In this document: in pieces, positions 1 to 58,875 of the stretch
Layout of the letters: each line of letters begins with the position of its first letter
Position numbering within the stretch: position 1 is the stretch's first letter
Virus record (IMG/VR): IMGVR_UViG_3300047272_000350
Location: 1 to 58,875 of that record
Source of the DNA: a virus
Taxonomy: Duplodnaviria; Heunggongvirae; Uroviricota; Caudoviricetes
DNA length: 58,875 nucleotides
Reading direction: 5' to 3' (one strand)
Made by a program: the position numbers and the translations under genes
Notes under the pieces: model-generated
What the model was told of the DNA's origin: nothing
Seen by the model: the letters and a program-made list of their open reading frames with translations, nothing else
Database searches by the model: none

Positions 1-100
1 AATTAATAATAGTTAAATATGCCCCTCTGTGACTACTTACATCATTATTTTTTTGTTTTTCGCAAAATTCAATTATTGATTCTACTGCTGTTTGTTTCAT
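1..100 (-). CDS. hypothetical protein, 5' part (MKQTAVESIIEFCEK...), runs off window edge
   Basis: Manual translation from ATG at 100; open to position 1; co-oriented with neighbours. Confidence 0.5.
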   Translation of the reverse strand, partial: MKQTAVESIIEFCEKQKNNDVSSHRGAYLTIIN

Positions 101-103
101 ATC

Positions 104-190
104 TTATTTGTTTTTTGATAATATTTCAGATAATATTGGTACTATAATAAAGCATAATATTAATGCTATTGCTAATCCTTGTTCTTTCAT
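104..190 (-). CDS. 28-aa single-TM peptide (MKEQGLAIALILCFIIVPILSEILSKNK)
   Basis: Manual translation; fills the gap between 194..436 and the ATG at 100 with tight spacing. Confidence 0.5.
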   Translation of the reverse strand: MKEQGLAIALILCFIIVPILSEILSKNK

Positions 191-193
191 ATC

Positions 194-436
194 TTATTTG
201 TTTTTAAACCTTTCGTCACTCTCTTTCCAAAACTTGCTTGGCTCTTTGCTCACTAATCTATCTAGCTTTTCTTCAAATGTTTCTAACTCATATAAGCCCA
301 ACTCTTCATCTGCTTTCATCATATTAGCTAACTCTTGCTTGATTTGATTACCATGCCACTCTTTCCATTCATTAAACGAAAACTTTGAGTTTGGGTTTTC
401 GTGTAAGAAATTATTATATTGTCTTTCTAAAGTCAT
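194..436 (-). CDS. hypothetical protein (80 aa)
   Basis: ORF track; operon-like 3-bp spacing. Confidence 0.8.
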   Translation of the reverse strand: MTLERQYNNFLHENPNSKFSFNEWKEWHGNQIKQELANMMKADEELGLYELETFEEKLDRLVSKEPSKFWKESDERFKNK

Positions 437-439
437 AGC

Positions 440-937
440 TTATTTTTTTGTCTGTTCCCAAATTGTTTCTTTCTTAATCTCCCCATCAACAAACCTACTG
501 ATTGTTACCTCTTCCATTTTGTGGTCTGGCTGATTTGTCATTGACACAATATCTGATACAAAAATATCATACTCCTCTTTTGTTGGGATCGCTCCCCCCG
601 AACCTACACCATCCTCGTACCTTATCATAAAGGCACAATAAGGCTCTTCTAACAAAGTTTCTTCTCTTACTACATTATCAATAGCAAAGTCTTTATCTTC
701 ATCTATTTTAAACATATTACCCTCATCATCTCTTTTGATAAAAGAAGACCTATTATAGCCACAATCCGGACAGCTTATATACTCTTCTCCGGTTTTGTAG
801 TAGTAATCATCGAAACAATCTTCGCTCTTACATCGTGGACACTCTATAAAATCTATTACACTTCCCATACTATGATATTGTTGATTGCTTTTCTTTTGAT
901 AATACTGATATACTTTGGTAGATACTTCTTTGAACAT
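440..937 (-). CDS. Zn-ribbon protein (CPRC...CPDC)
   Basis: Two CxxC pairs; acidic C-terminus. Confidence 0.8.
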   Translation of the reverse strand: MFKEVSTKVYQYYQKKSNQQYHSMGSVIDFIECPRCKSEDCFDDYYYKTGEEYISCPDCGYNRSSFIKRDDEGNMFKIDEDKDFAIDNVVREETLLEEPYCAFMIRYEDGVGSGGAIPTKEEYDIFVSDIVSMTNQPDHKMEEVTISRFVDGEIKKETIWEQTKK

Positions 938-1364
938 CTTGATAATTTTGGTAAGATAAGTCTACTAGGTAGAAAAATCTTTTTAGCTGTTCAAGTAAAG
1001 TAATTCTCTCTATATAGTAAGGGTGTGAGTACACAACTTTCTCAGCAGCTGATTGAGAAATCTTCTCTTCACTATGCTTTATTAAGTCCTCTATCGCCTC
1101 GCTTTTTATACGCTTTCTCTGTGCCTCCAAAAACTCAAAGTTCTCACGAAAGCATCTAATTTTGCTGTAATATCCTGCTAGATATACTAAGTATCCATTA
1201 AACCTTCTCTTTAAGTTTTCCAACTCGTCAAGGCTGTCTGTTCCTTTTACATACTCTTGCACCATTTCGTCCATTACCCCAAGGGTTTTCTTTGTTTCTA
1301 GGTAATCTTTCTCGCTGAACTTTACTAAGTCGGATACTCTAAGTATATTATTTGCTACTGCCAT
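870..1364 (-). CDS. helical protein, possibly UvsY-like recombination mediator
   Basis: All-helical 164 aa; EKISQSAAEKVVYSHPYY segment recalls the UvsY family. The CDS is solid, the function tentative. Confidence 0.6.
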   Translation of the reverse strand: MAVANNILRVSDLVKFSEKDYLETKKTLGVMDEMVQEYVKGTDSLDELENLKRRFNGYLVYLAGYYSKIRCFRENFEFLEAQRKRIKSEAIEDLIKHSEEKISQSAAEKVVYSHPYYIERITLLEQLKRFFYLVDLSYQNYQDVQRSIYQSISVLSKEKQSTIS

Positions 1365-1710
1365 GGTTTACTGCTTTATTTATTTTGGTTAATAGGTCTA
1401 ACTCGTTACTAAAAATACTCTCTACTTTTACTTGTCTTCTAGTAGAGGTTTCTGCTTTTGCTATGCTCTTTATACTATCTACAACATTAGACCTTAGTCT
1501 TCGTGTTATAAAAAAGTTATGGTTTGATATTTGTACCCCCTCACAATCTATCAATAAAAAATACTGCAATTCTTCTATGGATAATAAATAGTCCATAGTT
1601 TCGGGATTTATTTCGATAAGGCAATCTTTTCTCAAAGTCATGCTCTTAACTAAATCTACTATACTCTCCTCTTGTTGAGTTAGTACTAATTCTTTTTTAA
1701 ATAATTTCAT
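1348..1710 (-). CDS. hypothetical protein (likely start MKLFKK at 1710; ORF track starts at 1752)
   Basis: ORF track; ATG with A-rich context. Confidence 0.75.
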   Translation of the reverse strand: MKLFKKELVLTQQEESIVDLVKSMTLRKDCLIEINPETMDYLLSIEELQYFLLIDCEGVQISNHNFFITRRLRSNVVDSIKSIAKAETSTRRQVKVESIFSNELDLLTKINKAVNHGSSK

Positions 1711-1867
1711 ATTAACTAATTTAAAATTAAATCTGTCTTTCCAGATTGTCACCTATATTGTTATTTGTACCATTATGATTTTCTCTCCTAAATTCAAAGT
1801 ACAGCGACACGAACATAACAACGACCAACATTACAAGGTTTGTAAGGATTTCAACTGAATTTGGAGA

Positions 1868-2101
1868 TTATATTATATTTACTTTGTTTTCTGTCTCTAT
1901 CCAAACTTTAGCCCCACATGATAGGGGCTTGTTTGGGCTATAAATAACTTTTGCTACAACTCTCCCCTCAACATCTAGTATTTCTACTTCCTTGGCGTAT
2001 TTGTTTTCCTTGTAAGTCTTGCAAGTAATTACTGGGTTTTGAGACCCGTTCTTTTTATTTGCCCTCACAACACTTTGATTGACATGAATTATCGTCTTCA
2101 T
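1868..2101 (-). CDS. conserved phage hypothetical protein (MKTIIHVNQ...KPLSCGAKVWIET)
   Basis: ORF track; sequence type recurrent in phages, from recall. Confidence 0.8.
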   Translation of the reverse strand: MKTIIHVNQSVVRANKKNGSQNPVITCKTYKENKYAKEVEILDVEGRVVAKVIYSPNKPLSCGAKVWIETENKVNII

Positions 2102-2615
2102 AAGAATTTTTATTTAAGTACTCTATTGCTTTTGCTAGAGTTTTTACGTTATCTTTAAATTGACCTAGTGCTAAATTACAACTATTACACAACAGCCCTC
2201 TAACTTTATTAGAAGAATGGCAATGGTCTATATGTGTTGCTTTACCTAAGTGTACTAGTTCTTTAGAGCATATCTCACAACAACCATTTTGTTTTTGAAA
2301 CATAATATTGTAATAATCTAAATCTATATTATACTTCCTTTGCATAATCCTAGACTTTGTACTTTCAATATTATTATTTCTGTATTTTATAGTGGATACG
2401 GAATGTCTTTTTTTACTTTCCTCATTCCTATTTCTACTTTTTAAAATCCTAGTTTTTAACTTATCTTTGTTTAAGTTATCATACTCCTTGTTTTGCTTGT
2501 TGATACAAGATTTACAATAGCACTTAAAACCGGATTTTGTTTGTTTAGATTTGTAAAAATTTTCAAAATTTAATTCTTTTTTCTCCCCACATTTGTGACA
2601 AATTTTAGTTTCCAT
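2055..2615 (-). CDS. endonuclease VII-family (His-Me finger) homing endonuclease
   Basis: N-terminal CxxC...CxxC; C-terminal CEIC...HIDHCHSSNKVRGLLCNSCNLALG motif; likely start METKIC at 2615. Confidence 0.88.
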   Translation of the reverse strand: METKICHKCGEKKELNFENFYKSKQTKSGFKCYCKSCINKQNKEYDNLNKDKLKTRILKSRNRNEESKKRHSVSTIKYRNNNIESTKSRIMQRKYNIDLDYYNIMFQKQNGCCEICSKELVHLGKATHIDHCHSSNKVRGLLCNSCNLALGQFKDNVKTLAKAIEYLNKNSYEDDNSCQSKCCEGK

Positions 2616-2624
2616 ATTATTTAA

Positions 2625-2722
2625 AATAAAAAAGCCTACCAATACTTTTACGGAGGCTCTGACCTCTCCGCTATATATTAATAGGCAAATATCTTTAGTT
2701 TCTATAATGTCAGAGCGAAACT
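2625..2722 (-). ncRNA. candidate structured 5' leader of the endonuclease VII gene
   Basis: Complementary pairs 2656-2663/2709-2716 (8 bp), 2651-2655/2666-2670 and 2634-2638/2682-2686 followed by a U-run. Confidence 0.5.
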
Positions 2723-2728
2723 TGGGGG

Positions 2729-2760
2729 CAAAGATACAACCTTTATTTTAATCTTGCAAA
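2729..2760 (-). promoter_or_regulatory. Bacteroidetes sigma70-type promoter (-33 TTTG, -7 TATCTTTG)
   Basis: Consensus match, 28-bp box spacing. Confidence 0.75.
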
Positions 2761-2775
2761 CTTGTTAAATATTAT

Positions 2776-2838
2776 TTATCTTGATGTGTTTGAATATATA
2801 TAAATAAACACTATTATTACTACTATTATTAAGGGCAT
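2776..2838 (-). CDS. 20-aa hydrophobic peptide (MPLIIVVIIVFIYIYSNTSR)
   Basis: Manual translation; AGT-ATG context; abuts the upstream small ORF. Confidence 0.4.
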   Translation of the reverse strand: MPLIIVVIIVFIYIYSNTSR

Positions 2839-2839
2839 A

Positions 2840-2905
2840 CTAAAATCTTTTTAAACTATTTAACCAATACATTGCTACTATCAACAAAATTAACCATAAC
2901 ACCAT
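2840..2905 (-). CDS. 21-aa hydrophobic peptide (MVLWLILLIVAMYWLNSLKRF)
   Basis: Manual translation; AGT-ATG context; 1 bp from the upstream stop. Confidence 0.4.
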   Translation of the reverse strand: MVLWLILLIVAMYWLNSLKRF

Positions 2906-2906
2906 A

Positions 2907-3137
2907 CTATATCAAATTTTGTTCTACCAACACCTCTAACACCAACCCTTTTATAAAGTCTATGTTTGCTTGGGATTGAATTTCTTGATTTGCAATACCT
3001 TTTGTGAAGTCCTCTAGTTGAGAGCCGTCCATTTGCATCTTCATATGGGTTAAACTTAATAGAGCCTTTCCTGTTATTGTGGCTGTTTGAGTTACCATAC
3101 TTATTTTTATATCGTTCTTTAAAAAATTGTCTCCCAT
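2907..3137 (-). CDS. hypothetical protein (76 aa)
   Basis: ORF track; tight packing. Confidence 0.75.
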   Translation of the reverse strand: MGDNFLKNDIKISMVTQTATITGKALLSLTHMKMQMDGSQLEDFTKGIANQEIQSQANIDFIKGLVLEVLVEQNLI

Positions 3138-3140
3138 ATC

Positions 3141-3344
3141 TTACTTTTTATTTTTGTTTTTTGCTGACTTTGCCATGCTAGTTTTATGCGTGGTCTCTAG
3201 CCCTAACTTAACCTCTCTACTTGGAGTACTGTCTAAAACTTTTTTGTCAAATCTTAGAGTTACTACATTTGGGTTCAAAAACATATTAAACCCAGTGTTA
3301 AGGGTAATATCTATCTCTACTAATTTTGTTTTTCTAGCTTTCAT
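3141..3344 (-). CDS. basic hypothetical protein (67 aa)
   Basis: ORF track. Confidence 0.7.
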   Translation of the reverse strand: MKARKTKLVEIDITLNTGFNMFLNPNVVTLRFDKKVLDSTPSREVKLGLETTHKTSMAKSAKNKNKK

Positions 3345-3564
3345 TTTTAAATGTATAAGTTTTTACAAAGTCATTGTATTCGTTGTATTCGTCTATGATA
3401 TACCCCTTACTATCGTGAGAAAATATCCATTGTCTGCCCTTCTTTTGATTAATATCTACCAAAGTATCAATCACTTCGTTTCTCTGCTCTACAGAGCATT
3501 TTTCGTCCCCTAACAAAAAGTCATTAACGCTTACAATATTAATAAGTAAGTTATCTTTACTCAT
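3334..3564 (-). CDS. hypothetical protein (76 aa)
   Basis: ORF track; overlapping coupling. Confidence 0.75.
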   Translation of the reverse strand: MSKDNLLINIVSVNDFLLGDEKCSVEQRNEVIDTLVDINQKKGRQWIFSHDSKGYIIDEYNEYNDFVKTYTFKNES

Positions 3565-3781
3565 ATTCTGCTCTTTTTAAGTCCCACAAAAAGTCATACC
3601 AATAATCGTATCTTTCATTAACATACTCTTGTGCCTCTTCTGTGTGAGAAGTCTCATCATCTAGGTCTAGTATGATACCATTTGGAAATCTGTGTTTTCC
3701 TCCCTCATCTCCGTATGAATTTATTAAGTCTCTGTCTGCAAGTATTGTTGCAACCTCTATTATATTTATTCTAATATCCAT
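3557..3781 (-). CDS. acidic hypothetical protein (74 aa)
   Basis: ORF track. Confidence 0.75.
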   Translation of the reverse strand: MDIRINIIEVATILADRDLINSYGDEGGKHRFPNGIILDLDDETSHTEEAQEYVNERYDYWYDFLWDLKRAEYE

Positions 3782-3785
3782 AATC

Positions 3786-3950
3786 TTATTTTAAATTAAA
3801 ATCTGCTAACATTCTATATGTTTCCCCATAAGAATAACCAACCCCTAGTTCTAATGCTAGGGACTTGGCTTTCTCTTTTGTTAAACCTTTCTTTACTACT
3901 TTACCAAAGGTATTTGACTTCAAGTTATACTCGAATACAATATAGGTCAT
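3786..3950 (-). CDS. hypothetical protein (54 aa, MTYIVFEYNLK...)
   Basis: Manual translation; ATGA overlap with the upstream stop. Confidence 0.65.
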   Translation of the reverse strand: MTYIVFEYNLKSNTFGKVVKKGLTKEKAKSLALELGVGYSYGETYRMLADFNLK

Positions 3951-4138
3951 AGTTTACTCGCTAGATAGCTTAAGCCAATTACAACTAAAACTACTAACAC
4001 TACTATTGCAAGGGTAAGACTTAATCCCCACAAAGATACTATTAAGGCTGATGCCATTAATACATTGTAGTTACCCTCTGTCTGTATGACATTAAGTATC
4101 ACAGCGACACCTAATATAATTGCTATTGCTAACATCAT
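3947..4138 (-). CDS. small two-TM membrane protein (63 aa)
   Basis: Two hydrophobic stretches. Confidence 0.7.
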   Translation of the reverse strand: MMLAIAIILGVAVILNVIQTEGNYNVLMASALIVSLWGLSLTLAIVVLVVLVVIGLSYLASKL

Positions 4139-4308
4139 AAGCTATTCTTTTTTAATTGTTCATTATATTTTTTCATAAAGTCTGTATCCTCATCGGGCAG
4201 TTCCATATCTAACTCTCTGTATTGCTCTACTATGTAACTTTCTTCATTACACCATTCACAACCATAGACACCTATTCTACTACCACAATCGGGACAATCC
4301 TTAGCCAT
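4135..4308 (-). CDS. small Zn-finger protein (57 aa, MAKDCPDCG...GCEWCNEE)
   Basis: Manual translation; TAATG coupling with the upstream gene; two CxxC. Confidence 0.7.
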   Translation of the reverse strand: MAKDCPDCGSRIGVYGCEWCNEESYIVEQYRELDMELPDEDTDFMKKYNEQLKKNSL

Positions 4309-4535
4309 TAAATCTCTATGTATTGGACACCCTCTTGAATTAACTCATTTAAGATTTCGATGTCTTTGTTAAACAATTCGTCTTCGTTCTCTTGCTCTAA
4401 AACTTCTACCACAAAATCAATAGGGTATTGATGACTATCTTCATCGTTAGAAGACATACTTGGTGTGATATTTGAGAAGATACTTCTCTTTGCATGTTTA
4501 GATATGCTTGGGTTATACTCTACTATAATTCTCAT
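4308..4535 (-). CDS. acidic hypothetical protein (75 aa)
   Basis: ORF track. Confidence 0.75.
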   Translation of the reverse strand: MRIIVEYNPSISKHAKRSIFSNITPSMSSNDEDSHQYPIDFVVEVLEQENEDELFNKDIEILNELIQEGVQYIEI

Positions 4536-4732
4536 ACTTCTTCAATTTCTTCCATTAATACTATACTTCTTAATACACTATTTGTCTGTTCGTCATACAA
4601 ATCTTCTGAGACAAAAGAGATATACTCAATATCACTATCGGGATTGTTTCTGTAAAAAACCTCGATACTTTCCAAGTCATGTCCTTGGTCTTGTAACTCT
4701 AGTAAAGAGTTTAATAGTTCTTGTGCGTTCAT
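4532..4732 (-). CDS. acidic hypothetical protein (start MNAQELL at 4732)
   Basis: ATG preceded by the recurrent TAACTAGT motif. Confidence 0.75.
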   Translation of the reverse strand: MNAQELLNSLLELQDQGHDLESIEVFYRNNPDSDIEYISFVSEDLYDEQTNSVLRSIVLMEEIEEV

Positions 4733-4742
4733 ACTAGTTAGT

Positions 4743-5117
4743 TTAAATTGAATTTCTTTTTTGTGTATCTGTTCCGTCTGCATTACTCTGCCACTCATCA
4801 TAATATAACTCTACTTCCGGATACCTCATTGAGTAATCGTATATAAAGTCTAAGGCTTGTTTCTTTGTATCAAATGAGGCAATAGTTTCTGTACCCTCTT
4901 CTTCATTAATACGGAATACTTCGTACCATGTCATAAGCCAATGTAAAGGTTCTTGGTCTTCTTCATCACAAGCAATTTCTATATTGCTAAGTATCACACC
5001 TAAATTCTCAAATCCTTCGATAGGTGTTATTAATAAGTCTTCCGGCAGTTGCTCTAGCAATCTTGCCACGTCTTGTCTAACAAAGGCTAACCTTTGCTTT
5101 GCAGTTAAATTTTTCAT
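4743..5117 (-). CDS. acidic hypothetical protein (124 aa)
   Basis: ORF track. Confidence 0.8.
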   Translation of the reverse strand: MKNLTAKQRLAFVRQDVARLLEQLPEDLLITPIEGFENLGVILSNIEIACDEEDQEPLHWLMTWYEVFRINEEEGTETIASFDTKKQALDFIYDYSMRYPEVELYYDEWQSNADGTDTQKRNSI

Positions 5118-5124
5118 AGCTTTA

Positions 5125-5397
5125 CTATTTTATTGTTGCACCTAATACTTTCTCTGAATGTAGCATTAAGGCTTGTGTTAAAGCAATTATACCCTCATCT
5201 GATAAGCCAATTATAGTGTTCTTGATTAACTCATCTTCTGATAAAAAGTGCCTTGTTCCCTTTTCTTTACCAACCAAAGAAGTAAGTCCTTTTATGTGTA
5301 TTACATTGTTACCTCTTTTGTTTTTAGATACTGAGATACTTCTAGTATCGTTTTTTACTACTACGTTTTTTTCTTCAACTTTAATTTCTAAATTCAT
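5125..5397 (-). CDS. hypothetical protein (90 aa)
   Basis: ORF track; directly downstream of a promoter. Confidence 0.8.
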   Translation of the reverse strand: MNLEIKVEEKNVVVKNDTRSISVSKNKRGNNVIHIKGLTSLVGKEKGTRHFLSEDELIKNTIIGLSDEGIIALTQALMLHSEKVLGATIK

Positions 5398-5420
5398 AAT
5401 TTTGTTTTTTAATTTTTTTA

Positions 5421-5451
5421 CAAAGGTAATTCTTTTTTTCTGATTACCAAA
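5421..5451 (-). promoter_or_regulatory. sigma70-type promoter (-7 TACCTTTG)
   Basis: TTTG-N-TACCTTTG with 27-bp spacing and an A-tract upstream. Confidence 0.75.
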
Positions 5452-5462
5452 ACTTTTTTTAA

Positions 5463-5720
5463 TTATTCTTCTATTAAGTCTCCAATTAGAAAATAACCCT
5501 CTTGGAAACTAGGCTCGTACTCTTTATGGTCGGCAGTCATATCATCTAGTTCATAAAACGTGCTATAACAAGCCAATTTTAACTCGTGGCACACGCATAT
5601 AACCGGTACTTCATCGCCTTTCAAAGGGTGTTCTACAAAGACTATCTCTTGCCCAACAGAATTTACCATTCTACCATACTCTGTTGGGTTGTGTACCATT
5701 AATTTTTCGTAGTTCAACAT
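5463..5720 (-). CDS. hypothetical protein (85 aa)
   Basis: ORF track. Confidence 0.8.
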   Translation of the reverse strand: MLNYEKLMVHNPTEYGRMVNSVGQEIVFVEHPLKGDEVPVICVCHELKLACYSTFYELDDMTADHKEYEPSFQEGYFLIGDLIEE

Positions 5721-5722
5721 AG

Positions 5723-5947
5723 TTAATCTAAAACTGACATTACATTACAGAAGAAGTCTTCATCTACAAAATACGTTCCCTCGTAGTATGATACTACCAC
5801 TTCCATTGGGATTTCATCTTCGGTTATCTCTTCTCCCTCTTCTAACCCCATAACTTCTTCCAAAGAGCCATCGTCTTCGTGTTGCATATACCAACGAGTT
5901 CTTAACTCTTCTAGTTCGTTTGTGCTTAATTCGTGTACTGATTTCAT
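5723..5947 (-). CDS. very acidic small protein (74 aa), DNA-mimic candidate
   Basis: About 22 D/E versus 3 K/R. Confidence 0.75.
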   Translation of the reverse strand: MKSVHELSTNELEELRTRWYMQHEDDGSLEEVMGLEEGEEITEDEIPMEVVVSYYEGTYFVDEDFFCNVMSVLD

Positions 5948-5951
5948 AATG

Positions 5952-6158
5952 TTAATCGTTTTTAGTTATAAATTCATCTAGGGTTTCTTCCCAATCTAAT
6001 TCTGTCCAATTCTCTCTGTACTCTTTGTCATACTTTTGTATAAACTTATCTGCTAATTCCATTGCTTTATCAATCTTCGAGAAGAAACTCCCATTGATTT
6101 TAAACTCTAGTAAATCGTAGTACATAATGTATCCGGTAACAACTGCTAACTCTTCCAC
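5952..6158 (-). CDS. hypothetical protein (68 aa)
   Basis: ORF track; GTG start. Confidence 0.7.
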   Translation of the reverse strand: MEELAVVTGYIMYYDLLEFKINGSFFSKIDKAMELADKFIQKYDKEYRENWTELDWEETLDEFITKND

Positions 6159-6159
6159 G

Positions 6160-6384
6160 CTATTTAAAATTTATTTCCTCAAAGGAAGTTACTACAATAT
6201 CCAAACTATCATTACCACCGGTATCAACAGAGTGCTTTAGGTCATTTTCACTCAAACCATAATAGAAAATCTCGTTATCTAAATCTTCATCTTCTTCTAC
6301 ATCGTCATACTCTTTGACAATAAAACCCTCAAACTCGGACTTGTCATCTTTCCAATATCCGTTTATGCTAAAATACTTGCTCAT
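6160..6384 (-). CDS. very acidic small protein (74 aa)
   Basis: About 21 D/E. Confidence 0.75.
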   Translation of the reverse strand: MSKYFSINGYWKDDKSEFEGFIVKEYDDVEEDEDLDNEIFYYGLSENDLKHSVDTGGNDSLDIVVTSFEEINFK

Positions 6385-6390
6385 AATACC

Positions 6391-6810
6391 TTATTTTGAG
6401 ATTAATAAATGTTCTACTGCAATAGGCTCACGATTGTACTTTAGGTTCTTCATTCCTAGAAGTCTCTCATTAACTCTATCAACTACAATTCTTCTATCAT
6501 CTTCCGTTTCTATGTAATCGTTACATAGTGTTGAAGACACACCCTTAAAACTATCCGAGAAGTCTGTTATGTTAAAGTCTCGTTCAATACACTCTGCTGT
6601 GAGTTCTAAATACCTATGATGTAGGTAACCTATTTTGTCATAGAAAAATTTAACATGTCCCGTACCCAAAGTAAACTTTTTAGGTATGTCTTTAACAACT
6701 GCCTTACCACTTTTTATAGCGTTAGGTATTCTTAATAGTTCAATTCTTTCTTTGATTAAATGTGCATCGCAAAGTTCTACTGCTCTAACACCAACTGAAA
6801 TTCTTGTCAT
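6391..6810 (-). CDS. denV: pyrimidine-dimer DNA glycosylase (T4 endonuclease V family)
   Basis: N-terminal MTRI, L.D.HL..E..EL.RI, and FTLGTGHVKFFYDK motifs. Confidence 0.92.
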   Translation of the reverse strand: MTRISVGVRAVELCDAHLIKERIELLRIPNAIKSGKAVVKDIPKKFTLGTGHVKFFYDKIGYLHHRYLELTAECIERDFNITDFSDSFKGVSSTLCNDYIETEDDRRIVVDRVNERLLGMKNLKYNREPIAVEHLLISK

Positions 6811-6880
6811 AGTATTGATTTTTATTGGCTTAATTGCCGGTACAAATTTAGCTATTTTTTTCTTATAAACCTAATTATTT

Positions 6881-7330
6881 TTAAAGTTTTTCAAAAATTA
6901 TTTTGTCATCTTCAAATAATATTTGGTACAACTCTTCCCAATCTTCCGTTCTGTTCAAAACAATAACATCATCTTCGGTATAGTGATACAAAGTGTACTC
7001 GGCATTAAGTTCTAACTCTTCTCCGTACTGCAATCCTTTTACCATATCCATAGTAATTTTATTGACTGCATCGTCTAACAAATCTTCAACAACTACTGGC
7101 TCTTCATCAAAGACTTCGTAAGTCTCCATACCACGATATAAAAAATCGGGGAAATCACAAGGCTCACTCTTAAAATCACAATAAGGGCATTCAATATCCT
7201 CATCTTCGTTTATTTTATGAAGAAGTACTGAACCACAACCCCCACAATTAACTATGTTAATTCCGGCAACTTTCTGTATCTCTTCTGTTAGTGCAATCTG
7301 CTCTAGGACTTTTTCTCTAATTGTTCTCAT
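6881..7330 (-). CDS. Zn-ribbon protein (CGGC...CPYC), acidic
   Basis: Two CxxC pairs. Confidence 0.8.
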   Translation of the reverse strand: MRTIREKVLEQIALTEEIQKVAGINIVNCGGCGSVLLHKINEDEDIECPYCDFKSEPCDFPDFLYRGMETYEVFDEEPVVVEDLLDDAVNKITMDMVKGLQYGEELELNAEYTLYHYTEDDVIVLNRTEDWEELYQILFEDDKIIFEKL

Positions 7331-7541
7331 AATACTTTGAAATTTGTTTTCTTAATTCTTCTTGATGATGTTCCGGTAGGTCTGTGCATCTAGTAACGTA
7401 TTCGTTACCATAGCAATCTTCTTGTGCCTCTTCTTTGTCTCCGTAGATAACAATCTCGCTATCGCTACTCCAACGTACTAATTGGTCATTTGCTTTATCC
7501 CAAAGCACATAGTCCGTATCATGTAGTTTAATCGAACTCAT
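7317..7541 (-). CDS. hypothetical protein (74 aa)
   Basis: ORF track. Confidence 0.75.
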   Translation of the reverse strand: MSSIKLHDTDYVLWDKANDQLVRWSSDSEIVIYGDKEEAQEDCYGNEYVTRCTDLPEHHQEELRKQISKYYENN

Positions 7542-7854
7542 AAGATACCTCTGTTATGTACATCGTACTATAATCAAAACCTGCTCTACGCATAGGTAAC
7601 ATATAAATATCATAGTACCCATAATCTTGTTCGTTCTCAATATTGAACATCAAGTTGTAGTCTGCCGGTAAATCTTCATCACTACTAAAGTCGTTGTTGT
7701 CTATCCTAATTTGAGTATTATTCTCTACTACAACCGGCTCATTAAAAAAGTCCGATAAAGTTTTGTTTAGTGTCTCTTCACTAAATCTTTGGTGTACTAG
7801 GTTTTCTAAAAAATCCACGACTTCTATTTGTCTTGGTGTTAAATCTCTTTTCAT
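7528..7854 (-). CDS. acidic hypothetical protein (108 aa)
   Basis: ORF track; first gene after a promoter. Confidence 0.8.
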   Translation of the reverse strand: MKRDLTPRQIEVVDFLENLVHQRFSEETLNKTLSDFFNEPVVVENNTQIRIDNNDFSSDEDLPADYNLMFNIENEQDYGYYDIYMLPMRRAGFDYSTMYITEVSYEFD

Positions 7855-7911
7855 AATAATTGATTTGTGCCTACTATGTTGGGGTTTCGGCTATCCCTCT
7901 GTTTTGTTATA

Positions 7912-7960
7912 CAAATATACGGCAATTATTTTTAACTACCAAACTTTTTTGCAATTATTT
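7912..7960 (-). promoter_or_regulatory. sigma70-type promoter (-7 TATATTTG) with A-tract UP-like element
   Basis: TTTG and TATATTTG boxes 28 bp apart; upstream AAAAATAATTGCAAAAAAG shared with the 9649 and 12145 promoters. Confidence 0.8.
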
Positions 7961-7987
7961 TTATTTTTTTTTTCGCCTTGTAAAAAA

Positions 7988-8191
7988 CTAGTTAAACAAA
8001 GTATTTACTGCTACTTCAATTTTGTTTAGGTAGAATACAAAGTAATCATCATTTGCATCTACTTCTAAATATTCTGCTAGTGCTAGAGTATCGTTTGGTG
8101 TTACCATATAACCATACTTATCTTTACTTGCACTAAAGGAAGTACTAAATTTTTCAAATAGTATCTCTTCGATTTTACTTATTGTGTTCAT
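7988..8191 (-). CDS. hypothetical protein (67 aa)
   Basis: ORF track; TAACTAGT-ATG context. Confidence 0.75.
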   Translation of the reverse strand: MNTISKIEEILFEKFSTSFSASKDKYGYMVTPNDTLALAEYLEVDANDDYFVFYLNKIEVAVNTLFN

Positions 8192-8196
8192 ACTAG

Positions 8197-8472
8197 TTAG
8201 TTTAAAATTTCTTTAAGACTACTTGGATTGTCGTTTCTAAAAAAATCTACATAGATAGCAAATCTTTTATCTTCTTTTTTGAATAACTCTACTGCTTGAA
8301 TAGTGTCAAAATCATCTTCACTATTTAGGGGCAATACTAAAGAAGTTTTAGTATCAATCAATGTTACTACTTCTGCTTTGTCGTCTCTTAATTCATCAAC
8401 CATTATGGTTAGATAAAACTCTTGGTTATCAAAATCCTCGAACTTATTGTTCAATCTGTTAAAAATTTTCAT
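8197..8472 (-). CDS. hypothetical protein (91 aa)
   Basis: ORF track; TAACTAGT-ATG context. Confidence 0.8.
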   Translation of the reverse strand: MKIFNRLNNKFEDFDNQEFYLTIMVDELRDDKAEVVTLIDTKTSLVLPLNSEDDFDTIQAVELFKKEDKRFAIYVDFFRNDNPSSLKEILN

Positions 8473-8482
8473 ACTAGTTAAT

Positions 8483-8659
8483 TTAAAATATTTGTAGGGT
8501 TAAGGTATCCGATACCATGTACTCACAATTTGATAGGTTTATACCTCTTTCTGTACAATATTCGCTATCAAAAAAATCTTGTGCATCTTCGTACACATTT
8601 TCATCAAAGGGGAAGATAAAAACTTCTCCGGTACTAAAATCTAAAATTGTAATTTTCAT
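8483..8659 (-). CDS. hypothetical protein (58 aa, MKITILDFSTGEVFIFP...)
   Basis: Manual translation; TAACTAAT-ATG context; exactly fills the gap. Confidence 0.75.
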   Translation of the reverse strand: MKITILDFSTGEVFIFPFDENVYEDAQDFFDSEYCTERGINLSNCEYMVSDTLTLQIF

Positions 8660-8660
8660 A

Positions 8661-8978
8661 TTAGTTAGTTTGATTGTTATACCATTTTATAAACTCTACT
8701 ACTGCCTTGAATGTTGCTTGTAGTTTAGTTTGTTCTAGTTCGGAAATATAGTTGTTTGGAAATGGGGATATGTAACATACGTTTTCTCTTATCTCTACAC
8801 ATACTCCTAAACTCTCTACCTTTTCTACTACTTTCATTAAGCCGTTCCAATCTCCATTGGCTACAAAATCAAAATGTTTTGTCGTGGTTACTTTTGTATC
8901 TTTGTGGTAGGTTATACCTAAAGACTTGTGCCAACCTAAAAACTCTGCTATTAATCTGCAATCTTCTTGTCTGTCCAT
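8661..8978 (-). CDS. conserved phage hypothetical protein (LIAEFLGW...DWNGLMKVVEKVE)
   Basis: ORF track. Confidence 0.8.
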   Translation of the reverse strand: MDRQEDCRLIAEFLGWHKSLGITYHKDTKVTTTKHFDFVANGDWNGLMKVVEKVESLGVCVEIRENVCYISPFPNNYISELEQTKLQATFKAVVEFIKWYNNQTN

Positions 8979-8983
8979 ATTAG

Positions 8984-9310
8984 TTAGTCTAAAAGGTTCT
9001 CCATTAGTTCACATAAGTTAATTCGGTCTTGTACGCTAGATAGGTCGTGTATTCTAATTAAGTGTCTTACAAAACTTCCATCGCTTTCAACAACTAGGAT
9101 ACCCTCTTTAGTAACTCTCAATGGGTGTACATCAAATACGTTTCCGGTCATGTCGTTTCTTACCTCTAGGTAATCATCGGGGGCATCGTGTTCTAAATCT
9201 TCTTCTGCAAAGATAATAAACTCTTGTTGTTCTTCTAGCAACTCGGAGAAATATCTTGATACTTCAACTTCTAGGTTGTCTAAATCGTTGTTTAAAATTC
9301 TTGTGTTCAT
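8984..9310 (-). CDS. acidic hypothetical protein (108 aa)
   Basis: ORF track. Confidence 0.8.
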   Translation of the reverse strand: MNTRILNNDLDNLEVEVSRYFSELLEEQQEFIIFAEEDLEHDAPDDYLEVRNDMTGNVFDVHPLRVTKEGILVVESDGSFVRHLIRIHDLSSVQDRINLCELMENLLD

Positions 9311-9320
9311 ATTACTTAAT

Positions 9321-9464
9321 TTAAAATTCTACTTCAAAACTTAATACTCTGCATCGACTTTCGATTGCTTTCTTTGATGTGTTCTTGATACCTAAATACT
9401 CTGCCAAATCTTTTTGGTTATCAAAGTACTTACCTCTGCTGATTGATAGGTTTAGTCTTATCAT
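9321..9464 (-). CDS. small putative HTH protein (47 aa, YFDNQKDLAEYLGI)
   Basis: Manual translation; HTH-like LAEYLG. Confidence 0.6.
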   Translation of the reverse strand: MIRLNLSISRGKYFDNQKDLAEYLGIKNTSKKAIESRCRVLSFEVEF

Positions 9465-9483
9465 AATGTTTATACTATTTAAT

Positions 9484-9624
9484 TTAAATTAGTTCTATAA
9501 TTTCTGTTGTGTACTTCACATTTAGTATATCCATATCCGAACAAACTCTTTCAAAGTCTTGTCGATTAAACTTTACAAAGGATAACATACCCTTTACATA
9601 AATTCTGTACTCTGTTGTTGGCAT
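9484..9624 (-). CDS. hypothetical protein (46 aa, MPTTEYRIYVKG...)
   Basis: Manual translation; first ORF after a promoter. Confidence 0.6.
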   Translation of the reverse strand: MPTTEYRIYVKGMLSFVKFNRQDFERVCSDMDILNVKYTTEIIELI

Positions 9625-9648
9625 AACTTCTAGTTTTTAATGTTAAGT

Positions 9649-9700
9649 CAAAGGTAAGTAATTAAAATGTAACTACCAAACTTTTTTACAATTATTTTTA
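9649..9700 (-). promoter_or_regulatory. sigma70-type promoter (-7 TACCTTTG) with UP-like element
   Basis: Boxes 28 bp apart. Confidence 0.8.
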
Positions 9701-9733
9701 AAATATTTTTGGCATCAAAAAAAAGTACACTAG

Positions 9734-10024
9734 TTAATCTAAATCTGCTTGTACTTCTTCATACTGCAAACATAATGCTCTTACTTCTTTCAAAGTATCT
9801 AATGGCATATCTATATAAGATAGTCTATAAGTATCTACAATAGAATAGTTACTATCATATACAACCACTATTGCATGGTCTTGTCTAAACTCTTCTAGTA
9901 GACTAACTAGATTACCTCTTGTTTCTATACTAGGGGAAGTCTCTCCGTACACTTCTCCAATATCAAAGATACCATACCTTGATATAATACTCTGAATGTC
10001 TTGTATTACATGTTGCTTTTTCAT
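9734..10024 (-). CDS. hypothetical protein (96 aa)
   Basis: ORF track. Confidence 0.75.
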   Translation of the reverse strand: MKKQHVIQDIQSIISRYGIFDIGEVYGETSPSIETRGNLVSLLEEFRQDHAIVVVYDSNYSIVDTYRLSYIDMPLDTLKEVRALCLQYEEVQADLD

Positions 10025-10221
10025 ACTTTTTATCTTTTTTACTATATAGTAATAGCTAATCGTATTACCTAATTTAAACTACTGCAAAACTACCTCAAAT
10101 CATGGGAGGGGGCTATCCACCCCTTTAGAAACGTACACAATCTTTGAATTATTCTCAATAAACTGCTAACTTCGTTGCGAATTATTTATCTCCACTCCGA
10201 GCCGAGATGCGAATAATGTAA

Positions 10222-10422
10222 TTACCCCCCAAAAACTGCACTCAAATCTCTCTCTGCCATTTGAAGTGCTATCTTCTCCCTCTCCTTTCTCCCCAACTCT
10301 CTTGTTGTAGGTAGTGCTTTCCACGATATTTCTACTCCTTGAATGGTTACCCTAGTTTGTCCCCCTAGTACTGCACCTATGTATTGGTCTTTTAAGTGTT
10401 GTGGTATTTGGATTGTTCGCAT
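10222..10422 (-). CDS. hypothetical protein (66 aa)
   Basis: ORF track. Confidence 0.7.
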   Translation of the reverse strand: MRTIQIPQHLKDQYIGAVLGGQTRVTIQGVEISWKALPTTRELGRKEREKIALQMAERDLSAVFGG

Positions 10423-10428
10423 GTTGTA

Positions 10429-10644
10429 TTAGTTTGTCAATAGATTGATTAATAATTGTTTTGTTACTTCTATGTTCCCTCGATACTTCTCTATGGTTAG
10501 GTAGTCTAACCCCTCTTGATTGAATGTATCTTCTAGTACTTCTTGTTCTTCTTTACTTCCAGCATGATATACTTCTTCTATATCGTGTATGATTGCTTTT
10601 CTATTTAGAAACTCTATTGTTCCTACTACTATTGTATGTTTCAT
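10429..10644 (-). CDS. hypothetical protein (71 aa)
   Basis: ORF track. Confidence 0.75.
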   Translation of the reverse strand: MKHTIVVGTIEFLNRKAIIHDIEEVYHAGSKEEQEVLEDTFNQEGLDYLTIEKYRGNIEVTKQLLINLLTN

Positions 10645-10645
10645 C

Positions 10646-10975
10646 TTACTGCTCTATTAGATAATAAATTTGTCTAGCTTTGGCTGTTTTTTCTTCCCCC
10701 TCGAACTCACTCAAAATATCTATTGGTGTTGAGAAGTCTTGCTCTACATCGGGGTATTCTGCCAACCCTAGTATAACTTGGTTGTTATCTAGTACTGCAT
10801 GTACTAAAAATGGGTGCTTGTTTACATCGTCCTTGTAATATACTATACTATCTGTATTCATATCTTTTAGTTTGTGGCTTTTGTGGGGGAATAAAAATGT
10901 ACTAAAAACCCCCCCACTACTTGCCTTGTTTATATTAGTTAATCTGTTTCCAACTTCCGTTCCACTTCTCCCCAT
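10646..10975 (-). CDS. hypothetical protein (start may be internal, MNTDSIV)
   Basis: ORF track. Confidence 0.65.
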   Translation of the reverse strand: MGRSGTEVGNRLTNINKASSGGVFSTFLFPHKSHKLKDMNTDSIVYYKDDVNKHPFLVHAVLDNNQVILGLAEYPDVEQDFSTPIDILSEFEGEEKTAKARQIYYLIEQ

Positions 10976-11231
10976 TTAAATACCACTCAAAGTTCTTCTG
11001 CTGAATGTGTACGTTAGGTAAGCCGTTTAATCTTTCCTTTGTAGTGTTGCTATCCCAACCTGCATTGGATATACGCATTACTCCCCCTCTATCGTGTTCT
11101 AGGGTTGCAATTAAGTTACCAAACAAGTACATTTTAGATACTCCTTGTTCTGTTACTACTCTAGTGTTGTTGAATGTTGCGTTCCCACCATTACGGAAAC
11201 AAGTTACTGCTTTTTCTGTTACAATTTTCAT
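10935..11231 (-). CDS. conserved phage hypothetical protein (LFGNLIA...GWDSNTTKERLNGL)
   Basis: ORF track; sequence type recurrent in phages, from recall. Confidence 0.85.
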   Translation of the reverse strand: MKIVTEKAVTCFRNGGNATFNNTRVVTEQGVSKMYLFGNLIATLEHDRGGVMRISNAGWDSNTTKERLNGLPNVHIQQKNFEWYLNGEKWNGSWKQIN

Positions 11232-11266
11232 ATTGTTTAATTTAAAGTTTGGCTTAATTGCCTTTA

Positions 11267-11298
11267 CAAATATACTAATTAATTTTTTACTATCCTAA
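11267..11298 (-). promoter_or_regulatory. sigma70-type promoter (-7 TATATTTG, -33 TTAG)
   Basis: Exact -7 box; variant -33 box. Confidence 0.65.
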
Positions 11299-11359
11299 TT
11301 TTTTTTAATCTTTTTTATTTCCCCCCTCGCATACTACTACAAAGGGGGTAATAAACCTA

Positions 11360-11947
11360 CTATCTATACTCTACTTCTGTATTCTCTAGCAACTCCTCTA
11401 ATTGTTCTTGGGTAATATCCCCCAAATTTTCCGAATTGATATAGTCTATCATACCATTGGTTAAAAAGTCTGTACCATAAAAACCCCAACAACTATCCAC
11501 TTCATTATCCCACTCGTCTACTATCCTAAAACCATACACTTCTCCCTCTACATAATAGTTATACGTTTCTACTTCTGCATCTAGCAACTTGATTGCTTTC
11601 TCCCTTGTCTTTTGGGTAATAATCTTCCCCCCAAAATTGTCTAAAATAGTTTTCTTATTAACTACTATAAACCCTATCTGCCCACTATCCCAACGGCAAC
11701 TAAACGGACTAGTGCTTATACTTACTGCTGAATGGTCGTATAGGTACAAAGGTAGAATGATTGCACCCTTGCCTTCATCTGTTAGGATTGCTTTCTCCAT
11801 TTCTTCCCACCCCGAATAATCATCTGCATTGTAATTGTGTTTATCCCCCAAATCATAACGACCATGGAAACAAATCATCTTTCCGAAATTATCCCACTCT
11901 CTAGGACTTTCTGCACTGCTATCGTGTATTATTTTTAATGTGTTCAT
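11360..11947 (-). CDS. conserved phage early protein (SPREWDN...LPLYLYDHS...WDSGQIGF)
   Basis: ORF track; conserved-looking motifs; function unknown. Confidence 0.85.
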   Translation of the reverse strand: MNTLKIIHDSSAESPREWDNFGKMICFHGRYDLGDKHNYNADDYSGWEEMEKAILTDEGKGAIILPLYLYDHSAVSISTSPFSCRWDSGQIGFIVVNKKTILDNFGGKIITQKTREKAIKLLDAEVETYNYYVEGEVYGFRIVDEWDNEVDSCWGFYGTDFLTNGMIDYINSENLGDITQEQLEELLENTEVEYR

Positions 11948-11957
11948 ATTAGTTAAT

Positions 11958-12119
11958 TTATTGGTTAATACTTGTTTCTTGTACGCTTTCTGTAACGTAC
12001 ATATTACTTTCTTTTGCTTTCTGTTCTAGCATTGGCAAACAAGCCATATATAAATCTTCACTGCTAAAGATTGCTACTAGTTCTGCATGTGTTCCACTTT
12101 CAAAATAAACGTAAATCAT
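11958..12119 (-). CDS. hypothetical protein (53 aa, MIYVYFESGTHAELVAIF...)
   Basis: Manual translation; first ORF after a promoter. Confidence 0.7.
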   Translation of the reverse strand: MIYVYFESGTHAELVAIFSSEDLYMACLPMLEQKAKESNMYVTESVQETSINQ

Positions 12120-12144
12120 AATGTTGTTGTTTTAAATTGTTATA

Positions 12145-12195
12145 CAAATATAATACTTATTTTTGATACTGCAAAACTTTTTTGCAATTATTTTT
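12145..12195 (-). promoter_or_regulatory. sigma70-type promoter (-7 TATATTTG) with UP-like element
   Basis: Boxes 27 bp apart. Confidence 0.8.
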
Positions 12196-12538
12196 AAAAT
12201 CTTTCAAAGTAGTTAATATTAAAGTCAAACTTCTCCCCCTTATAGTTATGGTTGAATACCATATAACCTACTCCATTAAGCATATACGCTATTGCATCTT
12301 GGTTGAATTTTCTACATAAACCTTTCAATAATGAATTAAGTAGTTTATCGTTGTTCTGTTTCAATTCTATTCTAGCAACATACGTTTCTTCACTTCCCCA
12401 ATCCCCTACTGCATTAACTAATTTAAAGTCGTGCTTACCTAAAAGTCCTTGGATAGTGTTATCAATATCTGTTACATTATTAGGTTGGTTATCTGTATTC
12501 CTTAATAACCCCATATTTAATTCAAGTGTAGTTTTCAT
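12194..12538 (-). CDS. hypothetical protein (114 aa)
   Basis: ORF track. Confidence 0.8.
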   Translation of the reverse strand: MKTTLELNMGLLRNTDNQPNNVTDIDNTIQGLLGKHDFKLVNAVGDWGSEETYVARIELKQNNDKLLNSLLKGLCRKFNQDAIAYMLNGVGYMVFNHNYKGEKFDFNINYFERF

Positions 12539-12579
12539 ATTATATAATTTAAAGTAACTGCTTTGTTACAATCACAAGG

Positions 12580-12611
12580 CAAATATACGGCACTAGTTTT
12601 GATTATGCAAA
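12580..12611 (-). promoter_or_regulatory. sigma70-type promoter (-7 TATATTTG)
   Basis: Boxes 28 bp apart. Confidence 0.8.
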
Positions 12612-12666
12612 CTTTTTTTAATAAACTTATCAACATAATTTTGTTAATAACTTTCTACTTTTTTTC

Positions 12667-12697
12667 TTGACTAGTACAAAATTTTGTCGTATCTTTG
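12667..12697 (+). promoter_or_regulatory. plus-strand sigma70-type promoter (TTG...TATCTTTG) with no downstream ORF
   Basis: TTG at 12667-69 and TATCTTTG at 12690-97. Confidence 0.65.
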
Positions 12698-12703
12698 TAT
12701 TAG

Positions 12704-12900
12704 AAAATTGCCAGAGTTATGCAATTCGGGGGTTCGTGTTTTTTTCCACACGCATAGGGTAGACTCCAACGCACCCCCCACCCACCCCCCGATTTCGCTA
12801 TAAGGCAGGACGGAGTCTACTCTTTCGGTTCTATTTCAAAACCCCACCCTTTGTCAAATCCTTATCCCTATGTATTCTATCTATCCATATCGTTCCCTCT
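12704..12900. ncRNA. GC-rich structured non-coding element between convergent promoters
   Basis: 11-bp stem 12757-67/12812-22; potential pseudoknot 12728-37/12769-78; 5' hairpin AATTGC...GCAATT; no credible ORF. Confidence 0.5.
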
Positions 12901-12910
12901 TATTGTTATA

Positions 12911-12942
12911 CAAATATACGACAAAAAAATAACACTACCAAA
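12911..12942 (-). promoter_or_regulatory. sigma70-type promoter (-7 TATATTTG)
   Basis: Boxes 28 bp apart; fires into the non-coding element. Confidence 0.75.
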
Positions 12943-12959
12943 CGATAGTGCTATTATTT

Positions 12960-13139
12960 TTAAACTTTTTTTCTTAATTTTAATTCCTTGAGTACACTAG
13001 CAATTAAGTCTTGTACCTCGAACTCGCTTTGGTCGTCTGTATCCGTACAATCGGGTACATACCCCAATTCAATTAGCCTATTGGTTATAGTTATACCAAT
13101 ATCTTGTCTCTCGTCCTTGTCTAATTTTCTAGTTTTCAT
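12960..13139 (-). CDS. hypothetical protein (start MKTRKLDK at 13139)
   Basis: TAACTAAT-ATG context. Confidence 0.7.
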   Translation of the reverse strand: MKTRKLDKDERQDIGITITNRLIELGYVPDCTDTDDQSEFEVQDLIASVLKELKLRKKV

Positions 13140-13149
13140 ATTAGTTAGT

Positions 13150-13368
13150 TTAATACATTTCAAATTGTGGATAGTTTTTATCTAAGTATTTGTTTAGTCT
13201 ATCCTCGTTTCTAAACCTCTTTACCCCCAACTTATCCGACCACGAATTTTGATAGGTATACTCTTTGACTATCGCTATGTATCCCCCTTTGAATACTTTG
13301 CCTTCATCGGCTAGTAATAACGTGTTATCCGTTAGTACGTTTTCTCTTAAGATAAATTCTCTTGCCAT
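13150..13368 (-). CDS. hypothetical protein (start MAREFILR at 13368)
   Basis: CAACTAAT-ATG context downstream of a promoter. Confidence 0.75.
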   Translation of the reverse strand: MAREFILRENVLTDNTLLLADEGKVFKGGYIAIVKEYTYQNSWSDKLGVKRFRNEDRLNKYLDKNYPQFEMY

Positions 13369-13403
13369 ATTAGTTGATTTAAAGTTTAGCAATATTGCCA
13401 ATA

Positions 13404-13435
13404 CAAATATACAAATAAGTTTTTAATCTACCAAA
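13404..13435 (-). promoter_or_regulatory. sigma70-type promoter (-7 TATATTTG)
   Basis: Boxes 28 bp apart. Confidence 0.8.
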
Positions 13436-13446
13436 TTTTTTGGCAT

Positions 13447-13476
13447 AAAAAAAGGGGAAACTTTCGTCCCCCCTAA
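13447..13476 (-). terminator. intrinsic terminator
   Basis: GGGGGGAC-GAAA-GTTTCCCC followed by U7. Confidence 0.7.
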
Positions 13477-13491
13477 TTTACATTAGTTAAT

Positions 13492-13665
13492 TCATACTGA
13501 CCTTTTATCTAATATAAGCGATACCGCCCCTATACAACCGAATAATAAAAATGTGTAAAGGCTTAACATTAATTGATTATGTCCGTCAGCTACAAAGATA
13601 CTGATAAACCCTATGACTTGTCCCACAAGTGCAATAGATGAAATAATAAGATTTGACTTTTTCAT
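13492..13665 (-). CDS. small two-TM membrane protein (57 aa, MKKSNLIISSIALVG...)
   Basis: ATG at 13665; two hydrophobic helices. Confidence 0.7.
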   Translation of the reverse strand: MKKSNLIISSIALVGQVIGFISIFVADGHNQLMLSLYTFLLFGCIGAVSLILDKRSV

Positions 13666-13675
13666 ACTAGATAAT

Positions 13676-13804
13676 TTAAACGTGTCTATGTGTTGACCAA
13701 TATCTTCTTTGTTGCTTGCATCTACTAGCACAACTAGAGACTAACATAGATGTCATTAAAATAAGATAGATAATAAAAACTGCATAACTTTTTCGATTTT
13801 TCAT
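13676..13804 (-). CDS. 42-aa putative lipoprotein (MKNRKSYAVFIIYLILMTSMLVSS-C-ASRCKQQRRYWSTHRHV)
   Basis: Manual translation; basic N-region, hydrophobic core, lipobox-like VSSC. Confidence 0.6.
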   Translation of the reverse strand: MKNRKSYAVFIIYLILMTSMLVSSCASRCKQQRRYWSTHRHV

Positions 13805-13824
13805 AATGATTGATTTTATATTAA

Positions 13825-13983
13825 TTAATTTAAACATACTTTTCCGTATAGGTCTATCCCATACACTTGATATAAACTAGTGTATAGATTAGCTAGAGTA
13901 ACCCCTAACAATTCTCCTATAATTTTTTTGTCCTTGATGATAACGGCTTTGAAACCAAAGTCCAATAATTCTATTTGTACCAT
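13825..13983 (-). CDS. hypothetical protein (52 aa)
   Basis: Manual translation. Confidence 0.55.
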   Translation of the reverse strand: MVQIELLDFGFKAVIIKDKKIIGELLGVTLANLYTSLYQVYGIDLYGKVCLN

Positions 13984-14071
13984 AGGTATTATTTTTTTAA
14001 TGATCTTAATACTATTATTGCTATAATAGTTATTGTAGCATATATGCCCATATAATTAGTTGATTAGATTG

Positions 14072-14103
14072 CAAAGATATAAAAAAGATTTGATATAAAC
14101 AAA
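14072..14103 (-). promoter_or_regulatory. sigma70-type promoter (-7 TATCTTTG)
   Basis: Boxes 28 bp apart. Confidence 0.7.
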
Positions 14104-14132
14104 AAAATAAGGGGGATTTTATACCCCCCTAT
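14101..14132 (-). terminator. intrinsic terminator after the DUF932-like gene
   Basis: AGGGGGG-TATAAAAT-CCCCCTT followed by a U-rich tail. Confidence 0.7.
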
Positions 14133-14137
14133 TTAGA

Positions 14138-15019
14138 TTAGTAAACCATTTCTAAGGCTACTTTTTGTGCTAAGTCGTTTAGCTTAAGACCACCACCTAC
14201 TAGTAGGTAATCATTTCTATCATCGGTTCTAGCAACGTGGTTGGTGTAATGGGTAATACCATTAACTAGTCCCCATAGTGTAGAGCCGGTTCTACTAAAC
14301 TCTAGTGCAATACTTTCTTGAACATTGTTCAAAATATTTTGCTTAGCCGTACCTAACTCGCTACGAATAGCCTCGTTGTAGCCTATTGTCTTCATCAAAA
14401 ACTCGTCAACTTTAGATTGGTTAACTTGAACTTTATCTAGCTTTCTAAGATAAGCCTCGAAGTCGTTGATTTGGTCTGTAGCCTTAGCAACATCATAACA
14501 AAGTGATGAAGCCTTTCCAACATTACCTTTGGTATTCTTGAAAGAAACAGCGAACTCAGTACGCCACGCTTTCATTCCATTGGCACAAACCATTCTGTAA
14601 CAGCTAATAAATAAGCTAGTCTTAGTCAAGCCGTCAAAACCTGTAGATAAGTTAAGTTTAACTATCATTTCGTCTTGCTCGCCTTTCAAGTTTTTGAAGC
14701 CGATAGTCTTGATAGGTGCTTCAAACACTATCTTTTTACCGCCTTTCAATTCCATGTATTTAACATCTTGCATCTTAGCATCAGTATCATATAAGCAATT
14801 CTCAAACTCGTCAAACAACAGCTTAGGTTGTGTTGGTGTAAAGTCTTTACCTACAACTCCTAGAGGTATACCGCCTTTTTTCTTGTATGTGCCAAAACTA
14901 TCGGGGTTAATAAACTTCTTATTTGTGGTTACTAGCGGTACTTTTACCACATCAAATAATTGTTTTTTGATAGCTAAGATGTTTTTGTTTCCGTTCTGTA
15001 GGTCTTTTAAAATTTCCAT
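14138..15019 (-). CDS. DUF932/DUF945-family phage protein
   Basis: STGFDG...RMVCANG and TLWGLVNGITHYTNH motifs. Confidence 0.8.
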   Translation of the reverse strand: MEILKDLQNGNKNILAIKKQLFDVVKVPLVTTNKKFINPDSFGTYKKKGGIPLGVVGKDFTPTQPKLLFDEFENCLYDTDAKMQDVKYMELKGGKKIVFEAPIKTIGFKNLKGEQDEMIVKLNLSTGFDGLTKTSLFISCYRMVCANGMKAWRTEFAVSFKNTKGNVGKASSLCYDVAKATDQINDFEAYLRKLDKVQVNQSKVDEFLMKTIGYNEAIRSELGTAKQNILNNVQESIALEFSRTGSTLWGLVNGITHYTNHVARTDDRNDYLLVGGGLKLNDLAQKVALEMVY

Positions 15020-15146
15020 GTTTGTAAGTATTAATTAGTTAGTATAAAAATCTAGTTAGAAAATAAAGTGCCGCAATAATACAAGCGATTATTTGAGGTC
15101 TTTGGTGCTGTAAAAAGTATTTTAAATATTTCATGATAAAGATATT

Positions 15147-15168
15147 AAAGCCCCCTTTCGAGGGCTTG
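15147..15168 (-). terminator. probable terminator hairpin
   Basis: AAGCCC...GGGCTT hairpin after the stop of 15174..15503; weak U tail. Confidence 0.45.
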
Positions 15169-15173
15169 ATTAA

Positions 15174-15503
15174 TTAATTTGCAACTTGGTACTCGTAACT
15201 TCTTTTAGATAACATTATCTTACCGCCACTAGTGTAGTAAGGTCTGTTATGCTCGTCAAACTCTACCGCCTTGATGTCACAATCAATGATATAGCCTTGA
15301 CTTTCTAAGTAAGTAGTCAAACAACTAGGGCAACCTATTGTTTCATGGTTCTGAATGTTAGCCCAATTACTAGCTAACATTGGAGTTCCGCAAAGGGTTA
15401 CACCATTAAAACTACCACTTTCAGCGATATGTGTTTCATTACTCCAAACCACACCTTTATTACCATAGTGATAAAAAGGATTTTTTAAATTACTTGCTTT
15501 CAT
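15174..15503 (-). CDS. hypothetical Zn-binding protein; first gene of the leftward early block
   Basis: H...TLCG...CPSC. Confidence 0.75.
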   Translation of the reverse strand: MKASNLKNPFYHYGNKGVVWSNETHIAESGSFNGVTLCGTPMLASNWANIQNHETIGCPSCLTTYLESQGYIIDCDIKAVEFDEHNRPYYTSGGKIMLSKRSYEYQVAN

Positions 15504-15605
15504 AAGCCATAAGTATTAAAAGATAGCAACCACTTCTGTAGGTAGGTTGCAACACCTTAAGGACAAAATTTCAATGAACAAATAACTACGTCATTAATTC
15601 TTTCA

Positions 15606-15636
15606 CAAAGATACAATTAAGTTTTGAATAAACTAA
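15606..15636 (-). promoter_or_regulatory. sigma70-type promoter (-7 TATCTTTG)
   Basis: Exact -7 box; TTAG at the -33 position. Confidence 0.6.
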
Positions 15637-15659
15637 TATAAAGTTAATTATTTTTACAT

Positions 15660-16190
15660 GGTGCATGAAATTTATAATCATTCTAAATAAGGTATTATAA
15701 TACTATATAGTACATGGTAGCAATACAGCCCCAAAATCAATTAGAGGCGATTTGCGACACGATAATATCAATTAGGTATCTTAGTGCCACTTAGTAGGAG
15801 AAAGTCGCTTAAACAAAAAATACTAGTAAAATCGTACCCCTGTAATTGAAACTTAATACACAAATATTTTTGTATAAAGTTTTGAACAATTATATTATTT
15901 ATAACTAGTCTAGATAAGCTAGGCTAAAAACTAGCTAGGCACCTACTACACTACTTTAGTACTATAGAGTAACCTTATAGCTTAGTAGTATACTATAGAC
16001 AAAAAGAATAAAAAAAGCTAGGAAAATCCAAAACTCCTAGGCTTCGATTTAAGGCAAAAACTTTTTTGTATAGTACTATAGGGGGGGTAGGGTAAATCTC
16101 CCAAAAATTTCGGGGGCTTTTTCCTATGGTGGATAGGGTGTCCCCCACATAAAATTCATTTTTATAAGGTGGGGGGGGTGTTAAAAAAAG
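15660..16190. other. long non-coding locus with palindromes and G-tracts; candidate genome terminus/packaging region
   Basis: No ORF; palindromes at 15670-88, 15692-703, 15701-12 and 16069-80; G7 at 16081 and G8 at 16171; coincides with the GATC boundary. Confidence 0.45.
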
Positions 16191-16198
16191 TTAATATA

Positions 16199-16230
16199 TT
16201 TGGTAAGTATATTTATTATTTGTAACTTTG
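16199..16230 (+). promoter_or_regulatory. sigma70-type promoter (-7 TAACTTTG) for the HNH gene
   Basis: Boxes 28 bp apart. Confidence 0.75.
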
Positions 16231-16258
16231 CACTTTATAACAAGTAAAAAAAGTAATT

Positions 16259-17323
16259 ATGAAAAATACTATTAAAGATGTTACTGGTGAGGTATGGGGA
16301 GAGTTGACAATAGTAGGTCTACTCCCTTCCAAAAAGATGGGCGGTAGTTATTATAAGCAGGTGTGGTGCAAGTGCTCTTGTGGTAATACTAGATCTGCAG
16401 GGTATAAAGATCTAAAAAAAGGTAAGCTTAAGTCATGTGGGTGCCTAGTAAAAAAATCTGAAGTGTTACCAGGAGATATTTATAATTACTGGACAATTAT
16501 AGAGGAGGTATCTCCTTATAAGAATAGTAATAATAATTATATGAGAAAGTTTTATTGTAAGTGTGTATGTGGTAAAGAAAAAGAGTTAACTCTTAACTCT
16601 ATGTCTACTGGAAACTCAAAATCTTGTGGGTGTATGACTGAGTATAAATCAGGTTATAAGTTAGTTGATGAAAGTTCAGAAATATTACCTTTAGATATTA
16701 ATAAGGTTAATAAGCGTAACTTAGGTAACTGGAAGATTATAAAGGAGCTATCAAAATGGAGAAATGAAGATTTTTCAATAGAAAGATTGCTGCAAATACA
16801 ATGTAGTTGTGGTGTAACAGTTAATAGAAAACTTTCTGGGATTGGACAAAGTAAGAGTTGTAGAAAATGCTCTGATTCTATTAGGAAAGCTCTTATTCCT
16901 GAAAAAGATCGTGCTTTAAGAACTCGTCTAAGGGGCAGATTTGGAAATATGATTGCTAGGTGCCATAACGAAAATAATAAAAATTATAAATTTTATGGTG
17001 GAAGGGGTATTACAGTCTGTGAAGAGTGGAGGTATAATTTTAAGGCTTTTTACGATTGGTGTATTCTTAATAAACCGGAAGCCTATGATTTCTGCGATTT
17101 GGAAATAGATAGAAAAGACAATGATAGAGGCTATTCTCCAGACAACTGCCAATTAATAACAAAATCAGAAAACACACTAAAAAATAAATTTTTTAATATG
17201 ACTCTAGAAGATGTTTCTTTTATTCGATCTGATAAATTTGATATGAGTATGTGTAGTGATTATAAGTGCTCTAAAGAATCTATAATAAGAATTAGGAACT
17301 ACGAAATATTTAAAGATATATAA
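16259..17323 (+). CDS. HNH-type homing endonuclease with three repeated Cys-rich N-terminal domains
   Basis: Repeats of G.WT+...C.C.CG...SCGC; C-terminal YGGRGITVC.EW...IDRKDNDRGYSPDNC. Confidence 0.85.
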   Translation: MKNTIKDVTGEVWGELTIVGLLPSKKMGGSYYKQVWCKCSCGNTRSAGYKDLKKGKLKSCGCLVKKSEVLPGDIYNYWTIIEEVSPYKNSNNNYMRKFYCKCVCGKEKELTLNSMSTGNSKSCGCMTEYKSGYKLVDESSEILPLDINKVNKRNLGNWKIIKELSKWRNEDFSIERLLQIQCSCGVTVNRKLSGIGQSKSCRKCSDSIRKALIPEKDRALRTRLRGRFGNMIARCHNENNKNYKFYGGRGITVCEEWRYNFKAFYDWCILNKPEAYDFCDLEIDRKDNDRGYSPDNCQLITKSENTLKNKFFNMTLEDVSFIRSDKFDMSMCSDYKCSKESIIRIRNYEIFKDI

Positions 17324-17351
17324 AATTTTATTAGCATATACATAGGGGTAT

Positions 17352-17376
17352 AAAAAACCCCAGATCTCTCCGGGGC
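17352..17376 (-). terminator. intrinsic terminator ending the leftward middle operon
   Basis: CCCC...GGGG hairpin followed by U6. Confidence 0.65.
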
Positions 17377-17409
17377 TAGTTTGGCTTTAGTACACTTACC
17401 TGTTAGGGT

Positions 17410-17628
17410 TTATACGAATAATGATTTGACTGCATACATACAAGATGTCTCTGCTTCTGTCTGGGCTATGGATACTTCTCTTCCATTCTTATCATTTCTT
17501 AGATCCTCTAGAGTATCTATGATGTCTGCATACTTAGTCTTTAATAACTCTATTTGAGGGTTTGCTGTAACGTTGAAGTTCCTCTGTACTCTTCTTTCCC
17601 CTAATGTGGGTGGTCTTTGTTCTGACAT
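17410..17628 (-). CDS. Acb2/Tad1-like helical hairpin protein (putative immune-signal sponge)
   Basis: TLGERRV..NFN and GREVSIAQTEAETSCMYAVKS resemble the Acb2/Tad1 GR..SIA.T..E...M.A motif. Confidence 0.6.
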   Translation of the reverse strand: MSEQRPPTLGERRVQRNFNVTANPQIELLKTKYADIIDTLEDLRNDKNGREVSIAQTEAETSCMYAVKSLFV

Positions 17629-17638
17629 TTGATTTATT

Positions 17639-17974
17639 TTAGTTGGTTATTGATTCAGATGTTTTAGAACTTATCTCGTAAGTCTTCTCAAATATTCCTG
17701 GTTTGCAAGGGTAAAATTCCCCCTCTACTCCTTTGATGATGTAATCCCCTATTGAGGCAACATGCAAAGCTCTTCCATCTTCTCCGTCTTCTAAAGTTTT
17801 TATGTCCATACCTCTTTCACGAACTATTCTTACATATTCATCCCATTTATCACTTGCAATATTATGTGATAAATCTGGTTTACCATAAACAAAACTATAA
17901 GCTTCAAATATGTTCTTTCCTGTTAATTGAACTGCCTGTATATCGACTGGCTTCTTTCTATAAGTTCTTACCAT
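17639..17974 (-). CDS. conserved phage protein (YRKKPV.IQAVQ...GDYIIKGVEGEFYPCKP)
   Basis: Well-known widespread phage motif; function unknown. Confidence 0.85.
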   Translation of the reverse strand: MVRTYRKKPVDIQAVQLTGKNIFEAYSFVYGKPDLSHNIASDKWDEYVRIVRERGMDIKTLEDGEDGRALHVASIGDYIIKGVEGEFYPCKPGIFEKTYEISSKTSESITN

Positions 17975-17978
17975 AAAA

Positions 17979-18215
17979 CTAGTCTATGAATTTATTGATT
18001 TGGGAAAGTAACTTACTTGTGCTTGCTACTTCTCTTTCTACAGCTGACATCTCTTCTGCTATCTTAGACATCTGGTCTGATAATTTAGAATGGTAGGCAT
18101 CATGCTGTGCTGATAACTCAGTTAGTTCTTGATGTGCTTTGGTAAATACCCCTAATATTTGGGATTTCTTTCTGCCTAATGAGGCTGCTGTTGTTGGGAA
18201 TAAAAAATTTAACAT
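17979..18215 (-). CDS. coiled-coil hypothetical protein (78 aa)
   Basis: Heptad pattern. Confidence 0.75.
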   Translation of the reverse strand: MLNFLFPTTAASLGRKKSQILGVFTKAHQELTELSAQHDAYHSKLSDQMSKIAEEMSAVEREVASTSKLLSQINKFID

Positions 18216-18222
18216 GGTCTTT

Positions 18223-18474
18223 TTATTGGTTATTTAGTTTATCTACTCTTTCTAGGTATGCTTTTCTTGTTATTAATCCAATGTGTCTATCTACTTCTAC
18301 ATCATCTTTATAGAAGATCAATGTTGGGACGTTTCTTATGTTTGACTCTTTTACCAAACCGTCTACATCATTGTCTATGTCGATGTGTTCTACTTCTAGG
18401 CCCTCTAACTGTTTTGATACAACTGTGCATGGCCCACACCATGAAGCTCCAAACTTCTTTACTTTTACACTCAT
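18223..18474 (-). CDS. thioredoxin
   Basis: WCGPC active site; NVPTLIF cis-Pro motif. Confidence 0.92.
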   Translation of the reverse strand: MSVKVKKFGASWCGPCTVVSKQLEGLEVEHIDIDNDVDGLVKESNIRNVPTLIFYKDDVEVDRHIGLITRKAYLERVDKLNNQ

Positions 18475-18740
18475 TCTACTACTTTTAAAAATTTACCCTC
18501 TTTACTATACAGGGTGGTTAATTGAAATTTTTTGTCTAGATGATCTAGGATCGGCTTCTTGTCTCTAGGGATCCTGTTCTCAATAAATCCTCCTGGGACT
18601 TGTACCTTTTGTATATCATATTCGAATATATCAAAGAAAGTCTGTGGATTTACTTTGCCATCTTCTGACTTGTAATACTGATAAAACCAGTTTATGTCTA
18701 GCTTACCAGAGTTCCTCATTTTTATGTAGGTGTCTCTCAT
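18471..18740 (-). CDS. hypothetical protein (89 aa)
   Basis: ORF track. Confidence 0.8.
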   Translation of the reverse strand: MRDTYIKMRNSGKLDINWFYQYYKSEDGKVNPQTFFDIFEYDIQKVQVPGGFIENRIPRDKKPILDHLDKKFQLTTLYSKEGKFLKVVE

Positions 18741-18750
18741 ACTTTATATT

Positions 18751-18823
18751 TAGTAGCGTAGCGTGGAATCGAACCACCCCTCTGACTTATGAGACCAGAA
18801 TGCAACCTTTACACTTTAACGCA
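18751..18823 (-). tRNA. tRNA with CAT anticodon (Met/Ile2 type), degenerate
   Basis: Anticodon loop CTCATAA in stem CTGGT/GTCAG; T arm GTGG-TTCGATT-CCAC; mismatched acceptor stem; 3' end ACTA. Confidence 0.7.
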
Positions 18824-18829
18824 ATATTA

Positions 18830-18903
18830 TGGGGGCTGTCCAGATTTAACCCTGCCTTTGTAATCTTAACGACCAGAAGCTGTCCAGGTTTAGCCCTGCC
18901 CCC
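18830..18903 (-). ncRNA. tRNA-sized element with an internal 22-nt duplication; tRNA-Asn(GTT)-like spacing
   Basis: GGGGGC/GCCCCC closing stem; D-like arm GCT...AGC with GG; GTT at nt 34-36; anticodon stem does not pair. Confidence 0.4.
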
Positions 18904-19062
18904 AATGTTCTTAGCTTTTAAATATCCCCAGAGCTATAACTGTGCCGGCCTACGTTCCGGTGGGCATCCTCGCCTATACGATACTCCGAAGAGGTTTTTA
19001 TTTCAATCGTATCAGTAATCCCTATCTTCGATCCGTACCGGTGCACCGGCAGAGGGCTTTCT
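18904..19062 (-). ncRNA. candidate structured RNA upstream of the tRNA cluster
   Basis: GC-rich intergenic; ATACGAT/ATCGTAT stem with a CTC-TTCG-GAG hairpin; palindrome CCGGTGCACCGG; TGCCGG/CCGGCA pairing. Confidence 0.4.
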
Positions 19063-19069
19063 ATCTTTA

Positions 19070-19411
19070 CTAGAAGTACAGTGTAAACAACTCTTTGATA
19101 ACTTCTTTCTTAGGATCGATAACTCTACCTAATTGGAACATTGCTGCTGCGTCTAGAGATACACCTGGATCTTGTTTTACCCAAAATTCTTCCATAAATT
19201 TGGTATCGGTTATCTCATTTGTTTTTTTGTCTTTTGTAATACTGAATAGTGCTACTTTTACTTGTTTCATTTGATTACTGTTAATTTGTAAATACCCTAG
19301 TGATGTTGATCCAACCCCAAGTCCATAAGGAGTTGCGATTGTGGTTGTTGTGTTACCAGAGTATCCTGAGATAGCATTACTGGTACTAGTTGCTAATAAA
19401 CTGTTATTCAT
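19070..19411 (-). CDS. hypothetical protein with a Ser/Thr/Gly-rich N-terminus
   Basis: ORF track. Confidence 0.75.
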   Translation of the reverse strand: MNNSLLATSTSNAISGYSGNTTTTIATPYGLGVGSTSLGYLQINSNQMKQVKVALFSITKDKKTNEITDTKFMEEFWVKQDPGVSLDAAAMFQLGRVIDPKKEVIKELFTLYF

Positions 19412-19444
19412 ATTTTTTATTTAATACCCTAATTGTACCTGTAC

Positions 19445-19534
19445 CTTAACACCACCTACGCCTTTTGGCTGGATTCAGAACTGCCGGGAGACACCCCAAC
19501 AGCGACAGGGCTTGACTTGTGCCTTATAGGGGGG
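19445..19534 (-). ncRNA. candidate multibranched RNA downstream of groES
   Basis: CTGTCG/CGGCAG, GGGG/CTCC and GCC-AAAA-GGC helices; CCCCCCTA/TAGGTGG closing stem. Confidence 0.35.
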
Positions 19535-19780
19535 TTAGTACTTCATTAATAAATTTGTTTCGTGTGTCAAGACCAACTTGTGGTCGTCAGTCTCTTCTAC
19601 AACTTCTGCTATAACTCCGTTGAACAGAACCTCTGCTCCAATCAACAACTGTATAGATCCATGACAGTCTTCTGCTACATCTACTATGTGAACTTTTGGT
19701 TTGTTTTGGTCCTCACCAAACAACTCTTGCTCTTTTAGCACTTCTACTTTTAGTAGAACTCTTTGAAATAGTGGTTTCAT
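19535..19780 (-). CDS. groES: co-chaperonin GroES-like protein
   Basis: MKPLFQRVLLKV start typical of Cpn10; immediately downstream of groEL. Confidence 0.75.
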   Translation of the reverse strand: MKPLFQRVLLKVEVLKEQELFGEDQNKPKVHIVDVAEDCHGSIQLLIGAEVLFNGVIAEVVEETDDHKLVLTHETNLLMKY

Positions 19781-19781
19781 A

Positions 19782-21320
19782 TTATAATCCTGTGCTTGTT
19801 ATTATACAATCTGTTTGTAAAACTAGAGATGCTACTGAATTTGCATTTTCTAGGGAAACTTCGACTACTTTAGCTGAGTCTATTACTCCTCTTTCTAGCA
19901 AGTTTTCTACTTTTCTCGTTTTGACATTGATACCTTTACCGTAAACTCTTAGTCTAGGCTCGTATTTATCCTTTTCTAGTCCAGCATTTGCTAAAATTTG
20001 CTCGAAAGGCTTTTGGATTGCTGATTTTACTAAATCGTAACCATCTTTTTGGCCGCCTTTTAGTTTTCTCTTCATCTTGTACTTCGAAATGAACAATAAT
20101 GTTGATCCTCCACCGGCAACAAATCCACCTTCTAATGCAGATTTAACCGCACTTACTGCATCGTCAATTCTGTCCTTCTTTTCTTTGACTTCCAAGTCTG
20201 TAACTCCTCCAACTGTAACAATCGCTACTGCATTTCTCAAGTTTGACAACCTTTTTATCAGCTTAGACTTATCTATAGCGTCCTCTGTGTTCTCTACTTG
20301 TGTTTTTAAAGACTCAATTCTGTCTAAAAGTGCCTGGCTTCCAGTGTCTGAGATGATCACTGTTCTGCTTTTGTCAGATATGGTTTTTGAAGCATACCCT
20401 AAGACAACTTTACTCGAAAATTTGGGGGTGAAGACTTCAGCCCCTGTGAAAATAGCGAGATCCTCAAGGATACTCGTTCTATTTGCACCAAAGTCTGGGT
20501 TCATCGTTACAGTAACTCTAAATGTGCCTTGCATTTTGCTTTTTACAAGCATAGTCATTACACCTTCATCTAAGTCTTCTGCAAATATATGTAATCCTTT
20601 ACCTTCTGTCTGTGCTTTTCTAACATGCTCTGCAATATCGTTTACTGCATTTATCTTACCGTCATAAATCAAGATATAAGCATCATTAAGTTCAGCTGTT
20701 GCTGTGCTTGAATCAGTTATAAAGTGTGGTAATGACCATCCTCTGTCCAAAGACATTCCTTCTATATAGTTTACAGTGGTATCTTTTGCTACGCCTTCTT
20801 GAACATCTACTGTCCCATCAACGCCTATCTTTTTGTATACATCTGCAATAATCCCCCCTACAATTACGTCATTGTTTGCAGATATAGTAGCTATTTGTTT
20901 GACTTCTTTTTCTCCTACATCTTTTCTCAAAGATCTCAAAGCAGCTTTAACATCGTCAATAGCTATAGACATACCTTCTCTCAACTCTACATGGGATATA
21001 CCAGAATCTAGTTTTTCAATACCTTTGTTAATCAACTCTTGTGTGATAACAGTCGCTGTTGTTGTACCATCTCCTACTAAGTCTACCGTTCTTCTTGCTG
21101 CCTCTTTGATAAGTTTAGCACCAAGCTCTTCATAAGCATCTTCTAAGTGAATACTCTCAGCAACAGTTACACCGTCTTTAGTAATGTGAGGCTTGAATCC
21201 CATCTTATTCTCTATAATAACAGTTTTACCTTCTGCACCCATTGTGGTCTTGACTGCATCAGATACTGTATTTATTCCCTTAATAAGGGACTCCTTAGCT
21301 TCTTTTCCTATTTTTAACAT
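19782..21320 (-). CDS. groEL: chaperonin GroEL
   Basis: TKDGVTVA, GDGTTTATV, ISANND, DDAVSAVKSALEGGFVAGGG, GVIDSAKV; no GGM tail. Confidence 0.96.
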   Translation of the reverse strand: MLKIGKEAKESLIKGINTVSDAVKTTMGAEGKTVIIENKMGFKPHITKDGVTVAESIHLEDAYEELGAKLIKEAARRTVDLVGDGTTTATVITQELINKGIEKLDSGISHVELREGMSIAIDDVKAALRSLRKDVGEKEVKQIATISANNDVIVGGIIADVYKKIGVDGTVDVQEGVAKDTTVNYIEGMSLDRGWSLPHFITDSSTATAELNDAYILIYDGKINAVNDIAEHVRKAQTEGKGLHIFAEDLDEGVMTMLVKSKMQGTFRVTVTMNPDFGANRTSILEDLAIFTGAEVFTPKFSSKVVLGYASKTISDKSRTVIISDTGSQALLDRIESLKTQVENTEDAIDKSKLIKRLSNLRNAVAIVTVGGVTDLEVKEKKDRIDDAVSAVKSALEGGFVAGGGSTLLFISKYKMKRKLKGGQKDGYDLVKSAIQKPFEQILANAGLEKDKYEPRLRVYGKGINVKTRKVENLLERGVIDSAKVVEVSLENANSVASLVLQTDCIITSTGL

Positions 21321-21328
21321 TTGTCTTT

Positions 21329-21523
21329 TTATTGTTTATTTGGGTAAAAATCCCCGGCTTCTTTTAATAATCTTTGGTGTTCCTCCCAAAGTCTTGTAAA
21401 TCTTAATCTATCTTTTTCCCAGTTACCAGAAAGGCCCGGAAATAACATTTTTAGATCACCAGACTCCTTGAAAGAATTATACTGTTTCTGTATCTGACTC
21501 TCCTCGCTCATATATTTTTTCAT
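21329..21523 (-). CDS. hypothetical protein (64 aa)
   Basis: ORF track. Confidence 0.75.
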   Translation of the reverse strand: MKKYMSEESQIQKQYNSFKESGDLKMLFPGLSGNWEKDRLRFTRLWEEHQRLLKEAGDFYPNKQ

Positions 21524-21785
21524 TTAAGTTATACAATAGCGTTTTGAAATCATTAACCTCTAATAAGAATAAAGGTTTGTCTATACGGTACACTATTTTA
21601 TCTTTTCCACCAAATTCATTCTTGATGTGTGCAATAAAAGCATCATACTCTTCTAAAATACCAGTTTCTTTGTTTACTGACTTTTCTTTAGAAAAGGAGA
21701 GGTAAGTACATACCTCCCCTAATTGTTGTTTAACTGCAGCTAAGCTTCGCTTTAGATATGACGAAAGTAATTGCTCGTTATTCAT
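21477..21785 (-). CDS. hypothetical protein (102 aa)
   Basis: ORF track. Confidence 0.75.
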   Translation of the reverse strand: MNNEQLLSSYLKRSLAAVKQQLGEVCTYLSFSKEKSVNKETGILEEYDAFIAHIKNEFGGKDKIVYRIDKPLFLLEVNDFKTLLYNLNEKIYERGESDTETV

Positions 21786-21790
21786 AACTT

Positions 21791-22198
21791 TTAATTTGCT
21801 TTCGCTTTGCTAGCTTCTTCTAATTCCTCTTTAGACTTAGCATTCCCCATTTCAACATTTCTAGTGTGAATTTCTAGAATAAGTTGTTGAGCCTCTACCA
21901 TATCCGGTGTAAGTTTAGTTGAATACTTAAACTTAACATTTCTAGGGTTGAATGTAGCCTCTCTGTCTGTAACCGGTACTACTTTACCTGATGCTAAATC
22001 TGCATCACTAGGGTTTTCAACAAATGAAGAGTCTTCAGTATTCACATACTTCAAGATCTCCGGCATATAGCTCTCAGATGTAGCGTTGATACCATGTTCA
22101 ACAGCTGCTTTCATCATCATAAACTCTCTTGCTGAGATTGTAATCTGTTCGTCACCTAAGTAACCGTAATTCATTGGATTTTTTACTTCTGCTTCCAT
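21791..22198 (-). CDS. hypothetical protein (135 aa)
   Basis: ORF track. Confidence 0.8.
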   Translation of the reverse strand: MEAEVKNPMNYGYLGDEQITISAREFMMMKAAVEHGINATSESYMPEILKYVNTEDSSFVENPSDADLASGKVVPVTDREATFNPRNVKFKYSTKLTPDMVEAQQLILEIHTRNVEMGNAKSKEELEEASKAKAN

Positions 22199-22201
22199 GT
22201 C

Positions 22202-22468
22202 TTATTCTCCTTTTGCAACTTTCTCTTCTACTGGAGTGTACTCACCAGTTTCGATGTTAATATTTACTCTTCCGTAAGATTCCTCTAAAGTTTTTTGGAA
22301 GTTTACGAACTCTTCATCTTTAGCTTTTGTTTGAGCTAAGATACTAGCTTTGTCTGTCTCGTATCTAAGAGTAGCATCACCTAATGCTAACTTTGCATTT
22401 GCAAAAAAGTTAGTAAACTCTTTTACTGTTACTAAATGCTCTTCTGAAATTTTGTTTTCTTTTGACAT
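22202..22468 (-). CDS. coiled-coil hypothetical protein (88 aa, LEESYGRVNINIETGEY)
   Basis: ORF track. Confidence 0.8.
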   Translation of the reverse strand: MSKENKISEEHLVTVKEFTNFFANAKLALGDATLRYETDKASILAQTKAKDEEFVNFQKTLEESYGRVNINIETGEYTPVEEKVAKGE

Positions 22469-22498
22469 TGTCTTAAAATTTTGGTTTATTTATAATTA

Positions 22499-23263
22499 TT
22501 AAAATGGTAAATCGTCATCGTCCTCTTCTGATGATGTAGGGACTGGCTCAAATGCTTGTTCTGGAGTAGCTGTTGGTACCGATTTTGGTTCTGCTTTAGC
22601 TGGCTCTGTTTTAGGTGCTTCTGTTTCAGGTACTTCTGCAGTACTTTTTGTATCGGCAGATTCATCTTTTTTCCAAGTTAACCTTTTTTCTTCTGTTTCT
22701 AACAACCCTAAAAGGTAAGCATCTTTAGATTCAATTGAAGCAGCTGATGGTTTCTTTTTTCCAAGTTTTTCTACCCACACAATAGCAGGAACATCTCCAG
22801 GAACTAGTTCTCCATCTTTGTAATAGCTATTAGTGATGTCTGATTTTAATTTCTCACCACTAGCTTTTATGCTAAATCCAATTTTAGAGTAAAGGCTATC
22901 TTCTGGTTTAAAGTTATAACCTTGAACTGTCAGGTTTTGGCCTTTTTCTAATTTAGGTAAAAGTTTAATTAAACTCTCAGCATACGTGTTGTCTACTTGA
23001 CCTTTTTGGTCGTAAATAGCAACTGGTAAATAGAAGATCTCATCTTCTTTTTTAAGACTAATAGAAATCTGTTGTCCAAACTTCCCATCATAAATAGAAA
23101 TAGAGTCTAATACTCCTTCTACTCCGTCTTTGTAATACTTTCTGTAACTTGTATTACCTTTTGTTGATACGTGCTTTACATATCCATCTTTTTCTTCTTT
23201 TGAATAGTCAAAAAAATGACCTGATCCAAACTCTAACTGTAAATAATTTTTACTTAACGCCAT
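22499..23263 (-). CDS. putative single-stranded DNA-binding protein
   Basis: Beta-rich N-domain, P/A/E/K linker and acidic EEDDDDLPF tail typical of SSBs. Confidence 0.7.
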   Translation of the reverse strand: MALSKNYLQLEFGSGHFFDYSKEEKDGYVKHVSTKGNTSYRKYYKDGVEGVLDSISIYDGKFGQQISISLKKEDEIFYLPVAIYDQKGQVDNTYAESLIKLLPKLEKGQNLTVQGYNFKPEDSLYSKIGFSIKASGEKLKSDITNSYYKDGELVPGDVPAIVWVEKLGKKKPSAASIESKDAYLLGLLETEEKRLTWKKDESADTKSTAEVPETEAPKTEPAKAEPKSVPTATPEQAFEPVPTSSEEDDDDLPF

Positions 23264-23654
23264 CTTTACTTTTTTTACTTAACTTATTAATTTTTGCTTC
23301 AATCTCTTCTACTGTTTCTTTTACTGATGCTCTGTAGTCTATATCTAAATAGATTGTGGAGCCTTCTTTTTCTCCTGCCACAAAGAATACTAAGCTATCT
23401 AGCCTAAATCTAGCAGGACTTTCTAACTTCTCCATATCATCTTCGTCAACTTTAAATTGAGAAGTTTCTTGGTTATCTTCAAACTCTTCTGGTGGATCTA
23501 TACCAAGATCTCTATAAAACTCAGCATCTCTGCCATAAGAGTCTTTAGATTGACCTCCACCACCAATACCTTTCATAAAAGATTTTGTAATATTATCTTT
23601 TACTTCTTTTTTTAGCCTCATTGTAATAACAGTAAGGTCTATAAATTCACTCAT
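23250..23654 (-). CDS. hypothetical protein (134 aa)
   Basis: ORF track. Confidence 0.8.
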   Translation of the reverse strand: MSEFIDLTVITMRLKKEVKDNITKSFMKGIGGGGQSKDSYGRDAEFYRDLGIDPPEEFEDNQETSQFKVDEDDMEKLESPARFRLDSLVFFVAGEKEGSTIYLDIDYRASVKETVEEIEAKINKLSKKSKDGVK

Positions 23655-23663
23655 ACTTTACTT

Positions 23664-23840
23664 TTAAATTAAATCTTCTTTTCTTGCCTTATGCCTAGTA
23701 GCTAAATGACCTTCTACTAATTTTGTTATATAAACTTTATCCTTTATTACCTTGACGGTTATGTTAGATTCCCAGCTTATACTTTCTCTAGTTACTTCTT
23801 CTCCGTCTAAGTAATAAGTAAACTTTATTTCTTCACTCAT
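23664..23840 (-). CDS. hypothetical protein (58 aa, MSEEIKFTYYLDG...)
   Basis: Manual translation; first ORF after a promoter. Confidence 0.7.
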   Translation of the reverse strand: MSEEIKFTYYLDGEEVTRESISWESNITVKVIKDKVYITKLVEGHLATRHKARKEDLI

Positions 23841-23861
23841 GTCTATATTTTAATTCTTTTG

Positions 23862-23892
23862 CAAAGGTACAACAATTTTTTTAAACTACAAA
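23862..23892 (-). promoter_or_regulatory. sigma70-type promoter (-7 TACCTTTG)
   Basis: Boxes 27 bp apart. Confidence 0.8.
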
Positions 23893-23897
23893 ATTTT

Positions 23898-24359
23898 TTA
23901 TAAAGTTTTTTTACCAAATCTACGAATTGATACTCCGTCATTTAAAAATCTACAGTTTTCAAGGGCATCAGAGCAAATAATTGCTTTTGCTTCTTGGTAT
24001 GTTAGATCATTATCGTTAGTAGAAAACATCAATATCTCTCTAGATATATCAAACTTTGCACTGTTAAGTTTTATAAACTTATTACTAGAAATATACTTTT
24101 TCCAGTCTGCTTCTTTTATAACGTGCTCATAATTTTTCTTACGCTTGTCTCCTAACGCCTCTGTTTCCTTTTTTCCAAAAACTCTTTTTCTTTTAGAATA
24201 CACATTCTTTTTACCTATGTATTCAAACTCAACAGTTTTGGTTCCTTTCTTATGTAGGACTAGCTTGTAGACAAAGCCCCATACTTTGGGGCAATGTCTT
24301 TGCATATCTGCAATGCTATTAATGTCATGTCCATTATAAATCCAATTGTATACTGACAT
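23898..24359 (-). CDS. GIY-YIG (Seg-like) endonuclease
   Basis: WGFVYKL...EYIGKK; conserved R, E (YQE) and N. Confidence 0.8.
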   Translation of the reverse strand: MSVYNWIYNGHDINSIADMQRHCPKVWGFVYKLVLHKKGTKTVEFEYIGKKNVYSKRKRVFGKKETEALGDKRKKNYEHVIKEADWKKYISSNKFIKLNSAKFDISREILMFSTNDNDLTYQEAKAIICSDALENCRFLNDGVSIRRFGKKTL

Positions 24360-24361
24360 AT

Positions 24362-25345
24362 CTAAATATTAAAATATTCTCTAATTCTGCTTTCTATCTC
24401 ATCAGATAATTCTGGATTATCTGTAAGTAGTTGTTTTACATTAGATCCTCCTTGACCTAATTTTGTTTCTCCGTAATTAAACCAAGATCCTTTTTTCTCT
24501 ATTATTCCAATATCTTCTCCAATAGCTAAGATCTCACTAGATCTATCAATACCTTCTCCGAAAACAATATCAAACTTAGTTACTTGGAAAGGGGGAGCTA
24601 ATTTATTTTTTATCGTTTTGACTTTTACGTGGCTGTTGATAACATTTCCATCCTTATCTTCATCTCCTTTACTCTTACGAATATCAATTCTTGTAGAAGC
24701 ATAAAATTTAAGGGCCTCTCCTCCAGGAACTGTCTCAGGGCTACCGAACATTACTCCGATTTTCATTCTGATTTGGTTTGTCCAAAGAAGAACAGTGTTC
24801 GTTTTACTTACTATTCCGGTAAGTTTTCTACAAGCTTGAGACATCAAACGAGCATGTAATCCCATTTTAGAATCTCCCATTTCTCCTTCAATTTCACTTT
24901 TTGGAGTTAAGGCTGCAACCGAGTCAATTACACAAACTGATATTTTACCTGATGCAATCAAAGCTTCTGCAATTTCCAGTGCTTGTTCGCCACTATCCGG
25001 TTGAGAAATTATTACTTGAGACATATCTAACCCTAAGTGTTCTGCATAGTTTCTGTCAAAAGCATGCTCGGCATCAATAAATGCAACTCTCTTATCAGGG
25101 CTATCGTGTTGAGCTTGAATCATTGTGTGAATACACAAAGTTGTTTTACCTGAGCTTTCCGGCCCATATATCTCAACCATTCTTCCTTTACCCCAACCAC
25201 CACCTGTGATTATATCTACGCCTAATGATCCAGTACCTTGTCTCTCTGTTTGTATAACAGTGTCTCCTACAATAACTGCACCTTTTCCGAACCTTTTGTC
25301 CATACTAGCTAAAACATCTAATAAAGGGTCTTTTTCTTCTGCCAT
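24362..25345 (-). CDS. recA: RecA recombinase
   Basis: EIYGPESSGKTT, IDSVAALTPKSEIEGEMGDS, NQIRMKIGVMFGSPET, GGEALKFYAS. Confidence 0.98.
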   Translation of the reverse strand: MAEEKDPLLDVLASMDKRFGKGAVIVGDTVIQTERQGTGSLGVDIITGGGWGKGRMVEIYGPESSGKTTLCIHTMIQAQHDSPDKRVAFIDAEHAFDRNYAEHLGLDMSQVIISQPDSGEQALEIAEALIASGKISVCVIDSVAALTPKSEIEGEMGDSKMGLHARLMSQACRKLTGIVSKTNTVLLWTNQIRMKIGVMFGSPETVPGGEALKFYASTRIDIRKSKGDEDKDGNVINSHVKVKTIKNKLAPPFQVTKFDIVFGEGIDRSSEILAIGEDIGIIEKKGSWFNYGETKLGQGGSNVKQLLTDNPELSDEIESRIREYFNI

Positions 25346-25371
25346 TTCTTACTTATTTTTTAAATTCTATG

Positions 25372-25403
25372 CAAAGGTACAAAAAATAATTATATTGTGC
25401 AAA
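25372..25403 (-). promoter_or_regulatory. sigma70-type promoter (-7 TACCTTTG) for recA
   Basis: Boxes 28 bp apart. Confidence 0.8.
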
Positions 25404-25406
25404 TTT

Positions 25407-26786
25407 TTAAGATAAATTTAACAATGTTGCTATTTCAAGCTTTAACCATTTTTGATTTGGGTAAAATGTAAACTTCTCATACATCCAAACTAAATAGCCT
25501 TTGTCTTTTTTTAGAATATCTATAAGTGTAAAATCTTTATATTTACCAAAAGGCATTTTATTACTACCAACATGTAATACAGGCACAGCTATATTTTTCT
25601 TTTTTACTAGATTAGATTTGTTAGGTCTATGTTTTGCCTCAATGGGATAGTTACTTATCAAAGACTCACCTTTAAATAATCCCCATCCGTAGCCTTCTAC
25701 AAAATCTACAGTAAAATCTTCTACCTTTCCAAATCTTTTATAGTTCTCACTTAGGTCAATAACTACAGTTTTGTTTTTGCTATCGTGTATCCTAACACCT
25801 CTACCTATCATTTGGTAGTAAAGTGCGAATGACATTGTTGATCTAGCTAGTATTATAGTCTCTAATTCCGGGTAGTCAAAACCTGTTGTTAGTATACCTA
25901 CATTTATTACTACGTTTATAATACCAGATTTAAAACCATTTATTATCTCGTCTCTTTCTTTTTTTGGAGTCAAAGAACTAACAGATTTAGAATTTGGGAC
26001 CATTGATGATAACTTATTAGCCTCTTCTATGGTTGGAACAAATACTAAAACTGATTTTGACCCCTCATTAATGCAATGTTCAATATTATCAACAATTTGT
26101 GTCTGCAAATCATTATTCTCATAGAACTTCTGCATGCTATCTTCTGTGTAGTCTGATCCGGAAGAGTTGACTTGTAAAAATGTATCGTCTTGCTCTACAA
26201 TTCTATATTCAAGAGGTGTCCAATACTTATTATCTAACATATCGTGTATTTGTTGCACATATGATATATTAGTAAAAAGCTTATTTTTTATCTTAGTCAG
26301 CATTTTAAGTTCGGCCCCATTCATTGTACTAGACAATATAAATGGAGTTGCTGTTAGCCCTAGTACATTAGTTATACCCAAGCTACTTAAAAATACTCTA
26401 AGTTGAGAACCTCCTTTTACTCCAATATGAGACTCGTCAATAATTATCTTAGTGACTTTTAACTTTTTTAGCTGAGGGACTGCTTTTTTTATAGAGCCGA
26501 TTGTCGCAAAAGTAACTTTACCTAACTCCTTACTTCCAGCAGAAGCTGAGTAAATTGACGCTTTACCGCCAACATTAATAAACTTTTGATAGTTCTGCTC
26601 TAGCAATTCTTTTGAGGGCTGTAATATCACTATAGGCTCGTTTAGTTGCTTTACTATCTCTGCTATAACAATAGATTTACCTGCACCAGTAGGCAGTACT
26701 ATTAACTCTCTAGAAGCCTTAGTGTTATTTAATATCGTTAATCCTTCACTTACTGACTTACTTTGGTAATCTCTTAATCTATACAT
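25407..26786 (-). CDS. SF2 DNA helicase (RadD/UvsW-like)
   Basis: LRDYQ, LPTGAGKS, IIDESH, GLTATP, TTGFD, QMIGRGVR; C-terminal MPFGKYK domain. Confidence 0.92.
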   Translation of the reverse strand: MYRLRDYQSKSVSEGLTILNNTKASRELIVLPTGAGKSIVIAEIVKQLNEPIVILQPSKELLEQNYQKFINVGGKASIYSASAGSKELGKVTFATIGSIKKAVPQLKKLKVTKIIIDESHIGVKGGSQLRVFLSSLGITNVLGLTATPFILSSTMNGAELKMLTKIKNKLFTNISYVQQIHDMLDNKYWTPLEYRIVEQDDTFLQVNSSGSDYTEDSMQKFYENNDLQTQIVDNIEHCINEGSKSVLVFVPTIEEANKLSSMVPNSKSVSSLTPKKERDEIINGFKSGIINVVINVGILTTGFDYPELETIILARSTMSFALYYQMIGRGVRIHDSKNKTVVIDLSENYKRFGKVEDFTVDFVEGYGWGLFKGESLISNYPIEAKHRPNKSNLVKKKNIAVPVLHVGSNKMPFGKYKDFTLIDILKKDKGYLVWMYEKFTFYPNQKWLKLEIATLLNLS

Positions 26787-26800
26787 TACTATTTTTTTTG

Positions 26801-26831
26801 CAAAGGTACAAATAAATTATGTAACTACAAA
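26801..26831 (-). promoter_or_regulatory. sigma70-type promoter (-7 TACCTTTG) for the helicase
   Basis: Boxes 27 bp apart. Confidence 0.8.
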
Positions 26832-27217
26832 ATAAAAATAGTATTATTTTTTGATAATTACTTACTGTTGTGTGTTTTACTGTTTCACTACGGTACATAT
26901 TCTAACTGTAAAAACGCAACAAATGTTTTTGTACGTTGTGAAAAACACCCCCTTACCCCCTCTTAAAGAGAAGATAAAGAGTCCAGCAGCGGAAAAACAC
27001 CGAATCCAAAGACCTGCTGTAAGTTTTTTGTTTTATCACTGAAGCTTTCATTAGCTATTCAAAAAGATATTTTATTTACTTTTCTACATATGTGAAGTTG
27101 GCTAGAACCTTAACTAGCCATGCTCTGGCGGTCTCCATTACAAACAGTAATGTCCTCTTCCATTTAGCTTAGGCTGTTAAACCGCAACGTGAATCTTATT
27201 AGATAGCCACACGTCTT

Positions 27218-27315
27218 AAAATATTTTTTGCAAAGGTAATAATAATATTTCAATAAAAAAAATAAATACTAAAATATTTTTTGCAAAGGTATAATTTATT
27301 ATTATTATTTCCAAA
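27218..27315 (-). promoter_or_regulatory. tandem leftward promoters within a 21-bp direct repeat (AAAATATTTTTTGCAAAGGTA x2)
   Basis: Identical 21-mers at 27218-38 and 27271-91, each containing TACCTTTG on the minus strand; -33 box at 27312-15. Confidence 0.65.
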
Positions 27316-27339
27316 TTTGTTAATTATTTTTTTAACTTA

Positions 27340-27371
27340 TTTGGTTTTTATAATTGTTTTTTGTACTTTTG
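27340..27371 (+). promoter_or_regulatory. rightward promoter (-7 TACTTTTG)
   Basis: Boxes 28 bp apart. Confidence 0.75.
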
Positions 27372-27389
27372 CACTTAAAACCATATAAT

Positions 27390-27677
27390 ATGTCAGTAAA
27401 AGATTTTACCTACTCAGAGTTCCAGGAATTAACATACGAGGAATTTTATGATTTACTCTGGGAAGATGTATCTGAAAAGATAGTGTCTACAGCTTACCTT
27501 GATGAAAATGAGGATTTCATAAGCAACCTAACGTTTGATTTGTACAGATTGTACCAAATGAACCCAGTATTAACGATAAGAGTCTTGTCAAGGATCACAG
27601 AAGCTTTCCTATTTAATATATTTAGGCTACAACCTATGACAAGAAACATAAAAGAAATTGTAGATAAGTATAGTTAA
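27390..27677 (+). CDS. hypothetical protein (start MSVKDF at 27390)
   Basis: ATG downstream of the promoter; the ORF-track TTG start overlaps that promoter. Confidence 0.8.
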   Translation: MSVKDFTYSEFQELTYEEFYDLLWEDVSEKIVSTAYLDENEDFISNLTFDLYRLYQMNPVLTIRVLSRITEAFLFNIFRLQPMTRNIKEIVDKYS

Positions 27678-27691
27678 TAATTTGTTAAAAA

Positions 27692-27723
27692 TTTGGATTA
27701 TTCAAAAATAGTTTATACCTTTG
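27692..27723 (+). promoter_or_regulatory. rightward promoter (-7 TACCTTTG)
   Basis: Boxes 28 bp apart. Confidence 0.75.
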
Positions 27724-27740
27724 CATAAAAAATATAAGCA

Positions 27741-28097
27741 GTGAGTTTTCCAACATTAAAAACAAAGTATAAAAACGAGATTGATCTAATAGATAAAATC
27801 TTACGTGTTTACTCAATATCACAAGAAGTCTCTCTAAGAAATTTTGAGAGGCTTATTCTTGTTTACTATATAAGAAATGGTTATAGTAAAGAGACAAAGG
27901 AGTTTATAAAAGAAGATACCGGAAAAAAAGATGGTGATATTAGAGTAGCTGATGTACACCTTAGAGAAAAAGGGTATTTAAGATCAAGTGAGAAGAACTT
28001 GAGAATGAGTAAACTATCTCCGGATATGGAAAGTATAAGAGAGAGTTTTATTAAGAACAAGAAACAAATATATGTACTCGCCTTTAAAAAAAGCTGA
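27741..28097 (+). CDS. hypothetical protein, possible winged-helix DNA-binding protein
   Basis: Basic; helix pattern followed by LREKGYL. Confidence 0.75.
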   Translation: MSFPTLKTKYKNEIDLIDKILRVYSISQEVSLRNFERLILVYYIRNGYSKETKEFIKEDTGKKDGDIRVADVHLREKGYLRSSEKNLRMSKLSPDMESIRESFIKNKKQIYVLAFKKS

Positions 28098-28542
28098 TAA
28101 ACCTGTATGTTTTACAGAAGATATATTAGAAGAGCTTTCATTAAGAACAGGAAAAGATAAAAAACTATTGGCTGATATTATGAAGCATAATACTTCATAT
28201 TTGAAAAAGTCAATTATAGCAGAAGAGGATCTAGTTTTAATAAACTTTCCAAATCTAGGTAAGATGAGGTTTAATTATTATCTTGGGCTATGTACATTTA
28301 CAACAAAGAGCAATTCGTTACATTACAAGTATCTAACAAATAAGATAAATTATCTAAAAGCTATTTTAAAGAAGCCAGAAGGCAATGAGATAAAAAATTT
28401 TAATAAGCCATTACTCTACATATCAATAAGAAAAAAAGAAGAAGATGTTGAAAGAAACATAGTACCATCTTTTTATAAGTATTGGAAAATTTTAGAAACT
28501 ATACACAATGAAGAACATGCTAAGTATTTTAAAAAAGGCTAA
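28072..28542 (+). CDS. HU/IHF-like hypothetical protein
   Basis: Two helices followed by LINFPNLGKMRF, similar to the HU beta-turn motif. Confidence 0.6.
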   Translation: MYSPLKKADKPVCFTEDILEELSLRTGKDKKLLADIMKHNTSYLKKSIIAEEDLVLINFPNLGKMRFNYYLGLCTFTTKSNSLHYKYLTNKINYLKAILKKPEGNEIKNFNKPLLYISIRKKEEDVERNIVPSFYKYWKILETIHNEEHAKYFKKG

Positions 28543-28825
28543 GTTGGCAATTAAAAGCCGAAGAGAGTACAACGAAGAGTTGACGGATTTACAAAAGAAA
28601 AGATTAAGTGTATGTAAACCTTGCCCATACAATTCTGATAATAAGTTAGAACTTAGTATGATAGAAACTATGATGTTTCGTATGAATAAGATACTAAATT
28701 TTATTATGGGGGTAAAGGTAACAGAAGATGCAATATGCACAGTGTGTACATGCAATTTAATATTTAAAAGCTCTCAAGAAGACCCAGAGAATATGTGCCC
28801 AAAAGGAAAATGGAATAATATATAA
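28508..28825 (+). CDS. Cys-rich Zn-binding protein
   Basis: RLSVCKPCPYN...CTVCTC...CPKGKW. Confidence 0.8.
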   Translation: MKNMLSILKKAKLAIKSRREYNEELTDLQKKRLSVCKPCPYNSDNKLELSMIETMMFRMNKILNFIMGVKVTEDAICTVCTCNLIFKSSQEDPENMCPKGKWNNI

Positions 28826-28838
28826 ATAAAAAAAGAAA

Positions 28839-29156
28839 ATGAAAATAACAGGAAGCCAGCAACTTAAAGAGGTTATAAAAAACCAAGAGTACAATATTGA
28901 TTATGGAACAATAAAGCATGGTTCTAACACATTAGTCAATATAAAATTAGAAGGTGTGCAACATGTATCAGTTTCAAAAACATGTGGATGTACAACCCCA
29001 ACTGTAGAGATTCAACCAGATGCAGTGATGATTGCAGTATCTTATGATAATAAGAAACTAGGAACTATAAACCAAAGAGTTACAGAAAGATGTACAGATT
29101 CTACTGGAACACAAAAAACAATAAACTTTAATTTAAAAGGAAACATAATAGAATAA
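28839..29156 (+). CDS. DUF1573-like Ig-fold protein
   Basis: IDYGTI...VSKTCGCTTP motif. Confidence 0.7.
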   Translation: MKITGSQQLKEVIKNQEYNIDYGTIKHGSNTLVNIKLEGVQHVSVSKTCGCTTPTVEIQPDAVMIAVSYDNKKLGTINQRVTERCTDSTGTQKTINFNLKGNIIE

Positions 29157-29157
29157 T

Positions 29158-29352
29158 ATGAATTTTAAGAACAACGCAATAAGAGAGTTACAAGAGTTTT
29201 CAAAAGAGTTCCCAGATTATACTCTAGGAGAACTATTGTATAGTGCAATAAGACTTACAGGGGCAAGTAAAATATCTGATATAATGAATATTTCAGACGA
29301 AGATATGTTTTCTGCTATAGAAAAAACAAGACAAGAAGAAAAAGAGATATAA
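29158..29352 (+). CDS. hypothetical protein (64 aa)
   Basis: ORF track. Confidence 0.75.
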   Translation: MNFKNNAIRELQEFSKEFPDYTLGELLYSAIRLTGASKISDIMNISDEDMFSAIEKTRQEEKEI

Positions 29353-29353
29353 T

Positions 29354-29794
29354 ATGGAAGCAATAAAAGGTAAGATAGTATCCTTATACGTTGAGTATAA
29401 AGAATTTGACAGCATTGTAAAAGCAAAGAATGAGAAACTAGCTAAGACTGAAAATAACCTTAAGGATATTGTTTCAGGAAAAAGCGTAGAAGAATTACAG
29501 CAAATTCTTGTACATGTATACGTAGATACTATTTTGTACAACAAAGATCTACAACTTATGTTTCTTAAGTTAGTAAATGCCATAGAGCTTTACAAAGAGT
29601 TTTCTAAAGAAGATTTACCAGAAGACATCTCTACATTTTATTCAGAGATGAAGAATTGGGCACCGAAGAGAGTATTTGCAGTTGAGAAGAATGATTTAGT
29701 AGAGACAGAAACTGGCTTACTAGAAGAAGAAAGAACAAAATTCTTGGAAAGTGATTTCTTTAAATCGCTATTGGAGAGAACACAACAAAAATAA
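29354..29794 (+). CDS. helical hypothetical protein immediately upstream of terL
   Basis: TAATG-coupled to terL. Confidence 0.8.
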   Translation: MEAIKGKIVSLYVEYKEFDSIVKAKNEKLAKTENNLKDIVSGKSVEELQQILVHVYVDTILYNKDLQLMFLKLVNAIELYKEFSKEDLPEDISTFYSEMKNWAPKRVFAVEKNDLVETETGLLEEERTKFLESDFFKSLLERTQQK

Positions 29795-32559
29795 TGTCTG
29801 AATATATTGACAACTTTATAAAAAACCATAAAGAGTACTTTAGGAGAAATAAAAAAGTTATTGAAGCAAATGCTTGGAATAATAATTCGAAGTATGAGGA
29901 AAGAATGACAGAATTTTCGCAAGAGATTCTAAGTCTACAAACACAAGATAGTGATTCTTCAGGCACAGATAAAAAACTAAAAGAGGTAGAGAAAAGGATA
30001 AAAGATTTATCTGACTACACTAAAAAAACTAAAGAGTCTTTATTTAAACAGGAAAACGAGCTTACCACGTCTATACTTGGTAGGCTTTCTGTGTTTATAT
30101 CTGAAGCAAGCGGAGACAGAAATCTAAAGAAGACCCAGGACTTTATAGATGAGACAGTAGAGATAATTAATCTACATATTAGTAAATGTGATGACTACTT
30201 GAAGTATAACATGGATGTACTTACACAAGAGGCTGAAACAGAGAATGATATTGACTACAAAACTTATGAAATAGTTTTCCAGGATACTGTATTTAATGAA
30301 AAAATAAAGATCCAAGAAAAACTGTCGAAGTTAAATATAACAAACACAGCAGAGAACAATGTAATAAAATTCTTTAAGGATGAAAAGGCCTCTCTTTTAA
30401 TGAGAGAACCTTTGATGCTACTAAGAGAAGATGCAAAAGAAGCAATAGAAAAAGTACCAGTAGACTGGCATCTAAGAACATCAAAAGAGATGTTCATAAA
30501 CATGAATCCAAAAGATATTCCAAAGTGGAATAACAAAAAACATTTTTTTGATCAAGACCCAGTTGTATTACAATTCTGGTCAGAGGAAATAAATAAAATA
30601 ACACATGGTGTAACAATATCGGGATACTTTATACATCCATGGTTGTACTTTCACCTTAATTTTTTTAGAACACCTATACCTCAACCAAACGGATCAGAAC
30701 CAAACACACAACCAGACCTTAGAGATAATGAGTGGTTTTTTGCAGAGAATTTAAAAAGAGCAATAAATTCAGAAAACGAAAATTATTATTCAAAAGCATT
30801 GTTGATGTATGGTACTAGACGTTTTGGTAAATCTGTAATACTAGCATCTCTAGCCCATTGGAGAACTATAACAAAATTTAACTCATTTGGATCTATTATT
30901 GGAGGTAGTTCATCGGATATAAATGCTCTTACAAGTAAGATAAAAACATCAATGACATACATTGATAAACCTCTACAAATAGATATTCTAAAGCAAGAGT
31001 GGGATAACGGTGAGACAACTTTTGGTATTAAAGAGGATGCCTCAAATCCTATTGTTTTTTCTACACTAATTGTGCAAAACTTAGAGTCCGGTGCCAAATC
31101 AAAGACACAAAAGACAGCAGGTTTAGCACCATCAGTATCAATCTATGATGAGATAGGTAAGTATGCCTTCTTAAAACCATACCTTGCAGCACTCCCATCA
31201 TTTAAGACACCTTATGGATTTAAGTGTGTTACAGTACTAGCAGGTACTGGGGGAGAGGCAGATTTATCAAGAGATGCAGTGGATGTATTATCAAATCCAG
31301 AAGCTTACGACTTATTACCTATGGATTGGGATCTATTAGAAAACAAAATAGACCCAGAGCATATAACTTGGAAAAGAAGAAAGTTTGCAACATTTTTCCC
31401 AGGACAGATGGCGTATGAGGAGGGCTTTATTAAGAAGCAACAAGCTTTTTCTAGATTTCTAGACATAGATGATTCAGATGAGCTGGATAAAATAATGATA
31501 CATACAACAAACTGGGAAAACAACACAAAGTTACTTAAGACAGTATTAGAAGAATCAAAAGCAGTAGGTGGATCAAAGGGACAATTACTAGAGCAACAAA
31601 AAAGAGTTCAGTACCCATTGGACCCAGAAGATTGTTTTATGTCATCTGAAGAAAATCCTTTCCCTGCGTTAGAAGCAAAAAGGCATAAGGAGTATTTACT
31701 AGAATCTGGAGAATGTGGTAAAAAAGTAACTATAATGCAAGATGGGGCCGGAAGAATATTCTATGAAATGAATAATAAAGAGCTTGCAGAATACCCACAC
31801 AATGGGGGATTTGTAGATGCACCAGTTGTACTTTATGAAGAACTGCCAACAACAAAACCGGTACCATATTTGTATGTTGGGGGATTTGACGACTATAAGC
31901 AGGAAGAGTCCGGAACAGACTCTGTGGGATCATTCCACATATACAAAGTAAATATAGGTATGGATAAGTGGTGTGGTAGAATTGTAGCATCTGTAGCATC
32001 AAGACCAGACCCACATAATAAACTGTACAGACAGATATTCTTATTGATGCAAGCCTATAATGCAAAAGCATTTATGGAGAATGCCGATATGGGATTTAAG
32101 GAGTATCTAGATAGAAAAAGAGCAACAGACCTTTGGTTAGTAGAATCTATGGATTTCAAATCTGATATGACACAACAATCAAATGGTAGAAGAAGGTATG
32201 GTTGGAACCCAAGCCCAGAAAACAAAAGATTTTTACTTGGGTTAGTAAAGAACTATATGAGGCAGGAGTTTGTCATACAGGATGAGAATGGAGAAGAAAA
32301 GACAGTCTTAGGTGTTCAAATGATAAATGATATTGGGTTACTAGATGAGATAATAGCTTATAAAAAAGACAATAACGTTGATAGAATAACCTCTTTTATG
32401 TCTTGTCTTGGATATGAGTTCTATTTGTTTAATAATTACATGTTACCTGTGCCTAATAGTAGGAAAGTAAATAAAGAAGAAAATACAAAAAGACAACCAG
32501 AAAGAAGTTTGGCAGAAAGACTATATGGATCATCAAGTAGGCCAAAAAAGTATTTCTAA
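29794..32559 (+). CDS. terL: terminase large subunit
   Basis: Walker A GTRRFGKS, Walker B SIYDEIG, GTGG motif, RNase H-like YVGGFDDYK nuclease. Confidence 0.92.
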   Translation: MSEYIDNFIKNHKEYFRRNKKVIEANAWNNNSKYEERMTEFSQEILSLQTQDSDSSGTDKKLKEVEKRIKDLSDYTKKTKESLFKQENELTTSILGRLSVFISEASGDRNLKKTQDFIDETVEIINLHISKCDDYLKYNMDVLTQEAETENDIDYKTYEIVFQDTVFNEKIKIQEKLSKLNITNTAENNVIKFFKDEKASLLMREPLMLLREDAKEAIEKVPVDWHLRTSKEMFINMNPKDIPKWNNKKHFFDQDPVVLQFWSEEINKITHGVTISGYFIHPWLYFHLNFFRTPIPQPNGSEPNTQPDLRDNEWFFAENLKRAINSENENYYSKALLMYGTRRFGKSVILASLAHWRTITKFNSFGSIIGGSSSDINALTSKIKTSMTYIDKPLQIDILKQEWDNGETTFGIKEDASNPIVFSTLIVQNLESGAKSKTQKTAGLAPSVSIYDEIGKYAFLKPYLAALPSFKTPYGFKCVTVLAGTGGEADLSRDAVDVLSNPEAYDLLPMDWDLLENKIDPEHITWKRRKFATFFPGQMAYEEGFIKKQQAFSRFLDIDDSDELDKIMIHTTNWENNTKLLKTVLEESKAVGGSKGQLLEQQKRVQYPLDPEDCFMSSEENPFPALEAKRHKEYLLESGECGKKVTIMQDGAGRIFYEMNNKELAEYPHNGGFVDAPVVLYEELPTTKPVPYLYVGGFDDYKQEESGTDSVGSFHIYKVNIGMDKWCGRIVASVASRPDPHNKLYRQIFLLMQAYNAKAFMENADMGFKEYLDRKRATDLWLVESMDFKSDMTQQSNGRRRYGWNPSPENKRFLLGLVKNYMRQEFVIQDENGEEKTVLGVQMINDIGLLDEIIAYKKDNNVDRITSFMSCLGYEFYLFNNYMLPVPNSRKVNKEENTKRQPERSLAERLYGSSSRPKKYF

Positions 32560-32560
32560 T

Positions 32561-32602
32561 TTTTAACTAATTTTGTGTTGTCAAAAATTTTAACTAATTT
32601 TG
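32561..32602 (+). promoter_or_regulatory. late-type promoter with duplicated TTTTAACTAATTTTG
   Basis: 15-mer repeated with a 27-bp period. Confidence 0.75.
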
Positions 32603-32619
32603 CGGTTTAAAAATATATA

Positions 32620-35397
32620 ATGGATAGTCATAACTTACACTCTTTTTATAATGGGGTTGGAACATCAGTTTCATCTACCCACTCTCTTCCAACACAAACA
32701 GTTCCTGATAGCCAGAAAGAAAAGCTAGCATGGAAGAAGAAAAATATGGACGCACTTGAGTCTATAGGAATATCTCAACTAGGAGAAAATGTAAAATTTA
32801 GAGATCTTTACAAGATGCTAGAAGGAAGACTTGCATATTCAGACTATGAGACTGATAACCAAGTTTTAAATAGAGTTAGAGATTTAGGAGATAGCGTAGG
32901 AATACCAACATTTGTAAAACACTATGATTTCATAGGTATAATTACAAGACAGTTAGTTGGAGAATGGCTTGAACAAAAAGATGATTTTAAAGTTGACACT
33001 ATTGATGATATTTCTCAAAATGAATACTTAAGAGAAAGAACAAATAGAGTTAGAGAATATGCATTAGATACATTTAAAAAAGAATTAGATATTGAGCTTA
33101 ATAAAATGGGGATAAACCCAAATAAGCAAGATTTCAAAAGTGAAGAAGAGCAGCAGCAGTATATGCAAATGCTTGAAGAAGAGAAAGCTAATATAATCCA
33201 ACCATCTCAAATTGAAAAGGAGATGAAAGATTGGAAGACAAAGGCTGCTGAGTGGGCAGAACATGTAATTGAAAAAGATCAACAAAGATTTTACATGGAT
33301 AAGCTTGACAAGCAAGAAATGGAAGACTATCTAGTTACTGGAAGATTTTTCAGAAACTATTATATAGGATATGATTACTATAAGCCAGAAAGATGGTCAC
33401 CACTTGAAACATTCTTTTCACAGGATGTAACTGCCGAAAACCCACAAGATTGTGAGTATGTAGGTAGAGTTTTCTATATATCTCCATCTGATATTATAAA
33501 GAGATATTCTCATTTATTAACATCTAATGAGATAAAAAAACTAAACATAAACTACGCAGAAACCGATGGAGGTAATGCAAGCTCACAAGTACAATCATGG
33601 AAGAATGCTATGAATAACGGTATGTTTGGACAAGTTCAAACACTACCATTTCATAACTACTATAACTATGATATGGGGCTTCAAATACAAGATGCATTGG
33701 ATATTCCAATGGGGGAAGTATTAGTTGATACACCAGATGGACAACAAAGAATACCAAACTGGTTAAGCCCGTTCCAAAACAATAATAATCTTGCGTATAA
33801 CTACAGTAGAATACAAAGAGATGATATAAACATAAGAAAAGACTTATTACAAGTTACAGAGGCGTATTGGAGAAGCTGGAAAAGAATGTGGTTTATAAAC
33901 TACACAACAGAAGCCGGATATGAAGATACAGCTATTGTAACAGATGACATACTACCAGATTTTGTAAAAGAAAACAATATAAAAAAGGTTACAACAAAAG
34001 CCTTAAAAGATATACAGAAAGATTTAGAACCAAACTGTATGTACGAGTTTTGGGTACCAGAAATTTGGCAAGGTACAAAGATTAATGCTGGTAACTCTTT
34101 CTTAACAGATAACCTATATTTAGGAGTAGAACCATTACCATACCAAATAAGAGGAGAATCTAACATTTTTGATGTTAAGATACCAGTAGGTGGTATTATA
34201 GCATCATCTGTTGCACAGAAACTTAGACCATACCAAATTGGTTATAATATTTGTTTAAACCAGATATTTAATCTACTTGAAAAAGAAATAGGTATGTTCT
34301 TCTTATTTGATATAAACTTTTTACCGTCTGAATATAAGGACCATGGTACAATAGAAGAATCATTAAGTAAACTTAGAGATCTAGCAAAAGATGTTGGGTT
34401 AGTACCTTTAGATACTACGAAACAAAACATGGCAGGGGCCAATGGACAAATGAATACGTTCATGACCCAGGACATATCTTTTGACAAACAAATAAATAGC
34501 AGAATACAATTATCTGAATACTACCAAAGAAAAGCTTTAGAGCAAATTGGTATAACACCACAGAGATTAGGACAACCAAGCGTATACGAGACAGCTACAG
34601 GAGTAAAACAAGGTACAGAAGCCTCTTACATGCAAACAGCCGATATATTTAATACAATGGCAGTTGCTAGAAGAAAAGCGATGGAATTACACTTATCAAT
34701 AGCCCAGTATTGTCAAAAAGAATACTTGGATGTAGACTTTGTATTCTCAAATTCTGATGGTGATAAAATATTTATGCACTTATCAGATCCAGATTTCCCA
34801 CTAAGAAGAATTGGAGTATTCCCAGTAAATGATCCTAAGAAACGTAGAGAGCTTGAAACAATGAAGCAAGCCTTATTAAATATGAATACTTTAGGAAGTG
34901 ATTTACTTGATTACGCAGAGTTATTCTCAGCTGATACAATAGTTGAATTAGTAGCTATTGGTAAAAAAGGAAGAGCTGAAAAACAAAAAGAAACAGAAGC
35001 ACAAAGAGCACACGAGCAAGAACTTGCTGACAAACAAATACAAGGAGCTGCTGCTGAGAAAGATAAAGATAGAGCATGGGAAGCTGATCAAAATCAAAGA
35101 GACAGAGAAGCTAGAATTATGCAAGAAGAAATTCAAGCACAAGGTAGAGCAGCAGATAAAGATGCAGATGCAAAATCTTTCAAGAATATTAGCTTACAAG
35201 CAGATATGGCATTGAAAGAAATGAAGGCTAGTAGTGATATGGATTTAAATAGCAAGAAACTAGGATTGCAACAACAACAGGTTGCAGATAAGGCAGAAGC
35301 TATCAGTAAAGACTTAGAGCTAAAAGTAAAGCAGATAGAGCAGAAAGATAGAGCTATGATGAACGATAGATACATAGCAGAAATTAATAAGAATTAA
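32620..35397 (+). CDS. portal protein (crAss-like)
   Basis: 925 aa between terL and MCP; PTFVKHYDFI, GITPQRLGQ, ETATGV; long coiled-coil C-terminus. Confidence 0.85.
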   Translation: MDSHNLHSFYNGVGTSVSSTHSLPTQTVPDSQKEKLAWKKKNMDALESIGISQLGENVKFRDLYKMLEGRLAYSDYETDNQVLNRVRDLGDSVGIPTFVKHYDFIGIITRQLVGEWLEQKDDFKVDTIDDISQNEYLRERTNRVREYALDTFKKELDIELNKMGINPNKQDFKSEEEQQQYMQMLEEEKANIIQPSQIEKEMKDWKTKAAEWAEHVIEKDQQRFYMDKLDKQEMEDYLVTGRFFRNYYIGYDYYKPERWSPLETFFSQDVTAENPQDCEYVGRVFYISPSDIIKRYSHLLTSNEIKKLNINYAETDGGNASSQVQSWKNAMNNGMFGQVQTLPFHNYYNYDMGLQIQDALDIPMGEVLVDTPDGQQRIPNWLSPFQNNNNLAYNYSRIQRDDINIRKDLLQVTEAYWRSWKRMWFINYTTEAGYEDTAIVTDDILPDFVKENNIKKVTTKALKDIQKDLEPNCMYEFWVPEIWQGTKINAGNSFLTDNLYLGVEPLPYQIRGESNIFDVKIPVGGIIASSVAQKLRPYQIGYNICLNQIFNLLEKEIGMFFLFDINFLPSEYKDHGTIEESLSKLRDLAKDVGLVPLDTTKQNMAGANGQMNTFMTQDISFDKQINSRIQLSEYYQRKALEQIGITPQRLGQPSVYETATGVKQGTEASYMQTADIFNTMAVARRKAMELHLSIAQYCQKEYLDVDFVFSNSDGDKIFMHLSDPDFPLRRIGVFPVNDPKKRRELETMKQALLNMNTLGSDLLDYAELFSADTIVELVAIGKKGRAEKQKETEAQRAHEQELADKQIQGAAAEKDKDRAWEADQNQRDREARIMQEEIQAQGRAADKDADAKSFKNISLQADMALKEMKASSDMDLNSKKLGLQQQQVADKAEAISKDLELKVKQIEQKDRAMMNDRYIAEINKN

Positions 35398-35451
35398 ATA
35401 ATATTTAACTAATTAAAAATAATTTAACAACAGGAATTTAAGAAAGGCAAA

Positions 35452-35493
35452 TTTTAACTAATTTTGCAGTTACAAAAAAAACCACTAATTTTG
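35452..35493 (+). promoter_or_regulatory. late-type promoter with duplicated ACTAATTTTG
   Basis: 10-mer at 35457 and 35484 (27-bp period). Confidence 0.75.
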
Positions 35494-35501
35494 CACAAGA
35501 A

Positions 35502-36641
35502 ATGAGAACAGAACAAAACCAAGAAGAACTGTCATTTGAACAATTACTAGAATTTAACGACTTTTCATTAGAAGATGGAACTAGTCCAAAAAATGAGGAA
35601 GAGGTTGATATTGATTTATCTGATGATAAAGAAGATGATTCAGAAGAAGCCGAAACAAAAGATGACAAAGAGGAAAAAGAAGAAGTAGTTGTAGAAAAGA
35701 ACGAACCTTCTAAGAAAGAAAAGAAAGAAGAAATAGTCTTTAATAATTCAGATGCAGTATATTTTGATATTGTAAAAGATAGACTAGATTCAGGAGAATG
35801 GGAAGATGTACTAATTGAAACAGAAGACGGTACAGAAAAACTACTTTCTGAATTAGATAATATAGATAAAGATACTTTTAAGAATCTTGAGAAAGCTATT
35901 AAAGATCAAAAAGACGAAGAGTTAAAATCTAAGTATGTTGATATTGATGGTTTAGATGAAGTTAAAAAGCGTCTTATTAATATAGTTAAGAGTGGGGATC
36001 TCGATTTAGCAAAAGCTTTATTCCAAAACCCAGAGTCTTTAAAGGAACCGTTCCAAGGATATGATGAGGATAACGATGCACATAATACAGAAGTATTAGC
36101 ATGGTACTACCAAAACATAATTGGCCACAGTCCTTCTGAAACAAGAGCTTTAGTAGAAGCTTCTAAAAAAGACTTAACCCTTGATGTAAAAGCTCAAAAA
36201 ATAGTTGACTATCAAAGACAACAGTTTTACAAAGGTCTTGAAAATAAAGAGCAAGAACTAATAGCTGAACAAAAAGAAGAAGTAGAAAGAATAAAAGAGT
36301 ATAGAAAAGGCTTAGCATCAGAATTTAAACAAGAAGGTGTATCAGAGAGTCTAACTAGAAAATTTGTTGATGTAGCTACTAAGAAAGATGAAAATGGGGC
36401 TTTTGAAATAGATAACATATATGAAGAGTGGATGAACGATCCTAAGAAAGCTAAAGAGCTTATTCAATTTATGTTAGATAAAGAGACATACATTAAGAGG
36501 GTAACTTCAGAAACAAAAAAGAATGTACAACTAGAAAACTTAAAAAAGATCAAGATTGTACAAGATACTACAAGAGTATCAAGAACAAAACAAGAAGAGA
36601 CAACACCAATATCTCCTCTTGAATCATTAAATTTCGAGTAA
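35502..36641 (+). CDS. acidic scaffold-like protein preceding MCP
   Basis: Very acidic N-terminus, helical; position between portal and MCP as in crAss-like phages. Confidence 0.7.
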   Translation: MRTEQNQEELSFEQLLEFNDFSLEDGTSPKNEEEVDIDLSDDKEDDSEEAETKDDKEEKEEVVVEKNEPSKKEKKEEIVFNNSDAVYFDIVKDRLDSGEWEDVLIETEDGTEKLLSELDNIDKDTFKNLEKAIKDQKDEELKSKYVDIDGLDEVKKRLINIVKSGDLDLAKALFQNPESLKEPFQGYDEDNDAHNTEVLAWYYQNIIGHSPSETRALVEASKKDLTLDVKAQKIVDYQRQQFYKGLENKEQELIAEQKEEVERIKEYRKGLASEFKQEGVSESLTRKFVDVATKKDENGAFEIDNIYEEWMNDPKKAKELIQFMLDKETYIKRVTSETKKNVQLENLKKIKIVQDTTRVSRTKQEETTPISPLESLNFE

Positions 36642-36672
36642 TAACAATAACAAATAATAAATTAAATTAAAA

Positions 36673-38367
36673 ATGGTAACACAACAAAACATTCCTTTCG
36701 TTGTAAATGGAGACCAAGTGATAATGTTCACAGATAAGAAAACAGTTTCTTCAATCGGTGGTGCACAAGACTTACCTTCACTTTACTCATGGTACAAAGA
36801 AGACCCAAACAAGCATCACTTAGGTTTGATGAACTTATGGGGAAAACAAGCAGTAAGAAGCTACGGTATTCTTAGAGAATTATTACAAAACAAAGCTATC
36901 CTTGAAGTTAACGGATGGGACGGTGGATTTACTTACGACATCGCTGTAGAAGAATACAAAGGATGCTACACTACTCGTGATACATCTAGCCAAGCTTACC
37001 CAGGTGTTGACGGAAGTACTTTTAAAATTGTATTAAACAGAGCTTTCACAACAGGAGATGTATTATCTAACGATAAATACTACGGACAACAAATCATCGT
37101 TTCTGGTGAAGAGCCTGTAGTAGCTGTAGGTGAAGGATTCGAACACACAGTAAAATTAGCAGATAACGATAAGAGCACTTGGTTCTTAGCGTCTAACTTA
37201 TCTAAAGGTATCCAATACTTTAAAGTAGGACATGCTATCTTAGGAGAAAGAGGTACTAACTTCTCTCACTTTGATTTACCAGATACAGTAGGTACAATGA
37301 GATGTGAGTTCCGTTTAGGATCTGCATCAGGAGTTGAGGCTTATATCACAGGTATGGCTGACTCTAAATCATTCTCTGGAGCAGATGCACAATCTAAATC
37401 TTACTTAGATAAATTACAATCTGAATTTGGAGGTAATGATTACGCAGTATTGACAAACTTAGTTACCAAAGGTGGTAAAAAAGTTCCAGATATGAAAAAT
37501 GCAAAAATCGGAGCTACAATGGAGTTCTTAACAATGAGAGAATTAGAACGTTTAACTGCTCAAAAACTTTTATTCCAACGTGCTGCTACAGTTCGTGATT
37601 CAAATGGAGTTGCTAGATTAAACGAAGGTTTATGGCACCAATTGAGACGTGGAAAACTTGTTAAGTATGGTCGTCCAGGTGGAATCACTCGTGATCACTT
37701 AAAAGAAGCTGCAGAATATGTATTCCGTATTAACCCATTCAAACAAGATGTTGAAAGACGTTTGAAATTCAAATGTGGTAAATATGCATACCAAAACATT
37801 TTAGAGATCTTCTCTGATGAAGTTAACTCTCAAAATGCATCATTGAATACATTCTTAGGAACAGAAAGAACTATACCTAACCCAGTTCGTGGAAATGATC
37901 CATTCAACTTAGAGTATGTGCCAATCCGTTTCACAAAAGTATTCATTCCAGGTATCGGAAGTGTAGAAATTGAAGAAGATACATCATTAAACATGATGGA
38001 AGGTGTTGACCGTTTAGCAGGTGGATTCCACCCAGAAAACTTATCACCAACAGCTTACTCAATGGTAATCTGGGACGTAGAAGATCAAATGTACTCAAAC
38101 AACAAAGCTTTACCAAAAGGTGCTACTTTAGTAGAAGGAGGTAATTCAGGAGCTAACATTTATTTAGTAAAACCACAAGGCGAAATGTGCTACTGGGGAA
38201 CTACTAATGGTCGTTACGATTACAGAAAAGCTGGAGATGTAATGTCTTCTATGAAACAAATCGGACAAGAGTTCTGGGCATTTAATATCGCAGATATTCA
38301 CGTTAGAGATTTAACTCGTTTCGTAATGATTGAGTTAGATGAAGCTGGAAGAAAAGGTTTCAACTAA
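36673..38367 (+). CDS. major capsid protein
   Basis: 564 aa; conspicuously biased (highly expressed-type) codon usage; position; followed by a terminator. Confidence 0.85.
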   Translation: MVTQQNIPFVVNGDQVIMFTDKKTVSSIGGAQDLPSLYSWYKEDPNKHHLGLMNLWGKQAVRSYGILRELLQNKAILEVNGWDGGFTYDIAVEEYKGCYTTRDTSSQAYPGVDGSTFKIVLNRAFTTGDVLSNDKYYGQQIIVSGEEPVVAVGEGFEHTVKLADNDKSTWFLASNLSKGIQYFKVGHAILGERGTNFSHFDLPDTVGTMRCEFRLGSASGVEAYITGMADSKSFSGADAQSKSYLDKLQSEFGGNDYAVLTNLVTKGGKKVPDMKNAKIGATMEFLTMRELERLTAQKLLFQRAATVRDSNGVARLNEGLWHQLRRGKLVKYGRPGGITRDHLKEAAEYVFRINPFKQDVERRLKFKCGKYAYQNILEIFSDEVNSQNASLNTFLGTERTIPNPVRGNDPFNLEYVPIRFTKVFIPGIGSVEIEEDTSLNMMEGVDRLAGGFHPENLSPTAYSMVIWDVEDQMYSNNKALPKGATLVEGGNSGANIYLVKPQGEMCYWGTTNGRYDYRKAGDVMSSMKQIGQEFWAFNIADIHVRDLTRFVMIELDEAGRKGFN

Positions 38368-38383
38368 TATTAAATAGTTAAAT

Positions 38384-38421
38384 AAATCTTACCCCATCTA
38401 AACCGGTGGGGTAAGAAATTT
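38384..38421 (+). terminator. terminator hairpin after MCP
   Basis: TCTTACCCCA/TGGGGTAAGA 10-bp stem. Confidence 0.7.
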
Positions 38422-38427
38422 AACGAA

Positions 38428-38459
38428 TTTGCAAGAACCAAATAATATTTGTAATTTTG
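38428..38459 (+). promoter_or_regulatory. late-type promoter (-7 TAATTTTG)
   Basis: TTTG and TAATTTTG boxes 28 bp apart. Confidence 0.65.
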
Positions 38460-38526
38460 CATAACCAAACCAACCAAAGAATACAACCCAACACAGAAAA
38501 AAGTTAAGTAACCAAAAATAAAAAAC

Positions 38527-39498
38527 ATGGCAGTAAAAAGCAAGGATACAGGTAATGTAATTCTTAAAATCTACGACTTCGAGATTAAAAAAGATACACT
38601 GTATGAAATAAAAGAAAAGTTAGATACATCTGCACCAGATGGATTTAAAGAGTTCAATACAACAAAAGTATTAAGTGATACTGTAGTAGATACATTCCCT
38701 GGAGCAGTTTTTGACAGAGAAAGAGGTATCTGGGACACTGGGTTATACCCTACTTCAAGCTCTTTTATGAGAGCGATTCAACCAGACTTTAGAACAGAAG
38801 CCCTAAAATCAATAAAGGAAAATATTATAAAACCTATTGAAGCAGAAAAAGGTGTAGACGTTCTTGATCAAAATTCAAAAAACAACCGTTTCTGGGATTC
38901 ATTTAGAATTGATTTACAAAGAGGTAAAGTATTTGATACATCAAAAGCAGAAGATTTGCTTAGACTATACTTACTATTAATACACAGAAGAGTTACACCT
39001 AAACATATGGAGTCTCATCCAGAGTTTAAACAACCTATTTCAATGTATTGTATTGTTGATAAAGACAGTTCTATATCTGTAGAAGCAGAAAAAGAAATGA
39101 GACAAGCTAAAGCATCAGCTTTATTCTATAACTTATTAGGCTCAGATAGAGAAGGATTAATTAGAGTATTAGATTACTTAGGAATTAGTGCCAACAATGG
39201 TACAGAAGATGGAGTACTATATACAGTGTTTGGAAACTTCATAAAATCTAAAGAAGATAAATTCCAAAATGATAAAGTTTTTATTGACACAGTAGAAAAA
39301 TATCAAACAGAAGATGGAGGAGAAGAAATTTTTATCCATTCAAAATTAAAAGAACTTTACATCAAAGGTAAAGTAAAAAATAAAAAAGGAGAAATCTGGA
39401 TAGATGATGTCTTTGTAGAAAGTGGCTGGAAAAATGCTGCTAGAAAAGTAAAAGAAGACAAAGAATTAAAGCAGATCTTCACAGGACTTCTTGAGTAA
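38527..39498 (+). CDS. conserved virion-block protein downstream of MCP
   Basis: ORF track; synteny. Confidence 0.8.
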   Translation: MAVKSKDTGNVILKIYDFEIKKDTLYEIKEKLDTSAPDGFKEFNTTKVLSDTVVDTFPGAVFDRERGIWDTGLYPTSSSFMRAIQPDFRTEALKSIKENIIKPIEAEKGVDVLDQNSKNNRFWDSFRIDLQRGKVFDTSKAEDLLRLYLLLIHRRVTPKHMESHPEFKQPISMYCIVDKDSSISVEAEKEMRQAKASALFYNLLGSDREGLIRVLDYLGISANNGTEDGVLYTVFGNFIKSKEDKFQNDKVFIDTVEKYQTEDGGEEIFIHSKLKELYIKGKVKNKKGEIWIDDVFVESGWKNAARKVKEDKELKQIFTGLLE

Positions 39499-39507
39499 CA
39501 TAAATAC

Positions 39508-39534
39508 GGGGGTATTTAATTACCCCCTTTTTTT
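39508..39534 (+). terminator. intrinsic terminator
   Basis: GGGGGTA-TTTAAT-TACCCCC followed by U7. Confidence 0.8.
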
Positions 39535-39542
39535 AAAGAAAA

Positions 39543-40208
39543 ATGACTACAGAACAAGCGTATATAAAATTTTTACTAAAAGTAAACGACAATTTTGAAA
39601 ATTCAAATGTCGCAGGAGATAGAGGTAGATTTGTAGTTGTATTCAATGAAGCTCAAAATAAGATGATGGAATACATCTTAGACAATAAAAAAAATGATGA
39701 GATTAGATATATACAACAAGCTTTAGTATCTAATTTTAAAATACAAAAGAAAGACTCTGTTGAATATGCAGACACTTTTGAACTACCAAAAAATTATTTC
39801 GATCTTTCCTCTGCTTATACAAAAGCATCTAATAGCACATGTAAAGGACAAAAAATTAACCTTTACGAAATAAAAGATGACAATAAGATAGAGATACTAC
39901 AAGATGAATTTAATAAACCCTCTTTTATAGCTAGAGAAGCACCATTCTCAATATCTTCAAACAACCTGTATGTTTATAAAGACTGTTTTTCAAATGATGA
40001 GTTATACTTAACTTACTACAGATACCCAGTCCAAATAAAAACGTTAGTTGAAGATGATCCGGAAAGCCCATTTAATGAACAGTTTGCACCAGAATTTGAT
40101 GATAAATTCTTAGATAGAATTATATCAATGGCAGCAAGTTTATTTGAAGGAAACAGCGGAGATGCAAAATATCAAATGGATATGCAAAGAGCACTACAAA
40201 AAGTATAA
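39543..40208 (+). CDS. putative head-tail ring/adaptor protein
   Basis: About 220 aa with N-terminal helices, LPKNY...L motif and LTYYRYP; crAss-like synteny. Confidence 0.6.
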   Translation: MTTEQAYIKFLLKVNDNFENSNVAGDRGRFVVVFNEAQNKMMEYILDNKKNDEIRYIQQALVSNFKIQKKDSVEYADTFELPKNYFDLSSAYTKASNSTCKGQKINLYEIKDDNKIEILQDEFNKPSFIAREAPFSISSNNLYVYKDCFSNDELYLTYYRYPVQIKTLVEDDPESPFNEQFAPEFDDKFLDRIISMAASLFEGNSGDAKYQMDMQRALQKV

Positions 40209-40246
40209 TAACAATAAATAAATAATAACTAAAATTAAAATTAAAA

Positions 40247-41923
40247 ATGGCAAGTCACGCACCACAAACAATTTTATTTGTAACTAACGAAGGTTTAGTA
40301 ATGAATAATGGCTATTCTACAAGATTAGCAAAAGGACAGTTTGGTATTGTTGATAAAGGAGCTACACCATCTGCATTAGGTATGGCAGTAGTAAACACTT
40401 TCCCAACAACTCCAAAAGACAGATTATTCGAGTTAAAATTAGGTATCGCACCTTTAACACCAACTCGTTCTCAATCTAACAAAGCATATTCTTCAATGCC
40501 TTTCAAACTTTCAGAGATTGTAGACATTAAAGTAAACGCTCCAAAATTAGGAGTTTCTGTAGATGAGTTTATTATCGGTTACGATGGTATCAACAACGAT
40601 ACAGCAATCGTATTAAGTAATGGTGATAATGAAGTAATTGACATTACATTAGCAGGAGATGCTATTGGTATGTTAGGTTACCCAGAATCAAAAGTTACAG
40701 TAAAACTTTATTTGGAAGCACCAAACACAGGTACATTCACAATGCACGAAATTGTTGAAAAAGGAGTTGAAAGATTAAAAGATATTACATTAGTAGGTGG
40801 AGTGCCAATTACTGACTATATCGAGATTACTCCAGTAAACAGTGCAAACGTAACAACTGTAGCTGCAGGTAATGAGTTTACATTCTACAACTTATCAATT
40901 CAAGATGCAGGTAACTCTAGTGCATTAGCATTAGTACAAGCACAATACCCAGCTCATTTAGTAAAAAGAGAATCTTATGCAGGAGGAATTTCTACATATG
41001 TAATCTTAGCACCAGATGGTACAGTATTAGTTGATTTCGAACAAGTAGTATCAATACAAGGAAATGATTGTGCTGGAGATCCAGATTGTACTGGAACAAC
41101 CACAGACATTGCATGGGTTGATGGAGTAACTTGTAACGCAGTTGAAAAAACATTTACTTTGCAATTAGCAGACACTGAATGTGGAACTTCAAGACTTACA
41201 GAACTTCAAGCAGCATATCCTGAATTAACAATCACTGCAGGAGCACTTACAGCATGTCAAAGAGTATACACAACTACAGTATTATCTACTGTTGTATGTG
41301 AAGAGTGTTCTCCAATATTGAGAGACTTATTTTCAGCAGAGGCACCTATTCCATTTGCTGGAGTTAACTGGGAAGCAGCGGCAGTAACTTATTCTGCTGT
41401 AGCAAAAATGGGTATCCATTTAAAATCTAAAGTTAACATCCTTGCAGGATCTGAAGAATACAGAGATGATTTACCATTCGTATACAGCTCTACAAGATTA
41501 TCTATTGCAAATGCAGCACCTGGAATGGTTTCAGAATCTTTCAGTGCAGGAAGTAACGGTAGATTTGCAGTAAAAGCACTTTCTATTGGATCTGAGCCAG
41601 AAGCAATGGGAGGACAATTCTACGACTTAGAAGAGCGTACTAGAGTATACTTTGAAAATCGTCAGAGATTAGCAGGAAATAACTACGGTAAATTAGTATT
41701 AGGTCAAGAGTCACACTTAAAACCTACAGTACAATACGTAGACTATTCTATTAGAATTAGAACAAACAGATTTGCACAATCATTCTCAGGAGAAGTAGTA
41801 GAGAACATCGACTACCATATCTTAGTAGATGCTTGTAAATACGCAGATGTTGAAGCGTTAGTTAACGATTTAGCAACAGCAGCAGGATTGCCTACAGTAG
41901 AGGCTTACCCAGCAAGAGCATAA
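40247..41923 (+). CDS. abundant structural protein (putative capsid-decoration/auxiliary protein)
   Basis: Biased codon usage like MCP; beta-rich; followed by a terminator. Confidence 0.6.
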   Translation: MASHAPQTILFVTNEGLVMNNGYSTRLAKGQFGIVDKGATPSALGMAVVNTFPTTPKDRLFELKLGIAPLTPTRSQSNKAYSSMPFKLSEIVDIKVNAPKLGVSVDEFIIGYDGINNDTAIVLSNGDNEVIDITLAGDAIGMLGYPESKVTVKLYLEAPNTGTFTMHEIVEKGVERLKDITLVGGVPITDYIEITPVNSANVTTVAAGNEFTFYNLSIQDAGNSSALALVQAQYPAHLVKRESYAGGISTYVILAPDGTVLVDFEQVVSIQGNDCAGDPDCTGTTTDIAWVDGVTCNAVEKTFTLQLADTECGTSRLTELQAAYPELTITAGALTACQRVYTTTVLSTVVCEECSPILRDLFSAEAPIPFAGVNWEAAAVTYSAVAKMGIHLKSKVNILAGSEEYRDDLPFVYSSTRLSIANAAPGMVSESFSAGSNGRFAVKALSIGSEPEAMGGQFYDLEERTRVYFENRQRLAGNNYGKLVLGQESHLKPTVQYVDYSIRIRTNRFAQSFSGEVVENIDYHILVDACKYADVEALVNDLATAAGLPTVEAYPARA

Positions 41924-41936
41924 TCTAAAAAGAATT

Positions 41937-41964
41937 AGGGAGGAGAATACTCCTCCCTTTTTTT
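41937..41964 (+). terminator. intrinsic terminator
   Basis: AGGGAGGAG-AATA-CTCCTCCCT followed by a U-run. Confidence 0.85.
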
Positions 41965-42001
41965 ATAACCTAACTCTACATAGTAGAATAATTAATAAAC
42001 A

Positions 42002-42430
42002 ATGAAGACTTATATAACATATGTAATTACATCCCTATTGGTATTTTTTGCACCTGTTTCAGGAATACTAATAGCAGTAGGTGTATCTATCGCTTTAGAT
42101 ACAATCCTTGGAATATCAAAAGCTGTAATTTTAAAAGATAAGATTACATCAAGGAAGCTAAGCAATATCGTGTCTAAGTTTGTACTATACCAGTCTGCTA
42201 TATTACTACTATACACAATAGATAAGTTTTTATTAGGTGAATTTTTTAAGATATGGTTTAGTATACCTTTCTTTTTTACAAAAGTTATAGCAATAATCAT
42301 AATATTTATTGAGTTAACTAGTATGAAAGAGAACTTTGAAGCAGCATTTAAGATTGACATTTTCCAAAAGCTTAAAGATCTATTAAGAAGATCTAAAGAA
42401 CTAAAAGACGACATAGACGAATTAAAATAA
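42002..42430 (+). CDS. holin (toxin-secretion/phage lysis holin family)
   Basis: Three TM segments; LDTILG...ITS...ELTS.KEN pattern; precedes the endolysin. Confidence 0.8.
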   Translation: MKTYITYVITSLLVFFAPVSGILIAVGVSIALDTILGISKAVILKDKITSRKLSNIVSKFVLYQSAILLLYTIDKFLLGEFFKIWFSIPFFFTKVIAIIIIFIELTSMKENFEAAFKIDIFQKLKDLLRRSKELKDDIDELK

Positions 42431-42431
42431 T

Positions 42432-42896
42432 ATGACAACAGCACAAATAACAAAAAAGTACGGTACACCAAACGAAACAGGAAAAGGATATTTAGTAAAG
42501 ATAACTTTACCTTATCCAATGAGATTAGCTTGGGACACAGATACTAAAGTTAAGACAATGATGTGCCACAGTCTAGTAGCAGATAATTTTATAGCAGTTT
42601 TCAACGATTTGCTAAAAGAATATGGTTACGAAAAAATAGTAGAACTAGGTATAGACCTTTTTGGTGGATGCTTTAACTACAGAAAAATGAGAGGTGGATC
42701 AGCTTGGTCAACACACTCTTGGGGGATAGCAATAGACTTAGACCCTGCAAGAAATCTATTAAAAGAGACATCAAAGACTGCAAGATTTGCAAGACCTGAG
42801 TACAAAAAAATGATAGATATATTTTATAAGCATGGATTTGAATCTCTAGGAAGAGAAAAGAATTATGATTGGATGCATTTCCAAATTAAAAATTAA
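42432..42896 (+). CDS. endolysin, M15-family Zn peptidase
   Basis: FNYRKMRGG..WSTHSWGIAIDLDP and DWMHFQ. Confidence 0.9.
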   Translation: MTTAQITKKYGTPNETGKGYLVKITLPYPMRLAWDTDTKVKTMMCHSLVADNFIAVFNDLLKEYGYEKIVELGIDLFGGCFNYRKMRGGSAWSTHSWGIAIDLDPARNLLKETSKTARFARPEYKKMIDIFYKHGFESLGREKNYDWMHFQIKN

Positions 42897-42898
42897 AG

Positions 42899-43231
42899 AT
42901 GAACACTATTAAAGTATTAAATTTTTTTAAACAACAATGGCTTGGATCAGCATTGATAGTTATATGGATACTATCAGTACTAGTATATCAAAACAAAAGA
43001 GATCAACTATTGAAAGAAGCAGAAGTCCTAGAAAATAAAATAGATGTCTTAGAGAAAAAATCGGCCACATATAAAAAAGAGGAAATAGAGCTTAGAAAAG
43101 TAGATACGATTATAGTAAACAGAATAAAAAAAATAAAGGAGAAAGAATATGTACAAGTTAAAGTTATTGATAGTCTTCCTATTAGTGGGCTTCAAAAGTT
43201 TTTCACAGATAGATACTCAGAAGAAAGATAG
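42899..43231 (+). CDS. i-spanin-like protein
   Basis: Single N-terminal TM plus coiled coil; follows the endolysin. Confidence 0.6.
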   Translation: MNTIKVLNFFKQQWLGSALIVIWILSVLVYQNKRDQLLKEAEVLENKIDVLEKKSATYKKEEIELRKVDTIIVNRIKKIKEKEYVQVKVIDSLPISGLQKFFTDRYSEER

Positions 43232-43625
43232 TGTAGTAGTACTATCAGAAAGAGAGGCAAGACTTACAGCGGTAGATTTAGTAAAATATGATTCTTGTAA
43301 AGAGCTTGTAAAAGAGCAAGATAAAAGAATAGTAAACTTACAAAAAGTAGTTACAAATCTTGAAAACCAAGTATCAATCAATAACGATATAATATCTGGC
43401 CAAAAAGATTATATACAAGTACAAAACGAAATATTAAAAAAGCCTAAGAAAATAGAATTTCATGGGTATGCTGGAATAAGATCAAATGAGCTATCTACAT
43501 CAAGCATTACAGTATACGGTAATTTATTACTTGAGTATAGTAAATGGTCAACTGGAGTAAATTATAATCTTAGAAGCGAAGAAAAAGCTAACTGGGGTAT
43601 TATTATTCAATATAAATTATTTTAA
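43149..43625 (+). CDS. secreted partner of the i-spanin (o-spanin-like) with a C-terminal beta region
   Basis: SPI-type signal (FKSFS/Q), coiled coil, alternating beta strands ending IQYKLF; overlaps the upstream gene by 83 nt. Confidence 0.55.
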   Translation: MYKLKLLIVFLLVGFKSFSQIDTQKKDSVVVLSEREARLTAVDLVKYDSCKELVKEQDKRIVNLQKVVTNLENQVSINNDIISGQKDYIQVQNEILKKPKKIEFHGYAGIRSNELSTSSITVYGNLLLEYSKWSTGVNYNLRSEEKANWGIIIQYKLF

Positions 43626-43643
43626 AAACAAAAATAAAAACCA

Positions 43644-44192
43644 ATGGCACAAGTAATAGGAGAAATAAAAATAGACTTTGATGTAATTCAATCTACAGTT
43701 CAAACACTTTGGATAGGAGATAACAGTGATTGGGTACATGCAGAAACATTACCTGCAAATATACTAATTACTTTACCTGGATCAAAAAAGTCATTAGTTT
43801 TCACATTTAAAAAGAAAGCTATAAACGCTTTTAATAGCCATAATCTTGGAATAACATGTTTCACAAACGACTGTAAAGATGAAGTTTATGCAGACCTACC
43901 AGACGGAGTGTACACAATATGTTTAAAAAGTGGTTATAGCAATTTCGAAAAAACTAAATACTACTTAAAAACAGATAGAACAGAATTAGAACTTTCAAAA
44001 GCCATCGTAAAACATGGCTTTGAATACTCTAAAAATGACAAAGGTTTTAGAGAAAAAGTTTATGATGTTGATTGGCTAATAAAAGTAGCTAAGTCACATG
44101 CAAAACTAGGCGATTTTGTAAAAGCAGATCGTTTCTTCTCTGAAGCAAAATCAGTATTAAAAGGATTTGGAGAATGTTTAGACTGTATATAA
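43644..44192 (+). CDS. hypothetical structural protein (DLPDGVYTI motif)
   Basis: ORF track. Confidence 0.8.
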   Translation: MAQVIGEIKIDFDVIQSTVQTLWIGDNSDWVHAETLPANILITLPGSKKSLVFTFKKKAINAFNSHNLGITCFTNDCKDEVYADLPDGVYTICLKSGYSNFEKTKYYLKTDRTELELSKAIVKHGFEYSKNDKGFREKVYDVDWLIKVAKSHAKLGDFVKADRFFSEAKSVLKGFGECLDCI

Positions 44193-44195
44193 AAA

Positions 44196-44543
44196 ATGGC
44201 AGGACAAGAAAATTACTTAGAACTAAGTCAGGAAAATTACTTTGATAAATTTGAAAAAGATATATTAGTAAATGCTGATTTATATTACCTAAACAAAAAA
44301 TTTGGAGTAGGTAATACATTAGATAGAGATAAATTAAAACACTCTCAAATGTTTTACAGCATACTTTGTACAGACGAGTGTGAGTTAATTGACTGGGTAT
44401 TTAAAAAAATTAATGGTGATTTAGAAGGAACTAAATACAAAATAAAAATTAAGGATTTTAAATTATATGATATACCTTACGGTATAGACCAACTTAATTC
44501 AATGACAAACGAATGTTGTGATTGGCAAAAACTAGAATGGTAA
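44196..44543 (+). CDS. hypothetical protein (115 aa)
   Basis: ORF track. Confidence 0.8.
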   Translation: MAGQENYLELSQENYFDKFEKDILVNADLYYLNKKFGVGNTLDRDKLKHSQMFYSILCTDECELIDWVFKKINGDLEGTKYKIKIKDFKLYDIPYGIDQLNSMTNECCDWQKLEW

Positions 44544-44544
44544 C

Positions 44545-44904
44545 ATGCAAGAAGTAAAACATTATAAAGTAAAATCTTTACCTACAAACCCAAGACCAAA
44601 TTCAGTATACTATGTAAAGAACACTGGAGAACAAGATGTAACAACATACATCACAGATTTAAATGGGGTACCTGTCCCACTAGTTGATAATGAAGGTACA
44701 GTAGTAGGAGATAAGAATTACGTACATACACAATTAGCAGCGTCTAATGTGTGGGAAATACAACATAACCTAGACAAGTTTGTAGCAGTATTCATAGTAG
44801 ATTCTGGAGACAGCGTAGTTATAGGAGATATTGAGTACAATGACACTAATAAAATAACAATAAGATTTCAAGCATCCTTCTCAGGCAAAGCTTATCTAAA
44901 CTAA
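44545..44904 (+). CDS. small tail-associated protein (YVHTQ..ASNVWEIQHNL motif)
   Basis: W.I.HNL motif shared with the C-terminus of the next gene. Confidence 0.7.
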   Translation: MQEVKHYKVKSLPTNPRPNSVYYVKNTGEQDVTTYITDLNGVPVPLVDNEGTVVGDKNYVHTQLAASNVWEIQHNLDKFVAVFIVDSGDSVVIGDIEYNDTNKITIRFQASFSGKAYLN

Positions 44905-44917
44905 AAAAACCTAAACT

Positions 44918-46573
44918 ATGAAATTTTTAGCTCATATTGACTTAAGCAAAAATCAATTACAGAATGCTGTAATACACCCACTAGGGACACCTCCAACAGG
45001 AGTAGAGGGACAAATTTATTATAATTCTACAGTAGGAGATAAAAAATTATACATATATGATGGTACAGCTTGGACACCAGTTGGTGATATTACAAGCGTA
45101 GCTTCAACAACTTCACAGTTAACTGTAACCAGTGGAACATCCGGAGCAGTATCTTTAGCTTTAGATGTAGCTTCATCAGTAACTAACGGAGGAACAGGAC
45201 TTGTAACTTCAGACTTACTTTATGACTATATCGCAGGAGGTACAGCATCGGTAACATCAATTACAGCAGGTACAGGAATATCAGTAAACAGCTCTACAGG
45301 AGCAGTTACTATAACAAATACAGATCTTGGATCTTCACAAAATATATTCAAGAACTTTGCAGTAGCAGGACAAAATACAGTAGTAGCTGACTCTAATAAT
45401 GACACATTAACATTAGTAGCAGGATCAAATGTAACAATAACAACAGATGATACTACAGACTCTATTACAATATCTTCTACTGATACAAATACAACTTATA
45501 CAGCAGGTACTGGTTTATCATTAGCTGGAACAACATTTAATCACTCTAACTCTGTAACAGCAAGTAACTTTGGTGACACAGGTGCAACAAGAACATTAGC
45601 TTTTGGAGGAACATTTATTGTACCTTACGTTACATATGACGCACAAGGTCACCTTGTAACAAAAAGTAATTTAACTCTTACTTTACCAGCAAATGTGGAT
45701 ACTAACTGGTACCCTACAGCATTTGCATGGACAGGAGGTACTTCAGCAGGACCTACAGGCTCTTTAACAGGAGTTGGTATGTCAGCAGTAGCTTACGGAG
45801 CTATACCTTCAGCATCAGCATCAGCATCTGGAGTTGTTACAACCGGAACTCAAACTTTTGCAGGAGATAAAACCTTCTCAAATAACGTAGTTGTAACAGG
45901 GAACTTCACAGTAAATGGAACGACAACTACTGTAAACACTGAGACTATAAACCTTGCTGATAATATAATCACATTAAATAGCAACTATACTGGATCAGCA
46001 CCAACTGAAAATGGAGGTATTGAGATAGAAAGAGGAACAATAGCAAATGTATCATTATTATGGAATGAGTCTACAGATAGATGGACTTTCACAAATGATG
46101 GAACAACTTTTTATAACATACCTATTTCAGGGGATGCCACTGTAACAAGTATAGCACTTACACAAGGAAATGGTATAACTATAACAGATACTTCATCAGG
46201 TACAGCAAAAGCTTTCACAATTGCAGCAAATAATGCATCAGAAACAGCAGTCGGAGTAATCGAGTTAGCAACACAAGCAGAGGTAAACGCAGGTACAGAT
46301 ACAGTTAGAGCTGTAACTCCAGCAACTCTTGCAACTTACATTGCAAACCAAGCAGCAGCAGATTCTTATGCAGTTACTCTAACAGCTACATCAGGAGCAC
46401 AAACAGTAACACATAACTTAGGAACAACAGATGTAATTGTACAGTTATTTGATACTTCAACAGGAGAAACACTATTTGCAGATATTACAAGAACATCAAC
46501 AAGTGTAGTTACAGTAACTTTCGTAACAGCACCAGCAAATACAGTAAGAGCGTTAGTTCAAAAAATTGACTAA
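44918..46573 (+). CDS. tail fibre/spike protein, Thr/Gly/Ala-rich
   Basis: VTSITAGTGI repeats, GVIELATQAEV, THNLGT.DV. Confidence 0.8.
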   Translation: MKFLAHIDLSKNQLQNAVIHPLGTPPTGVEGQIYYNSTVGDKKLYIYDGTAWTPVGDITSVASTTSQLTVTSGTSGAVSLALDVASSVTNGGTGLVTSDLLYDYIAGGTASVTSITAGTGISVNSSTGAVTITNTDLGSSQNIFKNFAVAGQNTVVADSNNDTLTLVAGSNVTITTDDTTDSITISSTDTNTTYTAGTGLSLAGTTFNHSNSVTASNFGDTGATRTLAFGGTFIVPYVTYDAQGHLVTKSNLTLTLPANVDTNWYPTAFAWTGGTSAGPTGSLTGVGMSAVAYGAIPSASASASGVVTTGTQTFAGDKTFSNNVVVTGNFTVNGTTTTVNTETINLADNIITLNSNYTGSAPTENGGIEIERGTIANVSLLWNESTDRWTFTNDGTTFYNIPISGDATVTSIALTQGNGITITDTSSGTAKAFTIAANNASETAVGVIELATQAEVNAGTDTVRAVTPATLATYIANQAAADSYAVTLTATSGAQTVTHNLGTTDVIVQLFDTSTGETLFADITRTSTSVVTVTFVTAPANTVRALVQKID

Positions 46574-46596
46574 TAACCCAATAGACTAAAACCAAT

Positions 46597-49500
46597 ATGT
46601 CGCAAAAAATATATTCAGACTTAGATGTCAAAGGCAGCGTAACTATATCCACTATCAACAGTGCCACAACAGATACTGATAAATTCTTAGTATCTGATGG
46701 AGGTGTTGTAAAGTATAGAACAGGAGCAGAAATGCTTTCGGATTTAGGAGTAGCTCCTGGAGTAGCATCTAATATACAACACCAAGTTAAAGCTGGAGTT
46801 GCTATAAATAAAGGACAAGCTGTATATGTTACTAGTGCCGATGGTACTAATATGATAGTAGGCTTAGCATCTAATGCATCAGAAGCAACCTCTTCTAAAA
46901 CAATGGGGTTAATGACTTCAACAGTTGCCATTAATGGATTTGGTAATGTAGTAGCAGAAGGTTTACTTGCAGGGTTAAATACATCCACTGCCACAGCAGG
47001 AGACCCTGTTTGGTTGGGTACTGGAGGTAATTTAATCTATGGATTAATCAATAAGCCTTATGCACCAGCTCATTTAGTTTTCATTGGTATTGTTACAAGA
47101 TCTAACATAAGTAATGGAGAGATATTTGTTAAAGTACAAAATGGATTTGAGCTTGATGAGATACATAATGTAGACTTAAAAACTACAACGCCTATCAATG
47201 GACACCTACTTGGTTTTGATGGTACTCTATGGGTTAATAAAACTATTGCAGGATGGTTAGGGTATACTCCAGCTAATGCAAATGGTACAACAAACTATTT
47301 ATCAAAATTTACAGGTTCAACCACTTTAGGCAATAGCTTAATATACGATAATGGTACTAATATACTTATTGGTACAACTACAGATGATAACTACGCAAAG
47401 CTTAAAATAAGTGGAGGTGATATAAGCATAGGGAACAACCAACAATTTATTTCCTATAGAGCTGATGGATTACCTTTGTCTATATTTAAAGTAAATACAT
47501 CAAATCAATTAGTATTTAACCCATCTTGGGGACAAGCAGTAACAGGATACTCATTTACAACTAGCGGTTCTGAAAAATTAGTAGTTAGCTCAGGGGGTAG
47601 TGTTACAGCTAGTGGAGACATGCGAGCTCCAATATTTTATGATTCAAATAATACAGCATATTATTTAGATCAGGCATCTAATTCAAACTTATTAACGCTT
47701 TCATTGAATGGTGCAGCAGCATCCTCAGAAGCTAGTTTAACAATAGGGGCACATGGTGTAGACGAAGGTGGGCAAATAATATTAAATAAAGCAACCTCTT
47801 GGACTTATGCTGGACATATTGATGTATGGAAAGATCAATTAAGATTCCTATACGGAACAAACACTAGTACAACTGGCGTAGCAATGTCTGTTAGTTTAGC
47901 TTCTAAGCAATTAACATTACCGGCATATACATCAGCAACCTCTTTTACTGGAACAGCAGTAGCAAATTTAGCTGTAGATGCTTCAGGAAACGTAATTACA
48001 ATAGCAACAGGTGGAGGTAGTAGTGGAGTCAGCTCTATAACTGCCGGTACAGGAGTAACAGTAAGTAGTTCTACAGGAGCAGTAACAATATCTATTGGAC
48101 AATCAGTTGCAACTAGTGCAACACCATCATTTGACCAAATATTCACAACTAATAATGGAAATGGTACAAATGTAAAAATTGGAGATGACGCTTGGATAGG
48201 AGACTATAATGCAGTAAATTCTATAAAAATAAAAGGTCAACAAGATGCAACAGCAGGCTACATATCTTTTGGTTCAGGGACTGAATCTTTAGGTAGAACA
48301 GGTACTGGAATGCTTACATGGGGAGGAAGTACAGTTTGGAATGCAGCGAATGATGGATCTGGAAGCGGATTAGATGCCGACTTACTTGATGGTCTTCACG
48401 CATCAGATTTTGCATTAGTATCACATACACACCCTTATGATAATTACCAGTATTGGAATTTAAAAACTAATGGTGTACAAAGAACTACAATAACTTCTAA
48501 CGGAACATTAGACTTAGTTGCAGGTACAAATGTATCGCTAAGTTATGGAGCCGGAGGAGTTGTAACAATATCCTCTACAGACACAAATACAATCTATACT
48601 CATCCTGCTTACACAACAAGAAGTATAGATACTTCAGGGGCACAAGTTATCGATGTATTCACATCAGATGCAATAGGTAGTGTCACAAATATTACTACTA
48701 GAACAATGACATTAGCTGATCTTGGTTACACAGGAGCTACTAATGCCAACTTTTATACACTTCCTACAGCTACAAGCACTGTACTAGGTGGAGTTGAATT
48801 ATTTAGTGATACAATTCAGACAGTTGCAGCAAACACTGTTACAACAACTGCTTCAAGAACTTATGGTTTACAATTAAATTCAGCATTACAAGGTGTTGTA
48901 AACATACCTTGGACTGATACAGTCTATACTCATCCTGCTTATACAGCAAGAAATATTGATACATCAGGAGCACAAGTAATTGATATAATTACATCAGATG
49001 CAATAGGTAGTATAACAAACATTACAACAAGGAATTTAACTCCAGCTGATATTGGGGCACAACCTGCAGGCTCATACCTTACTTCAGAAACAGATACATT
49101 ACAAACTGTAACTTCAAGAGGAGCAACAACTAATTTAGCTATAACAGCTCCAAACTATGTATTTACAGGTGCAAGTTCTGGAGCAATTGGTTTGGTTACA
49201 TCAACAAGTTCATTTGGAACAAGAAGCGGAGATGGTACAACTTATGGATATGGAATAAGCACTAATAATTCTGGAGGATTAGATATAATGGCTAATCAAT
49301 CAGGTCAGCCAATAAGATTTTGGGCAGGCACAACAAATGTTAGTCCTATACAAAGAATGATAATATCTGGTGGAGATGTAACTGCTTCTGATTCATTCAG
49401 AGCACCTATATTTTATGATTCAAACGACACAAATTACTATATAGATCCAAATTCAATATCTGTAATAGATAGATTAAGATACACTAGAGCGATAGATATA

Positions 49501-51267
49501 ACTGGGACTAACTTAGATGACTATACTAATGCAGGGTTTTATAATGGCAGCAGTATGACTAATGCCCCTAATAGTGGTTGGTTTTGGGTAACAGTAGAGA
49601 GATACACAGCAGATACAGGTTGGGTACATCAAACAGCAACATCTTTTGGATCAGGTAACACTGCCAATATAGTATACACAAGAACAAAAACAGGAGGGAT
49701 ATGGCAACCCTGGAAACAACTTATGGATACAGCAGGTACCTCAGCTTCAGGTACTTGGGGAATATCAATAACAGGAAACGCAGGAACAGCTACAACATTA
49801 CAAACAGCGAGAACTATTAACGGAACCTCTTTTAATGGTTCTGCAAATATAGAAACATCTTATTGGGGAGCAACAAGAACTCTTACAATAGGTAATACAG
49901 GTAAAACAGTAAATGGATCAGGTAACCAATCTTGGACTTTATCTGAAATAGGAGCAGCATCATCTACTCACACACACGATCTAGTAAGATACAGTTTAGC
50001 AGCACCAGCCTTTATAGACACACTAACAACAGCTAATTTTAGAACTACTTTATTTGGAAGTACTACAAATGGTTATCAAATGTCTACAGCTAGATGGAAC
50101 AACGTACCAGGACCATTAACAGGCCTAAATCAGTATGGTACTATGTTTGCTTGGGCAGGAAGTGATACACAAGGATTTATAGCTATGGATTATAGTGCAG
50201 CAGCACTTATTGTCGGTGGTGGAAATGCAGATAATATAAACTGGAGCAGAAGAGTTTTAGTAGAGCAATCTTGGACAAACAGCAAATATTTTGACACAGG
50301 TGGAGAGATATACGGAACTAGATTTTATGATGCTAATAACTCAGCATACTATATAGATCCAGCAGATACAACAACTTCTGCAAACCTATTATCAAAAGTA
50401 GTAATACAAGGAGGATCTAATCCTGCAACAACAGCTATACAGGTTGCAAATATTTACGGAAGCCCTTTCTTAAGCTCTTACTATGGAGCTTTATATTCTT
50501 CCAATGCCTTTTATGTAGGAAATCCTGCAGGTACTCTTTATGATGCTTATGGGCAAAACTCTAGATTTAGTTTATATTATGACAGAGATAACACATCATA
50601 CTATGTAGATCCAGCTAGTACAAGTGTTTTAAATACACTTAACATGAGTTTTAATAACAACTCTTATGGATCAGCTTTAAATGTTACAAACTCTAACACA
50701 GGATCTCAGGCAATAGCCGGACTTAGTATGAGTGCAGGAAGTAAGTTTGGAAGTATTAATATGTTCGCCTCTGGTTATATGGACTTACTTAACCAAGATA
50801 CAACAAATGGGGGTATACAATTTAGACCAAGATCAACAACATCTATGTATATAGATAACATATCTTCTACGTCTAGAGTAACAATAGGGTCAGGTAATAC
50901 ATCATCTCATCCACTAAGAGTAACACAACAAGTTAGCAATGTGTCAATTTACGCAGACTATGACATTGTAGCATATTCAGATCAATCAGTAAAAGAAAAT
51001 ATAAGACCCATTGAAAATGTATTAGAAAGAATTAATAATTCAAGAGGTGTATTATATGATAGAATTGACAGTGGAGAAAAAGATAATATAGGATTTATAG
51101 CACAAGAACTAGAAGTAGAATTTCCAGAGTTAGTAGTCACAAATGAAGACAACACTAAAGCTGTAAAATACCAAAATGCAGTAGCTGTATTATTCGAAGC
51201 AGTAAAAGAACAACAGAAACAAATTGAAGAGCTAAAAGAATTAGTAAACAAATTAATAACCAAATAA
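46597..51267 (+). CDS. long tail fibre with a pyocin-knob-like domain and C-terminal intramolecular chaperone (peptidase S74)
   Basis: NLDDYTNAGFY...NAP...W.QTA...W.PWKQ; SDQSVKENI...GFIAQELE...PELV plus a coiled coil. Confidence 0.9.
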   Translation: MSQKIYSDLDVKGSVTISTINSATTDTDKFLVSDGGVVKYRTGAEMLSDLGVAPGVASNIQHQVKAGVAINKGQAVYVTSADGTNMIVGLASNASEATSSKTMGLMTSTVAINGFGNVVAEGLLAGLNTSTATAGDPVWLGTGGNLIYGLINKPYAPAHLVFIGIVTRSNISNGEIFVKVQNGFELDEIHNVDLKTTTPINGHLLGFDGTLWVNKTIAGWLGYTPANANGTTNYLSKFTGSTTLGNSLIYDNGTNILIGTTTDDNYAKLKISGGDISIGNNQQFISYRADGLPLSIFKVNTSNQLVFNPSWGQAVTGYSFTTSGSEKLVVSSGGSVTASGDMRAPIFYDSNNTAYYLDQASNSNLLTLSLNGAAASSEASLTIGAHGVDEGGQIILNKATSWTYAGHIDVWKDQLRFLYGTNTSTTGVAMSVSLASKQLTLPAYTSATSFTGTAVANLAVDASGNVITIATGGGSSGVSSITAGTGVTVSSSTGAVTISIGQSVATSATPSFDQIFTTNNGNGTNVKIGDDAWIGDYNAVNSIKIKGQQDATAGYISFGSGTESLGRTGTGMLTWGGSTVWNAANDGSGSGLDADLLDGLHASDFALVSHTHPYDNYQYWNLKTNGVQRTTITSNGTLDLVAGTNVSLSYGAGGVVTISSTDTNTIYTHPAYTTRSIDTSGAQVIDVFTSDAIGSVTNITTRTMTLADLGYTGATNANFYTLPTATSTVLGGVELFSDTIQTVAANTVTTTASRTYGLQLNSALQGVVNIPWTDTVYTHPAYTARNIDTSGAQVIDIITSDAIGSITNITTRNLTPADIGAQPAGSYLTSETDTLQTVTSRGATTNLAITAPNYVFTGASSGAIGLVTSTSSFGTRSGDGTTYGYGISTNNSGGLDIMANQSGQPIRFWAGTTNVSPIQRMIISGGDVTASDSFRAPIFYDSNDTNYYIDPNSISVIDRLRYTRAIDITGTNLDDYTNAGFYNGSSMTNAPNSGWFWVTVERYTADTGWVHQTATSFGSGNTANIVYTRTKTGGIWQPWKQLMDTAGTSASGTWGISITGNAGTATTLQTARTINGTSFNGSANIETSYWGATRTLTIGNTGKTVNGSGNQSWTLSEIGAASSTHTHDLVRYSLAAPAFIDTLTTANFRTTLFGSTTNGYQMSTARWNNVPGPLTGLNQYGTMFAWAGSDTQGFIAMDYSAAALIVGGGNADNINWSRRVLVEQSWTNSKYFDTGGEIYGTRFYDANNSAYYIDPADTTTSANLLSKVVIQGGSNPATTAIQVANIYGSPFLSSYYGALYSSNAFYVGNPAGTLYDAYGQNSRFSLYYDRDNTSYYVDPASTSVLNTLNMSFNNNSYGSALNVTNSNTGSQAIAGLSMSAGSKFGSINMFASGYMDLLNQDTTNGGIQFRPRSTTSMYIDNISSTSRVTIGSGNTSSHPLRVTQQVSNVSIYADYDIVAYSDQSVKENIRPIENVLERINNSRGVLYDRIDSGEKDNIGFIAQELEVEFPELVVTNEDNTKAVKYQNAVAVLFEAVKEQQKQIEELKELVNKLITK
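48595..49040 (+). repeat. internal tandem duplication in the tail fibre (YTHPAYT.R.IDTSGAQVID..TSDAIGS.TNITTR), 330-bp period
   Basis: Copies start at 48595 and 48925. Confidence 0.85.
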
Positions 51268-51275
51268 TAAACAAA

Positions 51276-51662
51276 ATGGAATACACTTGGAAAATCACAG
51301 GAGTGAAGACTTTGGATACAACAGAAGTCGAAAACGCAGTAGTACAAACTTACTGGGAAAAAATTGGTACAGATGAAAATGGAAACGAAGGTAAGTTCGT
51401 AGGAGCTACCCCATTCCCTCAATCATCTATTGATGCAGAAAATTTTGTACCATTTGATAAATTAACAGAAGAGTTAGTACTAAGCTGGATTCAAGCAGTA
51501 GTAGTAGATTCTTATGAAGAGCACGTAAACAATCAAATACAAAAACAGATTGATACTAAAGTTGTAAAACAACCTACATTGCCTTGGGCACCAGAAGAAG
51601 TTGTTGTAGAACCAGTTGTTGAACCGGCAGTAGAGCCAGCTCAAAAAACATCAGCAAAATAA
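51276..51662 (+). CDS. tail-fibre-associated protein
   Basis: YTWKI...FVPFDKLTEELVLSWI motif typical of genes following fibres; PVVE repeats. Confidence 0.75.
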   Translation: MEYTWKITGVKTLDTTEVENAVVQTYWEKIGTDENGNEGKFVGATPFPQSSIDAENFVPFDKLTEELVLSWIQAVVVDSYEEHVNNQIQKQIDTKVVKQPTLPWAPEEVVVEPVVEPAVEPAQKTSAK

Positions 51663-51666
51663 TATT

Positions 51667-52080
51667 ATGGCATTACCAGGGAGTGGACAATTAAGTTTTT
51701 CAGCAATAGCAAGTGAATTAGGAGCAGGTACACCCTATTCCCTAAGAAACATGTCAAGCTCAGCTGGATTCTCTACTCCTGATAGTGTTAGTGAGTTTTA
51801 TGGATACAGTTCAGGTGGGGGAGTAACTTACACTTACTTTAATTCATTCTACGCAGGTGATCCTTGTGGGTATGATTACTGGGACATTTATACAGGAGAT
51901 GATGGATTATATTATAGATTCGATGGATCTTACTATGACCCAATGTACAACTACACAGATTTTTGGTATGAGTATCTGTACTATGAACCAGGTTTTGGAC
52001 AAAACGTATATAATATTTGGGAAATAGACTATACTTCAACATCATTGATAGACCAAGGATTCGCCTTAAGCTATTGCTAA
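51667..52080 (+). CDS. small fibre-like protein with a Tyr-rich C-terminus
   Basis: MALPGSGQLSFSAI...YSL..MS...EFYGY N-terminal motif. Confidence 0.75.
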   Translation: MALPGSGQLSFSAIASELGAGTPYSLRNMSSSAGFSTPDSVSEFYGYSSGGGVTYTYFNSFYAGDPCGYDYWDIYTGDDGLYYRFDGSYYDPMYNYTDFWYEYLYYEPGFGQNVYNIWEIDYTSTSLIDQGFALSYC

Positions 52081-52090
52081 AATATAAAAT

Positions 52091-52597
52091 ATGATTTACG
52101 ATATAAATCCTTATGAAACCAATCAAGGCTTTGCCATACAGTTGTTAGTAGAACTGCAAGAAAATTTTACTACATCAGACAGAGCAATGATATACTATCA
52201 TTTAAGAAATTCAGATAATATAACATTAGCTTTTGATATACCAGCAAACTCTTATATTGAACTACCTTATGCTATATTGCTCCAAGAGAAATTAATTATC
52301 ACAGGAGCCGCTTTTCAAGAACTAATGTCAGGAGTAAAATCTGCACTAGACATAGTATTAAAAAAAAGACCTGACATAGTACTTAGAAAAAGAAGTGTTC
52401 TTCTTTATGATGATTGTTTTGGAACATTGATAGGAGAGTTCTATTTAGACAATGAAGATTTTTCAAAAGCTTCTTTTATATATGCAGACTCAGATTTAAA
52501 AGAGCCTATTATGTATGATGGTAGAATATCAGATAATACCTATATTGGATCCTACTACTCTAAGAGTGGATTACAAGAAATAGCACCTTGTAAATGA
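52091..52597 (+). CDS. hypothetical protein (168 aa)
   Basis: ORF track. Confidence 0.75.
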   Translation: MIYDINPYETNQGFAIQLLVELQENFTTSDRAMIYYHLRNSDNITLAFDIPANSYIELPYAILLQEKLIITGAAFQELMSGVKSALDIVLKKRPDIVLRKRSVLLYDDCFGTLIGEFYLDNEDFSKASFIYADSDLKEPIMYDGRISDNTYIGSYYSKSGLQEIAPCK

Positions 52598-52624
52598 TAA
52601 TAAAACTAATAACAAAAACAAAAA

Positions 52625-52759
52625 ATGGCAGCAAAATCAAGTACAATAGCTTTTGAACCTAGACCAAAAGTAAAGAGACCAGGAGTACATGCAAAAAGCA
52701 AGACTTCTAAATTAAAAACTTCAAAAAATTATTTAAAACTAAATCGAGGACAAGGATGA
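52625..52759 (+). CDS. 44-aa basic protein (KRPGVHAKSK...NYLKLNRGQG)
   Basis: Manual translation; ATGA overlap with the next gene. Confidence 0.7.
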   Translation: MAAKSSTIAFEPRPKVKRPGVHAKSKTSKLKTSKNYLKLNRGQG

Positions 52760-53199
52760 AAAATTGTGGAAATAAAATTAAACACATGTGTGGTGAAAAA
52801 ACTTACGCCACATGTACTTACTACGAACTAGATGTACCAGCATTTTCAAGTTTAGTAGGCCATGAATGTATTACAATAGAAGAAACAACAGAAGACCTAT
52901 ACCAATTAGTTGGTGGCATTAAATCAGAAATTGATTTATCAGCATTGGGTAATGATTGCTTAACTTATGTATTAGAAGATGGCAAAATTATTGTAAAAAA
53001 CGTATTGATAAAATACGAAGAAGAAATATGTAACTTAAAGGACAGAGTAGCCTACTTAGAAAACGAAGCAATATGTGATAAAATTATCACAGACTGTGTA
53101 GACTTAACTGGTATACTAGATGCTTGTAGCAGCCCAATAACTACATTAGGAGAATTACTACAATACTTATTAGATAACACTCAAACACCAACACCGTAA
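52756..53199 (+). CDS. Cys-rich putative structural protein
   Basis: Multiple Cys; TCTYY motif; coiled coil. Confidence 0.8.
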   Translation: MKNCGNKIKHMCGEKTYATCTYYELDVPAFSSLVGHECITIEETTEDLYQLVGGIKSEIDLSALGNDCLTYVLEDGKIIVKNVLIKYEEEICNLKDRVAYLENEAICDKIITDCVDLTGILDACSSPITTLGELLQYLLDNTQTPTP

Positions 53200-53201
53200 T
53201 T

Positions 53202-53570
53202 ATGGGAACATGTAGCCAAACAAACATACCGATATTAAATCAACAAGAGGATCCTTGTAACGGAATACACACATCAACAAACTGTATATTCTATCCAGAA
53301 GCTATTACGTATCTATTTATAGATCCTAATGAAGATTTAACAGCAATTATACAAGCTATGGTATTATCTCTACAAAGTAATAATACTAGAACAACACAGC
53401 TAGAAGAAGAAAATGCAGTTCAAGCAGATCAAATATTAGCTTTACAAGGACAAGTTTTAGACTTACAAAATGCAATGCTTGTTGCACAAACAGATATAAC
53501 AGACTTACAAGGCACAGTAAACCAACTACAATTAACTGTAGCACAGATTCAACTAACCTGTTGTCCATAA
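53202..53570 (+). CDS. Cys-rich N-terminus plus long coiled-coil protein
   Basis: TNCIFY motif; heptad repeats. Confidence 0.8.
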   Translation: MGTCSQTNIPILNQQEDPCNGIHTSTNCIFYPEAITYLFIDPNEDLTAIIQAMVLSLQSNNTRTTQLEEENAVQADQILALQGQVLDLQNAMLVAQTDITDLQGTVNQLQLTVAQIQLTCCP

Positions 53571-53614
53571 AATAAAAGGTAAAAGAATAATAACAAACTA
53601 AAAATATAAAAAAA

Positions 53615-55441
53615 ATGTGTAACTGCGGAAATACAATAACAACTAGCTCAGTTTGCTCAAGTTGTGTACCAAATGACTGTGCATGTCCTATAAAAGACTT
53701 AAGTACAGATTGCATACAGTACACTGGTGATGATTTACCATGTACAGAAATATTAGGAGGGACTCTTATGACAGAAGCTTTCTCTCAACTTGACACATAT
53801 CTTTGTGACTTATCAACTCAATTAGCAAACTCATTTAGTCTTATAAGTGTAGGAGCAGGTACCAGAGTATATAAAGGAGTTGATGGAATAGGAAGAAAAG
53901 AAATAAGATCTATAACACCTACAAATACAATACTAACTGTAGGATTATCTACAGACAATAAAGAGATTGAAATAGGTGTAGACACTGTAGTATTAGGAAA
54001 CTTTGTACAGTCTCACCAGATAACATACTCTATGAACAATGTTGGTACAGGTGCTAATGTATACAAAAGTTCAACCCAAGCTGGTAACAATGTTACATTC
54101 AACCTTAGAGATATAAAATCTACAGATTCTAGAGTAACAGTAACTGAAGGACCAACTGACATTGATATTACATTATCAGCTAACTTAGCTGAAGCTACAG
54201 GTACAGTAAACTATGTATCTAAATTTACAGGTATTCATACATTAGGGAACTCTTCTATATTTGATAATGGCACAAATGTAGGTATTAATAATATAAACCC
54301 TACTGCCAAACTTGTTGTAGATGCAAACACAAATGCAGCAGACGGTATAGTGTCAAGAAATACAAATACAGGTACAGCAGCTTACTCATTTGCAGGAGCA
54401 TTTAGCAATATTGGTGAAGGAGGTATTGACTTAAGAAGTTACCCTTCTACACATACGTCTTGGCCTTCTACAAGCTGGTTAAACTCTAGCTCTGAAAAGA
54501 CAAATGGATTGATAATAAGCCAAGCCGGGGCTAACCCGATAAGATTTTTTACAAACGGTTCTGAGAAAGTTCGTATAACTCCAGCAGGATTTGTAGGAAT
54601 AGGCTTACCAACACCAACTAAAATTTTAGATGTTAATGGCGACATATTAGTAAACGGCTTAACTGTTGGTAGAGGTGGAGGAAATAACTATACAAACGTA
54701 GCAGTAGGTTTACTAGCTCTAGATGCTCATAATTCAGGTCAGCAAGGACACAATGTAGCAATTGGATTTTGTGCAGCACGTAGAGTAACAACAGGTCAAG
54801 AAAATATGGCACTTGGATTTGGAGCACTGGAATATAACCTTATTGGATCCCACAACCACGCAATAGGTAACGGTACTCTTTTATACCAAACTACTGACGA
54901 TTCAGTAGGTAATGGATTTCTAGCTTTAGCTGGAGTAGACGGAGTAAACAATACAGCTATGGGAACAGTAGCTGGATGGGGAGGAGGAAATGGATTCCCT
55001 TCAGCACCTCCAGTAGGTATTGGTGAAGGTAACACAGCCATAGGAGCAGGAGCTATATCAGATTTAACAGATGGTAACTATAATACAGCAGTTGGAACTG
55101 CAGCATTGGCAGCATTAACAAACGGCTCTGAAAATATAGGTATAGGATTTGGGGCAGCTGGACAAGGTGCAGCAAGTTTTGGGAATATAGCAATTGGAAG
55201 TAGAGCAATGTACTCTAGTGTTTTAGGAGACAGAAATACAGTAATAGGGCATTTTGCAGCAGCTACTGATTTTAGTGAGTGTGTAGTATTAGGAGCATTT
55301 GCAGGAGCAACAGGGAGCAATCAATTTGTTGTAGGATCAACAACAGCAAATGCAGGGTCAATAGTAACAGAAACAAATACTTCCACAAAAGTATGGAATG
55401 TAATAATTAACGGAGTACCAGTAAAAATCTTATTAGCATAA
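53615..55441 (+). CDS. tail spike/fibre with a Cys-rich head and beta-roll (N.A+G..AL) repeats
   Basis: TDCIQYTG; repeated NTAIGAGA/NIGIGFGA motifs. Confidence 0.8.
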   Translation: MCNCGNTITTSSVCSSCVPNDCACPIKDLSTDCIQYTGDDLPCTEILGGTLMTEAFSQLDTYLCDLSTQLANSFSLISVGAGTRVYKGVDGIGRKEIRSITPTNTILTVGLSTDNKEIEIGVDTVVLGNFVQSHQITYSMNNVGTGANVYKSSTQAGNNVTFNLRDIKSTDSRVTVTEGPTDIDITLSANLAEATGTVNYVSKFTGIHTLGNSSIFDNGTNVGINNINPTAKLVVDANTNAADGIVSRNTNTGTAAYSFAGAFSNIGEGGIDLRSYPSTHTSWPSTSWLNSSSEKTNGLIISQAGANPIRFFTNGSEKVRITPAGFVGIGLPTPTKILDVNGDILVNGLTVGRGGGNNYTNVAVGLLALDAHNSGQQGHNVAIGFCAARRVTTGQENMALGFGALEYNLIGSHNHAIGNGTLLYQTTDDSVGNGFLALAGVDGVNNTAMGTVAGWGGGNGFPSAPPVGIGEGNTAIGAGAISDLTDGNYNTAVGTAALAALTNGSENIGIGFGAAGQGAASFGNIAIGSRAMYSSVLGDRNTVIGHFAAATDFSECVVLGAFAGATGSNQFVVGSTTANAGSIVTETNTSTKVWNVIINGVPVKILLA

Positions 55442-55443
55442 AC

Positions 55444-55731
55444 ATGGAAACAAAACAAGTAATAATAGACGGAGAAATCATGAATATACCAATTAAAACA
55501 CAATTGGAGATAGATAATGAGTATAACAACTTATTGGTCTTAAAGACACACTTAGATAGTGAATATGTTATCATATCATTAGGAGGACAACCGCAAACAA
55601 GATTAGATGACTTTGAAAGAAAAGTTTCACATCTAAGACTAGTTTTGCTTAAAGACTACTGGGGAGTAAGGGACATGACAGGCATAGCAGCATCAGTTGC
55701 ATTGTTTGATTCACCAAAAATAAAATATTAA
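55444..55731 (+). CDS. putative tail-fibre assembly protein (95 aa)
   Basis: Follows the fibre gene; precedes a terminator. Confidence 0.6.
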   Translation: METKQVIIDGEIMNIPIKTQLEIDNEYNNLLVLKTHLDSEYVIISLGGQPQTRLDDFERKVSHLRLVLLKDYWGVRDMTGIAASVALFDSPKIKY

Positions 55732-55773
55732 CGATAAGAGGTTTTTGGTTTTCCTCTTTTTTCTGTTGGGTGA

Positions 55774-55803
55774 GAAGGGGCTTCGGCCCCTTTTCTTTTT
55801 TTT
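55774..55803 (+). terminator. intrinsic terminator with UUCG loop
   Basis: AAGGGGC-TTCG-GCCCCTT followed by a long U-run. Confidence 0.88.
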
Positions 55804-55841
55804 AACTAATTTGGTAAACATAAAAATTTTTACTAATTTTG
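55801..55841 (+). promoter_or_regulatory. late-type promoter with duplicated ACTAATTT(T/G)G
   Basis: Copies at 55805 and 55832 (27-bp period). Confidence 0.75.
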
Positions 55842-55861
55842 TAAACTTAAACCGTACAAAA

Positions 55862-56530
55862 GTGACTAATTCAGAATTTACATCAAGAGTAATAAATGGG
55901 CTAAACGCATTATCTAAGGATGATAGGATTTCACGTAGATATATCCTACATGTAGGTAAACAAAAATCTATGTTTTACATATCTCAAAAACTTAATGATA
56001 GAAGCTTATTTAGAGAAGATAACATTTATAAAACGCTAGATTGTTTCGAATTAGAAAGAATTGAAGCTGTAAAATGTGATATTATAGAGTTTAGAAAATG
56101 CAATTCTATAATGAAATCAAAAAAGAAACTGCCTAAACTTATTTATAGCAGATATGGTAACACACTAAAAGAAGTGACTACTATAGATGAAGAAAAGGAG
56201 TTTAAGCCAACTACACCTTCACAATACAGAAGGGATAAAAATAGAGTATCAGGAACAGACTATATAAACTATTATGTAAAGGACGGGTACTTATACCTAA
56301 TCGACACAGAGATAGAAATAGTAAACTTATATCTTTTAACATTAGATTTAGACGATATTGATAACGTTTCTACTTGTAGTACACCAGGCTGTAAAAGCTT
56401 ATGGGACTATGAATTTATAGTACCAGATAAACTAGAAGAGTTAATAATAGCAGAGACAGTAAAAGAGGTAGCTATGAAAAAACAGGTACCGGCTGACGAA
56501 AATCCTAATCTAAACAATAACGAGAAATAG
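55862..56530 (+). CDS. putative tail ring protein (likely GTG start at 55862, MTNSEFTSRV)
   Basis: The ORF-track start overlaps the terminator/promoter; crAss-like synteny. Confidence 0.7.
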   Translation: MTNSEFTSRVINGLNALSKDDRISRRYILHVGKQKSMFYISQKLNDRSLFREDNIYKTLDCFELERIEAVKCDIIEFRKCNSIMKSKKKLPKLIYSRYGNTLKEVTTIDEEKEFKPTTPSQYRRDKNRVSGTDYINYYVKDGYLYLIDTEIEIVNLYLLTLDLDDIDNVSTCSTPGCKSLWDYEFIVPDKLEELIIAETVKEVAMKKQVPADENPNLNNNEK

Positions 56531-56532
56531 AT

Positions 56533-57075
56533 ATGAGGAAACCTAGTAAACCATTTACTAAGGAAGCCTTCAAGTACATTTTTAGAAACAGAGGAAGAAA
56601 AAAATCTATAGGGGATCTTGGAGGCAGCTTTTCGTTAAGAGACTATAAAGCTTATCAGTATTATAGAGACAACTCTAAATTAGCAAACTTAGAAGACGTT
56701 CAAAACTACATAGAGCATGGCAAAATAATATCTAAGTTCTATGAGATAGTAGGAGAAAAAATAACATCGACATCAGGAGGGGTATTTGTAGATGGCCTTG
56801 GTTATTTCGGAATAATACAAGAGATGGACAATAGGAGTTCACATAACCCAAAAGATGGCTCGATAAAACTTAATCCTAGAACAGACAATAAAATATACAA
56901 CATAGCTTTTGTACCAATAGAATCAGATAACATATTCAAGACATGGGTATTTGATTACAGTTTTTCAAGAAAGGTAAAGAAAGCATTATGTGACAGTTTG
57001 AAAGCAGGTAAAAAATATACATTTAACGCATCATTATTTTTTGGAAAAGCAAGGAAAAAAGGTAATGACTTATAA
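56533..57075 (+). CDS. IHF/HU-like DNA-binding protein
   Basis: GGVFVDGLGYFGI turn motif; basic; crAss-like position before the tail-tube gene. Confidence 0.6.
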   Translation: MRKPSKPFTKEAFKYIFRNRGRKKSIGDLGGSFSLRDYKAYQYYRDNSKLANLEDVQNYIEHGKIISKFYEIVGEKITSTSGGVFVDGLGYFGIIQEMDNRSSHNPKDGSIKLNPRTDNKIYNIAFVPIESDNIFKTWVFDYSFSRKVKKALCDSLKAGKKYTFNASLFFGKARKKGNDL

Positions 57076-57090
57076 TAAAAACTATAAACT

Positions 57091-57303
57091 ATGACACTAC
57101 TAGAAGTTAAAAAAAGCATTAAGAAATTATTTTCAAGAGTCCAAAAATTAGAGACTCAAGTTAGACCATTAGTTATAGATGACACACCTTATGAGTTAGG
57201 GATGGTGCCAGAGTATGTTGGTCAAATAGTAGTTCAACCAAGCAATTCAAGAATATGGATAGCATATAATGCAGAATCTTGGACATATATTTTACTTGAT
57301 TAA
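57091..57303 (+). CDS. hypothetical protein (70 aa)
   Basis: ORF track. Confidence 0.7.
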   Translation: MTLLEVKKSIKKLFSRVQKLETQVRPLVIDDTPYELGMVPEYVGQIVVQPSNSRIWIAYNAESWTYILLD

Positions 57304-57305
57304 AA

Positions 57306-58169
57306 ATGACTAGAAAACAACTAATAGCAGAAATACTGTCTGACTTACGACAGTACGATGAGGCTGGACTTATAGATTATAGGTCAGTTAACCTATGGAT
57401 AAAAAGTGAACTAAAAAGATTTGGTGCTAACATTACTACACTTACAGAAAAAGTATTAGAAGTAGAGAATGGCCAAGTTGATTTACCAGAAGATTTTTGG
57501 AGTTTACACTTAGCTGTAAAATGTACAGAAGATAGCCACGAGTTTGAAAAAGGTACAAGACAAGACGTACAAGATTCACAATACTACACACAAAAGATAG
57601 AAAATACCTATACTTGGGATAATCAATCTAATTCACATACAAAGACAAGCTATAAAGAAATCATTGAGAAAAAGTACTATAACAACACTGTTATAAACTT
57701 TAGATATACAAACCCAATTATTTTAAAGCTTACTAAGGGCATAAAAAAAGAATATTGCAGTCCAGGTTGCAAGAACCTACAAAAGCAGCTTACAAACTCT
57801 GCAGAGCATGAAATAAACATCCTTGGCAATAAGATACAAGCTAACTTTAAGAAGGGCCACATATATATGCAGTATAACGCAATTCCATCAGATGAAACTG
57901 GGGATCTTTATATACCGGATGTAGTAAGTTTACAAGAGTACTTGATGTACTTTGTAAAGAGAAAAATATTAGAGGGGTTATGGATGAATGATGATGATGT
58001 AAATCTAATTAATAAACTAACTTATATAAAACAACAAGAAAGAGAATACTTCGGTCTTGCAATGACACAAGTTAAGTTTGAAGGTCTTGGAAGAAATTGG
58101 CAAGATAAGTTAAAGATGAAAATGATCCAAGAGACAAACAGATTCGAAAGAATGTTTCCTAATACATAA
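57306..58169 (+). CDS. putative tail tubular/ring protein
   Basis: VENGQVDLP.DF motif; position before the stabilization protein. Confidence 0.65.
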   Translation: MTRKQLIAEILSDLRQYDEAGLIDYRSVNLWIKSELKRFGANITTLTEKVLEVENGQVDLPEDFWSLHLAVKCTEDSHEFEKGTRQDVQDSQYYTQKIENTYTWDNQSNSHTKTSYKEIIEKKYYNNTVINFRYTNPIILKLTKGIKKEYCSPGCKNLQKQLTNSAEHEINILGNKIQANFKKGHIYMQYNAIPSDETGDLYIPDVVSLQEYLMYFVKRKILEGLWMNDDDVNLINKLTYIKQQEREYFGLAMTQVKFEGLGRNWQDKLKMKMIQETNRFERMFPNT

Positions 58170-58181
58170 TAAAAAACCATA

Positions 58182-58875
58182 ATGGCACAAGAACAGAATA
58201 AGAAACTAAATTTAAGTTCTGCTAAGACAGGAATGGAGAAGGACACACATCCTTCACAATTAACAGATGCTCAATATACACATGCATATAATGCTAATAT
58301 AGAAAACGAATCTGGTAATAGTTTAAATCTAACAAATGAAAAATCTAATATATTAGCTTCTAAATTCAAACAAGGATTTAAAGTTATAGGTTTTGAAAAT
58401 GATATTGATTCAAACTCTACATTCTTTTTTTTAGTAAATCCCACTACACATGTAGGGGAATTTGGCGTTATAGAGGATAATCAAAATACAAATGATGTAT
58501 CAGATGTATTAGTAGACTGTGATAACTGTAACAAAGCAAATCAACTTGCGGAGCCATTAGAGACACTAATACAATTACCACTACAAACATATACCACACT
58601 CCTGACAGATGCAGATGGATACTTAGATGTTAACACTAATCTTTGTATGCCTTTTGTCCCTGGATCAGGATTTAACTTTGATATAAACTACCCAATAAAA
58701 AAGATAGTTATCAAAAATGAAAAATGTGGTAAAAATATATATTTCTCAGACAATTACAATCCACCAAGACACATAAATATCACAGATCTTTATGATGGGA
58801 AATACTATGACCAAAACGTACCTTGTGATGTAAATGTAATTACACCATGTATCAACTACAATGAGTTAAGAATAT
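58182..58875 (+). CDS. putative tail stabilization (muzzle) protein, N-terminal part, truncated by the window
   Basis: Manual translation MAQEQNKK...GMEKDTHPSQL...YTHAYNANIENE; open to the end. Confidence 0.7.
   Translation, partial: MAQEQNKKLNLSSAKTGMEKDTHPSQLTDAQYTHAYNANIENESGNSLNLTNEKSNILASKFKQGFKVIGFENDIDSNSTFFFLVNPTTHVGEFGVIEDNQNTNDVSDVLVDCDNCNKANQLAEPLETLIQLPLQTYTTLLTDADGYLDVNTNLCMPFVPGSGFNFDINYPIKKIVIKNEKCGKNIYFSDNYNPPRHINITDLYDGKYYDQNVPCDVNVITPCINYNELRI

Follow-up and report, generated by a model that had tools for sequence, protein, structure and literature searches.

An early gene block purged of short restriction-type words, with one sharp and one graded edge, in an IMG/VR phage genome

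Introduction

Why should one stretch of a phage genome be almost devoid of short words that the rest of the genome carries freely? The question is raised by the early region of IMGVR_UViG_3300047272_000350, a genome of 122,875 b whose positions 1 to 58,875 form the window (the whole stretch of DNA analysed, 58,875 nt). A sequence-only reading of the window had noticed two GATC sites in positions 1-16390 and a high density beyond, and had proposed that this segment enters the cell first, purged of sites for a GATC-recognising defence.

Results

The early block is depleted in GATC

Counting bore out the initial observation. Positions 1-16390 hold two GATC sites, at 587 and 14002; 19 lie in 16391-20940 (at least 18 had been claimed), 110 in the remainder of the window and 221 in the remainder of the 122,875-b genome. 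The number expected in the block was 42 by the window rate, 34 by the genome rate (Poisson p 1.4e-12) and 37 by a maximal-order Markov model. The longest GATC-free gap spans 13,415 b, the runner-up in the genome 3,588 b, and all other 16.39-kb windows of the genome hold at least 13 GATC. Codon or amino-acid composition, which the sequence-only reading had named as a possible source of the pattern, does not remove it: depletion persisted under the Markov model and under 300 synonymous-codon shuffles of the 42 block CDS, which preserved proteins and codon usage and predicted 25.3 +/- 4.0 GATC (minimum 15) against 1 observed.

The block is a compact array of small early-type genes

The block makes up ~13% of the genome and crosses window position 1 on the circular map, running into the right end of the genome; in the relative G001 the contig ends abut. 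Its gene architecture is of early type, an operon-like array of small genes (Table 1). GC content and codon usage are near those of the remaining genome, with a slight shift in codon usage (GGG, CCC, AGT and NCG up; TCA, TCT, GCT and GGA down). The HNH gene beside the block is a mobile insertion that is missing from G001, where no homologous DNA lies between 88689 and 88778.

Table 1. Coordinates of the features in the window.
Feature	Position	Strand	Description	Basis
Site-depleted early block	1..16258	-	~45 tightly packed small ORFs, 46-293 aa, read leftward	ORF lists, motif counts, Markov models, codon shuffles
Residual GATC site 1/2 in block	587..590	.		
Residual GATC site 2/2 in block	14002..14005	.		
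DUF932 protein, second early gene	14138..15019	-	293 aa	Pfam PF06067 at 3e-18
First ORF of early block	15174..15503	-	109 aa, conserved in G001, G002, G004	
Conserved non-coding locus (~750 bp)	15504..16258	.	At the block's sharp edge, on the depleted side; G/C runs (G7, G8)	
HNH endonuclease gene	16259..17323	+	Directly on the site-rich side of the boundary	PHROG 374 at 3e-52
Site-rich far side	17324..27300	-	Small ORFs, GroEL-like chaperonin, RecA, SF2 helicase	
Start of late/structural arm	27301..58875	+	TerL, portal, MCP, tail fibre; site density normal	

Homologues of endonuclease VII and of pyrimidine-dimer glycosylase are encoded in the block, and the gene set of the phage includes an ATP-dependent ligase, RecA, a PD-(D/E)XK nuclease, exonucleases, a dNMP kinase, a ribonucleotide reductase and very large virion proteins. 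Four giant proteins had no PDB sequence match and no virion RNA polymerase was recognised; the DFDxD motif, a mark of the giant virion RNA polymerase of crAss-like phages, was absent from the nine largest proteins, in a sequence-level search that a divergent polymerase could escape.

TerL is 35-36% identical to that of Cellulophaga phages phi4:1 and phi17:2 and 37.5% identical to that of csAssE-Sib, and only 21-24% identical to those of crAss-like phages. The MCP matches only the phi4:1 group, csAssE-Sib, an unannotated fragment of a human-faecal bacteriophage (MT838541.1) and a Leptolyngbya phage. These comparisons place the phage in the Cellulophaga phi4:1 (Lightbulbvirus)-like group of Bacteroidota phages, with only a distant likeness to crAss-like phages; phi4:1 itself is classified as Lightbulbvirus, outside Crassvirales. 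The earlier label of a crAss-like Bacteroidota phage needs qualifying in this respect, TerL being phi4:1-like and only distantly Crassvirales-like.

Many discrete words are missing from both strands

GATC is one of many depleted words. The block is nearly free, on both strands, of GATC, GGCC, CCWG/CWGG (including CCWGG), ACWGT, GANTC and GCWGC, and TCWGA, CCATC, CCTTC and GAGCT are also nearly missing. The impression that CCAG/CTGG and CAGG/CCTG were rarer on the left, originally uncounted, proved correct: CCAG occurs 7 times against 66 expected and CAGG 7 times against 65. Similar disparities were found for ACAGT (1 observed, 37 expected), GGCC (0, 12), GCWGC (1, 19) and CCATC (4, 30). Synonymous shuffling again predicted far more sites than were present (GANTC, 25 expected and 0 observed; CCAG, 29 and 5; ACWGT, 12 and 0), and control gene sets from the remaining genome matched the shuffle expectation.

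In the flank analysis, depletion extended to all CCWG contexts and to the palindromes ACWGT, GCWGC and TCWGA but not to ACWGA, ACWGC or GCWGA; the depleted words are discrete targets. Depletion holds in both word orientations. Selection acting on double-stranded DNA has purged the block of many 4-5-bp restriction-type words. Of the proposal that the purge answers a single GATC-recognising defence, the GATC depletion survives but the single target does not, as a dozen or more short sites are involved.

The remainder of the genome keeps these words; only GCGC and CGCG are missing throughout. An unbiased window scan of 4/5-mers gave no other peaks than those of A-rich words in tail-fibre genes, and depletion of this order occurs in no late region. 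The sequence-only reading had overlooked at least 10 further depleted motifs, the genome-wide absence of GCGC and CGCG, and the graded far edge described below.

One edge is sharp and the other graded

The sequence-only reading had placed the switch at the non-coding locus at 15.5-16.25 kb, and change-point analysis narrows it to the right-hand part of that locus. For the composite of sites, the maximum-likelihood change point is 16258 to within 20 bp. Depleted-side sites end at 15839 and rich-side sites begin at 16284, so that the switch falls between 15842 and 16284, and composite density drops from ~15 per kb to ~1 per kb inside 450 bp. The locus has homologues at the block edge in G001-G004, which align with long invariant stretches, and matches no Rfam family. 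It is presumably the start of early transcription, and it is the predicted, unproven leading end of the genome, for which the sawtooth profile described next gives indirect support.

The opposite edge fades. On the circular map, site density forms a sawtooth: immediately to the right of the boundary it is full, for 16 kb it stays at ~5% of expectation, in the following 20 kb with the replication genes it reaches ~60-75%, and beyond them it is ~100%. Controlled for amino acids, observed/expected ratios from the edge through the block and onward are 0.06, 0.04, 0.23, 0.62, 0.61, 0.74 and 0.96; across the edge, on the far side, the ratio is 1.32, and positions 17324..27300 are the densest in sites genome-wide (O/E 1.3). 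Along the replication arm, density climbs with distance in 4/4 genomes (rho 0.41-0.77). The purge therefore stops abruptly at one side and tapers off along the replication-gene arm at the other. Of a two-stage strategy, as originally envisaged, the region-specific depletion is supported, but the graded profile (~0.05, 0.6-0.75, 1.0) is less suggestive of a clean two-step than of progressive T7/N4-type entry or of three temporal classes. Because the ramp coincides with early, middle and late gene classes, expression time and entry order are confounded.

The block is shared by relatives that differ in genes and motifs

The same block is present in four related IMG/VR genomes: G001, G002, G004 (complete) and G005. 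Despite the shared block, early gene content is mostly not common to the relatives, and only 10-30% of the block aligns to G002 or G004 at the DNA level; the early regions are mosaic and hypervariable. Some depleted words are lineage-specific (CATG in G002, G004 and G005; CTAG in G005), and G002 avoids GATC and GGCC across its entire genome. That the motifs partly differ by lineage indicates that selection acts in place. Among the related contigs, ends scatter throughout the block, and the 123-bp 'DTR' of G004 is a mere assembly overlap. Cultured relatives do not share the pattern: in phi4:1 the depletion is no more than a 2-3-fold dip, phi14:2 lacks a block of this kind, and crAss001 (102.7 kb) avoids sites genome-wide (GATC 1, GGCC 0, GCGC 0, CTAG 2, ACGT 1).

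The DUF932 gene is the only early gene kept in 5/5 clade genomes (tblastn, 41-87%), and on the strength of that conservation we infer that its product is a candidate host-takeover or anti-defence factor. We take the DUF932 family to be typical of mobile elements. An AF2 model of the protein (pLDDT 88.8) had no fold match in the PDB.

Searches for methyltransferases and anti-restriction proteins

Six-frame searches with PF02086, PF01555 and PF00145 found no DNA methyltransferase in G000, G001, G002 or G004, and G005 had none when searched with PF02086 and PF00145; control genomes gave matches in these searches, which cover the three main families. Protection of the remainder by a phage methylase is therefore unlikely, and six-frame searching likewise found no GATC methylase elsewhere in the genome. 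Known anti-restriction families were absent among ~30 early ORFs examined. Matches were to DUF932, EndoVII, Pyr_excise and Kyano_Gp96, with one sub-threshold Lar-like match, and no early-ORF Pfam match points to T5 A1/A2.

Discussion

We reasoned that the most economical mechanism would be polar staged entry, with the block as the leading, first-exposed segment, as in T5, T7 or N4; we put the probability of this reading at about 60%. A fixed end of the packaged linear genome would lie at or beside the non-coding locus, and that end would go in first, with the early operon transcribed away from it. The block would then meet host restriction enzymes before phage counter-measures exist. Early products, with the DUF932 protein as leading candidate, may subsequently disarm restriction, or the remaining DNA may simply arrive later. 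The farther a site lies from the leading end, the weaker the selection against it would be, following the logic of T5 first-step transfer (FST) and of T7/N4, and the polar sawtooth in four genomes is a prediction of a model in which the block enters first. Weighing against this reading are the coincidence of the ramp with the gene classes, the scattered ends of related contigs, the lack of known anti-restriction families among the ~30 early ORFs and of a recognisable virion RNA polymerase, and the absence of the pattern from cultured relatives.

The most serious competitor, although we consider it considerably less probable, is priority of expression without staged entry: the genome enters together, and only the early block, naked initially, must stay intact. 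Co-ejected virion proteins would shield the remainder, or else cuts in it would be tolerated and repaired by ligase, RecA and nucleases after early proteins block host enzymes. The phage encodes the required repair functions (the ligase, RecA, the PD-(D/E)XK nuclease and exonucleases), its very large virion proteins could be ejected cargo, the tiers of depletion match the early, middle and late gene blocks, and the BASEL study suggests that ligation contributes to the restriction resistance of T5 (PMC8594841). However, a shield would be expected over the early block too, and tolerance of ~220 GATC and ~850 CWGG sites is hard to picture, because any double-strand cut in a linear genome exposes DNA to host exonucleases. 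The one-sided knife-edge and a ramp that rises with distance along one and the same transcription arm also suggest a polar process. It is more doubtful still that the block avoids the phage's own early nuclease(s), which would degrade host DNA at short sites and which the early block must therefore escape, an idea that corresponds to Davison's model of A1 as a restriction enzyme in T5 (10.1101/866236). The endonuclease VII and glycosylase homologues in the block and the HNH nuclease at its edge would supply such enzymes; nevertheless, a dozen unrelated motifs, some varying among close relatives, better fit changing host R-M systems, and the pattern is unaltered in G001, which lacks the mobile HNH gene.

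The remaining explanations carry little weight. A module recently imported from a phage of another host, or an assembly chimera, could retain its donor's avoidance, and the mosaic early regions, so little of which aligns with G002 or G004, would suit import. Yet the same block, with its edge at a conserved locus, recurs in five independently assembled genomes with different genes and partly different motifs, which led us to reject chimerism and import; moreover, the GC content and codon usage of the block are near those of the genome, and the graded continuation into conserved replication genes is not importable, so that such a legacy is very improbable. We give equally small credence to a phage-made DNA modification that renders sites harmless outside the block, with the block no more exposed than the rest. 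The dNMP kinase and ribonucleotide reductase are compatible with it, but virion DNA would be modified along its full length, so no purge of the early block would be needed; no Dam, N4/N6 or C5 methyltransferase was found in the searched clade genomes, and the genome-wide avoidance of GCGC/CGCG argues for cleavable DNA. Least probable of all, to the point of being negligible, is that the signal has nothing to do with restriction and reflects codon, amino-acid or mutational bias in small, highly expressed genes. The slight codon shift in the block points that way but is the expected product of avoiding these words, and depletion is symmetric on the strands and specific to palindromes and particular flanks. 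Bias was rejected by the codon-preserving shuffles, in which the expected number of sites remains 10-25 times higher.

For T5-like phages it is established, and for T7-like phages it has recently been shown, that restriction bears most heavily on the DNA injected first. T5-like phages are restricted only via sites in first-step-transfer DNA (PMC10644984; 10.1101/866236), and in Murciavirus a motif counts only when it lies in the first-injected region (PMC12455610). By our own count, the terminal repeat of T5 contains none of the six EcoRI sites of that phage, and the word composition of the FST is distinct. The present block resembles the FST of T5/BF23 as an end-proximal, site-free set of small pre-early genes with harmless sites elsewhere (the end position and the harmlessness being predictions here) and a long conserved non-coding locus at its edge, repeat-rich in T5. 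It differs in size (16-20 kb, against ~8-10 kb in a long terminal repeat), in having a graded far edge where T5 has a discrete injection stop and A1/A2 proteins, and in the strength of depletion, which is 10-30-fold for many Type II-like 4-5-mers and mostly 2-4-fold in T5; a phi4:1-like Bacteroidota phage is also unrelated to T5. T7/Murciavirus (Autographiviridae) and N4 combine polar, slow entry with early anti-defence genes in first-injected DNA (PMC12455610), and the graded profile and transcription away from the edge seen here fit entry pulled or paced from one end. The evidence in those phages concerns single Type I motifs or Ocr, and the early region of T7 showed almost no word depletion in the same test. 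Leading regions of conjugative plasmids, the first DNA transferred, likewise show a shortage of R-M targets, together with an enrichment in anti-defence genes, according to work cited in PMC12455610; there the transfer machinery is different and DNA enters single-stranded, so the likeness is one of selection logic only. crAss001 avoids the same kinds of words over its whole genome, as the present clade does for GCGC and CGCG and G002 for GATC and GGCC; in the present phage, most of the avoidance is confined to 13% of the genome.

The idea is known, and prior evidence from T5- and T7-like phages consists of one or few motifs plus culture work. What is new is its appearance in an uncultured clade of large, phi4:1-like Bacteroidota phages, and the size of the signal, which spans a dozen motifs, reaches 10-30-fold depletion and combines a knife-edge with a ramp. 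The pattern predicts a packaged genome end, an entry direction, and ~45 genes acting before host restriction is neutralised, and it nominates the conserved DUF932 protein and the conserved 750-bp non-coding locus for experiment. It further provides a simple statistic with which genomes of metagenomic phages can be scanned for leading ends and for sets of early anti-defence genes. More tentatively, and as a joint proposal that we hold to be possible rather than probable, the sawtooth may be the fossil record of a slow, polar, multi-stage internalisation in a phi4:1-like, crAss-related clade, with DUF932 or its neighbours constituting a new broad-spectrum inhibitor of Type II restriction. If so, the stages would comprise ~16 kb of pre-early DNA, followed by ~20 kb of middle DNA and finally by the remainder, and sequence alone would tell which end of an uncultured phage genome leads and in what order the DNA enters.

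A block depleted in restriction sites

The scarcity of GATC reported from the sequence alone holds: positions 1-16390 contain only the sites at 587 and 14002, with 110 in the rest of the window and 221 in the rest of the genome. Expected counts were 42 at the window rate, 34 at the genome rate (p 1.4e-12), and 37 under a Markov model, the composition control that the sequence-only reading had called for and that the depletion survives. The longest GATC-free gap, 13.4 kb, exceeds the second longest in the genome almost fourfold, and every other 16.4-kb window has at least 13 GATC. The suspected rarity of CCAG/CTGG and CAGG/CCTG at the left was also real, with 7 and 7 observed and ~65 expected for each.

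Depletion in the early block (1-16258) reached far beyond GATC, and affected many further motifs in both orientations. This symmetry argues that double-stranded DNA, not RNA, is recognised, and rules out RNA-level avoidance. Flank by flank, all CCWG/CWGG contexts and the palindromes ACWGT, GCWGC and TCWGA (W, A or T) were depleted, and ACWGA, ACWGC and GCWGA were not, indicating discrete targets; these explicit flank tables replaced a greedy degenerate-motif search, which yielded over-merged patterns (MCWGK, GRAGS). Many of the depleted words are what we take to be classic Type II sites in REBASE. GATC is the site of MboI/Sau3AI, GGCC of HaeIII, GANTC of HinfI, CCWGG of EcoRII, GCWGC of TseI, ACNGT of HpyCH4III, CCATC of BccI, CCTTC of HpyAV, and AGCT of AluI. 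We know of no prototype enzyme for CCWG.

Neither GCGC nor CGCG occurred anywhere in the 122,875 b, against 16 and 6 expected under a Markov model and 98 each from base composition; both were nearly absent from the related IMG/VR genomes G001, G002 and G004. Avoidance of these two words forms a second tier that spans the whole genome.

Motif counts in the block, and in its 42 coding sequences (CDS) compared with synonymous-codon shuffles
Motif	Block observed	Block expected	CDS observed	CDS shuffle
GATC			1	25.3 +/- 4.0
GANTC	3	about 38	0	25
ACWGT	1	37	0	12
CCTTC	5	25	3	21
CCAG			5	29
CAGG			4	28
GAGCT			0	11
GGCC	0	12
CCWGG	0	9
GCWGC	1	19
TCWGA	11	38
CCATC	4	30
GAAGC	4	28
AGCTC	0	22
AAGCTT	0	12

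In the shuffle control, synonymous codons were exchanged across the 42 CDS of the block, preserving every protein and the codon usage of the block. Equal-sized gene sets from the rest of the genome were at shuffle expectation. Together with the Markov model, these results rule out composition, codon bias and amino-acid bias as the cause. In-frame CAG and CTG codons were used as often inside the block as outside it. The losses fell where codons adjoin and in the choice of codons, such as fewer TCA, TCT, GCT and GGA. The depletion is also region-specific, as first proposed: an unbiased 12-kb-window scan covering every 4-mer and 5-mer singled out the block, and the sole other peaks were A-rich words in tail-fibre genes, an amino-acid effect.

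Some words were enriched. Runs of at least five G or C numbered 31 in the early block out of 84 in the genome, concentrated at 10000-16258, where GGG and CCC codons were used 2-8 times as often as elsewhere and CpG-containing words and CCGG were also enriched. Relatives showed the same enrichments at the equivalent relative position. The pattern resembles compensation, with 'safe' G+C taking over where many mixed words are forbidden. CTAG was enriched across the block (94 observed, about 50 expected) and, being one transition away, is a likely escape product of CCAG/CTGG purging.

Genome organization and affiliation

The window covers positions 1-58875 of a 122,875-b linear contig. In G001, the closest relative of this genome, the two contig ends map within 233 bp of each other, so that the genome is essentially complete and can be drawn as a circle. 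On that circle the early block continues into the replication genes as a single long arm transcribed leftward from the non-coding locus.

Features of the genome
Feature	Position	Strand
Small ORFs, ~45	1-15503	all minus
Non-coding locus	15504-16258
Last composite site inside the block	15839
First composite site outside the block	16284
HNH endonuclease gene, free-standing	16259-17323	plus
GroEL, RecA and helicase genes	17.6-26.8 kb	minus
tRNA-like match, Rfam RF00005 (25.6 bits; gathering score 29)	18754-18823	minus
Structural genes, including four 1.6-2.4-kaa virion proteins	27.3-94 kb	plus
Replication genes: primase, PolA, DnaB, ligase, RNR, nucleases	94-122.9 kb	minus

The description of this virus as crAss-like is true only loosely. 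Its closest TerL, portal and MCP were those of Cellulophaga phages phi4:1 and phi17:2 (35-47% identity) and of gut phage csAssE-Sib, and Crassvirales TerL matched at 21-24% only. From these relatives we infer a Bacteroidota host. Reading TAG, TGA or TAA as sense did not merge the block into long frames, so stop-codon recoding was rejected there. ARAGORN called no tRNA in the window, and an Rfam scan of 12-19.5 kb returned nothing, the non-coding locus included, beyond the sub-threshold tRNA-like match. In the search for a virion RNA polymerase, the giant proteins showed no DFDxD motif and gave no PDB sequence match.

A sharp edge and a graded ramp

The sequence-only reading had placed the switch at the non-coding locus, and a maximum-likelihood change point put it within 20 bp of 16258, leaving the locus on the depleted side. 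The locus, ~750 bp, is more conserved across G000-G004 (this genome and four relatives) than the flanking early genes, with several G/C runs and invariant stretches including CATAGGGGGG. Candidate roles are a signal for packaging or for the terminus, an origin, and a locus for a non-coding RNA. A sigma-70 promoter scan of the boundary gave scores not above shuffles. Contig ends of related assemblies were scattered over ~10-16.8 kb and uninformative for the terminus, and a terminal repeat in G004 was a 123-bp assembly overlap. The HNH gene lies exactly at the boundary and is a mobile insertion, probably a homing endonuclease; it is present in G002 and missing from G001, which has about 90 bp instead. 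The edge in G001 is equally sharp, ruling out the HNH insertion as its cause.

To the left, depletion faded gradually with no sharp end. The amino-acid-controlled observed/expected ratio (O/E) for a composite of five motifs was 0.06, 0.04 and 0.23 over 0-18 kb from the edge, 0.62, 0.61 and 0.74 over 18-36 kb, in the replication arm, and 0.9-1.0 beyond 36 kb; the bin adjoining the edge on its far, rightward side stood at 1.32. Site density in the replication arm climbed with distance from the edge (rho 0.64, p 3e-4). GATC, CWGG and ACWGT followed this ramp, being partly depleted in the replication arm (94051-122875) and more strongly so towards the early block; GANTC, GGCC and CCATC behaved as a step. 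Temporal classes (early, middle, late) are assumed here from gene content.

Conservation of the block in related genomes

Related IMG/VR contigs were found with DUF932 and GroEL queries, and the whole sequences of G001 (128 kb), G002 (131 kb), G004 (124 kb, complete) and the more distant G005 (119 kb) were compared. A depleted block of about 16-20 kb was present in all four. Its start coincided with the homologue of the non-coding locus in G001, G002 and G004, and these three shared the sawtooth, a sharp drop at the edge and then graded recovery along the circular map; in G005 the search returned no homologue of the locus. Because the four closest genomes are relatives of one another, their sawtooths cannot count as independent replicates, although their sites are largely non-homologous at 70-89% identity.

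Early gene content turned over heavily, and DUF932 was the sole early gene common to the five genomes. Only 10-30% of block DNA aligned with G002 or G004; the structural arm aligned throughout. The purged motifs varied by lineage: CATG in the blocks of G002, G004 and G005, CTAG in that of G005, and CTAAG and GAGAC in G002, which had no GATC or GGCC across 131 kb. A block found in five genomes with lineage-specific motif sets rules out an assembly chimera or a one-off imported module. Differing motif sets together with gene turnover show that selection continues to act on any DNA in this position.

Possible protection of the remaining DNA

A phage is killed by a cut anywhere in its DNA; avoidance in one segment is therefore sensible only if the rest is unexposed or invulnerable when the enzymes are met. 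The sequence-only reading had suggested that a gene in the early segment, or a modification expressed from it, protects the GATC-rich remainder. Protection by a phage methylase is unlikely: searches with PF02086, PF01555 and PF00145 (PF02086 and PF00145 only for G005) found no Dam, N4/N6 or C5 DNA methyltransferase in this genome or in G001, G002, G004 and G005, and modified virion DNA would shield the early block too. About 30 early ORFs were searched, yielding only DUF932, EndoVII, a pyrimidine-dimer glycosylase, Kyano_Gp96 and a sub-threshold Lar-like zinc ribbon. The predicted DUF932 model was confident, but no PDB relative emerged: Foldseek returned nothing below E 5e-3, and the best VIA match had a Z of just 5.1 over 80 residues. 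Titles and abstracts of papers mentioning DUF932 suggested no function.

We propose that the genome would be linear with its leading end at the edge, that entry from there may be slow and one-directional, and that early proteins, as candidate anti-restriction factors, would progressively disarm restriction. Transcription of the early operon proceeds away from the edge. This resembles T7 and N4, phages in which transcription helps to draw DNA into the cell. A knife-edge followed by a ramp is the shape expected from slow polar entry with the leading end at the edge. The main rival, expression priority combined with shielding or repair, seems to us unlikely.

Comparison with known phages

T5-like phages are sensitive to restriction-modification only via sites in first-step-transfer (FST) DNA (PMC10644984; 10.1101/866236); in our own check, all six EcoRI sites of T5 fell outside the terminal repeat. 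In Murciavirus, motifs matter only within the first-injected region, and the authors predicted such sub-genomic selection, which they expected not to arise in headful packagers (PMC12455610). Word depletion in the block was 10-30-fold, whereas in the T5 FST region it was mostly 2-4-fold and the T7 early region showed almost none. Non-palindromic words in the T5 FST region (NC_005859, 1-10219) were depleted 3-20-fold, among them AGAG/GAGA, GAACC (1 vs 20) and CAGAG (0 vs 16), a hint that Type III-like sites are avoided in that region. Phage phi4:1 had a weak signature: a dip of 2-3-fold spans 108-118 kb, the region to which one homologue of an early gene maps. No such block was present in csAssE-Sib or phi14:2. 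In contrast to this regional strategy, crAss001 (MH675552) showed extreme whole-genome avoidance, with GATC, GGCC, GCGC, CTAG and ACGT purged throughout and no regional signature. Its 102.7 kb held GATC 1, GGCC 0, GCGC 0, CGCG 1, CTAG 2 and ACGT 1.

Our literature searches found no report of regional restriction avoidance for Bacteroidota or crAss-related phages. The observation made from the sequence alone is thus confirmed and extended, and its interpretation partly supported. We conclude that the phenomenon is of a known kind, in which restriction sites are avoided regionally, in a leading or early segment; here it occurs in a new clade, with unusual strength and a graded polar profile.
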